Of a DNA stretch of 36,236 nt, positions 1 to 36,236 are shown piece by piece (within the stretch, counting starts at the first letter, position 1; every line of letters starts with the position of its first letter). The notes under the pieces were generated by a model that saw nothing but the letters and a program-made list of their open reading frames with translations, did no database searches and was not told the origin of the DNA. This stretch comes from a virus. Taxonomy: Duplodnaviria > Caudoviricetes. The DNA is taken from the IMG/VR virus record IMGVR_UViG_3300028588_000057, positions 1 through 36,236 of that record; one strand, written 5' to 3'. Made by a program: the position numbers and the translations under genes.

Positions 1-39
1 TTCCAGGAAATAATGCAGTGGGGGGATGTCTGCTTTCAT
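1..39 (-). CDS. 5' end of a gene downstream of portal (partial; MKADIPPLHYFLE...)
   Basis: ATG at 39 on the minus strand, just after the portal stop, open to the window edge; too short to assign. Confidence 0.4.
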   Translation of the reverse strand, partial: MKADIPPLHYFLE

Positions 40-46
40 GGGCTAA

Positions 47-2116
47 TTATACGGAAGGTGGTTGATCTGCGGAAGGAGTTTGATTACCCATAGTGTTCAT
101 CACCTGAGTAAGTATCGACTCCTGCTGGCCGGTGGTAGAGTTAGCTCCAGGTGGTGCTTTAGGAGCCTGAGGATCGTAACCGAATTGCTCTGGCGTCGGC
201 TGAGCTGGGAACATCTTCTGAATCTCTTCAGCCGGTTTATCAGACTTCGACATAGCTTCGGCAATGCTAGCAACTGCTTGCTGCCACTGACCCATTGCTT
301 GCTCATAGGCCTGCTGGGGTTGCGACTTCTCAAATGCATGCAACTTAGCACCACGCTGCGCCATCAAGTAACTGAATAGCGGACCACGATTATAAGCAGC
401 ACCAATCTGAGGATCTTGAGCCATAGCTTGGAAAGCTGCTTGCAAGGTATCTCCGTCAATCATCTTATCTGCAGGAGTCTGGCCATCGCTAAGTTTGAAC
501 ATCAAGTTAGCATTACGCAGAGCAGCAGGATCCACCTTAACTTCTTGCTCGGTACCCACATTGGTAATAGTGGTCTCAGGCTGGAATTGGAGAATATTAA
601 GTTTCAGAATCTCCTTAATTGGCTGCATGAAAGCACCTTCAATGCCCCAACTAATCAAGCGATCCCGACTAGAGCTATTAGACATTACTGAATCGAATTC
701 AAAGCGAGTCTTATTACCTTTAACAAATTGACCTTGGCGAGCTGGATTAAGTCCAGACACGTTATTAGCCATTCCGAGATAGCCTTGAATCTCTGCCTGG
801 TTGATCTGGAACTGGCCATCTTCGAAAGGTACGCGGTAGATAGCTTCAGCAATTGAGCCTCCAGTAGCACCTGGCCGGATAGGGATTCGGCTGGCAGGAT
901 TATCGTTATTCATATGAGCTGGATTAATACGGCTGGCATCATAGAACATGCGATCGGCAATAGAGCGACGGCGAGCAGCAATAGACAAGTTACTCAGAGC
1001 ACTAGTAATAGACTGCATTGGCTCCAGGTTATTAGCCATCGACTTAGTCTGGTAACCGAGCTTGTCATCAATCAGCTGACTAAATACAATAGGCATGTAG
1101 TCATGCGCATTGGTCAGCCGCTCTGCATAAATCAGTACTTGGTTATTAACAAAGATGAACTTCCAGACTTGGGGCGTATTAGCTCCAGGAACACCACGCA
1201 TCCGCATGTCGTTAGGAAGGATCCGGCCATACAAAGTAGTGACAAGGTAATTATTTGAATAGTTAATTGCATTCTTTTTAGACTCCATACCAGCCCATTC
1301 CAGCCAGTTAGTTTGACCAAGCACATTATTACGAAGACCTTGGAGAGTCTCCATATTAATATGAGGTACAAAGTAACCTTTATAGCTGTTATATGCTGAG
1401 CTAGCAGGACCAAAGCCAGGACCAGACTCATAAGCTTCACGAGCATTCATATGACCGGGTAGCTTAGCAATGAATTGCTTAAGTCGAATCCGAGACATCA
1501 TCTCGATCTTACCAGTAAACTCGCCTTCCGCAGCTACCTTACGAGGATCAACAGTCATATCCCAGAAGGTATTATACAGATCCATCGACTTAAGTTTATT
1601 ACCTTGCCACTGGACTTCAGTTAGCTTGGCTGACTCAGGAGCAAAAGTGACCTGCTTAGCCCAGTCTACTTCCATACCCATTAGGTTATACTTGAAGCCA
1701 TCACGGAAGGACTGAGTAAACTCTGTGATCCAGTCCCCATGGAATTGCTGGTCGGCAATGATGGTATCCATTTGAGCTGCTATGTTCTCTTTGCCAGGAG
1801 TAGTCACTGTGCTGAACATAGGAAAACCAGAGCAGAACACTTCCACTTGGTAAGCAGTTGCCATCTCAACTTGAGGCATGACTACTGGAACTATGATGTT
1901 CTGGAACTTAGTGGGATCGCCGCGATACTGTGCTAGTTTCGACTTGATAGTATCATCAGTCCAATCCAACTCACGGGCATAGTTAAGGTCCCGCTGGCGG
2001 AAGGATTCCCGCAGATTGAAGTTATCATTAGAGCTAGCTAGTACTGAGTGCAGGAACTTAACAATCCGTTGCTGTGACTCTTCGCTAGGAATGTAAGCTA
2101 GGGAAGGAGAGGTCAT
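47..2116 (-). CDS. portal protein (head-tail connector)
   Basis: 689 aa, directly downstream of terL; podovirus portal-like size and features (PIVFSQ..DDKLGYQ, NNVSGLNPARQG, Q/P-rich C-terminal tail); AAGGA RBS. Confidence 0.8.
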   Translation of the reverse strand: MTSPSLAYIPSEESQQRIVKFLHSVLASSNDNFNLRESFRQRDLNYARELDWTDDTIKSKLAQYRGDPTKFQNIIVPVVMPQVEMATAYQVEVFCSGFPMFSTVTTPGKENIAAQMDTIIADQQFHGDWITEFTQSFRDGFKYNLMGMEVDWAKQVTFAPESAKLTEVQWQGNKLKSMDLYNTFWDMTVDPRKVAAEGEFTGKIEMMSRIRLKQFIAKLPGHMNAREAYESGPGFGPASSAYNSYKGYFVPHINMETLQGLRNNVLGQTNWLEWAGMESKKNAINYSNNYLVTTLYGRILPNDMRMRGVPGANTPQVWKFIFVNNQVLIYAERLTNAHDYMPIVFSQLIDDKLGYQTKSMANNLEPMQSITSALSNLSIAARRRSIADRMFYDASRINPAHMNNDNPASRIPIRPGATGGSIAEAIYRVPFEDGQFQINQAEIQGYLGMANNVSGLNPARQGQFVKGNKTRFEFDSVMSNSSSRDRLISWGIEGAFMQPIKEILKLNILQFQPETTITNVGTEQEVKVDPAALRNANLMFKLSDGQTPADKMIDGDTLQAAFQAMAQDPQIGAAYNRGPLFSYLMAQRGAKLHAFEKSQPQQAYEQAMGQWQQAVASIAEAMSKSDKPAEEIQKMFPAQPTPEQFGYDPQAPKAPPGANSTTGQQESILTQVMNTMGNQTPSADQPPSV

Positions 2117-2174
2117 TTAGTATATTCCTTAGGCAGGAAGTTGATGGGAAGTAATTAAAGTAGATAGATAAGAG

Positions 2175-2394
2175 GGCCCCTCCATCCACTTGGCGGCTTG
2201 ACGCCTTGGCTATCTTGCGTCACTCGGCCACTAATTGTACAAGAGAACGCTACGCTCTCAGCAGCGCAAATCATCCTCGCTCGCTTCGTACCTCGCTTCG
2301 CTCCGGTATTTACTTGCTTCGCTCTTGACAATCAGATTCTGCCTTCGTGCTGAGCAAGCTCAAGGGTCAACCACCGGCGCTACTTCCGGGGGCC
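2175..2394 (-). other. long structured non-coding element (fold-back with GC-GNA-GC mini-hairpins); candidate single-strand initiation site or ncRNA
   Basis: Nested minus-strand helices GGCCCC/GGGGCC, GGTGG-TTGAC-CCTTG/CAAGG-GTCAA-CCGCC, CTTGC/GCAAG, CTGATTGT/ACAATTAG, CAAGAG/CTCTTG, GTAAAT/ATTTGC; three mismatches resolve as G-T wobbles only on the minus strand. Confidence 0.7.
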
Positions 2395-2414
2395 GCCCGA
2401 CGAGATAGCAGCGG

Positions 2415-3944
2415 CTAAGCTGGCGACAAAGCCAATACTGGGTCCATTTGCCACATATCCATTTCGATAGCAGCCATGTCTTGTTCATTAAGTATGGTTA
2501 GGTTCTTAAGGTAATCTGCTAGCTCTCCAAGCACACGGGGTGCGTAAGTTACCAAGTCCAAGATACCATCAGTGTTCTTAGTCTTGAGTGCATTAAATAT
2601 CTTAGCTTGTGATTCAAAGTGAGCAATCACCCGAGGATGCATTCTGGTATCACCAGCTGCTACTTCCTTGAACATATTCAGAATCCGGGTATTCTTAGCA
2701 GTCTTGCCTGAGAACATTGGGACAATCTGAATACCCTGAATACCAAGTTTGTCCATAGTAACTCGCATCCAGTACCCCAGGGATGCCTGATACGCGTTAC
2801 CTTCAATCACTATAAGTGAGCAGTTATACTTAATAGCCATCTTAATAGCTTTAAGCACGTTCACACCCGGGCTGAATTTACCATACTCCACATCCCAGAA
2901 GACTGGCTTAGCTTCATGCACCTGGAAGTAACCAATAGAGACATCATCTCCAGCTTCATTACCAGATGCAGGATCAATAACAATGAAATTACCTGCATGC
3001 GGATCATGATCATCTATGTCCCAAGCTGGCAACTTATCCCGTTGATAGAGATTAGAGGTAGCTGCATTAGGGTCATTAAGTACTTCAGCGTAAAAGATCT
3101 CTGGGTGACCAGATGCATTATCAGCTGCGAACTCTTCTAGTAACTGCTCAAGTGGCTGCAGCTCTTCCCATAGACTAGACATCTCGCCACTAGCTGGATC
3201 CTGCAGGATACCCCCTTGAATAAGAGAGGTCCAGTAAGGATTAGTCTGCAGCTTCTTCAAGATACTATGAGGAGTCGGGTACATGTTAGCTACAAATAGA
3301 GCCATGCAGCCAGCTGGATCCTTAGCTTTAAGAGCAGTACCAAGCATCCAGTTATAGATGCCATCGCTAACTCCCTTACTATCAGCGTCTTCACGATCCT
3401 GCACATCCTCAAATATGATCAGATCTGGGCGAGCATTCTTTAAGTTAAGCCCTCGAACTGAACCACCTGCACCTAGACCAGCAATGATAATTGGGCGGCC
3501 CCGGAATGCAAATACCTTGATGTTACTAGCATCTCTCTGAGCAGTCTGCTTCCAGTAGCCAAACAGCTTTCTAATATTAGGCTCCTCTAGGAAGTCCATA
3601 ATGTCAGAGATGATGTTAGCTGCTTTGGCTTCAGTCTTACTCAGTATCAGTATAAATTTACGATTGCTAAATAGAATCGCATAGAGGCAGAAGAGCTTAA
3701 TAACAGTGGTCTTACCAAAGCCCCGTGGCAGCCCAAGAGCTAGTCTGGAGAATCTACGCTTCTTACTAATCTCTTGAGTAAGCCAGCTCCATACCATCAG
3801 GAACACTGGGGGCAGATTGTACTTCCAGACTGTGGGCATAGCTAGACCTCCTAAGAAATCAGGGTCCAGTTTAGCCAGCTCCTTAGCTTGCTCTGCACTA
3901 GTACTAGATTCTATTAGCTCGTCGAAGTCTGTTTCATCCGACAT
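2415..3944 (-). CDS. terL: terminase large subunit
   Basis: Walker A LPRGFGKTT, Walker B LIIFEDVQD, RNase H-like nuclease residues VIDPAS and DGILD; adjacent to portal. Confidence 0.92.
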   Translation of the reverse strand: MSDETDFDELIESSTSAEQAKELAKLDPDFLGGLAMPTVWKYNLPPVFLMVWSWLTQEISKKRRFSRLALGLPRGFGKTTVIKLFCLYAILFSNRKFILILSKTEAKAANIISDIMDFLEEPNIRKLFGYWKQTAQRDASNIKVFAFRGRPIIIAGLGAGGSVRGLNLKNARPDLIIFEDVQDREDADSKGVSDGIYNWMLGTALKAKDPAGCMALFVANMYPTPHSILKKLQTNPYWTSLIQGGILQDPASGEMSSLWEELQPLEQLLEEFAADNASGHPEIFYAEVLNDPNAATSNLYQRDKLPAWDIDDHDPHAGNFIVIDPASGNEAGDDVSIGYFQVHEAKPVFWDVEYGKFSPGVNVLKAIKMAIKYNCSLIVIEGNAYQASLGYWMRVTMDKLGIQGIQIVPMFSGKTAKNTRILNMFKEVAAGDTRMHPRVIAHFESQAKIFNALKTKNTDGILDLVTYAPRVLGELADYLKNLTILNEQDMAAIEMDMWQMDPVLALSPA

Positions 3945-3965
3945 AGGTATCGGCTCCTGATACGA

Positions 3966-4559
3966 TCATAGGTCTGCTGCGCTAACTTCTTGTCTTGCTC
4001 GGTCAAGCGCTCCTGTAATTGTTGGGACCTTAAGATCTTGGAATCCGCTGGATTCATCCTGGAGTCTTTTGGGCTCATTTGGCATCTCCCTTAATGGCAT
4101 CCTGCTGATAGTATCAGATGAGACAGTAACTAGAGACTGACCATCGATTTCTACAATCTCATTAGTCTGAGCTGCTACAGCAAATTTGTGATGTACGATT
4201 CCTGGCAGTACCAGGGTTACTTGGACTGCATGGCCATTGGCACTAGCTGTGTCTGCGGCAACTGCTTTGCGTTTAGCTGCGTTAGCAACTTGAAGAATCT
4301 TAATAATCTCCATTGGCTTAGTGGCCATTGCTAGGCTCATCCGCATTTTCTTCATGGCTCTGGTTTCTAGGTCATCCCACTCAGAGTCAATCTTACTAGC
4401 ATCAGTTAACTTACTAATCTTCCTGGCAGCTACTTTGGCCCGTACCTCTTCTGATTCCAGCAGCTGGTTAATTCGGGCTGGGCTAACTCCGAGAGCGTCA
4501 GCAACTATGACCTGGCTGTGACCATCTCCCAATAGCTCAATTACTTTCTCAATGTCCAT
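3966..4559 (-). CDS. probable terminase small subunit (N-terminal HTH)
   Basis: HTH-like SQVIVADALGVSPARINQL; directly upstream of terL; start moved to ATG 4559 because a GGAG RBS precedes it. Confidence 0.6.
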   Translation of the reverse strand: MDIEKVIELLGDGHSQVIVADALGVSPARINQLLESEEVRAKVAARKISKLTDASKIDSEWDDLETRAMKKMRMSLAMATKPMEIIKILQVANAAKRKAVAADTASANGHAVQVTLVLPGIVHHKFAVAAQTNEIVEIDGQSLVTVSSDTISRMPLREMPNEPKRLQDESSGFQDLKVPTITGALDRARQEVSAADL

Positions 4560-5103
4560 GAGTGGCTCCAAGCGAATTAGTAGAGATCAGGGCATCCAAC
4601 TCCTGGGGACTGCATCCGGTGCCTGACTCGATGGCTAATATTATATACACATGTAGCAGCAAGGAGATAGGATCAATTCCCGTATGGTTTGAATCTAGTT
4701 AGCAGGCTAATAATTAGATAACTAGACTATTACTAAGGGACTGATTCTAAAAATATTAAGAAATTTGGTTGTGGTTCTATAGGTAGAACAACCGCCGCGA
4801 GCCTAAAAAGGGTCCAGCGCCCCCCTATCTAGTGGTAGGTAGACTAGGAGTGTAAATGGGAATGAGAATGATTAGCATTCAGGATTAGGCTAGCAGGCTA
4901 GAGGTTAGCTCCCTGGCAGCAAGTGGGGTCAGTAGATAGGTGTAGTAAGTAGGGGACTGACTGAATTTATTTGTGTTTGTTGCGTAATTACAACCCCATT
5001 TATATTGATCGGCGTAGAATTTGAGTTGTGGTGAATGCAGTTAGTTAAGTAGATAAGTAGTTAGTAATTAAGTAAGTCTATCTTAGATAGGCTGAGGTAA
5101 ACT

Positions 5104-5116
5104 CGCTCATTAACAA
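5104..5116 (+). promoter_or_regulatory. boxA-like antitermination element
   Basis: CGCTCATTAACAA, one mismatch from the GCTCTTTAACA boxA consensus, in the leader of the early operon. Confidence 0.4.
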
Positions 5117-5178
5117 TTCGGATTCAGTAGGACCATATTGGTCTAGGTGCGCCTGTATTGGCTCCTGGATCCTATGGT

Positions 5179-5248
5179 TAGGACATTGATTATCTAATCG
5201 ATATGCTAATGGTCTATAACCTAAGCCTATTAGTTAGTTAGTGTCCTA
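5179..5248 (+). other. long RNA hairpin in the early leader (possible RNase III site)
   Basis: TAGGACATTGATTA-T-CTAAT pairs with ATTAG-T-TAGTTAGTGTCCTA, with G-U pairs on the plus strand. Confidence 0.5.
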
Positions 5249-5329
5249 TCTGTAGAATGTTAAGTAGTAAAAATCAGTCGATGCTAGATTCCCACAATGA
5301 ATAGTTAGTAACTAACGGAGTAATTGAAA

Positions 5330-5569
5330 ATGATTAAGTTAATCAAGCGTGCTGTTAATGCAATAGCTTATTGGAATGCTTATAAGGTGCGAGTAGTTAG
5401 CGTGGATTTCCCTGGTCAAGTAGTTGAGCATGTAGCGGCTGATTGGCAGGATGCAGTGGATTGGATGAGACAGTATCCAGTTACTGACGCGATAGTAGTA
5501 GGCAGGCGTGGAATGGTAGTAGCGGAGCGGTCAGTGTATGAAGTTACTGGTTTTGCAAGGAGCGTATGA
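5330..5569 (+). CDS. hypothetical early protein
   Basis: ORF with GGAG RBS (5317-5320); ATG 5330 preferred over TTG 5324. Confidence 0.65.
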   Translation: MIKLIKRAVNAIAYWNAYKVRVVSVDFPGQVVEHVAADWQDAVDWMRQYPVTDAIVVGRRGMVVAERSVYEVTGFARSV

Positions 5570-5814
5570 TGAACCAGATTGAGCCAATCGAATTTACTAG
5601 CGCCAATGGTAAGACCCGGTATATAGTTGACGGGGATAAGGTAAGGACTCTGCGTAATCGGAATGGAGATTGGATTGCGGGGGAAGTTATGCAGTGTGCT
5701 AGCAATGAGTTAGCAGTTAATTATGCCCGGTATGCATCAGGTCAGATTGATAGTAAGGAATATATAAGGGTCTGGTCTGAGTCAGATACTTGGAAGCAAG
5801 CAATAGCGGGTTAG
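5566..5814 (+). CDS. hypothetical early protein
   Basis: 82 aa, AAGGAG RBS, ATGA overlap with the previous gene. Confidence 0.7.
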   Translation: MMNQIEPIEFTSANGKTRYIVDGDKVRTLRNRNGDWIAGEVMQCASNELAVNYARYASGQIDSKEYIRVWSESDTWKQAIAG

Positions 5815-5819
5815 TGAGC

Positions 5820-5883
5820 TAGTGCAGTAATTGGGTTAGGCCCGGATAATGGGTCTAGCTCCAATTGCCACTATAGGCAGTTA
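5820..5883 (+). other. long intergenic RNA hairpin (possible RNase III site)
   Basis: TAGTG-CA-GTAATTGG-GTTAGGCCC / GGGTCTAGC-T-CCAATTGC-CACTA, ~22 bp with G-U pairs. Confidence 0.55.
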
Positions 5884-5944
5884 GGGTAAGTCAGTCCCAT
5901 TACTGATATAGGGAATTAGTTCCCATCTTTGGAGTATTACTATC

Positions 5945-6601
5945 ATGGCTACATCTTTTGAATTGAATGCAGATAAGACCACTGCCACTGTTTCTCACTT
6001 TTTTAAGGCAGCACAGAAACCCGGTAGCGCAGCGGATGCAGCTAAGGTGAAGCGAGCTAGCATTAAGTTTGCTTTTGATGCGGTAGTAGAAGGTGGACGG
6101 ATTGATGCTGATATTGCGATGATTGTTAATGAGTCGCTGGCTCAGTATGGTAAGCGCCTGATTGCAGGTAAGGCTAGTGATTGGGACTATGTGCCAACTG
6201 CCGGGCAAGTTACCATTCCGGCTCTGGCTGCTGAGTTGCGTAAGGTAAGCGAGCGTGGTGTAGGCGTGTTGGCTCCTGCTAATCTGGTAGCTCTGTCAGT
6301 AGCTTACACCCGGTGGGCTGTGGATGTAGCTAGCATGGGTGAAGGTAAGGCGGCCGGTGGTGCGGGTCTGGTGCGTACTGCATTCAAGGATGTGCTAGGG
6401 AATAAGGAAGTGTTGGCAGTCTTTAAGCAGCGGATGGATAGCTTTGTGGAATGGCTAGTAGAAGCCCCGGAAGATGCAAGCATTGGATGGGGGTTGGAAG
6501 CGCAGTACGGAATGGAAATGCTGGGTGAGGTAGCAGCGGCATTGATGGATAAGTTGGATACAGTATTGAGTGCTGGTAAGATTACAGCACTGGACCTGTA
6601 A
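5945..6601 (+). CDS. hypothetical protein, paralog of 14826..15440
   Basis: 218 aa, GGAG RBS; shares VKRAS, AGL[VL]..F..[VI].G...LAV and C-terminal KITAxDL with 14826..15440. Confidence 0.8.
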   Translation: MATSFELNADKTTATVSHFFKAAQKPGSAADAAKVKRASIKFAFDAVVEGGRIDADIAMIVNESLAQYGKRLIAGKASDWDYVPTAGQVTIPALAAELRKVSERGVGVLAPANLVALSVAYTRWAVDVASMGEGKAAGGAGLVRTAFKDVLGNKEVLAVFKQRMDSFVEWLVEAPEDASIGWGLEAQYGMEMLGEVAAALMDKLDTVLSAGKITALDL

Positions 6602-6614
6602 GCCCTGCTAGTTA

Positions 6615-6666
6615 GTCAGTAGGTGATTAGGGGTTAGATAGTTTAGCCCCTAATAGCATTCTGATT
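6615..6666 (+). other. long hairpin after gene (processing site or terminator)
   Basis: ATTAGGGGTTAGA / TTTAGCCCCTAAT core extended by AGTCAG/CTGATT; no clear U-tract. Confidence 0.5.
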
Positions 6667-6702
6667 CACGCTGGTAAGTCAGTCAGGCTAGTAAGTCGAA
6701 AA

Positions 6703-7099
6703 GGGTCAATTGGCAGAATGTCAGATGCCTGCCAAAAAAGTGGCAGAAAAGTGGCATATGCCAAATGGCAGTCAATTGACAGTTTGACCCGGACCCCCAC
6801 TCTGTCCCCCTGTATGCCTCAGCCCTCATGCGTTACTAGCTCTCCCTTACTATCTCCCTTACCCCTCTAGCTATCCCTATACCCCTACTAAAAATCCTGT
6901 TACTAACTACTGTATTTATTTATTAGATTTTTTAATGGGGTCTAATAAAAAGCCTATCCTTATAGTGATAGTAGGGAAGGAGAGAGTTAGTAAGTAGGTA
7001 TAGATAGTAACTCAGGCATGCACAGGATAAGCGCATGGGGCATAGGCAGGGGTCAGGGGATTGTGCCAATTGGCAGGCAATTGACCGATTGGCAATCGG
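6703..7099. other. symmetric repeat-rich element; candidate replication origin
   Basis: TGGCA/TGCCA and CAATTG clusters at both ends, C-rich left arm, AT-rich centre with TTTATTAGA/TCTAATAAA inverted repeat, G-rich right arm. Confidence 0.55.
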
Positions 7100-7102
7100 C
7101 GC

Positions 7103-7132
7103 TTGACGGGCTGACAGAAAAAATGCGATAAT
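7103..7132 (+). promoter_or_regulatory. sigma70-type early promoter
   Basis: TTGACG-18 nt-GATAAT with an extended -10 TG. Confidence 0.7.
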
Positions 7133-7379
7133 AAGGCATGGGCTTAAATAGTGTCTCATTTTTACCACAGTCCCGAGTATGAGTAAGTAGCTCCCAATTA
7201 ACTCAGTAACTCAGTAACTGCCTGAGCCTTCAGCCCGCGCCAGCGGTCATGGCCGGTTACCTGAGCAGAGCTAACTAAATAGCAAGTAACTAATCCCCTA
7301 CGTACCGACGGTATCTAATGAATACCCATTACCTAATTAATAACCGTATCTGGAACTGCACCTAACAAGGATGCTAACA

Positions 7380-7526
7380 ATGACTCTAGTAGAACAACTA
7401 TCTAATATATCCGCTGCTGACTGGATTGAATTCCTATTCAGTCTATCTCCTATCTTCTGGGTGCTGGTAGGTGTGGCCGGGACTCTCCTTACTATCAATG
7501 CAGTTAATGAGCACAAAGGGAACTAA
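7380..7526 (+). CDS. small membrane protein (48 aa; absent from ORF track)
   Basis: MTLVEQLSNISAADWIEFLFSLSPIFWVLVGVAGTLLTINAVNEHKGN; AAGGA RBS; one hydrophobic helix. Confidence 0.65.
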   Translation: MTLVEQLSNISAADWIEFLFSLSPIFWVLVGVAGTLLTINAVNEHKGN

Positions 7527-7532
7527 CTCATT

Positions 7533-8009
7533 ATGTCTAAAGAATCCTTCCAAGCTGATATGGACTTGCTTAACCGAGCCTATCCTAATCTCCAATCAGG
7601 TACTCTGGACCCTGTAATTCTTAACACTACTGAATTCAAGGCAATTACCGGAATTAGCCTAGCTAGCTCCCGCTACTTTGAGCTTCCTATCTTCTGCTCC
7701 CGTATCCCAATCAGTGCTTGGGCGCTTACTCACTATCAGGAGATTATGCAGATGAGCAGTATGCTAGTAGGGGATGAGGTCAGGTATCTGGCTCCCACTA
7801 ATACAGGTGAGCGCCTATTCGTGCATGAAACTCAGCTAGAATACTTGCCTGCTGACTGGACTTACTGGCCCATTAGTAAGCAGGATCGGATAGCACTGAC
7901 TGGGTCTAGCTGGAAACCCTGGGCCAGTGCCAATCTACTAGTATGCAGCCCAATGAGCGGGCGCAAGATAGCAGGCTTTCAACATAGCATTCGGGAGCAA
8001 AGCAAATGA
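7533..8009 (+). CDS. hypothetical protein
   Basis: 158 aa ORF in a tightly packed operon. Confidence 0.7.
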   Translation: MSKESFQADMDLLNRAYPNLQSGTLDPVILNTTEFKAITGISLASSRYFELPIFCSRIPISAWALTHYQEIMQMSSMLVGDEVRYLAPTNTGERLFVHETQLEYLPADWTYWPISKQDRIALTGSSWKPWASANLLVCSPMSGRKIAGFQHSIREQSK

Positions 8010-8383
8010 GTAAGACTTTAGGTGCAACTCTAGCTAGTAATGTGCCAGGAAATCGACGCCTTGTTATTAGCCAGCGTACTAGGCATTTGGTAGATATGAT
8101 TACTCAATTGCTAGTAACTGAATCTGCTGAAATCATTCAGGATTATGTTATCCTCAAGGTTACTGATACTCCCATTAATAAGGATCTAATAGACCGGGAC
8201 AAACTACACCAATGGGCATCCAGTGAGGAACTGGCAATTGGTTTCAAGTCCGATGCTTACCATGTCACTCCCGGTAATGAGGAAATTGGTATCTTCTGGG
8301 GGGACAACAGGGAGAATGTACGGGATGCCTGGCTAGCTCGCTGGTCATCTGTTCAAGTCAATGAAATGGCAAGGAGTCAGTAA
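8006..8383 (+). CDS. hypothetical protein
   Basis: 125 aa, GGAG RBS, ATGA overlap. Confidence 0.7.
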   Translation: MSKTLGATLASNVPGNRRLVISQRTRHLVDMITQLLVTESAEIIQDYVILKVTDTPINKDLIDRDKLHQWASSEELAIGFKSDAYHVTPGNEEIGIFWGDNRENVRDAWLARWSSVQVNEMARSQ

Positions 8384-8385
8384 CC

Positions 8386-8700
8386 ATGAGTACAGTATCT
8401 AAAGACATAGCTGATAAGATTGTGGCCGGGAATGGCTGGATTGATAACCAGCATGAGGAAGTTACTCCAGCAGATGATCAACGAGTAGCTGCTATCATCT
8501 GCTATAACAACTCATTCGGAGGTGTCAGCTACGGGCTAGTAACTCATGGCCAATTCAATAAGTATCAAGCTACTGAGTATGTACGATCTCCTAGAGTCTA
8601 CTGGGAATGTACTGACACTGATTGTTGGTACTACGATAAACGATCAGATGGAGGAATTGGATATAAGCAAGTTAACGCATTACCTAATTTACCAGAGTAA
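8386..8700 (+). CDS. hypothetical protein
   Basis: 104 aa, AAGGAG RBS; stop codon lies in stem I of the hammerhead ribozyme. Confidence 0.75.
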   Translation: MSTVSKDIADKIVAGNGWIDNQHEEVTPADDQRVAAIICYNNSFGGVSYGLVTHGQFNKYQATEYVRSPRVYWECTDTDCWYYDKRSDGGIGYKQVNALPNLPE

Positions 8701-8757
8701 CTGATGAGGCTTCAGTAGCCGAAACCCCTTAATTGGGGTATTACTCATTCCAAATTA
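8685..8757 (+). ncRNA. type I hammerhead ribozyme
   Basis: Stem I GAGTAA(8695-8700)/TTACTC(8741-8746), core CTGATGA(8701-8707), stem II GGCT/AGCC, GAAA(8721-8724), stem III ACCCC/GGGGT, GUA triplet with predicted cleavage after 8740; stem I extension TAATTT/AAATTA. Confidence 0.92.
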
Positions 8758-8770
8758 CGGAGTTAATGCA

Positions 8771-9001
8771 ATGATCCAATCTAACCATTGGGCTTGGCCT
8801 AATGCAGATGGTAGCAGCATGAGCCAGTTTCGTCCTTACATAGCTACTGCTTACTACCTGCATTATGCAGTAGCAGGGTTCAAACGTACACCTGAAATGC
8901 TAGGTATGTATATGATGGATGACATGGGTAATTGCTTTAAATCTAACCATCCTGCATACTGCTACGATAACGCTGAAAGGAACTATTATGCGTACTACTA
9001 A
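8771..9001 (+). CDS. hypothetical protein
   Basis: 76 aa, GGAG RBS at 8759-8762, just downstream of the ribozyme. Confidence 0.65.
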   Translation: MIQSNHWAWPNADGSSMSQFRPYIATAYYLHYAVAGFKRTPEMLGMYMMDDMGNCFKSNHPAYCYDNAERNYYAYY

Positions 9002-9353
9002 GCGATTTACTAAATCAGGCGAGCTTTATCGGGGCGCACGTTACCATCTAGATCCTGAGTCCAAGCACCTAGTAACTTTCACTCGACCAACTGAACCAAC
9101 TCATATCCCATTTACTCCACTATATCGAACAGTTAGTAAGGGGATGAATAAGAAGGAGAAAGCTACTCTCCTAGTCATTCTACGGGGCATGCTCAAAGAT
9201 GGCTATCCTGTAGCTTGGGATTCCACTAACCTATTCACTGCATTTGCTTGGCAATCTGCTGAGTCACTAGGTTTTGGTACTCAAGACTACTGGAAAGCCA
9301 TCTGGCTAGCTGAATACAAATACAACCAATCAATCGAAAAGGAAGCAGAATGA
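8988..9353 (+). CDS. hypothetical protein
   Basis: Start moved to ATG 8988 (AAAGGA RBS); 121 aa. Confidence 0.65.
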   Translation: MRTTKRFTKSGELYRGARYHLDPESKHLVTFTRPTEPTHIPFTPLYRTVSKGMNKKEKATLLVILRGMLKDGYPVAWDSTNLFTAFAWQSAESLGFGTQDYWKAIWLAEYKYNQSIEKEAE

Positions 9354-9772
9354 CCCAAGTAACTAGTATCCGAATCAGTATCTCTCCACCTGAATCAGTA
9401 GTTCTATCTACTGCACTCACTATCATGGCCCATGCTGCTAACACAACCAGCTTGGAAAAGACTGTGATTGAGAAACTGCTACAGAAAATAAAGATCGCCC
9501 AATTCAAAGCAGGTGCCGCACCAGAAGTTAGCTTGGCTCAAGCTAGTATCTCCCTGCAACCAACTGGGACTCCTGACTGGGTCACTCTGCTAACTGAGCT
9601 TTTTCCTACTCATCCTGCTTCCCATGTGGATCTAGCTTATAATGCTGTGTCCCAGTTCTTTGATCCAGCAGCTACTAGCCCGACTCATCCACAGCATCAG
9701 TTATTTATGGGTCAGATGAAAACTCAACTGGATAAGCTAAAGACTCAACCAATATCTGCATCGGACCTATGA
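9350..9772 (+). CDS. hypothetical protein with C-terminal ISASDL tag
   Basis: 140 aa, AAGGA RBS, ATGA overlap. Confidence 0.7.
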   Translation: MTQVTSIRISISPPESVVLSTALTIMAHAANTTSLEKTVIEKLLQKIKIAQFKAGAAPEVSLAQASISLQPTGTPDWVTLLTELFPTHPASHVDLAYNAVSQFFDPAATSPTHPQHQLFMGQMKTQLDKLKTQPISASDL

Positions 9773-9778
9773 CCCCAT

Positions 9779-9952
9779 ATGATTGAACTATTCGGATACT
9801 TACTCATTGGGTTCTTACTAGTGGCTATCCTGTTCCAATCACTAGTAACTGAACCCCCAATAGTAACCTTAATCAAAGTCCTGGCTCTGTTCCTCTGGAT
9901 TCTAGTAATCATCCTAGAATTTACTGAATACGCATTGGATCGTAAATTCTGA
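9779..9952 (+). CDS. small two-helix membrane protein (57 aa; absent from ORF track)
   Basis: MIELFGYLLIGFLLVAILFQSLVTEPPIVTLIKVLALFLWILVIILEFTEYALDRKF fills the gap between flanking genes; weak RBS. Confidence 0.55.
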   Translation: MIELFGYLLIGFLLVAILFQSLVTEPPIVTLIKVLALFLWILVIILEFTEYALDRKF

Positions 9953-9985
9953 TTTCCCATTTGAAGCAGTACATACGGAGTTAAT

Positions 9986-10939
9986 ATGAAACTATCTTGC
10001 CCCAAAACTGGAATCGTCTGGCATGCATCGGTTGGCTACGGTGCTCAAGTAGCAGAGCATCCAGTATTCAGTGCCACTCTCAAGTATCTCACCAATGTAG
10101 CTATCTCGGCCGAGCCAGGTATCACTACTGCGGACAGGTACTTGGCAGGATGTGCATTGCTTAACTACTTGGTAGCTCCTGGCGCTTGGCGGGTTCCACT
10201 TACTGACGGTGCAGTTAGCCATGTGATTTCTAATATCTCCGATCTTGCTAGCACAGTCATTAAGACCCTGGCTACTAAATTGGAATGGCCTCACATTACT
10301 ATCAACCGAGATACTGCGGACCTGTACAATCTCCAGCATTATCTAGTATCCATTAACGAATCCATTGACTCAGTAGCTAGAATCAGTGAAGAGCGCGAGG
10401 AACTGAATCGTAAGACTGGTAATGTAGAGCGGCTTATTAACTCCAATCTGCATCGTAATACACCTAATACTGCTAGACTGCTGGCTGATTGGGCGGAAGC
10501 AGCAGCTAAATTCCCGCAAGATTCTGTGACTTACCTGCCAGATGGCTCACCTATTGCACTGACTGACTACTGGAAAGCTATTATCATCAGTGCTCACACT
10601 GGCAAGCATGTTGAGATGCTAGGTGCGGGTATTGATGCTGATGAAGTAGCAGACCTGATTGAGTGGCTTGAGTTTAACTTAGAAGATCATGGTACTCCAC
10701 AGTCTACTGAGCTAATGAAATCTCTGCGGCTGTCTAAGGAAGTGCTAGAGGACTTTAGCTCCCCGATTCAGCAGCAAGTAATTAAGGCTGACTCTGCACC
10801 TGAACCAGTACGTAAAGACTTTAAGTCCAGTATTGATTATCTCAAGGCTCGTGCTAAGTGGAACCGTGAGAATAAGGTAGATGCTGATTACGATTCAGCT
10901 CCCATTAACACTAGCACTACTCTCGGGATTGAACTGTGA
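9986..10939 (+). CDS. hypothetical protein
   Basis: 317 aa, GGAG RBS; N-terminal CPKTG...HPVF; no family recognised with confidence. Confidence 0.75.
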   Translation: MKLSCPKTGIVWHASVGYGAQVAEHPVFSATLKYLTNVAISAEPGITTADRYLAGCALLNYLVAPGAWRVPLTDGAVSHVISNISDLASTVIKTLATKLEWPHITINRDTADLYNLQHYLVSINESIDSVARISEEREELNRKTGNVERLINSNLHRNTPNTARLLADWAEAAAKFPQDSVTYLPDGSPIALTDYWKAIIISAHTGKHVEMLGAGIDADEVADLIEWLEFNLEDHGTPQSTELMKSLRLSKEVLEDFSSPIQQQVIKADSAPEPVRKDFKSSIDYLKARAKWNRENKVDADYDSAPINTSTTLGIEL

Positions 10940-11250
10940 TGAGCAATAATCAGAATGCACAAGTAACTAACGAACAACTTTTCTGGCTGGCCCATACTTG
11001 GAAGCTGGAACCTGAGCAGATTGCACAGCTATCTAGGCATCGGCTAACTAAAGTCCGAGCCAGCTACTTGCGGGAATGCCTAGCGGCCTCAGCCAATGGT
11101 AACTTGATTGATGGTTTCGTGCCTATCTACCAATATTGCACTAAGAAAGAGATCAAGGTAGGTAACCCAGATAAAGAATACTGGATGAGTGAACGAGTGC
11201 TAGGCACTTTGCGTATCGCCATCTTGCAGCCAGTAAGGGAACCAAAATGA
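10936..11250 (+). CDS. hypothetical protein
   Basis: 104 aa, coupled to the genes on both sides. Confidence 0.65.
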   Translation: MMSNNQNAQVTNEQLFWLAHTWKLEPEQIAQLSRHRLTKVRASYLRECLAASANGNLIDGFVPIYQYCTKKEIKVGNPDKEYWMSERVLGTLRIAILQPVREPK

Positions 11251-13166
11251 ATGCATTAGAAAGATTGAAGGCTAAGATAGCTGCTAAGCGGGAAGCGGAA
11301 TCCGTAGCGGCGCTCCACGCGCCCGCGCAGGCTATGAATGGGAACCAGGAAGTATTTGATTCTCCTGACAATGACTATGATTCTAACTCTCAACTACCTA
11401 ATCCAGCTATTGAAATCCTACCCACTGCTACTAAGGAACTATCTCCTGCCGCAGTAACTGACTTGAGAGCTAGTCTTAAAGCTAAATTGGCCGAGCAGAA
11501 TCAAGCTAGCTACACGCCTAACAAACCATACAATGCACAGCAGCAACAAGCTATTGATTGGGCATTGAGTGGGCACAGCTTTGCTATTACTGGACCTGCT
11601 GGTAGCGGCAAGACCTATACTGTGCAAGGTGTTATTGAGGCTCTCATTCAGTCAGGCCGCACCAATATTATCCAGACCATGAAGCATAAGTACCTGCCAG
11701 CTACTGGGGTGCCGGGAATCGTGGTGGTAGCCTTTACTAATACGGCGGTTGGTAATAGCAAGAAAGCTTTGCCTAGTGATCTACGTGGTAACGCACTTAC
11801 TATTCACAAGTATCTGGAATACGAGCCTGTATATGGTGACGTGCGTGGTGATGATGGTAAGATGAAAAGTACCATGCGATTTGAGCCACAGCGTAATACT
11901 GACAATCCTCAATCTAGTGAGATTACTACGGTAATTATTGAGGAAGCATCTATGGTGCCAGTAGACTTGTGGAATCGCTTGATTGAATCCATGCCAGCAC
12001 GTACACATAGCAAGTTGCAAATTATTATGGTTGGGGATATTCAACAGCTCCCACCAGTATTTGGCAAGTCCATCTACATTCATGCTATGGCTTCCGGTAT
12101 TAAGACAGTAGAACTAACTCACGTATACCGACAAGCTCTGGAGTCTCCTATCCTTGCACTAGCGCACCGGATTCTGGCAGGTAAGCAGATGGCGCACGCT
12201 GAGTTAATGGAGTATTCAGTAGATAAGCGGGACACTGGTAAGGGCATGGTATTTATCCGGCCCTGGAAGAATGCAATCAGCTCAGATGTAGCTATTGTTA
12301 ATATGATGAGCTTCCTACCTAAGATGATTGATGATGGGCTATATGATCCTGACCAAGATGTTATCTTGACTCCTTATAATGTGGAGTTTGGTCAAGAGGA
12401 AATGAATAAGATAGTAGCCAGTCATTACTCTAAGGTGCATCAGTCCCCAGTCTATGAGGTATTCACTGGTATTAATAAGAAGTATTTCCGAGTTGGTGAA
12501 CGGGTTTTGTATAACAAGTCTGAGGCTGTTATCCTGAGCATCGAACCTAACAAGGCTTATTACGGGAAGTGGCCCCGTCCAGCATCTAGTACCATGGACT
12601 ATCGTGGTATCGAGAAAGATAAAAGCAAGCTAAAGACTGTGCTGGCTGAGATGACAGACGAGGAAGTGCGAGCAGCTAATGACCGAGTGGATGAAATGCT
12701 CATGGCTATTGGTTCTCATACTGATGAGGACTCACCTACTGCTCGTGCTGCTAGCCATAAGATAGTAGTTAAGTCTAAGGATACAGATGCAGAGTACACA
12801 CTATCTGCTGCTGGTGAAATCAATACCTTGGAACTGGCCTATGCAATGACTGTACATAAGTCACAAGGTAGGGAATATAGGCGTGTATGGTTCATTACTC
12901 ATAAGTCCCAGGCTACTATGATCTATCGTGAGCTACTGTATACCGCAGTGACTCGGGCTAAGGAAGAACTGTATGTGATCTGTGAACCTAACTGCTTTGT
13001 TAAGGGGATCAATACTCAGAAGTATCCTGGCAAGACAGTGATGGAAAAGATCGAGTCATTTAATAGGGCTGAGAAGGTAGGACGGATCGTTAATCCTGAC
13101 TATATTCCTAAGCAACTGTTCCGGTTTATTAATAATACTACTGTTGATGAGCAGGTGAATGCATAG
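11247..13166 (+). CDS. RecD/Dda-like SF1B helicase
   Basis: GPAGSGKT, IIEEASMV, VGDIQQLPPV, YRQA, AYAMTVHKSQG, LLYTAVTRAK. Confidence 0.92.
   Translation: MNALERLKAKIAAKREAESVAALHAPAQAMNGNQEVFDSPDNDYDSNSQLPNPAIEILPTATKELSPAAVTDLRASLKAKLAEQNQASYTPNKPYNAQQQQAIDWALSGHSFAITGPAGSGKTYTVQGVIEALIQSGRTNIIQTMKHKYLPATGVPGIVVVAFTNTAVGNSKKALPSDLRGNALTIHKYLEYEPVYGDVRGDDGKMKSTMRFEPQRNTDNPQSSEITTVIIEEASMVPVDLWNRLIESMPARTHSKLQIIMVGDIQQLPPVFGKSIYIHAMASGIKTVELTHVYRQALESPILALAHRILAGKQMAHAELMEYSVDKRDTGKGMVFIRPWKNAISSDVAIVNMMSFLPKMIDDGLYDPDQDVILTPYNVEFGQEEMNKIVASHYSKVHQSPVYEVFTGINKKYFRVGERVLYNKSEAVILSIEPNKAYYGKWPRPASSTMDYRGIEKDKSKLKTVLAEMTDEEVRAANDRVDEMLMAIGSHTDEDSPTARAASHKIVVKSKDTDAEYTLSAAGEINTLELAYAMTVHKSQGREYRRVWFITHKSQATMIYRELLYTAVTRAKEELYVICEPNCFVKGINTQKYPGKTVMEKIESFNRAEKVGRIVNPDYIPKQLFRFINNTTVDEQVNA
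11300..11333 (+). repeat. PAS-like hairpin motif, copy 1
   Basis: ATCCGTAGC-GGCG-CTCCACG-CGCC-C-GCGCAGGCT. Confidence 0.7.
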
Positions 13167-13374
13167 GATAACTAAACAGTTACAGGACAGGGGATATTCA
13201 GTAGTTAAATCCCCTGATCCTTTGCAGCCAGTATTACCTGAGTTGCCAATGCCTTCACCTGACGCATCTAACTTAGTAATCTGGTCAGGCCAAGCTAATG
13301 ATCCTAACTATGAGCTACTCAGAGATAGATTCTGGGAAGTGCATAAGATGGATCTTATTATTTATATTCCTTAA
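13159..13374 (+). CDS. hypothetical protein
   Basis: 71 aa, overlaps the helicase stop. Confidence 0.55.
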   Translation: MHRITKQLQDRGYSVVKSPDPLQPVLPELPMPSPDASNLVIWSGQANDPNYELLRDRFWEVHKMDLIIYIP

Positions 13375-13383
13375 GGAACTGCT

Positions 13384-13734
13384 ATGCGTATGAAATCTAA
13401 AGATGTAATGGTAACTGTCCGTGGTACCCTGGTCCGGGAAACTGAGAAGGCTATCCAACTCAAGATTCCTAATCAGTACAAACATACTTGGTTCCCCCTC
13501 AGTACCATCCATGATCGGACCCAAAAACTTAATAAAGAATCTACTGAGATCTATGTAGAAATCCTAGTTCCTGAGTGGATCATTAAGGCTAAGATTAAGT
13601 CTGGTGAGATGACTGCTGGCAAGATGGCAGATCGGACTGCTGCGGACCTGGAGTTACCAGAGCGTCAGATGGATTCGGATAATGCTGGCTTGTCTGATGA
13701 TGATAACTACTTCCGTGGTGAGCCACATGACTGA
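13384..13734 (+). CDS. hypothetical small beta-rich phage protein
   Basis: TAAGGA RBS; RETEKAI...WFPLS...ILVPEWI pattern common in phage proteins. Confidence 0.7.
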   Translation: MRMKSKDVMVTVRGTLVRETEKAIQLKIPNQYKHTWFPLSTIHDRTQKLNKESTEIYVEILVPEWIIKAKIKSGEMTAGKMADRTAADLELPERQMDSDNAGLSDDDNYFRGEPHD

Positions 13735-13993
13735 TGAGCAGATTAAACTAATCACTGGTCTGGCTGCTAAAGCTCAGGCTAGAGTTAGGAAGGCTCAGAT
13801 AGATAAACAGAATGCAGAGATTGCGGCTACAAATAACTATAGCGCAGAGCTAAATGCAGCTGGAGAGATCCTTACCTCAGCCCAAAACATCTGCAAGCAT
13901 GATGGACTCAAGCTAGTAACTGAGCGCGCATTCAATGGTCAGGTCTATCAGCAACCTCCAGTATGTGTCTACTGTCATAAGAGGCTCACATGA
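13727..13993 (+). CDS. hypothetical protein with possible C-terminal Zn-binding motif
   Basis: Start moved to ATG 13727; CKH...CVYCH. Confidence 0.65.
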   Translation: MTDEQIKLITGLAAKAQARVRKAQIDKQNAEIAATNNYSAELNAAGEILTSAQNICKHDGLKLVTERAFNGQVYQQPPVCVYCHKRLT

Positions 13994-14238
13994 GTAACGT
14001 AGTCAAGCTAGTGCAACCTACTTACGAATCCATTCAAGCCCACTACTACAGTGGTAAGAAACTGGATCATGTAGATACCATCTTGGATCTTAATATCTAC
14101 CGGGATACTGCTGGCTACTGGGTTGAGCAACCTGCTGGTAGATCTAAGATGCGTGCATTCATTGGTGATGAGCGGGCCTATCATAAGTATCGTGATAGTA
14201 TGCAAGTCCTTGGTTATCGTGTGTGGTTAATGGGTTAA
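13990..14238 (+). CDS. hypothetical protein
   Basis: 82 aa, GAGG RBS, ATGA overlap. Confidence 0.65.
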   Translation: MSNVVKLVQPTYESIQAHYYSGKKLDHVDTILDLNIYRDTAGYWVEQPAGRSKMRAFIGDERAYHKYRDSMQVLGYRVWLMG

Positions 14239-14253
14239 GCCCTGGAGATAGTA

Positions 14254-14679
14254 ATGATTCCCTTTAATAAATTCGATCAGATGCAGTCCTCAGTTGGTAC
14301 TTACCGGAATCTGGTTAAGGAACTGAAGACTTATCAGAAGCTGTGTGAAGTTACTCTCTATTTTGCAGACACTGAATCTAGGAATAAGAAAGATAACTAT
14401 ACTGTAGGTAAGGTACGCTACGCACTTATGATGAGCGTGCTGGAACAACTAGTTCCTACTATCCTGCATCTTAAGGATCAGGGCATTGAGATGGATCAGG
14501 AGATTGATTACGTAGCTAATAAAGTTATCTCCTTCTTGGATGTGAAAGAAGTATTCCTGCATATGCTAGCTCCCCTTGAAACACCTGAGCCAGACCCGGC
14601 TAATGATGTGGAACTAGTTGGTAGTTATCCGATACTAGATCACTTCAATAAGAACAATGAAGGATTAGATAAGACCTGA
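14254..14679 (+). CDS. hypothetical protein
   Basis: 141 aa, GGAG RBS. Confidence 0.7.
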   Translation: MIPFNKFDQMQSSVGTYRNLVKELKTYQKLCEVTLYFADTESRNKKDNYTVGKVRYALMMSVLEQLVPTILHLKDQGIEMDQEIDYVANKVISFLDVKEVFLHMLAPLETPEPDPANDVELVGSYPILDHFNKNNEGLDKT

Positions 14680-14712
14680 GCAACTAACGCCTAGGCCCGA
14701 AAAAATTTCCGC

Positions 14713-14741
14713 TTGACCCGGCCCCGGCCGCCCCGTATAAT
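14713..14741 (+). promoter_or_regulatory. strong sigma70 promoter
   Basis: TTGACC-17 nt-TATAAT with an upstream A/T tract; the spacer is entirely G/C. Confidence 0.85.
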
Positions 14742-14825
14742 CGAATTTCGATAGGGGCACCGGCCCCGCGAAACAGTTAATAACTTCCCGCAGCTAACTG
14801 GCTGCATCTACTGAAAGGAACTACC

Positions 14826-15440
14826 ATGGACCAAGCTACGCAAGCTACTGAAGTCGTTGAGAAGGCATCTTTCCACTATCGTAAGAACAAAGACAGCGGC
14901 GTTAAGCGCGCTTCGGTAGAAGTTGATTACAAGGTTCCTACTACTGCGGGCCTGATCAGCTACCTGCAAGGTGATAACCAGAAAGTCAAGGACATGATCC
15001 GTGATGCAGTTCTGGGTGTTACCAACGGTCATCTGCGTAGCTTTGTTGATAGCGACGAGAACTTCGACCAGGCTAAGGCTGACCAACTCGGTGCAGAAGG
15101 TAAGCTCTCGCTGGAATACATCGCCAACCTGCCCAAGGCTGATCGTAACCAGGTTACCCGCGAAGCTCTGGAAGCATTTGCCAAGTCGTACATGGAAGTC
15201 ATCAAGGCTTCTACCGACAAGTCTGCTGCTAAGATCGAAGCTGCTGCTGGCCTGCTGGTTAACCGCTTTAATCCGATCCGTGGTGACGAAGCAGCTCTGG
15301 CTGTGATGGAAGGCCAACTGGCTATCTACGCAGAGAACGCTGGCGAAGAAGCTCTGGCAGAACACACTGCTGCTCTGAACTTCCTGGTTGCTAAGCTGGA
15401 AGATCTCCAGTCGGCCAAGATCACTGCTGACGACCTGTAA
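14826..15440 (+). CDS. probably highly expressed hypothetical protein, paralog of 5945..6601
   Basis: 204 aa with its own promoter, AAAGGA RBS and terminator; codons typical of highly expressed genes (CTG, GCT, AAC, ATC, CGT). Confidence 0.85.
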   Translation: MDQATQATEVVEKASFHYRKNKDSGVKRASVEVDYKVPTTAGLISYLQGDNQKVKDMIRDAVLGVTNGHLRSFVDSDENFDQAKADQLGAEGKLSLEYIANLPKADRNQVTREALEAFAKSYMEVIKASTDKSAAKIEAAAGLLVNRFNPIRGDEAALAVMEGQLAIYAENAGEEALAEHTAALNFLVAKLEDLQSAKITADDL

Positions 15441-15463
15441 TAGCCAGGCGTTAGTTGTGTCCC

Positions 15464-15492
15464 CCACCTGAGTAAGTGGACTAAACTGCTCA
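15464..15492 (+). other. small H-type RNA pseudoknot
   Basis: Stem 1 CCAC/GTGG; loop TGAGTA pairs with TGCTCA after an ACTAAAC linker. Confidence 0.5.
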
Positions 15493-15500
15493 ATGATTCT

Positions 15501-15554
15501 GGTGCTCTGCTGAAGCTAGTTAATATCTGGCTTTTAGCAGAGCATTTCTTTTTT
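15501..15554 (+). terminator. intrinsic terminator (long stem)
   Basis: GGTGCTCTGCTGAAGCTAG / CTGGCTTTTAGCAGAGCATT followed by TCTTTTTT. Confidence 0.75.
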
Positions 15555-15647
15555 CCAACTCGGTTTGAATACCTAGAAGTATCTAGAGTCTATCTTTTCT
15601 TCTACGTCCTTCCCAGGGCTTATAGGAAACGGGGATTTAATACTGAC

Positions 15648-15872
15648 ATGAGAGTCTATCAAGAGCACTGGGAGCGGATGAAGGTAGTAAGGCAGATATC
15701 ATTAGAGCGACCTAGGAAAAAGCATCTTAGTATTGGAGTGCTGGTCCGGAGGGAAGCTACTAGAGATTCAGCCTATGCTGCCTTGTTAGCTTCTGAAGGT
15801 AAGAGGTTCTTTATTAACCACGCATCCATTGGTGATACGTTAATACTGACATTGAGGATCACAGTAAAATGA
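15648..15872 (+). CDS. small basic hypothetical protein
   Basis: 74 aa, coupled to the next gene by an ATGA overlap. Confidence 0.6.
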   Translation: MRVYQEHWERMKVVRQISLERPRKKHLSIGVLVRREATRDSAYAALLASEGKRFFINHASIGDTLILTLRITVK

Positions 15873-16357
15873 GCGCACTAGAGAAGTTGAAAGCTAAATT
15901 GGCAGCAGCTAAAGCAGCGCAGGTAGTTAAATCCGAAGCTGTGGACGCAGTCCCAGCGCAGGCTGAGGCACTGGTAGCTAGCCCAATTGCTAATGGCAGT
16001 CCCACTAATGCAGTGGCGGCACCAGCCTTGCCAGCGCCTGTGCAACCAGCAGTCCTGGAAGTAAGTTCAGTAGTTGACTTGAATGTGGAGAATCCTGAGC
16101 ATCTTAGGTTCAAGGAATTCTTGCTTGAGCTTGAAGGTAAACTCAATGCTAAGATTCCTAGCTTTGCATACCAGCTACGTGACATTCATGCTAAGATGAA
16201 AGCTGATCCTAGCGTGGTTACTGCCATGAGTGATGAAGAGATTGGTCTAGTAATTAAGGGACTGGCATTGATGAAGAACGAAGTCATTGCTCCTAAGTCT
16301 GAGACTGGCGGTAAGCGAGCTAGCAGCAAGAAAGTAGTTACGGTGGACATGCTGTAA
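15869..16357 (+). CDS. hypothetical protein sharing its N-terminal peptide with the helicase
   Basis: MSALEKLKAKLAA vs helicase MNALERLKAKIAA; C-terminus VTVDML. Confidence 0.8.
   Translation: MSALEKLKAKLAAAKAAQVVKSEAVDAVPAQAEALVASPIANGSPTNAVAAPALPAPVQPAVLEVSSVVDLNVENPEHLRFKEFLLELEGKLNAKIPSFAYQLRDIHAKMKADPSVVTAMSDEEIGLVIKGLALMKNEVIAPKSETGGKRASSKKVVTVDML
15931..15964 (+). repeat. PAS-like hairpin motif, copy 2
   Basis: ATCCGAAGC-TG-T-GGAC-GCA-GTCC-CA-GCGCAGGCT. Confidence 0.75.
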
Positions 16358-16641
16358 TGAATGCCCTAGTAGCTGCTCTCTGGCTGGTTGCAGTCTCGGA
16401 TGCTAGCTTGAGTGATGCTAGAGTCTGGGCGGGCCAGCTACTTAGCAATGAAGATCACAAGGAATTGGATCAATACCAGCAGACCGCAGCTAACTACTCC
16501 AGTCTACTGTCTAAGTCTCTAGCTAATGAGATGTATATATTCCAGTACCAAGTGCCACTAGCTGCAATAGCAGAAGCCAAGTCCAGACTAATGGCTCTGG
16601 AAATAGAGAGGTTGAAACATAATGGCATTCTCAGACTATGA
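16357..16641 (+). CDS. hypothetical protein
   Basis: 94 aa, TAATG coupling. Confidence 0.6.
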   Translation: MNALVAALWLVAVSDASLSDARVWAGQLLSNEDHKELDQYQQTAANYSSLLSKSLANEMYIFQYQVPLAAIAEAKSRLMALEIERLKHNGILRL

Positions 16642-17614
16642 CTTTCTGGAAGAACCAGTCGAGGAACTGAATGTAGTTACTGACTGGCCGGAAGGTAAGA
16701 TTGATCCACGGTTAGCTCGCACTAGTTATTCCAGTGAGCTGACTTATCATGGTTGTCCTCGCAAGTATCAGCTACGTAAGCTGTCAGCTACTGCCCGAGT
16801 GGTAGAAGAGTGGCGAGGTGCAATGACTCTGGACTTTGGTAGCTTACTTGGTGAAGCTATTCAGGGTCTTATCTTTGGAGACAGCTACGAAAAAGTAGTT
16901 ATCCTAGCACTCAGTAAGTGGGATGCAGCATTGTTCCTAGAGAACGATAAGCAGAAGAAGTCTTTCTGGTATCTGCTCCACGCAATTGACATGTTCCAAG
17001 GTCACGTAGAGTCTGGCTTGCTTGAGGATTGGGAGCCAGTTTGGTTTACTAATCAGCACGGGGACTACGTACCTGCTACTGAGCTGGGTATTAAGATCAA
17101 GTTCCCAGATGGCCATGCGTATCGTGGTTACCTTGACTTGGTAATGAAGAACAAGTTAACTGGTCTGTACGCAGTGATGGATGTTAAGTCCGATTCAGGT
17201 GCTTTCATTCAACCTGGTAAGTACAAGAACTCAGGTCAGGGTATTGGTTATAGTGCAGTGCTGGATAAGATTGCACCTGGATTCACTGACTTTGTTGTCT
17301 ACTATCTGGTGTATCTGACTAAGCTGGAACGATGGGAGTTGCTAGAGTTTCCTAAGACTCGCCATCAACGTGCTCTCTGGTTACGGGATCGTATCTGGGA
17401 TCAGAATTCGCGCAGTGATCTGGTACGAACTGAAGGTAACTACGGAGTCTGGCCAATGCATGGTGAATCCTGCATGAGTTGGAACCGGGAGTGTGAATAC
17501 ATGGGAGTGTGCGATGGTAATACTAAGTTGCTCACTAAGCCATTAACTGTAGAAGATTTGGTAGAGGATGATAGTCCTTTCTCATTCATCTACGATGTTG
17601 AGGAGTTGCTATAA
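16622..17614 (+). CDS. Cas4/RecB-like PD-(D/E)XK exonuclease
   Basis: CPRKY, GYLDLV, VMDVKS, QxxGY and C-terminal C-x6-C-x5-C (Fe-S staple pattern). Confidence 0.85.
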   Translation: MAFSDYDFLEEPVEELNVVTDWPEGKIDPRLARTSYSSELTYHGCPRKYQLRKLSATARVVEEWRGAMTLDFGSLLGEAIQGLIFGDSYEKVVILALSKWDAALFLENDKQKKSFWYLLHAIDMFQGHVESGLLEDWEPVWFTNQHGDYVPATELGIKIKFPDGHAYRGYLDLVMKNKLTGLYAVMDVKSDSGAFIQPGKYKNSGQGIGYSAVLDKIAPGFTDFVVYYLVYLTKLERWELLEFPKTRHQRALWLRDRIWDQNSRSDLVRTEGNYGVWPMHGESCMSWNRECEYMGVCDGNTKLLTKPLTVEDLVEDDSPFSFIYDVEELL

Positions 17615-17916
17615 TGGACGAAACACTTAAGATGTTGGCAGCTAAGCTAGCTGATGCAGGCCGGACTGAACTGGCTCTGGGTTTGATAGTTGGTCATGCA
17701 ATGGCACAGAAAGATGCTGCTGACATGACTGCTGATAGCCAAGATGTTCGGATGGATTATCCAGACAGTAATGAGTTGGCGCGGATGGTTGCTGCCATCT
17801 CTGTTGTTAAGATCAAGCATGATACATTCCTGAATGATGACATCCTGCATCAAGTTGGTTTGACTCAAGCTGATTTGCAGGCTGCTGTTAAAACTCTGGG
17901 GACTGGAAATGGTTAA
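17614..17916 (+). CDS. hypothetical protein
   Basis: 100 aa, GAGGAG RBS, TAATG coupling. Confidence 0.65.
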   Translation: MDETLKMLAAKLADAGRTELALGLIVGHAMAQKDAADMTADSQDVRMDYPDSNELARMVAAISVVKIKHDTFLNDDILHQVGLTQADLQAAVKTLGTGNG

Positions 17917-18715
17917 GCTGGTAGATAAGGAAGAGGAACTCACCAGACGTATCATGGTGTTTGGCCCGCCTAAAGCTGGTAAGACCCAGTTGGTAGGTCA
18001 CCTTGCTGAACGATTCAATCTGCATTGGTTTGATCTGGAGTCAGGATCTAATACTCTGATGAAGATGCCTAAGGATCTCAAGTCCAAGGTTGAGTTGTTC
18101 ACAGTACCAGATACCAAAGATACTCCGACTGCCTTTGCTACTTGCCTCAAGGTAATGAAAGGTGGTTCACATAGCATCTGCCGCAAGCATGGTAAGGTAG
18201 CTTGTGTAGTCTGCAAGAAAGATGCTCCAACAGAATTCGATACTTTCAACCTTGGTTCACTTGGGACTGAGGATTGCTTGGTGTTCGATAGTATCACTCA
18301 GGTTGTCAACTCTGTCCGCGCCATCATTTGTGCCGGCAAGCCTGATGACTACAAGCTGCTTCAAGATGACTGGGGCCAGATGGGTAACCTAATGGATATG
18401 TTCCTCAGTTATATCCAAGCAGCTAGACATACCAACGTAGTCTGCATTAGCCATGAGATGATGGTACCAACTGTCGATAAGTCTGAGAAGATTGTACCTA
18501 CCGCTGGGACACGGAACTTCTCTCGTAACTCAGCTAAGTATTTTGATGACATTGTGTATGCTGCTGTTGAGAATGGTAAGCATACATTCAGTTCTAGTTC
18601 TACTTACCGGGCTAAGATTCTTACTGGTAGTAGATCTGGTGTTGCCTTGGAGAAATCTAAGGATGGGGCTAGATTGTTGGATCTGTGGGATAAGCAGTCC
18701 AGCGACGCAGCCTAG
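17909..18715 (+). CDS. Sak4-like/AAA_24 P-loop ATPase (probable single-strand annealing protein)
   Basis: GPPKAGKT, WFDLESG, VFDSITQ, DWG, ISHE; Zn-finger-like insertion CRKHGKVACVVC; lies between the nuclease and the SSB-like gene. Confidence 0.8.
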   Translation: MVKLVDKEEELTRRIMVFGPPKAGKTQLVGHLAERFNLHWFDLESGSNTLMKMPKDLKSKVELFTVPDTKDTPTAFATCLKVMKGGSHSICRKHGKVACVVCKKDAPTEFDTFNLGSLGTEDCLVFDSITQVVNSVRAIICAGKPDDYKLLQDDWGQMGNLMDMFLSYIQAARHTNVVCISHEMMVPTVDKSEKIVPTAGTRNFSRNSAKYFDDIVYAAVENGKHTFSSSSTYRAKILTGSRSGVALEKSKDGARLLDLWDKQSSDAA

Positions 18716-18779
18716 TACCTGGCAATTAAGCCAACCTGCACTAAACCTAAACTCTCTTAAATCTAATTAAGGAAATACC

Positions 18780-19277
18780 ATGTCCGATACTCTGTTTGAT
18801 CTGCTTGAAGGTACTGTTGCTGACCTGCATGACATGCCCGTATTCAAGCCTTGGCCTGCTGGTTCCTATCTGGTGGAGCTGGAAACAAGCATTGAAGAAA
18901 TGGATCGTAAGTTGGCAGATGGCACTGAGATTGTTGCCAAGGTTCCTAAGCTGGTCTACAAGTTCCTGGAAGTTATTGATCTGAAAGATCCTAATGCTGA
19001 AGCGCCACGCGAAGATGCTAAGATTGTCAGCAATATCTTCCTCAGTAACAAGGCTGGTGAACGTAGCGAGTTCGGTGAAGGTCAACTGAAGATGACTCTC
19101 GTGGCTGTGCAAGGTATGTACCCAGAAGCCAAGAACAACGGTGAGTTGATTGTCCAAGCTAACGGCACTCGTCTGGCAATTACGGTTGAAGTTAAGAAGC
19201 GTAAGGACAAGGACACCCAGGAAATTCGTGAAGAGAACCGTATCATCACGGTTGTCAACCCGGAAGAACTGGGTTAA
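18780..19277 (+). CDS. putative single-stranded DNA-binding protein (DUF669-like)
   Basis: PWPAGSYLVEL start, beta-rich, ENRI near the C-terminus; position after the Sak4-like gene. Confidence 0.55.
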   Translation: MSDTLFDLLEGTVADLHDMPVFKPWPAGSYLVELETSIEEMDRKLADGTEIVAKVPKLVYKFLEVIDLKDPNAEAPREDAKIVSNIFLSNKAGERSEFGEGQLKMTLVAVQGMYPEAKNNGELIVQANGTRLAITVEVKKRKDKDTQEIREENRIITVVNPEELG

Positions 19278-19301
19278 GCAGTCAGTAGTAAGTAAGTAAC
19301 T

Positions 19302-19336
19302 AGGGTGGGCGGGGTTAACTGCCCTTCCCATCCTTT
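19302..19336 (+). terminator. hairpin or weak terminator before the polymerase gene
   Basis: AGGGTGGG...CCCATCCT stem followed by a short T run. Confidence 0.45.
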
Positions 19337-19364
19337 AGTCGTTTCTAGCTCCAAGGATTTATTC

Positions 19365-21665
19365 ATGCGTATCATGTTAGTTATTTCCCCAGAGGAAAAA
19401 GAGCGTAGCCTGTTCAGGATGCAAGATCATCTGGCAGGTCACACAGTTAAAGTTTATTCTGGAGAAGTAGTTACAGCTGAGCATCTGGTAGGTATGGCTG
19501 CCCAAGCTAAACTGGATGCGATTATTACTACGCGGGAAGATGTACTGCTGGCTCTGTTGCCGCAAGATCGTAGTGCTAAGGCTAAGATTAGTAACTATGC
19601 TGGATCCTATTTCACTGGTTACCGAGTCCCCATTCTTATTATCCCTGTGCTGCATAGCTTGCTGACTAGTAAGTATGGTAACTGGCTGATGTCTCGGCTG
19701 ATATCTAAAGTTACTAAGCCAGAGAAATGGCGTAAGACTAGTGCATTCGAGTGGACTTGGATGAAAGAAGAGTCCCACTATGAGCAGTGTATTAGTCTGA
19801 TGCGTAGTGCTACTGCTTGTGCAGTTGACATTGAGACTGTGCGGGGCGAGCTTCCTACTATCACTTCAGTATCTTACAGTATTCTGCTAGCGGATATGTC
19901 TACCAGGACTTTTGTTATGGAGATGGATTCCATGCAGAAGGTCTACTGGATGCGACAGCTTAATGCTACCAGGACTGCTAAGATTATGCAGAACGGTAAA
20001 TATGACTCTGCTTACTTCTTTGCATGGGGCGCACCTCTAGTTAATTACATTGCTGATACTGTCAATGCAATGCACGCTTGGTATGCTGAACTCCCTAAGG
20101 ACTTGGCATTTATCTCTGCACTCTTTGTGCGGGAATCTATGTACTGGAAGGACTTAGCAGCATCCGGTGATAAGGTTGAGCAGCTCCAGTATAATGCATT
20201 GGATACTTGGGCTACCCTGGAAGCATTCATTGCTTGGAGCCAAGAGTCTCCTGACTGGGCTAAGTTCAACTACGTACATGAGTTTACCCAAGTGCCTATC
20301 TGCCATGCGATGGAGATGCGTGGACTCAAACGAGATATGGGCCGGATGGCAGTGCACGTAGAGAAGCTAGAAGTAGAAGCTATCGGCACACTTGCTAAGA
20401 TCCGGGCCCGCACCAACACACCTAATTTCAATCCTAATAGTCACCTTCAAGTTAAAACATTGATGCGCTGTATTGGTATCAATGATCCTAAATCATCTGA
20501 TGAATCCGCACTTACTTCTGCTATCTTGCTCCACCCCCTGAATGAAGCAGTACTAGAACCGATTCTAGATTACCGAGGTCAGCTTAAACTTCTCAGTACT
20601 TACATGCCTACTGACTCCAGTGCAATTCTTAAGGAGAAAAAGAAAGGTGGTAAAGTTGAGCTTAAAGCTAAAGAATTCCGTGGCCAAATGCTTTGGTCTA
20701 TTAATCCTCATGGCACTGATACTGGTCGTAAGGCAGCTAAAGAGCATCACTTCTGGTGTGGATTTAATGTCCAGAATATTCCAGCTAGAGCATGGGAAGT
20801 TAAGGATACTCTAATAGCTCCAGATGAGTATGACATTTGGGAATTCGACTTTAGCCAAGCTGAAGCACGAGGTGTAGGTTACTGCTCAGGAGATGAGAAT
20901 CTACTTGCTGCTGTTAATAGCCCCCGTGATTTCCACTCAGTCAATGCCAGCGCATTCTTTGGTATCCCGTATGAGGAAATCTTCAGAGATGAAATTCCAG
21001 AGTATTGGGATAATGAGAAGCAGGTACTAGTTCCTAAGCAAAAGAAGAAACAGCTTAATGTGGAGATTCGAGATCTGTCTAAGCGTACTAACCACGGCGC
21101 TAACTACAACATGGGTGAAGCAGTTATGGTTGAGACTATGGGCGTGGCTAACGTCCGGAAAGCTCAAGCATTGCTGAATTTGCCTAAGCATTACTCTCTT
21201 AGGGAAGTTACTCGCTTCCTTCTTAACCGATATGATGCTACCTATCCTAAGGTTAAGGGCTTGTACTATAACTGGATTAAGAACCAGGTACGTACTCGTA
21301 AGATGTTGACCGGACCTACCGGCTGGACTCGTTATTGCTTTGGGGATCCTAGCAGTAATAAGCCTGATCTGAATATGTATGTTGCTCATGTGACTCAGAA
21401 CCTTAATGCAATGGTGCTAGATGAGGCCGTGCTTAAGCTCTGGAATAAATATGGCAAAGGAGAAATGGTGCTGTTTCTGGCGCAGATTCATGATAGCTTC
21501 CTTTGCCTTATCAGGAAAGGTTCTAAGCAAGAAGAGATTGCTAAGGACATTGCAGCTATGATGACATTCGCAGTACCAGTCACAGATTGTACAGGGGTCA
21601 CACGGGATATGATTGTCCCAGTGGACGCAAAGAAAGCAGGTCACCGTTGGTCGGGACGGGACTAA
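19365..21665 (+). CDS. family A DNA polymerase with 3'-5' exonuclease and a degenerate N-terminal UDG-like domain
   Basis: Exo VDIET, QNGKYD, YNALD; pol TDTGR, NVQNIP, motif A DFSQAEAR, motif B KRTNHGANY, motif C QIHDS; start moved to ATG 19365 (AAGGA RBS). Confidence 0.93.
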   Translation: MRIMLVISPEEKERSLFRMQDHLAGHTVKVYSGEVVTAEHLVGMAAQAKLDAIITTREDVLLALLPQDRSAKAKISNYAGSYFTGYRVPILIIPVLHSLLTSKYGNWLMSRLISKVTKPEKWRKTSAFEWTWMKEESHYEQCISLMRSATACAVDIETVRGELPTITSVSYSILLADMSTRTFVMEMDSMQKVYWMRQLNATRTAKIMQNGKYDSAYFFAWGAPLVNYIADTVNAMHAWYAELPKDLAFISALFVRESMYWKDLAASGDKVEQLQYNALDTWATLEAFIAWSQESPDWAKFNYVHEFTQVPICHAMEMRGLKRDMGRMAVHVEKLEVEAIGTLAKIRARTNTPNFNPNSHLQVKTLMRCIGINDPKSSDESALTSAILLHPLNEAVLEPILDYRGQLKLLSTYMPTDSSAILKEKKKGGKVELKAKEFRGQMLWSINPHGTDTGRKAAKEHHFWCGFNVQNIPARAWEVKDTLIAPDEYDIWEFDFSQAEARGVGYCSGDENLLAAVNSPRDFHSVNASAFFGIPYEEIFRDEIPEYWDNEKQVLVPKQKKKQLNVEIRDLSKRTNHGANYNMGEAVMVETMGVANVRKAQALLNLPKHYSLREVTRFLLNRYDATYPKVKGLYYNWIKNQVRTRKMLTGPTGWTRYCFGDPSSNKPDLNMYVAHVTQNLNAMVLDEAVLKLWNKYGKGEMVLFLAQIHDSFLCLIRKGSKQEEIAKDIAAMMTFAVPVTDCTGVTRDMIVPVDAKKAGHRWSGRD

Positions 21666-21681
21666 ATAGATAGGGGTTAGT

Positions 21682-21936
21682 ATGGAATCAGTAAGAATTT
21701 GGAGTGTGAAAGAAGGTGACAATCTCACCCATGTAGTAGCCATGGACTATATCACAGGGGAATCTGCCAGGGTAACTGATGACCAGTTCATGAAGATAGT
21801 AACTACAGGCACTCGGTACTGGGTCAATGCGCCAGCAGAGGTCAAGCGGTTCTCCGACATAGTAAATCATGGCCGCCCACTGCAAGACTACGCAACCTTC
21901 CCAGCATATACCAATGACAGATCAAGAGAAGCCTGA
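21682..21936 (+). CDS. hypothetical protein
   Basis: 84 aa, between the polymerase and the DUF3987-like gene. Confidence 0.55.
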   Translation: MESVRIWSVKEGDNLTHVVAMDYITGESARVTDDQFMKIVTTGTRYWVNAPAEVKRFSDIVNHGRPLQDYATFPAYTNDRSREA

Positions 21937-23194
21937 TCTAATTAGTGAGTACTTGGCACTTGTTAGTGATACTGAGGCCCCAGTTCTTGCCCATAGATGG
22001 AGTTGCATCGCTGGCATTGGAGCACTGCTAGGACGATCTGTCTGGTTTGATGCTGGGATTGACGTGTACTATCCTAATATGTACGTAATGCTTGTAGGAA
22101 CTCCAGGCTCCAGGAAGTCTACTGCCATTAAGATGTTCCGGCGGATCTTGAGTAAGGCTGGATATAATAACTTTGCTGCTGAACGTACCAGTAAAGAAAA
22201 GTTCCTAATGGATATGGCTGCTGGTATTGGAGTCGAGGGGCAAACAGATGGTAGCGAGTTCCTGAGTGAGAATCTGTTCAGTGGACTCAATGGCATCGAG
22301 AACATGGACACCAGTGATGAGCGCAAAGTCTTTATTGTGGCTGATGAATTTAACAACTTCTTTGGCAATAACATTGTTGATTTCGTCTCACTCCTGGGAG
22401 ACTTCTGGGATTACAAGGGTACGTATACTACCCGACTCAAGAACTCAGAGTCTATTGTAATTCCTAATCCATGTATTAGCATTCTGACTGGCAATACGCC
22501 TGAGCAGATTCATGCAACCTTTCCACCAGCAGTGATTGGGCAGGGTTTCTTTAGCCGGCTCATGTTTATTTACACGCATGAAACTGGCAAGTCGATACCA
22601 TTTCCGACCAAGCTATCTGATGACTTGATAGATCCATTTGTTAAGAAGCTGCAATCTCTTAGCCAAGTCTGTCAGGGTGAGATTGGATTGAGTGATGAGG
22701 CCAGGGAGTTACTAAGTCGTATTTACCATCGTCGAGATAAAGAAGTCGTACCTGATCCTAGGTTTAGCTACTACTCAACTCGACGGTTTACTCAACTTCA
22801 GAAACTTAGCATGATCCATGCCATTGCAGATTACTCACCAGTAATTGAATTGAAGCATGTGCGCCGAGCTTACACAGTGATGCGCTATACTGAACACTCA
22901 ATGCCACGAGCACTTGGTAGCTTAGGCCGCGCCAAGAATAGTGAGGTCATGTATAAGTTGTTGGAGTTGCTTGAGAAGACTATGCGTCCAATGGAGCTGT
23001 TGGAACTTTGGCCATACTTCTTGAATGACCTAGGATCTGCCAGGGAACTGGGAGAGCTAGTGAATAACCTGGTACTTGGTGGTAAGGTAAACCAGGTAGA
23101 GAAAGGAATCATTATTAAACGTGCAGTCTGGGAAGAGTCTGCTAGCTCTGACTATGACTGGGATTATTTATCTAATGAAGAGAGAGGTTTGTAA
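21914..23194 (+). CDS. DUF3987 (YfjI-like) P-loop ATPase, putative replicative helicase
   Basis: YPNMYVMLVGTPGSRKSTA (Walker A), VADEF (Walker B), GFFSRLMF; start uncertain (21869 or 21914). Confidence 0.75.
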   Translation: MTDQEKPDLISEYLALVSDTEAPVLAHRWSCIAGIGALLGRSVWFDAGIDVYYPNMYVMLVGTPGSRKSTAIKMFRRILSKAGYNNFAAERTSKEKFLMDMAAGIGVEGQTDGSEFLSENLFSGLNGIENMDTSDERKVFIVADEFNNFFGNNIVDFVSLLGDFWDYKGTYTTRLKNSESIVIPNPCISILTGNTPEQIHATFPPAVIGQGFFSRLMFIYTHETGKSIPFPTKLSDDLIDPFVKKLQSLSQVCQGEIGLSDEARELLSRIYHRRDKEVVPDPRFSYYSTRRFTQLQKLSMIHAIADYSPVIELKHVRRAYTVMRYTEHSMPRALGSLGRAKNSEVMYKLLELLEKTMRPMELLELWPYFLNDLGSARELGELVNNLVLGGKVNQVEKGIIIKRAVWEESASSDYDWDYLSNEERGL

Positions 23195-23847
23195 TGAGTG
23201 ATGCAATTAAAGGTATGACTGCTATGACCCAGGAAGAACTGGATGAGCATATTGCTAAGATGCGTGAAGCTGACAAGCAGATTAATAAAGATGCAATTCC
23301 CCCAATGACTATTGGCGAAGCTATGGGGGAGACCCCTTCTCCTTTTGTAGACCCCAAAACTTACACTGCTCGCTACTATGGGATGGAGCAGATCCATGCT
23401 AAGCAGATTAATCGACTTGCTGATGAGGGCAATGCTCACGCTGTTACTCTCCGTAATTCTGGCGTACTTGTATCTGCTAACGGTCCTAGGACCAGTGGTG
23501 GTTACGTGGTTGCTACTGGAGAAACTGGGGAAGCTGACCGGATTTATTACCTGATCCAAAAGATTAATCAGTGGGGTCTTGATCGTAAGTTGATTCGAGA
23601 AGAAGGTTGTACCGCCTTGGCTCAGATGAAGAAGCTAAAAGAGGAAGTGCAAGAGATTGAAGATGCTATCTTGACTGGTGATGAGATCGAGATGGTAGAC
23701 GGTATCGGTGATAGCATGGTTGTGATTATCCAACTCTGCCGACTTACCGGAGTCACAGTAGAGGAAGCTCTGGAACGAGCATATGCCCAGATTAAGTATC
23801 GCAAGGGCTATATGCAAGATGGTGTCTTTATCAAGGAAACTAAGTAA
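23194..23847 (+). CDS. MazG-like NTP pyrophosphohydrolase with an N-terminal extension
   Basis: KLKEEVQEIEDAI...DGIGDSMVV...AYAQIKYRKG..DGVFIKE. Confidence 0.8.
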   Translation: MSDAIKGMTAMTQEELDEHIAKMREADKQINKDAIPPMTIGEAMGETPSPFVDPKTYTARYYGMEQIHAKQINRLADEGNAHAVTLRNSGVLVSANGPRTSGGYVVATGETGEADRIYYLIQKINQWGLDRKLIREEGCTALAQMKKLKEEVQEIEDAILTGDEIEMVDGIGDSMVVIIQLCRLTGVTVEEALERAYAQIKYRKGYMQDGVFIKETK

Positions 23848-23849
23848 TC

Positions 23850-24206
23850 ATGCCTACAGTCACTAAGAAAGCTACTGTCCTGCCTAAGGAAGTACGCACT
23901 CCTAGTGGCTGCATTCCTCTTACTGTGGATGCAGTCACCAAGTATATCAATGGCAAGCATGGAGAAATTACCAGACTTCAGAAGATGCAGACTGAGTTAG
24001 TAGCAGAGAATGAAGAACTTAAGAAAAAATTGGCTGAGCCGATTCCTGAAAGTTCGGAGTTGCCTAAGACAGTTAAGGCTTTGTTAAATCAAGCTAGAGC
24101 AGGAATGGATCATCTAGCAGAGATTTGTATACACACAGGTATGACTGAAGAACAGGCACGGGCTTATCAGTGCTACCTAGATACGATCATTGAGCTGAGA
24201 CCATAA
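23850..24206 (+). CDS. hypothetical coiled-coil protein
   Basis: 118 aa, AAGGA RBS. Confidence 0.65.
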   Translation: MPTVTKKATVLPKEVRTPSGCIPLTVDAVTKYINGKHGEITRLQKMQTELVAENEELKKKLAEPIPESSELPKTVKALLNQARAGMDHLAEICIHTGMTEEQARAYQCYLDTIIELRP

Positions 24207-25033
24207 TGGCAATAGCAACTAGACATCCAGATGGGACTCTCAAGACTGGTAAGGAGATAGAGATGGAAATGGAAGCAGCTAAAGCCCATAACGCAGCTCT
24301 CCCTCAACCTGAGCCAGCTCCGCTTCCTGCTCCTGATCCCAGCAACCCTAAAGACTTCTACGGCGTCCAGAAGTTACCAGTGCATCTGGTGCCTCCAGGG
24401 GCTGTAGCTTACATGGCCATGGGACTATTCGAGGGGATGCTTAAGTATGGCCGAGCCAACTGGAGAGCTACTAAGGTTCGTGCGTCAGTCTACTATGCGG
24501 CTGGTATGAGACACAGAGCTAAGTGGTTTGAAGGCCAGGACAAGGATCCGCTCACACACGTCCACCATCTCGCCTCTAGTCTGGCTTGTGATGCTATCAT
24601 TGTTGATGCTATGCTTAATGGCACTCTGATTGATGACCGCAATTACCGGGTTAGTGCTGGCTATGACAATCTAGATGCTGAGGTAGAAGAAGTAATGAAG
24701 CATCTGGCTCAGCTGCATAAGGATAAGGATCCAGTGCAATATAGCAGATTGACTCAGCCAGATCCGAAGCCGCATGGCGAAGCCACGGCGCAGGCTAAGA
24801 ATAAGACTTGGCATGTAGCTAACTGGGCCAAAGAAGCCTTAGTTGATTTCGGCAGTGGGATTACAACTAGATGGTTAGTAGCTGTTCCAGGTTCCTCTGA
24901 GTATTGTTTCTGCTACGATGCTAAGCCTGAAAGTTATACTCGGTTTAAAGTTAAATTAGGTGACCCTAAACTGACTGCGAGTCAACAAGAATATTATCCT
25001 GTAACCCACTGGGAGGACATGACTAATGGCTGA
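24206..25033 (+). CDS. DUF5664-like dATP/dGTP diphosphohydrolase domain protein with a C-terminal extension
   Basis: NPKD..G..KLP.HLVP, GMLKYGRANWR, RH..KWFEGQD.DP...HHLA. Confidence 0.8.
   Translation: MAIATRHPDGTLKTGKEIEMEMEAAKAHNAALPQPEPAPLPAPDPSNPKDFYGVQKLPVHLVPPGAVAYMAMGLFEGMLKYGRANWRATKVRASVYYAAGMRHRAKWFEGQDKDPLTHVHHLASSLACDAIIVDAMLNGTLIDDRNYRVSAGYDNLDAEVEEVMKHLAQLHKDKDPVQYSRLTQPDPKPHGEATAQAKNKTWHVANWAKEALVDFGSGITTRWLVAVPGSSEYCFCYDAKPESYTRFKVKLGDPKLTASQQEYYPVTHWEDMTNG
24762..24796 (+). repeat. PAS-like hairpin motif, copy 3
   Basis: ATCCGAAGC-CG-CA-TGGC-GAA-GCCA-CG-GCGCAGGCT. Confidence 0.75.
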
Positions 25034-25370
25034 TACCCGTACCCCGCTACAAAGATTGGCCGAGGAAGGAATTACTAAGCGCCCTGATATCAATGATGCC
25101 CATATCAATCGGGGTGTCATTGTTATGAATCCTCGGGAGATCATGGACTTGCAGATTGAGCTGAGCAAGCATCCTGATCTAGTAGCTAAGTATGCTGCTA
25201 AAGATACTGGTGACCTAGTGGATATACTGACTGAGCTGGCAGCTGAATGTAATATCTATATGAAAGGTATCTACAGCGGACAGCAGCTCTTGGACCTGGC
25301 AGTAATGATTACTAGCCGGTTACATAAACGTAGGACTAGCCTGATTGTTATTGGGCCTGGAGATATCTGA
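25026..25370 (+). CDS. hypothetical protein
   Basis: 114 aa, GGAGG RBS. Confidence 0.7.
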   Translation: MADTRTPLQRLAEEGITKRPDINDAHINRGVIVMNPREIMDLQIELSKHPDLVAKYAAKDTGDLVDILTELAAECNIYMKGIYSGQQLLDLAVMITSRLHKRRTSLIVIGPGDI

Positions 25371-25972
25371 TGCACGCAGATGAATTCCTGAATGAAGATA
25401 AGATCCACATTATGGTGGACATTGAGACTACTGGGGTTGAAGCAGGCTCAGGTATTTGGCAGATCGGTGCAGTGGTAATGGATGAGTGTTTGCATACCCA
25501 GCCACATACCTTTCTCATGACTGTTAATCCAGTGCTGGTTCTAGCAGCTGATTCTAAATATACGTCCAGCGTAGACACGTTACTTTGGCAGCTCCAAAAG
25601 AATTCAGATAACTGGGCATTTGCGCTAGAACAAAGTCCTGTTGAAGGTTCCAGTTGGGGATTCACTCCTACCAAGTCCATGCTAGTAAATCTGTGTGATT
25701 GGCTCATGGGGTTTAATTACGCAGAGATTGAGCTGTATTCTCGTGGTAGCTTTGACTTCCAGCTGCTTCGTGCGGCATTTGCAATTGAAGGCCTTACTTG
25801 CCCTTGGAAATACTATCAGGAGAATGATCAACGTACTCTTAGCAAGTGGACTAGCTATAACCGGGAGACTGCCAGTCCAAGTCACAATGCTTTGGACGAT
25901 GCTATCCAGCAGGCTAAAGTAATTATGCATTTGCTGGAGACTCTGAAGCAGTACAAAGCTAACGCTGTGTGA
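25370..25972 (+). CDS. DEDDh 3'-5' exonuclease (DUF5051-like)
   Basis: HIMVDIETTG, FDFQLL, DQRT, HNALDDA. Confidence 0.85.
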   Translation: MHADEFLNEDKIHIMVDIETTGVEAGSGIWQIGAVVMDECLHTQPHTFLMTVNPVLVLAADSKYTSSVDTLLWQLQKNSDNWAFALEQSPVEGSSWGFTPTKSMLVNLCDWLMGFNYAEIELYSRGSFDFQLLRAAFAIEGLTCPWKYYQENDQRTLSKWTSYNRETASPSHNALDDAIQQAKVIMHLLETLKQYKANAV

Positions 25973-26072
25973 TCCCATGTCTAAATGGGAAATCTGGTTC
26001 AACGGGTTTACCGTAGGAGTGCTGAGCTAGCAACTCCTATTCTTCCTCACCTACACTCAGTAAGGAATTGAT

Positions 26073-26588
26073 ATGAACGATCTGATTGATATTGCAAAAG
26101 ATGTTGACGGTTTCCGTGATGGCCAACTCGGCTTTAAGATTGACCCTGTAAGCGGTGACTATCACTATTATCTCTGGACTGCCAAGAAGGCTCAGGATCC
26201 TAAAGCTACTGAACCAGCTATGCATTGGGTGTTTAAGGGTAACCAAACTTGGTACGATTGCTACATTAGCAAGCAAATCTTTTCCCCTGCACAACGTGAT
26301 GAGCTAGCAGGTCAGACAGCTAACTTCACTCGAGTCCCGGCTGAGGAACCTAGTACCTTTGACCAGAACAAGCAAGCAGTAGATATTAAAGGTTACCGAG
26401 TTCTGAGCGACCAAGAGAAGGAAACTATTAATTACCTTAAAGTATTGGAACAAGAACTTCTTAATTACCTGGATGCTGCTAAAGCTGAGCCTGGCACCAA
26501 CCAACGCAGCCTGGCACTAGGAGTTACTAACATCCAGCAAGGTTTCATGTGGGCTATTCGTGCAATTGCTCGGCCTAATGGAGAGTGA
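26073..26588 (+). CDS. acb2: Acb2-like anti-CBASS cyclic-nucleotide sponge fused to an unknown N-terminal domain
   Basis: C-terminal IKGYRVLS..E...IN..K...R.LALG.T.IQQGFMWAIRAIARP matches the Acb2 signature as recalled; TAAGGA RBS. Confidence 0.85.
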   Translation: MNDLIDIAKDVDGFRDGQLGFKIDPVSGDYHYYLWTAKKAQDPKATEPAMHWVFKGNQTWYDCYISKQIFSPAQRDELAGQTANFTRVPAEEPSTFDQNKQAVDIKGYRVLSDQEKETINYLKVLEQELLNYLDAAKAEPGTNQRSLALGVTNIQQGFMWAIRAIARPNGE

Positions 26589-26589
26589 G

Positions 26590-26787
26590 ATGGCTACTCA
26601 GTTTGTTTGCCAGAAGTGTAGGCAACAAGGGACTTGGCTTAAAAGAGTCACGCCTATTGGGACCATTGCTATCTGGGAGTGCCGCCCTTATTGCGGGGCC
26701 AAGATGAGTACTGACGAAGCCGTAGTAGCTGCGGTAGAATTGGATACTTCTTTAGTCAAAATGAATCCTGAACCTAAGGAAGACTGA
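26590..26787 (+). CDS. small Zn-ribbon-like protein
   Basis: Start moved to ATG 26590 (GGAG RBS); CQKC...CRPYC. Confidence 0.65.
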   Translation: MATQFVCQKCRQQGTWLKRVTPIGTIAIWECRPYCGAKMSTDEAVVAAVELDTSLVKMNPEPKED

Positions 26788-26788
26788 G

Positions 26789-27250
26789 ATGCCCACACTA
26801 GAGTACGTAAAGAAACCTGTTAAGGTACGTGCCTGGCAACTGCCTGAGGAGCCAGATCATACCCGTGAGATTCCTCAGTGGGTAGTCCAGAACCTGATGG
26901 CAGGGACATTCAAGGCAGGTCACAATGGCAGTATCGTGGTTACTACTAACCATGGTCCAGTACATGTCAAACCTGGTGAGTGGCTGCTGCAATCTGGAGC
27001 TGGAGAGTACTACCCCTGCACTGACGAAGTGTTTAAAACCAATTACGTGCTAGCTCCCACTACTGCACGTGAGCGTGTTACACTGGAAAAGCTGGAACTC
27101 CAGGAAAAGCTAGCTGCAGTAGAGAAGTTCATTACTAGTCCAGAGTTTGCGGGTATGCCTAAAGCTTCGCAAGACTTGTTCTTTAAGCAAGTCGAAGCTA
27201 TGCAATACTACGAATCTGTACTGACTCAGCGGTTAACTGACCTGGGTTAA
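26789..27250 (+). CDS. two-domain protein (KKPV/PGDYG-like domain plus crAss001_48-like helical hairpin); candidate anti-defence sponge
   Basis: YVKKPV.V.AWQ...PGEWL...GEYYPC..EVF...Y, then ERV..E..EL.EKL.....FI....F.......L...Q..AM..Y..VL..R. Confidence 0.7.
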   Translation: MPTLEYVKKPVKVRAWQLPEEPDHTREIPQWVVQNLMAGTFKAGHNGSIVVTTNHGPVHVKPGEWLLQSGAGEYYPCTDEVFKTNYVLAPTTARERVTLEKLELQEKLAAVEKFITSPEFAGMPKASQDLFFKQVEAMQYYESVLTQRLTDLG

Positions 27251-27282
27251 CACTCCCCTCAATCCTATCTTAGGAGATCCTA

Positions 27283-27513
27283 ATGGATTACAATGCAGCA
27301 ATCAAGGAACTGACTGAAGGCAAGAGCATTGCCCGTGCTAGTGCCGAGCCTGGTACTTACATGAAATTTGGTATGGACCCTGCAGCTAGCCACACGGCCG
27401 GGCCGCCATTCATCTTTACCAAGTCCACTCCACCAGTGGTCTACATGCCAACTCACGAAGATGCTTCCGCAGATGATTGGGAAGTGTTGGGTGAAACTGA
27501 AGGCGACGAGTAA
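27283..27513 (+). CDS. tad2: Tad2-like (DUF2829) Thoeris anti-defence sponge
   Basis: MDYNAAIKELTEGKSIAR...YMPTHEDASADDWEV matches the DUF2829 pattern (F..A...L..G..V.R ... W.PS..D..A.DW) but is divergent. Confidence 0.7.
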   Translation: MDYNAAIKELTEGKSIARASAEPGTYMKFGMDPAASHTAGPPFIFTKSTPPVVYMPTHEDASADDWEVLGETEGDE

Positions 27514-27515
27514 AT

Positions 27516-27554
27516 AAAAAGCCCCCTTGGATTATGAGTCCTTGGGGGCTTTTT
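27516..27554. terminator. bidirectional intrinsic terminator between the convergent arms
   Basis: AAAAAGCCCCC-TT-GGA...TCC-TT-GGGGGCTTTTT. Confidence 0.9.
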
Positions 27555-27574
27555 GTCGTCCAGAGATTTAGAGC

Positions 27575-28240
27575 TTAATTCTTACTACTCAAGCCTTGCC
27601 TAAACAAGAATGAATTAACTACGTCCATCAAACCTTGAGGGGTCTCAGTCATACGAGGGCTGCTAATAAACTTGCCGCCTAAGTCTTCATTAATCCACTG
27701 AGCAAACTCTGGGTTCATCTCCATTAACTTACCTACATTAGGATCAACCTTATGTCCAGAGTCTTTAGCCATCTTATAGGATGCGGCGTTAGCTCTTACT
27801 TCCTCAAAGTTACCGCTGCTGGAACTGGCAAGACCAAGATTGGTAGCATCTGTCAGCATCTTATCAATCATCATCATGCTCTTATATCTCCGGTCAAGAG
27901 CGTTGTTCTCATTGATAACTCCTGACTGCACCATGTCATTCTGGAATACCATGTCAGGTCTACTAGTTCCGGTATCCTGCTGAGCATGAGTCAGTTCATG
28001 AAGTAGGGTCTCCATGAATTCTCCACCTAACTGACCCCGAAGCTTAACATTCTTATCTTTTAAATTGTAAGCTCCGAGTGTGTTCCAGCCCCTACCAGGA
28101 ATACTATACTCATTAACAGTAACTGGCACAGAAGGAGGTGCGTTAGTGAGAAGTCTAGCCAGACCAATTAATCCCGCCAGATCTTCCGGAGATGGGTTAC
28201 CATCACTAACTCTAGAAGGGGGTTTCTTCTTATCAGCCAT
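27575..28240 (-). CDS. putative zinc metallopeptidase (HExxH)
   Basis: TLLHELTHAQQ plus downstream EEVRA; GAGG RBS; last gene of the virion operon. Confidence 0.65.
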   Translation of the reverse strand: MADKKKPPSRVSDGNPSPEDLAGLIGLARLLTNAPPSVPVTVNEYSIPGRGWNTLGAYNLKDKNVKLRGQLGGEFMETLLHELTHAQQDTGTSRPDMVFQNDMVQSGVINENNALDRRYKSMMMIDKMLTDATNLGLASSSSGNFEEVRANAASYKMAKDSGHKVDPNVGKLMEMNPEFAQWINEDLGGKFISSPRMTETPQGLMDVVNSFLFRQGLSSKN

Positions 28241-28249
28241 TAGCTACCT

Positions 28250-31200
28250 CTAATTAGTATAAAGCATCTGGTCATTCTCATCCATACCGCCCATAAGCAA
28301 CTGCATCCTACGGGCATATGGATCACTCAGTTTCTGCCTAGCCAACTCAGCTTGACTAGTAGTAGCTCGAGTCATCTGGTTCATCATCCATTTATTAAAT
28401 CCAGCTTGCTTACCACCGGACTCAACATACTTCTCCATGAATTCAGAACCCACATCAGCATCTTGATCTGCTGCAAACATACGAGCTGCTTGCACACCCA
28501 ATGCTTTGCGTCGCTCAATATCAGCACTTCGATACTGATTAGTGCGCCACATCTGATCTCGTGCTACTGCTTCATCCAGTGGGCGGCCACCAGCTAAGCG
28601 GCCGAGAGTTGCCAGCGACATGAAATCATTAGCCGAGAGCAAGTTCCCTGCCTTGTCAGTACTGTAGACTTTACCAGATCCATCAGTGCCAGCACGCAGC
28701 ACTTGAGCAAGACCTGACAGTGGCCGGTTAACTGAGTTATGTTCCAAGCCAGTCAGCAGACTATTCCAGACTCCTACACCCCCAGCTACATTAGAGACTG
28801 TCTGCTTCAAATTCCCAAAGAACTGGGCAGTCTTAGCAATCACAGGCAAATCAGCAACAGAGCTAGGCACTACAGTAGGATGCTGAGGAGTCAGGTCACC
28901 ACGAGTGAACAAGTTAACATTGAGCAGATTACTAGGAGCACCATACATAATCCACTCAGCAGCATCAGGACCTGCACCAGCAAAGACACTAGAGTAAATG
29001 TCATTGTGCTGATTGTTACCTGCTGCTTGCCCAATGATGTAATCATTCATGAGCTGGAATCCAGGCAGGCCATTAAGGCCATAGAAGCTACCTTGCATTC
29101 CCGCCAACATGGCTGCTGACTTCTGCGCACCAGGCTGAATGTACCGCATCATTTGCTGCATCATGTTAAACTGGTAAGACTGGAACAGACCAATGGCCAT
29201 ACCAATAGGACCTTGGAACAGCTGAGGACGCTGAACAGCATTCAGGTTAACTTGAGTACGGTTAACAAATGTGTTCTGAATAACACGCACCTCTCTGGCA
29301 TCCACTACGCCAGCCTTAACCGCTACTTCCCCAATCAAACCAGCAACTCGCCAGGCTACGAAACGGTTAAGTGATTCTACCATCTCGTTACCCGTGATCA
29401 CTCCACCTTTCTCACCCAGCCACTTAGCTCCATCTACCATCTTACGCATCTTGCTGCTCAGCTGAGCACCTGTCTCATTGCCAGTAAGACTCAGGTCATC
29501 TACCATTCCACGAGCAGCAGTCAGGGAATCAGTTACGAATCCCAGTCGCTTGGCTTCAGCTAGTAGCTCAGGCCGTTGCCAGAAATCCTGGAAGGCACGA
29601 GCCATTAGCTTAGAGGGAGCCAGTATCGAGTCCCCAGTACCAGGCACCTTGACTTTGGCCAGGGCCGCCAACTCACCTGCCGACTCAACGTTCCCTTTCA
29701 TAATCCCATCAGTCAGAGTCTTAAGCTCAGTACTGGTAAGAATGAGAGAACCCAGCTTATTATTAACTGCATTCAGCCAGTCCAGTCGCAGGAAGGTAGT
29801 TGCCAAGAACCCCTGAGTAGCACGCACAAACTTACTGAGCATTGCTTGACCAGCAGGATGGTTAACGTGAGCATGAAGCATGGCAGTGTAAGGAGCTGTC
29901 TGGAAACCGTGCTCTTTGAACACATTGCTAATAGCTTCGAGATCCTCAACAGACCTGGACTTCTGAAGCATACTAGCACCACGATTCCACAAGCCAGTCA
30001 CTGCACTATCAGCCCATTGGTTAGCAGTATGCAGCATCCCGTAGTCCGATTCCCTGGACACGTTCAATGCCAACTTGATCATATCCAGATACGGATTCTC
30101 TTTGGATGCAGTTACCAACTCATGCATACTGGTATACTGTGCTGAGTCCAGGCTGCTATACTCACGACCTTTCAGCTCCAGCTCCCGGAATGCCTGCTCA
30201 TACTTAGTGCCAACAATCTCACGATTCATCTTACGAGCTTGCTGGTTATGCCAAGTCAGGAGTTCATCGGCAATAAAGTTACCATCAGTGCGTGGTACGA
30301 ATGGAGAGTTGATACCCCGACTTGCCAGATTGGAGTCAATGTAATCTTCTCGAATTGTCTTGCTAGCTTCATAGTCACCCAATGCTTTGTGGTAATCACG
30401 GGACTCATAATTGGTAACAACACGATACTCAGGAAAGTTAGCATTGATATCTGCCTTCATCTTCTGCAGCGCATCTCTGGTAGCCGCATGGATCATAGTA
30501 GTCTGACCAGCACCAGTCAGGGTAGGATCTGATACCAAAGCAAAGTGCTTGAATCGCTTAGGATCAGGCTTAGGGAAATACACTACTTCAGGATCAATAG
30601 CAGACTCTTTACCCTGGCTAGAGAGCAGTCCCTTACGAGCCTCAATTCGGCTAGAATTCAGTTGACCAGATCGGCTAATAAGTTCCTTGACTTCAGGACT
30701 ATTGATCTTGATACGTTCTTCAACTCCAGGTGGAATGGTAGGGAACTTAGGAACTGAGTCACCCGCAGCTACTGCTTTCTCGTAATCCCGTACCGAGCGC
30801 AGTACAAGGCCACCTTCTTCCTGTACGTAAGCCTGAGCTGATCGTTGCACCTTAGCTGCTACTACACCATACTCAGCAGCAGCCGCAGTATTACCACGGA
30901 TTAGATCCAGGCTGGACTTAAGGAACTCGGCATTCTGACCTTGCAGGGTGCTATCCAGCTTGGATACAGTATTACCAATGTACTGGAGCTTAGCAGTCGG
31001 GGACATATAATTCCCGTTAACAAAGCTGATCAGGCCACCACCTTCCGGGCCAAATCGATTCACTGCCAGAGCCACTTCATTAAGGGAGCTTGCATCCAAC
31101 AGGGAATCAATCAGGGCTTTATATTTATTATCAGGACCACCAAGAATAGCCCCAGTAGAAGCCACTGCATTATCAATTCCATCCTGAGCAACCTTCCTGT

Positions 31201-33136
31201 ACCCTTCAGTCATCAGCTCACCATCTGCACGCAGCTCGAAGTTGGCATCTCCTTCCCGCTTAGCAACCTTCATTCCCATGTACTGAGGACGATGGAAGAG
31301 CTGAGCATGGTTATCGAGTTCCAGTTCCTTAGCAAGTTTCTGCCGATAGAACATGTCATCAATCTTGGTTGGGCTAACTTCCAAACCAGTCACATAGCCA
31401 GGAGAGATATTAAGACGCTCCGAGATTTCATGCGGATCCATCTTAGCAGCCACCATCTCTTCACGCATCCGCTCCTTATTCTGCATGATGGCATCACGAA
31501 GCTCACTAGCAGTACGGACCTCAGCATCAACTCGACCGCGAGGAGTCATGAGCTTGATACCATTAGGTACAGTAGTAACATCAGTGCTATTCTCAAGAGT
31601 CTTAAGCAGAGCTTCTTGGGCAGGAATGTCCTCGTAGCCCAGGCTAATTGGCTTCTTGAAATTGAAATTAAAGCCTTCTTCAGCAGCCCGGAGATAGCGC
31701 AACTGAACTGTTTCCAGAGCCACAGAGCTAAGGGATACTCGTACTTCCTCACGCAGGGTGGGATTGGACTTAACCATCATGCGCTTAATAGCATCCTCAA
31801 TGGATTCACTGCCCTTAGTAACTACAGTGTCCGCCAAGGGCAATGCCTTAGGCAAATTGACTTGCTCAAGAATGTCTCCCTTACCAGCTCCATACAAGCG
31901 AGCAAAGGTCCAACCTTCTTCAGGCTGAGTTACTTTAGCCAGCACACTGCCACCGACATCATCCGCGATAGTCGCAGTATTTACGACTTTGGGAACAGCA
32001 GCCACGCGACCAACTTTATCCAGGCCAAGACTAAACGCTTGCGCACTACGGTTTTCCATGCCAATAATTTGGTCAGCATAGTAATTCCCCAGATCATTAG
32101 CCTTGCCAGTTTCTCGAGATACTCGAGGCATGCTGGTGCTAGCTTCACTATTCAATCCACGAAGCTCAGTGCGCAACTGGTTATCAATGGACTGCCTAGT
32201 AGTACGAGCCGCAGCAGCATTGCTGTTAATAATATCCGGAGTCTCACCTTGTGGGTTAGCCAGGAAATCATCAATGGCTTGGCGATTCTTAAAACCTACA
32301 TACATCTTAACATCAGCAGGTATAGCACTAGGCATAGCTTGTTGGTATCGAGCCACTTGACCAGCTTCATCCAGCCTAGTAGTCTCCTTCATAATCCCCC
32401 GCTTAACTCCAGGAATTGCAAGTGCGCCGCCGAGGACAGCACCGAGACCGACACCAACAGCCATGTTAGCAATGATGTCTCCAGTATCCATGTCATCAAA
32501 GAATGGAGCCTGGTGCATAGTGCCGAGAACAGCTACTTCAAAGGCAGCAGCTTCTAAAGCATTTTGATGAAACTTAGAGCCAACAGCTTTCAGTACTTCT
32601 CGCTGAGTCAGCTTAAAGCCCTCAGTACGAGCAGCCATCTGGACAGCAGCTTTGTTAATCAGAGCTTCAGTCTTAGGCACCAGCAAGCCAGTAGCCCAGC
32701 TCATACCTTTGCCCATATTACCAGTAGAGGCTGCAACTGTTAGGGCTTTCTGGCCCATGTTCAGTGCCTTAACTCCACCCAAGCCAGGAATAAAGCTGGT
32801 TGCAACAAAGCCCCAGGTATCAATGCTATCTGCATTTTCCCGGTAATACTTACCCCAGTCAGTGTCGTACTCATTGATCCACTTACCAAAGTTAAGAGCT
32901 TTACTCTTTTCATCAGCAGACTGGAACAGGTTACCAATAGAAACGAATCCATTGGCCATGCTGGTAACTCCGGATCCAATAGCCATACCCCAGAAACGAG
33001 GAGCATTGCTAATGGAATCCAGAATACCAGTCTCTCTACTAGTAGCCATTGAATGGATACCAGCAGCTTGCATATACATTGGAGCTGAGGTAGTTTCCCC
33101 AGGCTCCCCAGCATCAGCGATATCTTCGAGTGCCAT
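28250..33136 (-). CDS. large internal virion (ejection) protein
   Basis: 1628 aa, largely helical with Gly-rich hydrophobic segments; position typical of podovirus core proteins; no enzyme motif recognised. Confidence 0.7.
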   Translation of the reverse strand: MALEDIADAGEPGETTSAPMYMQAAGIHSMATSRETGILDSISNAPRFWGMAIGSGVTSMANGFVSIGNLFQSADEKSKALNFGKWINEYDTDWGKYYRENADSIDTWGFVATSFIPGLGGVKALNMGQKALTVAASTGNMGKGMSWATGLLVPKTEALINKAAVQMAARTEGFKLTQREVLKAVGSKFHQNALEAAAFEVAVLGTMHQAPFFDDMDTGDIIANMAVGVGLGAVLGGALAIPGVKRGIMKETTRLDEAGQVARYQQAMPSAIPADVKMYVGFKNRQAIDDFLANPQGETPDIINSNAAAARTTRQSIDNQLRTELRGLNSEASTSMPRVSRETGKANDLGNYYADQIIGMENRSAQAFSLGLDKVGRVAAVPKVVNTATIADDVGGSVLAKVTQPEEGWTFARLYGAGKGDILEQVNLPKALPLADTVVTKGSESIEDAIKRMMVKSNPTLREEVRVSLSSVALETVQLRYLRAAEEGFNFNFKKPISLGYEDIPAQEALLKTLENSTDVTTVPNGIKLMTPRGRVDAEVRTASELRDAIMQNKERMREEMVAAKMDPHEISERLNISPGYVTGLEVSPTKIDDMFYRQKLAKELELDNHAQLFHRPQYMGMKVAKREGDANFELRADGELMTEGYRKVAQDGIDNAVASTGAILGGPDNKYKALIDSLLDASSLNEVALAVNRFGPEGGGLISFVNGNYMSPTAKLQYIGNTVSKLDSTLQGQNAEFLKSSLDLIRGNTAAAAEYGVVAAKVQRSAQAYVQEEGGLVLRSVRDYEKAVAAGDSVPKFPTIPPGVEERIKINSPEVKELISRSGQLNSSRIEARKGLLSSQGKESAIDPEVVYFPKPDPKRFKHFALVSDPTLTGAGQTTMIHAATRDALQKMKADINANFPEYRVVTNYESRDYHKALGDYEASKTIREDYIDSNLASRGINSPFVPRTDGNFIADELLTWHNQQARKMNREIVGTKYEQAFRELELKGREYSSLDSAQYTSMHELVTASKENPYLDMIKLALNVSRESDYGMLHTANQWADSAVTGLWNRGASMLQKSRSVEDLEAISNVFKEHGFQTAPYTAMLHAHVNHPAGQAMLSKFVRATQGFLATTFLRLDWLNAVNNKLGSLILTSTELKTLTDGIMKGNVESAGELAALAKVKVPGTGDSILAPSKLMARAFQDFWQRPELLAEAKRLGFVTDSLTAARGMVDDLSLTGNETGAQLSSKMRKMVDGAKWLGEKGGVITGNEMVESLNRFVAWRVAGLIGEVAVKAGVVDAREVRVIQNTFVNRTQVNLNAVQRPQLFQGPIGMAIGLFQSYQFNMMQQMMRYIQPGAQKSAAMLAGMQGSFYGLNGLPGFQLMNDYIIGQAAGNNQHNDIYSSVFAGAGPDAAEWIMYGAPSNLLNVNLFTRGDLTPQHPTVVPSSVADLPVIAKTAQFFGNLKQTVSNVAGGVGVWNSLLTGLEHNSVNRPLSGLAQVLRAGTDGSGKVYSTDKAGNLLSANDFMSLATLGRLAGGRPLDEAVARDQMWRTNQYRSADIERRKALGVQAARMFAADQDADVGSEFMEKYVESGGKQAGFNKWMMNQMTRATTSQAELARQKLSDPYARRMQLLMGGMDENDQMLYTN

Positions 33137-33152
33137 ATTAGTTGCCTATCCT

Positions 33153-34886
33153 TTATCGACTCAATGCTGGAGGTGCAATCATGCCAGCACCAAATGTGAA
33201 CTGCTTAGCTCGTGCCTTAGCTTCGTACTCAGCTGCGAACTGATTCCAGGATGCTGGATCCAATCCATTAACAACCTTACGCATTGGCACTCCCTTGGTC
33301 TGTACTTGAGCCGTGTACTTATCCAGCTCAGGAAGTCCAACAGCAGAGTAGTTACGAGTAGCTCGCATAGTATTGAACAGATACTTAGTCACATCTGCCA
33401 ATCCCTGTGCCCGCTCAGCTGAGGTGATAGCACCAGTACGCACATCCTCAGCAGATCTTTCAATATAACTACCTGGATTCCAGGGAATAGCTCCACCGGC
33501 CATCACGTCTGGCAGCACATACTTAGCAAGGAACTTGTTACCTTGCAGGATCTTAGCATCAGCTTTCATGCTATCTACTGGGGGCAATGCATACAGACCT
33601 TCAGTATCCCCGAACTTAAGATTCTGAGCTTCACTACGAACCACTGCATCCACCACAGTATTCATCAGCTTTTGCTTATCTGCTGGCTTCTTAGCCCCAT
33701 CAATCATGGCTCGAGCTTCCAAGCTAGACTTAGCAAGACCTGCATTTACCAGCATGTCAGGAGACATACCATTCACAATACCTTCGACAGCAGTGAACAG
33801 TGGCTCTTGAGTAGCAGGGACCTTGAAGCCAAATTGCTGTCGAGCGGCCAATGCTTCTACTGGGCCCCCATCAGTATATCGCATCTGAGTTCCACCGGAC
33901 ATAGTTAGCTCTTGACCGCGCTGCAGGACATAGCCAGTAGCCTCCTTATCCAGCTTCATGGCCAAGCCAAGTCCGTCCCAATTAACTGTAGGCCGCCCAA
34001 GCATCTGCGCCCCAGTATTATAGGTCTGAAGCAGCAAGTCATCACCCTTCTTCTTAGCTGCTCGCTCACCACGGTCTAGTTCACGCTGCTCACGCATCCA
34101 GCCACGCTGCTCTTGCATAGCTTCAAAGTTAGCAAGTTGCATCTGTTGACTAAAGGTACGCGCTGCCGCAGCTGCTTGCCGTTCCTGTTCTTGGGCAACC
34201 AGACTATACTGCTTAGTAGCAATGTCCAGTTGCTGAGAATCCATCTGAGCCATTGTCTGGATCATGTTGGTCTTAACCGTAGCCAGTTCCCGCTGTCGAG
34301 CATAGGCATCATCAATAGCAAGATTACGCTTAAGATCAGCTTGAGCTGCAACAGAGGCTTCAGACTCAACTTGAGCAATACTACGCTGAGTCTGAGCTAC
34401 AGTCTGAGTCGCTTGGTTAATACCTTGGAGCAGCTTAAAGCTAGTATCGACCTGAGCTGCCAGAGCCTGTTCCTTACCACGCTCTTCATCACCGTACAGC
34501 AGATCGTACATGAATCCCATAGGATTAGAGAGACTAGATCCCTGGGCAATCTGGGTATTCTTCTGCTGCTGGGCAATAAGCTGTTGGCTAGTACTACGGA
34601 TCATGTCAGCAAGCCCAGTCTGAATCTGACCTGGATCATTAACATCTGTGCCAGCAGCACGAGCAAAGGTACGAGCCCCTTCCTGAGCAGCCAATCGGCC
34701 TGCACCAGCTTGAGCTTCTATCTCCGAAGCCAGTACTCCACGCTGCTGTGCCAACTCAGTCTGAGCTTGGATTGCACTTCCTGCTTGGTCAAATGCAGAT
34801 GCCAGCGCCGGTCTGGTAACTTCCTCTTGCTTCTGAGCAAATCCACCCAGACCGGCTAGCAAATCAGTTAGTGATGGTGCGGCCAT
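33153..34886 (-). CDS. internal virion protein
   Basis: 577 aa, Ala/Gln-rich coiled-coil, upstream of the largest gene. Confidence 0.65.
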   Translation of the reverse strand: MAAPSLTDLLAGLGGFAQKQEEVTRPALASAFDQAGSAIQAQTELAQQRGVLASEIEAQAGAGRLAAQEGARTFARAAGTDVNDPGQIQTGLADMIRSTSQQLIAQQQKNTQIAQGSSLSNPMGFMYDLLYGDEERGKEQALAAQVDTSFKLLQGINQATQTVAQTQRSIAQVESEASVAAQADLKRNLAIDDAYARQRELATVKTNMIQTMAQMDSQQLDIATKQYSLVAQEQERQAAAAARTFSQQMQLANFEAMQEQRGWMREQRELDRGERAAKKKGDDLLLQTYNTGAQMLGRPTVNWDGLGLAMKLDKEATGYVLQRGQELTMSGGTQMRYTDGGPVEALAARQQFGFKVPATQEPLFTAVEGIVNGMSPDMLVNAGLAKSSLEARAMIDGAKKPADKQKLMNTVVDAVVRSEAQNLKFGDTEGLYALPPVDSMKADAKILQGNKFLAKYVLPDVMAGGAIPWNPGSYIERSAEDVRTGAITSAERAQGLADVTKYLFNTMRATRNYSAVGLPELDKYTAQVQTKGVPMRKVVNGLDPASWNQFAAEYEAKARAKQFTFGAGMIAPPALSR

Positions 34887-36168
34887 TGATACGCTCCTTC
34901 AAGCTAATTACGGAACCAACCAACCAGCAAAGTGGCTCACCCACGAACTTAGTAATCGTCCCGAGCGGATAGCGGAGATGATTAACCAGGCCACCGCTGG
35001 TAGTGAGAAGCATAGTGCGAGAGCGAGCCACTGGGAGGCTAAGAGCAATAGCGACTTTGCTGCCATTATCAATCTTCCGTGCAAGGGCTTTACCCCAAGA
35101 GTAGTAGCCAGCAATAGTGTTAGGACTCAGGCTAGCTAGATACTCAGACCCTGCCATGTACGCTTGAGCACTCAGCAGACCGCGCTTAATCAAAGCTGTG
35201 CAAACTACTGAGCTGCCCATAGATCCGAGCAAGCCACCAACCAATGGAGCAGCAGGACCAAAGACTGGAGCCAGCAATGCACTAGCACCCATACCGATAC
35301 CGCCCATGGCCAAGCTATCGCCAGTAGCGTTACCATTCAACAGACTCCACAGCATACCTGCTGGCCCACCAAGTCCTGCTCCACCAAGTGCCCCAGCAGC
35401 AGCCTCACCAGCAGCACCGGCTGTAGCAGAAGCGCCCAGACTAGCACCAGTCCCACCAATACCAGCATTAAGCAAGTCTCCGCCAAGCAAGCTAGCCAAG
35501 GATCCAGCTCCTGCACCAGCAGCACCAGTCACACCAGCACTAAGCAATGGGGCAGCACCAGCTCCGATACCAGCTCCAAAGAGTTGACCGAATGCAGGGA
35601 TAGCACCATTCAGGGCACCAGCAGCTCCACCACTAGCAAGAGTGGTACCAAGTACACCTAGCGGATCAGTGCTAGCATTAGCAGCAAAGAGCTGATCAGG
35701 AGTCGCACCGGAAATAGTATTAGCTGCCAGGGCATTAGCTCCAGTTCCGCCGGTCAAGCCAAGTGCCTCTGCTCCGTAGCCGAGTCCTCGTTCCAGCAGG
35801 GGCTTACCTACCATTGAGATAGCAAGAGGGGCCAACATTCCAGTGAGACCCTGACCTTGAATCTGTTGACTCTGAGTCGTGGTAGTAGGAGCAGTCCGAC
35901 TAGAGACTTCTCCAGCAGTACGGGCATACAAGTCATTAAGTTGCTGTTGCTCAGTGCTGCTATTATACAAGCCCGCACCACGAGCAGCTCCGGCAATTGA
36001 CTTAACGCCTTGACTGCCACTAAGCATCTGTTGAACCAAGCGGTCTACACCAGCTTGATCCATATTAGTCTGACTGGTCTGGGTAGTACTTTGATTCTTA
36101 TTCTGGAAACTGCCAATTAGCTGCGCCAGTCCTACAAGATTCTGCAATCCATTTGAAGCAGTAGCCAT
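34864..36168 (-). CDS. Gly/Ala-rich internal virion (pilot-like) protein with a distinct C-terminal domain
   Basis: Start moved to ATG 36168 (AGGAG RBS); long G/A/L-rich region followed by SSVVCTAL...GYYSWG. Confidence 0.65.
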   Translation of the reverse strand: MATASNGLQNLVGLAQLIGSFQNKNQSTTQTSQTNMDQAGVDRLVQQMLSGSQGVKSIAGAARGAGLYNSSTEQQQLNDLYARTAGEVSSRTAPTTTTQSQQIQGQGLTGMLAPLAISMVGKPLLERGLGYGAEALGLTGGTGANALAANTISGATPDQLFAANASTDPLGVLGTTLASGGAAGALNGAIPAFGQLFGAGIGAGAAPLLSAGVTGAAGAGAGSLASLLGGDLLNAGIGGTGASLGASATAGAAGEAAAGALGGAGLGGPAGMLWSLLNGNATGDSLAMGGIGMGASALLAPVFGPAAPLVGGLLGSMGSSVVCTALIKRGLLSAQAYMAGSEYLASLSPNTIAGYYSWGKALARKIDNGSKVAIALSLPVARSRTMLLTTSGGLVNHLRYPLGTITKFVGEPLCWLVGSVISLKERINGRTITN

Positions 36169-36169
36169 G

Positions 36170-36235
36170 TTATTTCTCCTCAAGGGCACGTTGTCTATGC
36201 CATTCTAACAGTTCTCGGTATTGAGCTTCAATTGA
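36170..36235 (-). CDS. 3' end of an upstream gene (partial; ...SIEAQYRELLEWHRQRALEEK)
   Basis: Open frame from the window edge to TAA at 36170, overlapping the RBS of the next gene; product unassignable. Confidence 0.45.
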   Translation of the reverse strand, partial: SIEAQYRELLEWHRQRALEEK

Positions 36236-36236
36236 G

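Follow-up and report, generated by a model that had tools for sequence, protein, structure and literature searches.

Four strand-specific hairpins in the window, the 36,236-nt stretch of tailed-phage DNA analysed here, may be single-strand initiation signals, the long one acting as an RNA polymerase promoter and the three short ones as docking sites for a priming factor; we favour this reading tentatively, giving it somewhat less than an even chance. The phage is Fredfastierviridae-like. With Fredfastierviridae / Jamesmcgillvirus members (PaMx41, 119X, PaP2) and with EBPR podovirus 3, Tiera and Aeromonas phage P5 it shares its gene order and its replication set (Dda helicase, PD-(D/E)XK nuclease, Sak4, PolA and DUF3987 helicase), at only 24-37% protein identity. 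PaMx41, EBPR podovirus 3 and Tiera show neither kind of hairpin; the window phage has both (Table 1). Relative 119X was already flagged as primase-less in a 2016 survey of viral replication genes, according to which priming without a primase in 119X/PaMx41-like phages is an open question (PMC4889955). The elements described here are named, strand-specific and clonable candidates for priming in such phages.

Table 1. Hairpins, candidate origin and neighbouring or replication genes in the window.
Feature	Position	Strand	Remark
Portal protein	47..2116	-	Downstream neighbour of long fold-back; Pfam, PHROG
Long imperfect fold-back (210 nt), terminase-portal spacer	2181..2390 (about)	-	Diverged member of family in relatives
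-10-like box CAAGAT, degenerate (family: TAAGCT)	2212..2217	-	19 nt past -35-like box
-35-like box TTGTAC on 3' arm (family: TTGATC/TTGACT)	2237..2242	-	
GCGAAGC mini-hairpin in branched top, ACC-GGA-GC-GAA-GC-GA-GGT	2290..2307	-	
Terminase large subunit	2415..3944	-	Upstream neighbour of long fold-back; PHROG
Symmetric element without genes: inverted arms, switch from C-rich to G-rich, AT-rich core, TGGCA repeats	6701..7104		
Clade-conserved, mostly helical protein close to symmetric element	9986..10939	+	No clear fold match
Dda/RecD-like superfamily 1 helicase	11247..13166	+	Pfam, PHROG
Short hairpin 1, CC-GTA-GC[stem]GC-GCA-GG	11300..11333	+	N-terminal linker of Dda/RecD-like helicase ORF
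Short hairpin 2, CC-GAA-GC[stem with GCA triloop]GC-GCA-GG	15931..15964	+	Linker of ORF 15869-16357
Family A DNA polymerase + 3'-5' exonuclease	19305..21665	+	Pfam
DUF3987 protein, MCM-like AAA+ helicase (predicted fold)	21869..23194	+	Pfam E 2e-16
Short hairpin 3, CC-GAA-GC[stem capped by GCGAAGC]GC-GCA-GG	24762..24796	+	Within ORF 24206-25033

A first-pass annotation of this DNA had described three CC-G[A/T]A-GC hairpins on the plus strand, and all three were recovered as copies of ATCC-GWA-GC[16-17 nt]GC-GCA-GGCT (starts at 11300, 15931 and 24762), with no copy on the minus strand. Their inner stems are wholly different in sequence and all pair (-7.0, -5.0 and -6.0 kcal/mol as DNA for hairpins 1, 2 and 3), while the unpaired loop is fixed. 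The three hairpins are not due to chance: a sequence-agnostic search for repeated hairpin-plus-flank motifs yielded three copies in the window and at most two in each of 21 related genomes, and only 1 of 232 synonymous-codon shuffles contained three copies of any such motif. Flanks considered without a stem and at loose spacing were weak in this respect: 12 of 41 shuffles contained some three-copy bipartite motif. Exact scans returned 26 matches in IMG/VR and about 300 in bacteria, of which 120 were listed; a stem of -5 or better was present in 7 of these 120, and the matches, being scattered and mostly stemless, were taken as chance. The codon frame of the left arm in copy 3 differs from that in copies 1 and 2, so that the hairpins are not one protein motif, and a protein-level cause of the repeats was thereby ruled out.

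In sequence comparison the short hairpins are unique to this genome. The motif was present in 0 of 123 non-redundant related loci, and in the closest relative, a compost phage of about 90% identity, the linker that holds hairpin 1 is replaced and the hairpin is not at the matching place (186 bases are replaced, and the first 30 of these do not contain it). Their GNA/GNA loop was seen again, in reversed order, in the tops of the long elements L261, L268 and G003d. Hairpin 3 lies about 1.6 kb past the helicase gene, and relatives have a long fold-back about 2 kb past the same gene. We also considered whether each short hairpin might be the top of a hidden long fold-back and rejected this, as the 230-nt contexts do not fold in this way and model R1 has no match there.

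The minus-strand fold-back with its GCGAAGC-containing apex, also pointed out in the first-pass annotation, is present in the terminase-portal spacer. Taken by itself, its folding energy does not stand out (as DNA, z -1.06; as RNA, z -2.23; opposite strand as DNA, z -0.12). It is the best match in the window to a model of a family of long fold-backs in relatives (E 0.34), and its 3' arm has a slight preference for its own 5' arm over the best foreign one (-23.2 versus -21.3 kcal/mol). The boxes, TTGTAC-N19-CAAGAT, are degenerate by a consensus from which that of the host sigma factor may differ. We regard the element as a diverged, degenerate member of the family. BLAST against phages gave short chance matches only, with no similarity to any known phage site, and neither the window nor six element-bearing loci had a match in Rfam.

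The family was first found by a sequence-blind inverted-repeat scan, and the model then extended it to three held-out copies. Later members were gathered with box patterns, so that box conservation is partly built in. Long fold-backs were found in 6 of 17 near-complete relatives, the carriers not forming a single clade, and no such element was detected in 14 of 21 near-complete relatives, PaMx41 included. In 18 of 20 elements no foreign 5' arm, out of 19, pairs with the 3' arm as well as its own does (means of -31.2 kcal/mol for own and -18.1 for foreign arms). The box strand is capped by GNA hairpins, triloops whose middle base is free, in 18 of the 20 and the other strand in none. The 3' arm carries TTGATC/TTGACT-N15-19-TAAGCT and the -10 box is weakly paired: 29 of 60 cells at positions -12 to -10 are base-paired, as compared with 77-82% across the -35 region, the spacer and +1..+15. 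In 14 of the 20 the 3' arm reads as a promoter of normal duplex spacing (16-18 nt), and may hence simply be a promoter, which makes single-strand-only activity doubtful. Aeromonas phage P5 has seven analogous fold-backs of different sequence all around its genome. Most adjacent ones are separated by 4-7 kb, and both arms carry mis-spaced boxes (15 and 19-20 nt). A BLAST search of 72,556 plasmids with one family member gave three short chance matches, and the 3'-arm pattern had no match in GTDB genomes. No description of these elements was found in a literature search that covered few subscription papers, and the family is apparently new to the literature.

The symmetric element at 6.7-7.1 kb, from which the first-pass annotation had forks depart, is real as a structure, with inverted arms at 6701-6735 and 7070-7104, a C-rich to G-rich switch near 6910 and nine TGGCA/TGCCA words in 420 nt, and relatives carry similar elements; as an origin it is a candidate suggested by its sequence. 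The switch is weak in three of the six genomes with scored fold-backs, and GC skew tracks the coding strand and does not locate the origin. The predicted lagging-strand template holds 10 of the 12 long fold-backs in the genomes of these six relatives and the leading template two, in line with the proposal that the hairpins lie on strands exposed by forks, but the polarity of the 10 concordant copies also matches transcription. Each of the four window elements lies on the sense strand of its operon, and polarity alone therefore cannot separate replication from transcription. The symmetric element may also correspond to a genome end: the ends of the PaMx41 record lie in the gap syntenic with it, the Tiera record begins just ahead of terS, and Shea was reported to be terminally redundant.

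Pfam recognised no primase or DnaB domain in the 42 ORFs of the window (about 10 kb of the phage lies outside it) and no primase domain in the 39 ORFs scanned of the complete relative G003, and fold searches of ORFs 21869 and 9986 gave no primase match. The absence of both enzymes, as annotated previously, holds for these domains, but a candidate replicative helicase of MCM type is encoded: the DUF3987 (SF6) protein has a predicted AAA+ MCM-like fold with Walker motifs (pLDDT 90.5), for which the listed Foldseek rows were all MCM or CMG entries. Its PHROG label, 'DNA primase', finds no support in this fold, which corrects the label on the DUF3987 gene of the clade; beyond that gene, PaMx41 has no annotated primase. 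Three conserved ORF families had no match when their profiles were searched against PDB sequences, and the Atlas yielded nothing of use for ORF 14826. ORF 9986..10939 is a candidate initiator. The N-terminal part of the polymerase is similar to a uracil-DNA-glycosylase-like domain.

Priming by RNA polymerase at single-strand promoters is described for plasmids and rolling-circle replicons, and the Frpo-type promoter is reportedly treated by Masai and Arai (1997). Frpo1/2 of the F plasmid and the sso of rolling-circle plasmids are long imperfect stem-loops on one strand, in which host RNA polymerase finds -35 and -10 boxes and is able to make a primer (PMC9849209, PMC11541004, PMC4595007). By sequence and analogy the long family seems to have this design, a long imperfect fold-back on one strand being supported by arm co-variation and strand asymmetry across 20 elements and more weakly in the window copy, which makes host RNA polymerase a likelier primer-maker at the long fold-backs than the PriA route. 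The family differs in its branched, GNA-capped top, in its multiple copies within a genome, placed about a candidate origin, and in its context, a tailed dsDNA phage without plasmid homology or a leading-region or rolling-circle location. Frpo is also reported to be off once converted to duplex, whereas the boxes of the long family are often correctly spaced as duplex.

Under our preferred reading, the phage helicase would open the DNA outward from the 6.9-kb element and the exposed lagging template would fold, into structures that arm co-variation and GNA triloops support and whose activity is predicted. In the long family, the geometry is such that the 3' arm could supply the -35/-10-like boxes and the 5' arm the template; the RNA would then run back toward the origin, the direction needed for a lagging-strand primer. 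Host RNA polymerase would make the primer on the folded element, a predicted promoter, and the phage polymerase would extend it. The short hairpins would likely be compact sites at which a priming factor of the host or the phage docks; PriA is the foremost candidate for this factor, about as likely as host primase or a phage protein taken together. GNA-type mini-hairpins are known at phage and plasmid priming sites, and GNA/GNNA forms also occur at G4-type and RSF1010 ssi primase sites and in N4 virion RNA polymerase hairpin promoters (PMC13037366). The readers of the latter sites are DnaG, RepB' or a phage RNA polymerase; the window phage was found to have no enzyme of this kind, and host DnaG is a possible reader of the short hairpins.

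On a reading that takes up a proposal of the first-pass annotation, all four elements are PriA primosome assembly sites at which host PriA, PriB and DnaT load DnaB and DnaG on the lagging template. The phiX174 form given in that annotation is correct, and the CC-GAA-GC...GC-NNA-GG basal loop is shared with that site, the 5' side being identical in copies 2 and 3, whereas the 3' side reads GC-TGA-GG in phiX174 and GC-GCA-GG in the short hairpins and the loop is not kept in the plasmid homologue L193. The GCGAAGC apex of the window long element has the form of the second phiX174 hairpin, of L193 and of the ColE1 ori-rop interval hairpin. No primase was found, and the window elements would act on the lagging template like the PriA site of ColE1 (ssiA), which has such a priming role (PMC3167613). 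However, the short hairpins, with interrupted stems of 7-8 bp inside genes, have neither a long stem nor, directly after it, the GGTTGACC + GCGAAGC hairpin of phiX174, and in the window long element GGTTGACC and GCGAAGC lie about 60-70 nt apart in a different fold, a 210-nt fold-back unlike phiX174 n'-pas or ColE1 ssiA and without BLAST similarity to a known phage site. The proposal also leaves the conserved promoter-like arms unaccounted for. DnaB moves 5' to 3'. The phage owns a hexameric-type helicase, and one assayed DUF3987 enzyme has this DnaB-like polarity (PMC11724360); an MCM-like helicase of its own would reduce the need for PriA-loaded DnaB. What stands of the proposal is that the elements look like single-stranded-DNA signals in a phage without a recognisable primase; with a promoter-like long element and short ones that share only the basal loop, we consider it quite unlikely.

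Transcriptional control would fit the plausibly spaced, downstream-facing duplex promoters of the 14 elements, the location of most copies on the sense strand in spacers at packaging or structural genes, and a patchy presence as of an accessory regulator. The long fold-backs would then be sigma70-type late promoters switched by cruciform or single-strand folding in replication, and the short hairpins unrelated lineage-specific binding sites. This is unlikely in our view, given that several copies lie close to where the replication operon ends, in front of convergent genes, that the P5 copies are genome-wide and mis-spaced, and that a plain promoter needs no 60-bp mirror arm. Structures in mRNA, such as RNase III-type processing sites, stabilisers or protein-binding hairpins, would agree with the sense-strand position of all window elements, with the lower z of the window long element as RNA than as DNA and with an arm duplex that favours the sense strand in 19 of 20 elements, as expected from G-U or G-T pairing. 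They appear very unlikely when set against two copies antisense to adjoining early genes, the invariant TTGA and TAAGCT at promoter spacing, the lack of an Rfam match and the caps, which are DNA-type motifs; GCGNAGC hairpins are very stable as DNA, and the related GCGAAAGC hairpin is far less stable as RNA (PMC13037366). It is most improbable that the short hairpins represent a palindromic repeat, mobile or of recent duplication, which variable linkers tolerate and which has no part in replication: they are confined to this genome and to low-complexity linkers, one of which is replaced in the closest relative, yet wholly different stems still pair around a fixed loop on a single strand, and the same loop recurs in the tops of the long family.

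A wider form of the preferred reading, which we see as possible if rather unlikely, is that in a primase-less branch of tailed dsDNA phages host RNA polymerase primes the lagging strand at periodic, strand-polarised ssDNA promoters, and that the window phage has mostly swapped this array for 34-nt, armless, gene-hidden sites that recruit another priming machine. Most relatives, among them PaMx41, are without the elements, which therefore cannot be the whole answer to priming. Aeromonas phage P5, with its seven analogues, is cultured, and the question is thus directly testable.

The hairpins and the long fold-back of the window are genuine DNA structures, each specific to one strand and not a product of chance, in a phage with no recognisable primase. 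The sequence is a 36.2-kb portion of a podophage, and the same proteins are present on a 46,350-bp contig, so that about 10 kb of the phage lies outside the window. By gene order and best matches its nearest relatives are PaMx41/119X/PaP2, EBPR podovirus 3, Tiera and Aeromonas phage P5, with protein identities of 24-37%, which places it near Fredfastierviridae. Its replication set consists of a Dda-like helicase, a PD-(D/E)XK nuclease, a Sak4-like ATPase, PolA and a DUF3987 protein. Among 42 ORFs from the window and 39 from the complete relative G003, Pfam matched none to a primase or DnaB domain. The G003 set comprises the 46 listed ORFs of at least 95 aa minus seven that overlap other ORFs. 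A primase too diverged for detection may exist. DnaB moves 5' to 3'. The DUF3987 protein is labeled "primase" in PHROGs and GenBank, and the listed fold matches of its confident structure model (pLDDT 90.5) are all MCM or CMG entries. PMC4889955 describes DUF3987 as a divergent SF6 helicase with a primase as its usual partner and names phage 119X among notable primase-less cases, and PMC11724360 shows 5' to 3' movement for one DUF3987 enzyme.

All four elements, three short hairpins and one long fold-back, lie where the first-pass annotation had located them. When spacing and stem were both demanded, the short hairpins exceeded chance: the window has 3 copies, no motif of this kind rose above 2 copies in 21 related genomes, and 3 copies were reached in 1 of 232 synonymous shuffles; the signal was weak when the stem requirement was dropped (12/41 shuffles). 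Their inner stems differ in sequence and all pair, the reading frame of the left arm differs among copies, and only 7 of 120 flank matches outside the window had an equally stable stem. The motif was found in none of 123 non-redundant related loci (1.4 Mb, protein identity 36-49%), and a compost relative (about 90% identical) has 249 bases including copy 1 swapped for 186 others, the first 30 of which are without the motif. Copy 3 occupies roughly the place of the long fold-back that relatives carry downstream of the helicase gene, and copy 1 roughly that of the P5 fold-back preceding Dda, which suggests that these copies functionally replace long fold-backs.

The phiX174 primosome assembly site, given correctly in the earlier annotation, reads CC-GAA-GCGG[stem]CCGC-TGA-GG in the fetched sequence, followed by GGTTGACC and a GCGAAGC hairpin. 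The proposed likeness of the short hairpins to this site extends to the 5' loop side, whereas their stems are shorter and the second hairpin is missing. A plasmid homologue retains the second hairpin with an altered loop, so what the short hairpins and phiX174 share in the loop is no invariant feature of these sites. In form, the long element's apex corresponds to the second phiX174 hairpin and to a hairpin of the ColE1 ori-rop interval.

When long inverted repeats were sought without regard to their sequence, fold-backs of 120-200 nt came up in relatives G002-G005, and seven in P5. In the G002-type layout, the 5' arm ends in GTCAA, the top is variable and branched, and the 3' arm consists of TTGATC or TTGACT, 15-19 nt and TAAGCT. 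A family model trained on 12 copies, with the window copy left out, recovered members from 9 of 56 records, three held-out copies (E 1e-13 to 7e-4) among them, and a pattern scan added four distinct copies, all adjoining homologues of the window clade's genes. The model's best window match was the minus-strand element at 2169-2407, full length and weak (7.3 bits, E 0.34), which we count as a member because its strand and position in the terminase-portal spacer also agree with four other carriers (G004, G008, G017, L263); it is the most degenerate copy and as DNA folds no better than shuffles. The P5 copies have GTCAAGG...CCTTGAC-like cores, GC-rich mini-hairpin tops and -35/-10 boxes on both arms with spacings such as 15 and 19-20. 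No element was found in 14 of 21 near-complete relatives, PaMx41 included, and the carriers require several gains or losses on a nuclease tree, which means that the clade must also prime in some other way. A smaller, second inverted-repeat element with TCAATGCAGAAATCT lies some 2.5 kb past the start of Dda in three genomes without the long family (G006, G007, L179). We found no description of the short hairpins or the long fold-backs in the literature, where supplements and subscription papers may bear on the point.

Anatomy was compared in 20 long elements: the window's and 19 belonging to relatives, of which several are paralogues or near-copies. In 18/20 the best partner of the 3' arm was its own 5' arm, ahead of all 19 foreign ones, indicating that the arms evolve together. 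GNA-triloop caps occurred on the box strand in 18/20 and on the opposite strand in 0/20. The boxes, labelled here as -35, -10 and sigma70, owe their conservation partly to how later members were gathered. Paired cells made up 29/60 at -12 to -10, versus 98/120 at -35, 261/337 in the spacer, 48/60 at -9 to -7, 79/120 at -6 to -1 and 236/300 at +1 to +15. The tops of three elements (L261, L268, G003d) contain the short-hairpin loop in reversed order, GC-GNA-GG[hairpin]CC-GTA-GC, a structural tie between the two classes. According to PMC13037366, GCGNAGC hairpins are very stable in DNA, the related GCGAAAGC is much weaker in RNA, and such hairpins are present at G4, RSF1010 and N4 priming or promoter sites. 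The layout of the long family is that described for Frpo and RNA-polymerase-type sso (PMC9849209, PMC11541004, PMC4595007, PMC5714925).

That the symmetric element is an origin is suggested by its symmetry, AT-rich core and repeats, and by its counterparts in relatives. With the C-rich/G-rich switch treated as the origin, the lagging template carries 10 of the 12 copies in six genomes; the other two, on the leading template, sit about 1.2 kb right of the switch. The switch is weak in three of the genomes (G005, G008, G017), and the G002 sequence is incomplete; copies in these genomes are on the structural-gene side regardless. Loops in P5 are on the minus strand in three left-hand copies (GNA) and one near the antipode, on the plus strand in one right-hand copy (GNNA), and on both strands in two. 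Upstream of Dda (3.5-3.9 kb), G004 has the symmetric element twice, possibly by record-end redundancy, and near this region G007 and G013 have short, iteron-like tandem repeats in inverted arrangement.

The favoured reading, tentative and with somewhat less than an even chance of being right, is that the elements represent two types of single-strand initiation signal. In the long family, the geometry implies that the 5' arm of the folded strand would serve as template, with RNA polymerase transcribing towards the origin and the RNA remaining as primer for PolA. The short hairpins have neither arms nor boxes, which rules out this route for them; candidate partners are PriA, DnaG or a phage protein. 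The main rival is that the elements are regulated promoters: boxes are normally spaced as duplex in 14/20, which could be ordinary promoters, and the polarity-concordant copies lie on the sense strand as well, so that polarity counts do not separate replication from transcription.

Coordinates of the elements and of other features observed in the window and its relatives
Feature	Genome	Position	Remark
Short hairpins, copies 1-3	window	11300, 15931, 24762	plus strand
Long fold-back	window	~2181-2390	minus strand
Symmetric element	window	6701-7104	candidate origin
Dda helicase N-terminus	window	11247-11290	MNALERLKAKIAA; like next entry, short hairpin after each; sequences may share duplicated 5' segment
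ORF 15869 N-terminus	window	15869-15910	MSALEKLKAKLAA
Clade-conserved paralogues	window	5945-6601, 14826-15440	..(A/S)xDL tail
Acb2/Tad1-hairpin domain protein	window	26073-26588	anti-CBASS/Thoeris sponge family; also in G003
A-tract/hairpin/T-tract element	window	27515-27555	lies between operons that converge; likely bidirectional terminator
Long fold-backs (seven)	P5	near 5008, 12156, 18015, 30002, 34042, 38014, 45121	unannotated in record
Simpler GCGTAGC hairpin (eighth)	P5	near 25290	
Perfect 57-59-nt palindrome (two copies)	EBPR podovirus 3	near 9407, 29059	one interrupts Sak4 gene region; possibly assembly artefact or mobile hairpin

Among the window proteins, the N-terminus of PolA is uracil-DNA-glycosylase-like in appearance, and the conserved 317-aa ORF by the symmetric element encodes a largely helical protein that gave no clear fold match. 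The products of both paralogues, of ORF 9350 and of the small terminase gene end alike, in ..(A/S)xDL, which may be a docking motif common to them.

What the first reader, a model, noticed from the sequence alone, without database searches (positions are those of the whole stretch)
8685..8757. Canonical type I hammerhead ribozyme fused to a stop codon inside an early operon
Seen: all core nucleotides (CUGAUGA, GAAA, GUA) and three perfect stems. The UAA stop of 8386..8700 forms part of stem I, and predicted cleavage after 8740 leaves the next RBS (8759) 18 nt from the new 5' end. Loop II (UCAGU) is complementary to ACUGA at 8700-8704, which offers an inactive alternative fold. Established: hammerheads occur in some phage intergenic regions and leave 5'-OH ends. 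Inference: a terminating ribosome would disrupt stem I, so cleavage could be coupled to translation of the upstream gene and would free the downstream RBS region.
Basis: partly seen in the sequence, partly recalled or inferred. Interest (0 to 1): 0.75.

Follow-up and report, generated by a model that had tools for sequence, protein, structure and literature searches.

The report
Phage hammerhead ribozyme abutting stop codon
A phage carries a complete hammerhead ribozyme motif that starts on the stop codon of one small gene and is predicted to cut the message 30 bases before the next gene; this layout is common among phage hammerheads, and the overlap likely reflects tight gene packing, not a translation-controlled switch.

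Summary
The hammerhead is real. Core and three stems lie at 8695-8746, the only hit in the window; 0 of 300 shuffles match at that stringency. A close relative keeps it with a compensatory base-pair insertion. It belongs to a large phage type I group (433 distinct copies gathered) and carries that group's conserved unpaired bases. Rfam does not score the group, but phage hammerheads flanking small genes have been published since 2010-2011.

The stop overlap is real but is a group habit. The upstream gene ends at the ribozyme's 5' edge in 320 of 369 called cases and runs past the cut once. Stem-I UAA is the stop in only 36 of 144 copies that have it. In this phage's relative the stop sits 6 nt earlier.

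The proposed alternative fold is minor (3-8%) and not enriched. The outer helix is chance. Cutting hardly opens the Shine-Dalgarno sequence in folding models.

Best reading: near-constitutive processing of a polycistronic transcript. Ribosome-gated cleavage remains possible (about 13%) and untested. This scan reported the same arrangement before on other DNA. Cleavage itself was not tested.

The parts
8386..8700 (+). Upstream ORF, 104 aa, no known family; its UAA stop (8698-8700) is the inner three bases of the stem I 5' strand
   Evidence: one 103-aa relative at 76% identity
8694..8694 (+). Unpaired A just 5' of stem I, conserved in the group; predicted tertiary contact
   Evidence: A in 327 of 329 copies with a 13-nt stem-loop II; not part of any search pattern
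8695..8700 (+). Stem I, 5' strand (6 bp, outer G-C pair)
   Evidence: stem I is 6 bp in 364 of 433 copies
8701..8707 (+). Catalytic core C3-A9 (CUGAUGA)
   Evidence: sequence; core consensus as given in PMC3088659 methods passage
8708..8720 (+). Stem II (4 bp) with 5-nt loop UCAGU of the group's U-N-A-N-U type
   Evidence: U 326, A 296, U 262 of 329 at loop positions 1, 3, 5
8721..8724 (+). Core G12-A15 (GAAA)
8724..8739 (+). Stem III (A-U plus four C-G pairs, 6-nt loop); would remain as a 3' hairpin on the upstream product
   Evidence: a relative has one base inserted after 8727 and its partner after 8735 (run X4)
8740..8741 (+). Predicted cleavage site, GUA triplet, cut between A8740 and U8741
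   Evidence: position in the hammerhead consensus; GUA in 30 and GUC in 396 of 433 copies; cleavage not tested
8741..8747 (+). Stem I 3' strand (8741-8746) and the conserved unpaired A at 8747
   Evidence: A in 306 of 329 copies
8747..8763 (+). Leader of the downstream gene: Shine-Dalgarno-like GGAG 8759-8762 inside a weak predicted 5-bp hairpin (8747-8751 with 8759-8763, -2.7 kcal/mol)
8771..9001 (+). Downstream ORF, 76 aa, no known family; starts 30 nt after the predicted cut
8685..8690 (+).
   Evidence: helices of 6 bp or more at this place in 12 of 422 copies versus 116 of 4220 mismatched-flank controls; the 5' arm differs in the relative

Best explanation
This is a complete type I hammerhead motif at 8694-8747 that likely cuts the phage's polycistronic transcript after A8740 more or less constitutively, and its overlap with the upstream stop codon likely reflects tight gene packing plus selection against ribosomes running past the cut. 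Shown: the motif, its conservation, its position between two genes, and the group-wide layout of stop at the 5' edge and start about 26 nt after the cut. Inferred: (1) it folds and cleaves in the cell; (2) the upstream piece ends just after its stop, in the stem III hairpin with a 2',3'-cyclic phosphate; (3) the downstream piece starts with a 5'-OH and a fixed 30-nt leader, which by recalled knowledge of RNase E is a poor substrate for 5'-end-dependent decay; so the cut would uncouple the stability and translation of the two parts, as RNase III sites do in T7 early RNA (recalled); (4) passing ribosomes open stem I briefly and may slow the cut, but stem III stays folded and the RNA can refold between ribosomes, so cutting is delayed and not switched.
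For: Motif far beyond chance. Relative: one substitution and a paired insertion in 8694-8749, while the upstream protein is only 76% identical and its last ten residues are replaced. The group's conserved unpaired bases are all present. Fixed downstream geometry: median leader 26 nt, quartiles 24-32, in 273 of 317 cluster representatives with a start found; here 30 nt. Upstream stops lie at -20..+14 of the core in 320 of 369 called genes among 410 copies, and in 175 of 224 versus 21-35 of 224 at four shifted control positions. They are spread over -9 (48), -8 (64), -3 (37), +1 (70) and +11 (22), so genes use whichever stop the motif offers; 1 of 410 runs past the cut. The exact place is not kept: -3 here, -9 in the relative; -3 in four and -9 in one of five metagenome copies with the same stem I. 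Packing is the rule here: 26 of 35 gene junctions on this strand have gaps of 15 nt or less. Published clusters cleaved in 2-kb transcripts in vitro and in E. coli, and processing into gene-length mRNAs was proposed (PMC3088659 section 6).
Against: No cleavage or RNA data for this element. Predicted stem I pairing falls from 0.97 in the isolated element to 0.66 in a 211-nt context and 0.40 when the coding sequence is forced open. Four of 18 consensus hammerheads tested in PMC3088659 were inactive. UAA is the commonest inner triplet of stem I (about 540 stored stretches versus about 140 each for CAA and ATA), and upstream genes are more often in its frame when it is present (53 of 113 versus 46 of 203, p = 1e-5); this fits packing but fits selected coupling equally. 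The concentration of stops within one ribosome footprint of stem I is what a coupling model predicts too. Three distant relatives (Aeromonas phage P5, Polaromonas phage Tiera, locus L255) have no such ribozyme, so the lineage does not need it.
Confidence: 0.7

Rival explanations
1. Ribosome-gated ribozyme: ribosomes ending the upstream gene keep stem I and the core open, so the transcript is cut mainly when translation of that gene drops. The cut then reports the translation state and sets the fate of the downstream genes.
For: A ribosome protects about 10 nt past the A site and represses terminator hairpins placed a few bases after a stop (PMC4824070 section 10). Masking that footprint removes stems I and II in the folding model, by construction. 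320 of 369 called upstream stops lie at -20..+14. The relative's stop at -9 is still within a footprint. UAA is enriched in stem I.
Against: A terminator must fold in a short window, whereas a ribozyme can cut at any time in the RNA's life (inference). 44 of 410 copies have the called stop more than 20 nt upstream and 41 have no called gene. The stop position is not conserved. The inactive fold that would lock the state is 3-8% and not enriched. The UAA excess is partly a founder effect: 21 of 70 copies but only 10 of 58 loci in the unbiased sample, and one hexamer accounts for 61 of the UAA copies. Gene packing alone predicts overlap.
Confidence: 0.13
2. The cut mainly serves to end or destabilise one side of the message, a terminator substitute or timer: it exposes the upstream piece to 3' exonucleases or the downstream piece to a 5'-OH-tolerant nuclease, lowering expression of one block of genes.
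For: glmS cleavage leads to decay, and ribozymes in 3' UTRs change expression in bacteria (PMC6765202 passages; PMC5502269 passage). No terminator-like site was found between 8234 and 15000 on this strand.
Against: The conserved 24-32 nt leader with a start codon after the cut points to the downstream piece being used as an mRNA. Stem III would cap the upstream piece with a hairpin (inference). The terminator scan is crude and found fewer sites than shuffles did.
Confidence: 0.11
3. An inactive or neutral passenger: a ribozyme module carried in by recombination with a small gene, with no effect on this phage.
For: Single copy in the window; absent from three distant relatives; loose ends show similar hammerhead cores on unrelated contigs.
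Against: Perfect core, conserved peripheral bases, and a compensatory insertion in a relative whose neighbouring coding sequence has diverged by about 20%.
Confidence: 0.06

Closest known systems
Hammerhead ribozymes flanking small genes in phages and prophages (Perreault et al. 2011, PMC3088659; reviewed in PMC6155905 and PMC6765202)
   Same: Full core consensus, intergenic position between small non-conserved ORFs in phage DNA, start codon shortly after the cut (13 nt for the halovirus example in PMC3088659); proposed role in cutting long transcripts into gene-length mRNAs.
   Different: Single copy here, not a cluster. The main text of PMC3088659 has no occurrence of 'stop codon', 'translation' or 'overlap', so the overlap with upstream stops is not described there; its supplementary alignments were not read.
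Type I hammerhead topology (stem I open); Rfam RF03152 RAGATH-1-hammerhead and RF02275 Hammerhead_HH9 as nearest models
   Same: Stem I open, stems II and III closed; the core aligns to both models.
   Different: Scores far below Rfam thresholds (18.9 versus 56.3 bits; 12.7 versus 52 bits). Twenty loci holding other copies also give no Rfam hit. Stem I is 6 bp with a conserved unpaired A on each side and no outer helix, unlike HH9.
Ribosome repression of intrinsic terminators near stop codons (PMC4824070)
   Same: A ribosome at a stop codon physically covers an RNA structure placed a few bases downstream.
   Different: That effect acts in the short window of transcription termination and was measured; no such effect was measured for this ribozyme.
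RNase III processing sites in phage T7 early RNA (recalled, not from a call)
   Same: A structured site between early genes cuts a polycistronic message just ahead of the next ribosome-binding site.
   Different: Needs a host enzyme and leaves a 5' phosphate; a hammerhead needs none and leaves a 5'-OH.

Membership tests
Hammerhead ribozyme, type I | Core C3 U4 G5 A6 N7 G8 A9, G12 A13 A14 A15, U16 H17 | tested here: met
   8701-8707, 8721-8724, 8739-8740; consensus as quoted from PMC3088659
Hammerhead ribozyme, type I | Three helices closing the core without mispairs; stem I open, II and III looped | tested here: met
   6, 4 and 5 pairs; minimum-energy and centroid folds agree
Hammerhead ribozyme, type I | Structure supported by covariation or compensatory change | tested here: met
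   Paired insertion in stem III of a relative. In 54 group members 12 of 15 pairs change on both sides, but those were selected for pairing, so that figure is not independent.
Hammerhead ribozyme, type I | Tertiary contact between loop II and the stem I periphery | tested here: inconclusive
   Conserved A8694, A8747 and loop U-A-U match the group; the contact itself is inferred, with no structure
Hammerhead ribozyme, type I | Site-specific self-cleavage giving 2',3'-cyclic phosphate and 5'-OH | not testable with these tools
   needs an assay
Rfam hammerhead families (clan CL00010, RF03152) | Score at or above the gathering threshold | tested here: not met
Phage intergenic processing hammerheads (PMC3088659) | In phage DNA, between small ORFs on the sense strand, start codon shortly after the cut | tested here: met
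   terminase, portal and DNA polymerase in the window; ORFs 8386-8700 and 8771-9001
Phage intergenic processing hammerheads (PMC3088659) | Several ribozymes flanking single genes | tested here: not met
   one hit only by type I, II and III pattern scans and by the custom model; the window may not be the whole genome
Translation-gated RNA switch (attenuator-like) | Conserved stop position and a stable alternative fold | tested here: not met
   stop at -3 here, -9 in the relative; alternative helix 3-8%, loop not enriched
Translation-gated RNA switch (attenuator-like) | Output changes with upstream translation | not testable with these tools
   needs reporters

The most novel reading that the evidence does not exclude
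Phage type I hammerheads as a class are ribosome-gated: the upstream gene's stop is kept within one ribosome footprint of stem I so that active translation delays the cut, making thousands of phage ribozymes translation-sensing timers of mRNA processing. This element, with the stop inside stem I, would be a strong-coupling case and its relative with the stop 6 nt earlier a natural weaker control.
Probability: 0.13. Interest if true: 0.7.

Novelty: new member of a known kind. Interest (0 to 1): 0.3.

Why it matters
The role of self-cleaving ribozymes in phages is called an open question in the reviews read (PMC6155905, PMC6765202). This copy is ordinary, but the group counts add two testable regularities: upstream genes end at the ribozyme's 5' edge and almost never cross the cut, and the next start lies about 26 nt after it. 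The window and its relative form a natural pair (stop at -3 versus -9) for asking whether ribosomes modulate cleavage. A cultured phage with a group member (MT375528.1) gives an in vivo system. If gating were shown it would be a new way to couple translation to RNA processing; if not, the element is one more host-independent processing site.

Tried and rejected
Rfam: no gathering hit in the window or in 20 loci holding other copies; only sub-threshold matches. Close phage relatives: none by blastn of 7500-10000, none for the upstream protein in IMG/VR, one distant locus for the 317-aa protein; best polymerase match 32%, so the host is not assigned. No Pfam or PHROG family for either flanking protein. 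No RNA holder listed, so expression was not examined. Inactive alternative fold: rejected as a designed switch; it dominates only in nascent RNA ending at 8716-8718 (0.67-0.75) and drops to 0.12 once 8724 is made. Outer helix: rejected. Freeing of the ribosome-binding site: small group-wide effect, median unpaired 0.62 to 0.69, with 72 of 273 gaining and 19 losing more than 0.1. A first count of stem I triplets (UAA 4 of 53) was wrong because copies seen in an earlier scan had been dropped; recounted as 21 of 70. One X3 contig has 97 letters where the window has 102 between 8588 and 8691, which would put the gene out of frame with the stem I UAA; it is a single contig at depth about 5 with a 29-nt anchor, so it is not used. 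Promoter scan: a 10-of-12 site at 7103-7132, but fewer sites overall than in shuffles. Type II and III hammerhead scans of the window were empty. PMC5785228 (ribozymes in bacterial 3' UTRs) is not held and was not read.

Full report
Observation. Stem I is 8695-8700 with 8741-8746, the core CUGAUGA is 8701-8707, stem II is 8708-8720, GAAA is 8721-8724, stem III is 8724-8739, and the triplet GUA puts the predicted cut between 8740 and 8741. The minimum-energy fold of 8680-8762 is the hammerhead (-21.2 kcal/mol, z -2.3, 6 of 200 shuffles as low). A pattern scan finds this one element on both strands of the window; 1 of 300 shuffles had any hit at loose settings and 0 of 300 at this element's stem lengths. 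Rfam does not call it; on 111 nt the best hammerhead matches are RF03152 at 18.9 bits (threshold 56.3) and RF02275 at 12.7 bits (threshold 52).

Context. The window is phage DNA: portal, terminase, helicase, family A polymerase, primase. The nearest named phages by polymerase are Aeromonas phage P5 (32%) and Polaromonas phage Tiera (27%), too far to give a host. The ribozyme lies in a run of small unknown genes between the divergent terminase block and the helicase; 'early' follows from that gene order and is not shown. It fills a 70-nt gap, and 26 of 35 junctions on this strand have gaps of 15 nt or less, with starts chosen mechanically. It is the only hammerhead in the window by type I, II and III scans and by a custom model. 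P5, Tiera and locus L255 have none.

A close relative. Contigs from four compost runs of one study (X2-X5) lie on this region at roughly 80-99% identity; run X1 may be the window's source and is not independent. In X4, 8694-8749 differs by one letter plus an A inserted after 8727 and a T after 8735, which pair and lengthen stem III. The upstream protein of the relative (P0002) is 76% identical, 103 aa, with a different C-terminal stretch. The X2 and X5 contigs have 98 letters where the window has 93 between 8642 and 8736: two for stem III and three more. With a protein one residue shorter, this puts the stop two codons before the stem I UAA, ending on the conserved A at 8694; X4's loose end shows a stop there. 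So the ribozyme is conserved, the stop-in-stem-I position is not, and the 5' arm of the outer helix is replaced.

The group. Pattern scans of IMG/VR give about 540 stored stretches for the UAA form, about 140 each for the CAA and ATA forms and about 9,700 for a loose pattern, of whose 125 sampled loci 60 held a valid type I fold. In all I gathered 433 distinct copies, the window included; this set is weighted to the three triplets searched. Stem I is 6 bp in 364 of 433. Among the 329 with a 13-nt stem-loop II, positions that no pattern fixed are conserved: A before stem I (327), A after it (306), and loop U-N-A-N-U (326, 296, 262). The window has all of them, which I read as a tertiary contact (inference). 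A model from 54 copies chosen for the window's helix lengths scores the window 63.9 bits and finds a copy in the cultured Pelagibacter phage Jormungand EXVC012P at 47.1 bits. Twenty loci with such copies give no Rfam hit.

Where upstream genes stop. Gene calls are crude: longest ORF of 50 codons or more. Of 410 copies with at least 290 nt upstream, 369 had a called gene, and 320 of these stop between -20 and +14 of the first core base (262 of 304 with one copy per upstream cluster). At four shifted positions the same rule gives 21-35 of 224 against 175 of 224. The peaks are -9 (48), -8 (64), -3 (37), +1 (70, the core UGA) and +11 (22, loop II); one gene runs past the cut. UAA in stem I is the called stop in 36 of 144 copies that have it; in the unbiased sample 4 of 53 called genes stop at -3. 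Results that favour selection on the stop: UAA is the commonest triplet (21 of 70 unbiased copies, 8.7 expected from column frequencies), and upstream genes are more often in its frame when it is present (53 of 113 versus 46 of 203, p = 1e-5; 45 of 103 versus 34 of 154 by cluster, p = 3e-4). Against over-reading: those 21 copies sit in 10 of 58 loci and one hexamer makes up 61 of the UAA copies; 44 of 410 copies have a stop more than 20 nt away and 41 have no called gene. Five metagenome copies with the window's stem I show four stops at -3 and one at -9, the last in a gene that by eye resembles two of the others. The simplest reading is that genes are packed against the ribozyme, adopt the stops it contains, and are kept from crossing the cut, which would make stop-less messages (inference).

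A ribosome at 8698-8700 would cover stem I and the core (about 10 nt past the A site; PMC4824070 section 10), so transient opening is expected. The proposed inactive helix (8700-8704 with 8712-8716) is 0.9 kcal/mol weaker than stem II and has 3-8% probability in the full RNA; it leads only while the nascent chain ends at 8716-8718; the loop UCAGU occurs in 3 of 289 copies against 4.9 expected. The outer helix is no commoner than in mismatched controls (12 of 422 versus 116 of 4220). GGAG 8759-8762 sits in a -2.7 kcal/mol hairpin with 8747-8751 both before and after the cut (unpaired 0.15 and 0.05-0.09), though the wider stretch 8757-8766 opens from 0.37 to 0.54, and the group median moves from 0.62 to 0.69. 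What the group does conserve is a start codon about 26 nt after the cut (quartiles 24-32; 273 of 317).

Mechanism. Most likely (0.70) the ribozyme cuts the long transcript near-constitutively, leaving an upstream message that ends just past its stop in the stem III hairpin and a downstream message with a 5'-OH and a 30-nt leader (end chemistry as in PMC10250234 passage). That 5'-OH ends resist RNase E's 5'-dependent route, and the likeness to T7 RNase III sites, are recalled and come from no call. Rivals: ribosome-gated cutting (0.13), cutting mainly to destabilise one side (0.11), neutral passenger (0.06). No step past the sequence evidence was tested.

What is known. PMC3088659 (passages and the whole of section 6) reports hammerheads of all three types flanking genes in prophages, cleavage in vitro and in E. 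coli, and proposes processing into gene-length mRNAs. PMC6155905 (passages), PMC6765202 (passages) and PMC13725137 (passages) confirm type I hammerheads in bacterial and phage DNA; the first two call their role open. PMC4824070 (abstract and section 10), PMC5502269 and PMC10250234 (passages) were used for side points. Eight searches listed no paper whose title or abstract start describes phage hammerheads overlapping upstream stop codons; most hits were seen only as listings, subscription papers are missing, and the supplementary alignments of PMC3088659 were not read and may hold this group. This scan has noted the same arrangement in other genomes (e1-9892271, e1-6328200, e1-5920460, and for type II e1-3441559); these are unchecked notes, not support, and none concerns this genome or sequence.

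Verdict. A real, well-formed phage type I hammerhead; a new member of a known kind; interest 0.3. The overlap with the stop codon is a general habit of the group and does not by itself show regulation, but the window and its relative make a simple test pair.

Noticed in passing
window 26073-26588 + and 27283-27513 +: Likely anti-defence genes: an Acb2/Tad1 hairpin domain (PF24729, E 4e-15) and a Tad2-like domain (PF11195, E 2e-8), with a crAss001_48-like gene between them.
   Followed up: no
window 23194-25033 +: MazG-like pyrophosphatase and a dATP/dGTP diphosphohydrolase-like protein (PF18909, E 2e-21) in the replication block; could alter nucleotide pools. No base-modification gene was looked for.
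   Followed up: no
window 8756-8767 and 9974-9985: The same 12-base ribosome-binding stretch precedes two genes. At the first copy an extra ATG at 8766 opens a two-codon frame whose stop overlaps the ATG at 8771.
   Followed up: no
window 6602-7370: Long non-coding stretch ahead of the operon: a hairpin at about 6611-6669, a 35-nt imperfect inverted repeat 6701-6735/7070-7104 and a promoter-like site at 7103-7132. Could be an origin, genome end or control region.
   Followed up: partly
L507 2994-3060 (MT375528.1 about 38216-38282): Cultured Pelagibacter phage Jormungand EXVC012P has a hammerhead of this group (47.1 bits), unannotated, overlapping the end of annotated gp49 in a region with ArdA genes.
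   Followed up: partly
L004, L007, L017, L066, L071-L077, L131, L165: Many IMG/VR contigs carry two to four of these hammerheads within 3 kb, spaced 175-1000 nt apart.
   Followed up: partly
433 group copies: Between -9 and the cut the motif holds stop codons in all three frames in 195 copies, two frames in 219 and one in 19; the window has all three. No chance control was run.
   Followed up: partly
P0001: The upstream protein is on record on a 46,350-base contig, so the 36-kb window is probably not the whole genome.
   Followed up: no

What the first reader, a model, noticed from the sequence alone, without database searches (positions are those of the whole stretch)
11300..24796. 34-35 nt hairpin repeat conserved at nucleotide level inside three genes
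Seen: ATCCG[T/A]AGC-N16-17-GCGCAGGCT at 11300-11333, 15931-15964 and 24762-24796. The variable middles differ in sequence but each forms a stem (GGCG/CGCC; TG-GGAC/GTCC-CA; CG-TGGC/GCCA-CG), two of them closed by C-GNA-G triloops. In copy 3 the 5' half is read in a different frame (DPKP versus SVA/SEA), so conservation is not driven by protein sequence. All copies fall in linker-like protein regions and stand out as GC-rich patches.
Basis: seen in the sequence. Interest (0 to 1): 0.8.

Follow-up and report, generated by a model that had tools for sequence, protein, structure and literature searches.

The report
Priming-type hairpins hidden in phage genes
A soil phage with no recognisable primer-making enzyme carries three copies of a 34-35 base hairpin written into protein-coding genes, and these likely act as single-strand signals that bring in the host's priming machinery to copy the lagging DNA strand.

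Summary
The repeat is real: 3 copies, 0 in 100 shuffles, rare codons, and a stem pair that changes G-C/T-A/C-G. The conserved flanks are part of the fold: CC-GWA-GCNG-[cap]-CN'GC-GCA-GG-CTR, a G.A-rich internal loop under a variable cap. The window is a PaP2/119X-like podophage with an MCM-type helicase and PolA but no detectable primase, a gap already noted for 119X (PMC4889955). The exact element is private to this phage: none in 29 related records, and a close relative lacks copy 1 at the same place. Its frame matches the tips of long single-strand fold-backs in several relatives and the core of phiX174/ColE1 primosome sites, and it ends in CTG/CTA, the DnaG start triplets. All copies lie on the predicted lagging-strand template. 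Best reading (0.55): a miniature single-strand initiation signal for host priming; an mRNA site is the main rival (0.2). It fails membership of n'-pas, Frpo and N4 promoters. No function was tested. The scan had not noted this element, but noted similar priming hairpins on other DNA.

The parts
11300..11334 (+). Copy 1 (with the purine after CT: CTA), codons 18-29 of the Dda-like helicase gene
15931..15965 (+). Copy 2 (CTG), C-GCA-G triloop, in the N-terminal linker of the 162-aa gene 15869-16357
24762..24797 (+). Copy 3 (CTA), C-GAA-G triloop, in the dATP/dGTP diphosphohydrolase gene 24206-25033
2192..2375 (-). Long imperfect fold-back in the terminase-portal gap, 6 CGNAG words on this strand and 0 on the other; its tip (2306-2291) reads CC-GGA-GC-GAA-GC-GA-GG, the same frame as the three repeats; promoter boxes degenerate
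21917..23194 (+). DUF3987 MCM-like AAA+ helicase, labelled 'primase' in relatives but without a primase domain
19365..21665 (+). Family A DNA polymerase
11247..13166 (+). Dda/RecD2-like SF1 helicase, host gene of copy 1
4572..5323 (.). Gene-free divergence point between late (leftward) and early (rightward) genes; cumulative GC skew minimum at 4556, maximum at 27156; inferred origin region

Best explanation
The three repeats are covarying hairpins on the sense strand of the early arm of a phage with no detectable primase, and they likely work as single-strand initiation signals: when the fork would expose this strand as lagging template, each copy is predicted to fold into a G.A-rich hairpin that recruits host priming proteins. 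Shown: the sequence, the pairing, the strand, the CTG/CTA triplet directly 3' of the hairpin, the shared frame with fold-back tips in relatives and with phiX174/ColE1 primosome-site cores, and no primase hit among 42 window proteins. Inferred: outward forks from the 4.6-5.3 kb gap; the phage's MCM-type helicase running on the leading template and leaving the lagging template to the host; folding that resists SSB; priming either by PriA-type loading of DnaB-DnaG (a moving primosome, so few sites suffice, as in ColE1) or by DnaG directly at the CTR (as at the G4 origin). I split the 0.55 roughly 0.25 PriA-type, 0.2 direct DnaG, 0.1 an unrecognised phage factor. Position is inferred to be flexible, which would let the signal arise in whichever protein linker tolerates it.
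For: No primase domain by Pfam, PHROG domain cover or NCBIfam; DUF3987 protein is MCM-like (best PDB hit MCM3, E 7e-4); PMC4889955 (passages) names relative 119X as a case of missing primase with possibly non-canonical priming. DNA-type triloops in 2 of 3 copies; mini-hairpins mark G4, ssiA and N4 start sites and bind SSB poorly (PMC13037366, passages). CTA, CTG, CTA follow the hairpin; gamma-proteobacterial DnaG starts at CTG and CTA (PMC2978363 section 13); G4 hairpin I is followed by CTACTG at the annotated origin. A core stem-RA-GC-GNA-GC-GM-stem is in 6 of 7 reference loci (phiX174, ColE1, ID18, PJNS002, an IncX3 plasmid, pYKBM022; not G4) and at the tips of long fold-backs in G005 (2), G037, G008, G010 and this window. 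G018 and G037 carry a 3x3 GNA/GNA loop with capped stem and GGCT, the only such hits besides one in G013 and the window's three, 0 in 10 shuffles of the window. 11 of 12 hand-picked non-P5 fold-backs lie on the sense strand of their arm; the 4 in the convergence gap are on the early-sense strand, where this window has the three repeats and no long fold-back.
Against: Sense strand is also the mRNA strand, and skew cannot separate replication from coding bias. The exact element is absent from 29 related records and a close relative lacks copy 1 in place. A covariance model of the three copies scores neither the phiX174 site nor the family tips (best E 0.93), so the likeness is architectural and found after the fact. 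The closest phiX174 match (CC-GAA-GCGG...CCGC-TGA-GG) is not kept in ID18 or PJNS002. The repeats lack the GC-GNA-GC core itself. No copy lies on the - strand of the 8.7 kb late arm at 27.5-36.2 kb. PaP2, PaMx41, Tiera and EBPR3 show neither element, so this is not the whole clade's answer. A purine after CT three times has chance 1 in 8. About 10 kb of the 46,350-nt contig is outside the window and could encode a primase.
Confidence: 0.55

Rival explanations
1. The hairpins act in the early mRNA as binding or processing sites for one phage or host protein that reads the 3x3 G.A loop.
For: All three are on the sense strand; RNA parameters give the same fold, including CC/GG, in 3 of 3 + strand copies; copies 1 and 2 start 53 and 62 nt after start codons of genes with similar N-termini.
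Against: GNA triloops are weak in RNA (PMC13037366); no G-U pair among the 27 cells (weak, small n); copy 3 is 556 nt into its gene; no Rfam match at the sites.
Confidence: 0.2
2. A DNA site for a phage protein with a job other than priming, such as helicase loading, recombination or a nicking or packaging mark.
For: Flank letters AT and CT are fixed though unpaired; the element is private to this phage, as are many of its small genes; Sak4, exonuclease and Dda are encoded.
Against: No candidate binder was identified; strand and frame match priming-type elements in relatives.
Confidence: 0.12
3. A small selfish REP-like palindrome that inserts in frame into tolerant linkers.
For: Absent in place in a close relative; sits in variable linkers; the scan reported such repeats in other phages (e1-7988656, unchecked).
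Against: Only 3 copies, one strand, middles fully diverged yet paired; no target duplication seen; no multi-copy family in bacterial genomes (40 single hits) or viral contigs; the relative's whole linker is replaced rather than showing a clean empty site.
Confidence: 0.08
4. N4-type hairpin promoters for a phage RNA polymerase.
For: C-GNA-G triloops in 2 of 3 copies; a 1628-aa virion protein exists.
Against: Loop not conserved, although N4 polymerase reads the loop (PMC13037366); no RNA polymerase family hit and no D-x-DGD motif in 42 proteins; with + as template the transcripts would be antisense.
Confidence: 0.04
5. Chance or protein-level convergence on an Ala-Gln-Ala linker.
For: All three 3' halves read A-Q-A; folding z-scores are weak.
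Against: 0 in 100 shuffles; frame shift in copy 3; rare codons; 3 of 3 full hairpins against 2 of 40 and 2 of 50 in chance matches.
Confidence: 0.01

Closest known systems
n'-pas / ssiA primosome assembly sites (phiX174 F-G gap, ColE1 ssiA)
   Same: Short ssDNA hairpin with a G.A-rich internal loop framed by GC pairs; the phiX174 gap holds CC-GAA-GCGG...CCGC-TGA-GG; ColE1 uses ssiA to load PriA-DnaB-DnaG for the lagging strand (PMC3167613, passages).
   Different: The GC-GNA-GC mini-hairpin core is replaced by a longer variable cap; the loop is 3x3; copies are inside genes; the model does not score these sites.
G4 complementary-strand origin (direct DnaG priming)
   Same: Mini-hairpin-type stem with a DnaG start triplet just 3' of it.
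   Different: One 35-nt hairpin, no sequence likeness; the G4 origin has further hairpins (recalled).
RSF1010 ssiA/ssiB read by primase RepB'
   Same: Size and layout: 6-nt 5' tail, 21-nt hairpin with C-GAA-G loop, 3' tail; protein reads tail and stem base, not the cap (PMC4434180, PMC13037366, passages).
   Different: No cognate AEP primase found; no GTG start; all three copies on one strand.
Frpo-type single-stranded promoters (F plasmid)
   Same: Relatives carry long fold-backs that pair -35/-10-like boxes, with tips like this element (PMC9849209 passages).
   Different: The three repeats have no long stem and no promoter boxes.
Phage N4 virion RNA polymerase promoters
   Same: C-GNA-G triloop hairpins.
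   Different: Loop varies; no such polymerase detected.

Membership tests
n'-pas (PriA primosome assembly site) | GC-GNA-GC mini-hairpin closed by an RA/GM loop and short stem (core derived here from six loci; only phiX174 and ColE1 are known sites, the ColE1 placement recalled) | tested here: not met
   Absent from the three repeats; present in the long fold-back at 2306-
n'-pas (PriA primosome assembly site) | Lies on the strand exposed as lagging template | tested here: inconclusive
   Fits gene direction and skew, but the origin is inferred
n'-pas (PriA primosome assembly site) | Stimulates PriA and loads DnaB on SSB-coated ssDNA | not testable with these tools
   needs biochemistry
G4-type DnaG priming site | CTG (or CTA) immediately 3' of a hairpin | tested here: met
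   CTA, CTG, CTA
G4-type DnaG priming site | Sequence or multi-hairpin likeness to the G4 origin (multi-hairpin layout recalled) | tested here: not met
   No model match to L262; no shared flanking fold
G4-type DnaG priming site | Primer made by DnaG plus SSB alone | not testable with these tools
   needs biochemistry
RSF1010 ssiA/ssiB | About 21-nt hairpin with short fixed tails | tested here: met
   20-21 nt hairpin, 7-nt flanks
RSF1010 ssiA/ssiB | Cognate AEP primase encoded by the element | tested here: inconclusive
   None among window proteins; about 10 kb not seen
RSF1010 ssiA/ssiB | GTG start motif in the 3' tail | tested here: not met
   3' tail is GCAGGCT
Frpo single-stranded promoter | Long fold-back pairing -35 and -10 boxes | tested here: not met
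   None around the three copies; met in relatives' long elements
N4 vRNAP promoter | Conserved GGA/GAA triloop on a 5-bp stem | tested here: not met
   Loops TCCAC, GCA, GAA
N4 vRNAP promoter | Virion RNA polymerase encoded | tested here: inconclusive
   No family hit or motif; the 1628-aa protein was not folded
REP-type repeat | Many copies on both strands, shared with host genomes, with a cognate transposase | tested here: not met
   3 copies, one strand, no multi-copy family in 185,579 species genomes by exact pattern; no transposase hit

The most novel reading that the evidence does not exclude
Part of the primase-less PaP2/119X-related phage clade outsources priming to folded single-strand signals: long Frpo-like fold-backs tipped with a primosome-site core in several relatives, and in this phage a 35-base stand-alone version that has moved into reading frames and can be gained and lost in protein linkers. 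That would be a dsDNA lytic phage coupling its own MCM-type helicase and PolA to host priming at in-gene ssDNA hairpins.
Probability: 0.35. Interest if true: 0.78.

Novelty: new variant of a known kind. Interest (0 to 1): 0.58.

Why it matters
A survey of dsDNA virus replication lists phage 119X among the few cases with a helicase and polymerase but no primase, and leaves the priming route open (PMC4889955). This element and the long fold-backs in relatives give concrete, short, synthesizable candidates for that route, testable with purified host proteins or an M13 ssi rescue. They also show a structured DNA signal overprinted on coding sequence in two reading frames, which gene-centred annotation misses. 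The limit: the cultured model phages PaP2 and PaMx41 showed neither element, so the answer may cover only part of the clade.

Tried and rejected
Exact or relaxed patterns in viral contigs gave 26, 16 and 50 loci, one match each; 1 of the 26 closes a 7-bp stem; judged chance. Bacterial genomes: 40 single hits. Polymerase query found no IMG/VR relative. Pattern with 2 mismatches: single hits in 9 of 38 records. De novo hairpin-family scans of 89 loci and of 29 whole or near-whole records (24 of the 38 handles fetched, five of them cut at 40,000 nt) found no equal family; one search timed out and was replaced. Covariance model: only the 3 training copies below E 1 in the window, 0 matches in 73 sources, 1.22 Mb. 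Rfam: nothing at the sites. No RNA holder listed. Compost runs gave no cover at copy 3 and only loose ends around copy 2, so those two sites are untested in the relative. No helicase fragment of that relative was found. Hidden primase: two conserved unknown proteins (9986-10939, 14826-15440) folded with pLDDT 88.7 and 92.8, mostly helical, no Foldseek match at E 0.001 and best VIA Z 5.0 and 6.5 to unrelated helical proteins (Atlas); other unknown proteins, the polymerase N-terminus and the 1628-aa protein were not folded. Plasmid RSF1010 and review PMC3008174 were not held. Literature: ten searches showed no description of such an element in this phage group; classic primosome-site papers are outside the library, and supplements were not read.
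Full report
Observation. The pattern occurs three times on the + strand at the stated places and never in 100 shuffles. RNA parameters close CC/GG over a 3x3 GWA/GCA loop in all three + strand copies; DNA parameters give the inner hairpin. Folding energies are not exceptional (z +0.2 to -1.6). The fixed letters force rare codons (5.0e-4, 3.9e-4, 9.4e-5 given the peptides) and copy 3 is in another frame at its 5' half. Chance flank matches elsewhere seldom fold so: 2 of 40 in bacterial genomes, 2 of 50 in viral contigs.

Setting. The window is most of a podophage related to PaP2, 119X, PaMx41, Tiera and Aeromonas P5 (helicase 33-36% identical). Late genes run left from about 4.6 kb and from the right end to 27.6 kb; early genes run right from 5.3 to 27.5 kb; cumulative GC skew turns at 4556 and 27156. 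It encodes a Dda-like helicase, exonuclease, Sak4, PolA and a DUF3987 protein. The DUF3987 protein is annotated 'primase' in relatives but is an MCM-like AAA+ helicase over its whole length. PMC4889955 (passages) classes DUF3987 as SF6 replicative helicases, usually paired with a primase, and names 119X as a notable case where the primase is absent. Family scans and folds of two conserved unknown proteins found no primase. The source contig is 46,350 nt, so about 10 kb was not seen.

Distribution. The exact element is private. It was not found in 89 related loci, in 29 whole or near-whole relatives, or by a covariance model over 1.22 Mb; the model finds no fourth copy in the window. A relative in four compost runs of one study, mostly 85-95% alike, matches up to 11288 and then reads unrelated sequence across the start of copy 1, rejoining at 11538. 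Whether it holds a copy elsewhere is unknown; copies 2 and 3 were not covered.

What the relatives do have. Following mini-hairpin words led to long intergenic fold-backs in G005, G008, G010, G012, G018, G037 and P5 whose 3' arm holds TTGA-N16/18-TAAGCT-like boxes paired with upstream sequence (22 hand-picked sites; an unbiased census gave 15 sites in 9 of 30 records, some probably chance, none in the window, PaP2, PaMx41, Tiera or EBPR3). This is the layout of Frpo single-stranded promoters (PMC9849209, passages). CGNAG words are strongly one-stranded in them. Their tips share the frame of the three repeats: CC-G(N)A-GC-GNA-GC-GA-GG in G005, G037, G008, G010 and in the window's own long fold-back at 2192-2375 on the - strand; GC-GNA-G..C-GTA-GC-GGCT with a C-GAA-G cap in G018 and G037. 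Of 12 non-P5 sites 11 are on the sense strand of their arm, and the four in the convergence gap are on the early-sense strand, the strand of the three repeats.

Known priming signals. The phiX174 F-G gap holds CC-GAA-GCGG...CCGC-TGA-GG, the only such match beside the window's three among 20 relaxed hits in 1.22 Mb. That part is not kept in ID18 or PJNS002. What phiX174, ColE1, ID18, PJNS002 and two plasmid matches share is a GC-GNA-GC mini-hairpin closed by an RA/GM loop and a short stem (6 of 7 loci, G4 not). The repeats keep the outer frame but replace the mini-hairpin by a longer cap, so they are not n'-pas members, and the model does not score those sites. Each repeat is followed by CTA or CTG, the start triplets of gamma-proteobacterial DnaG (PMC2978363 abstract and section 13), as G4 hairpin I is followed by CTACTG at its annotated origin. 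RSF1010 ssiA has the same size and is read at the tail and stem base (PMC4434180, passages). PMC13037366 (passages) reports that such mini-hairpins are much less stable as RNA, occur at G4, ssiA and N4 start sites and bind SSB poorly. PMC5778457 and PMC3167613 (passages) describe PriA loading at the phiX174 site and ColE1 lagging-strand priming from ssiA. PMC5703833 and PMC5449611 (passages) added only background.

Mechanism. Most likely (0.55), forks run outward from the divergence gap; the phage helicase moves on the leading template (3' to 5' direction of MCM-type helicases is recalled), the + strand of the early arm becomes single-stranded, and the repeats at about 6.7, 11.4 and 20.2 kb from the skew minimum fold and recruit host priming, through PriA-type loading or DnaG directly. 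Only the sequence features, strand and gene content are shown; origin, folding in vivo and the protein partner are inferred. The host is unknown. The main rival is an mRNA site (0.2), because the sense strand is also the transcript. Other DNA-binding roles (0.12), a selfish palindrome (0.08), N4-type promoters (0.04) and chance (0.01) follow. Points against the best reading: private distribution, no copy on the late arm's - strand at 27.5-36.2 kb, no element in the cultured PaP2 group, and a likeness to known sites that is architectural and was noticed after the fact.

Novelty. Ten literature searches showed no report of these elements in this group; older subscription papers and supplements were not seen. 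The scan's notes hold nothing for this genome or sequence but several priming hairpins on other DNA, which are unchecked leads. Verdict: a real element, a new variant of single-strand initiation signals if the reading holds; interest 0.58.

Noticed in passing
window 2192-2375 (-); G005, G008, G010, G012, G018, G037 (e.g. G037:C1 near 22500 +, 38200 -, 530 -): Family of long Frpo-like single-strand fold-backs with paired TTGA..TAAGCT boxes and primosome-site-like tips, up to three or four per genome; may be a finding in its own right.
   Followed up: partly
L027 (Aeromonas phage P5) near 5010, 12160, 18020, 38020, 45120: Five copies of an inverted TTGACA-N17-TATACT-type pair enclosing two GNA-loop hairpins (three-way junction).
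   Followed up: partly
window 5945-6601, 14826-15440, 9350-9772, 15869-16357: Similar acidic-hydrophobic C-terminal tails (ITALDL, ITADDL, ISASDL, VTVDML; homologue P0122 ends VTADDL), suggesting a shared docking motif; 5945 and 14826 are paralogues.
   Followed up: no
window 11247 and 15869 gene starts: Both proteins begin with a similar helix (MxALExLKAKxAA), kept across the family in front of a variable linker.
   Followed up: partly
window 26073-26588 and 27283-27513: Acb2/Tad1-like and Tad2-like anti-defence sponge genes, beside MazG and dATP/dGTP diphosphohydrolase genes.
   Followed up: no
window 9986-10939 and 14826-15440: Core family proteins (65 and 72 homologous sequences in the fetched loci) with confident models but no structural match.
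   Followed up: partly
window 18780-19277: Conserved 165-aa gene between Sak4 and PolA, position typical of a single-strand binding protein; no family or PDB hit.
   Followed up: partly
window 27575-28240 (-): 221-aa gene with an HExxH motif after the large virion protein, with no homologue in the fetched relatives.
   Followed up: no
window 6602-7532: Second gene-poor gap with inverted repeats (6701-6735 / 7070-7104) and a TTGACG..ATAAT promoter-like site near 7105-7132; alternative origin candidate.
   Followed up: no
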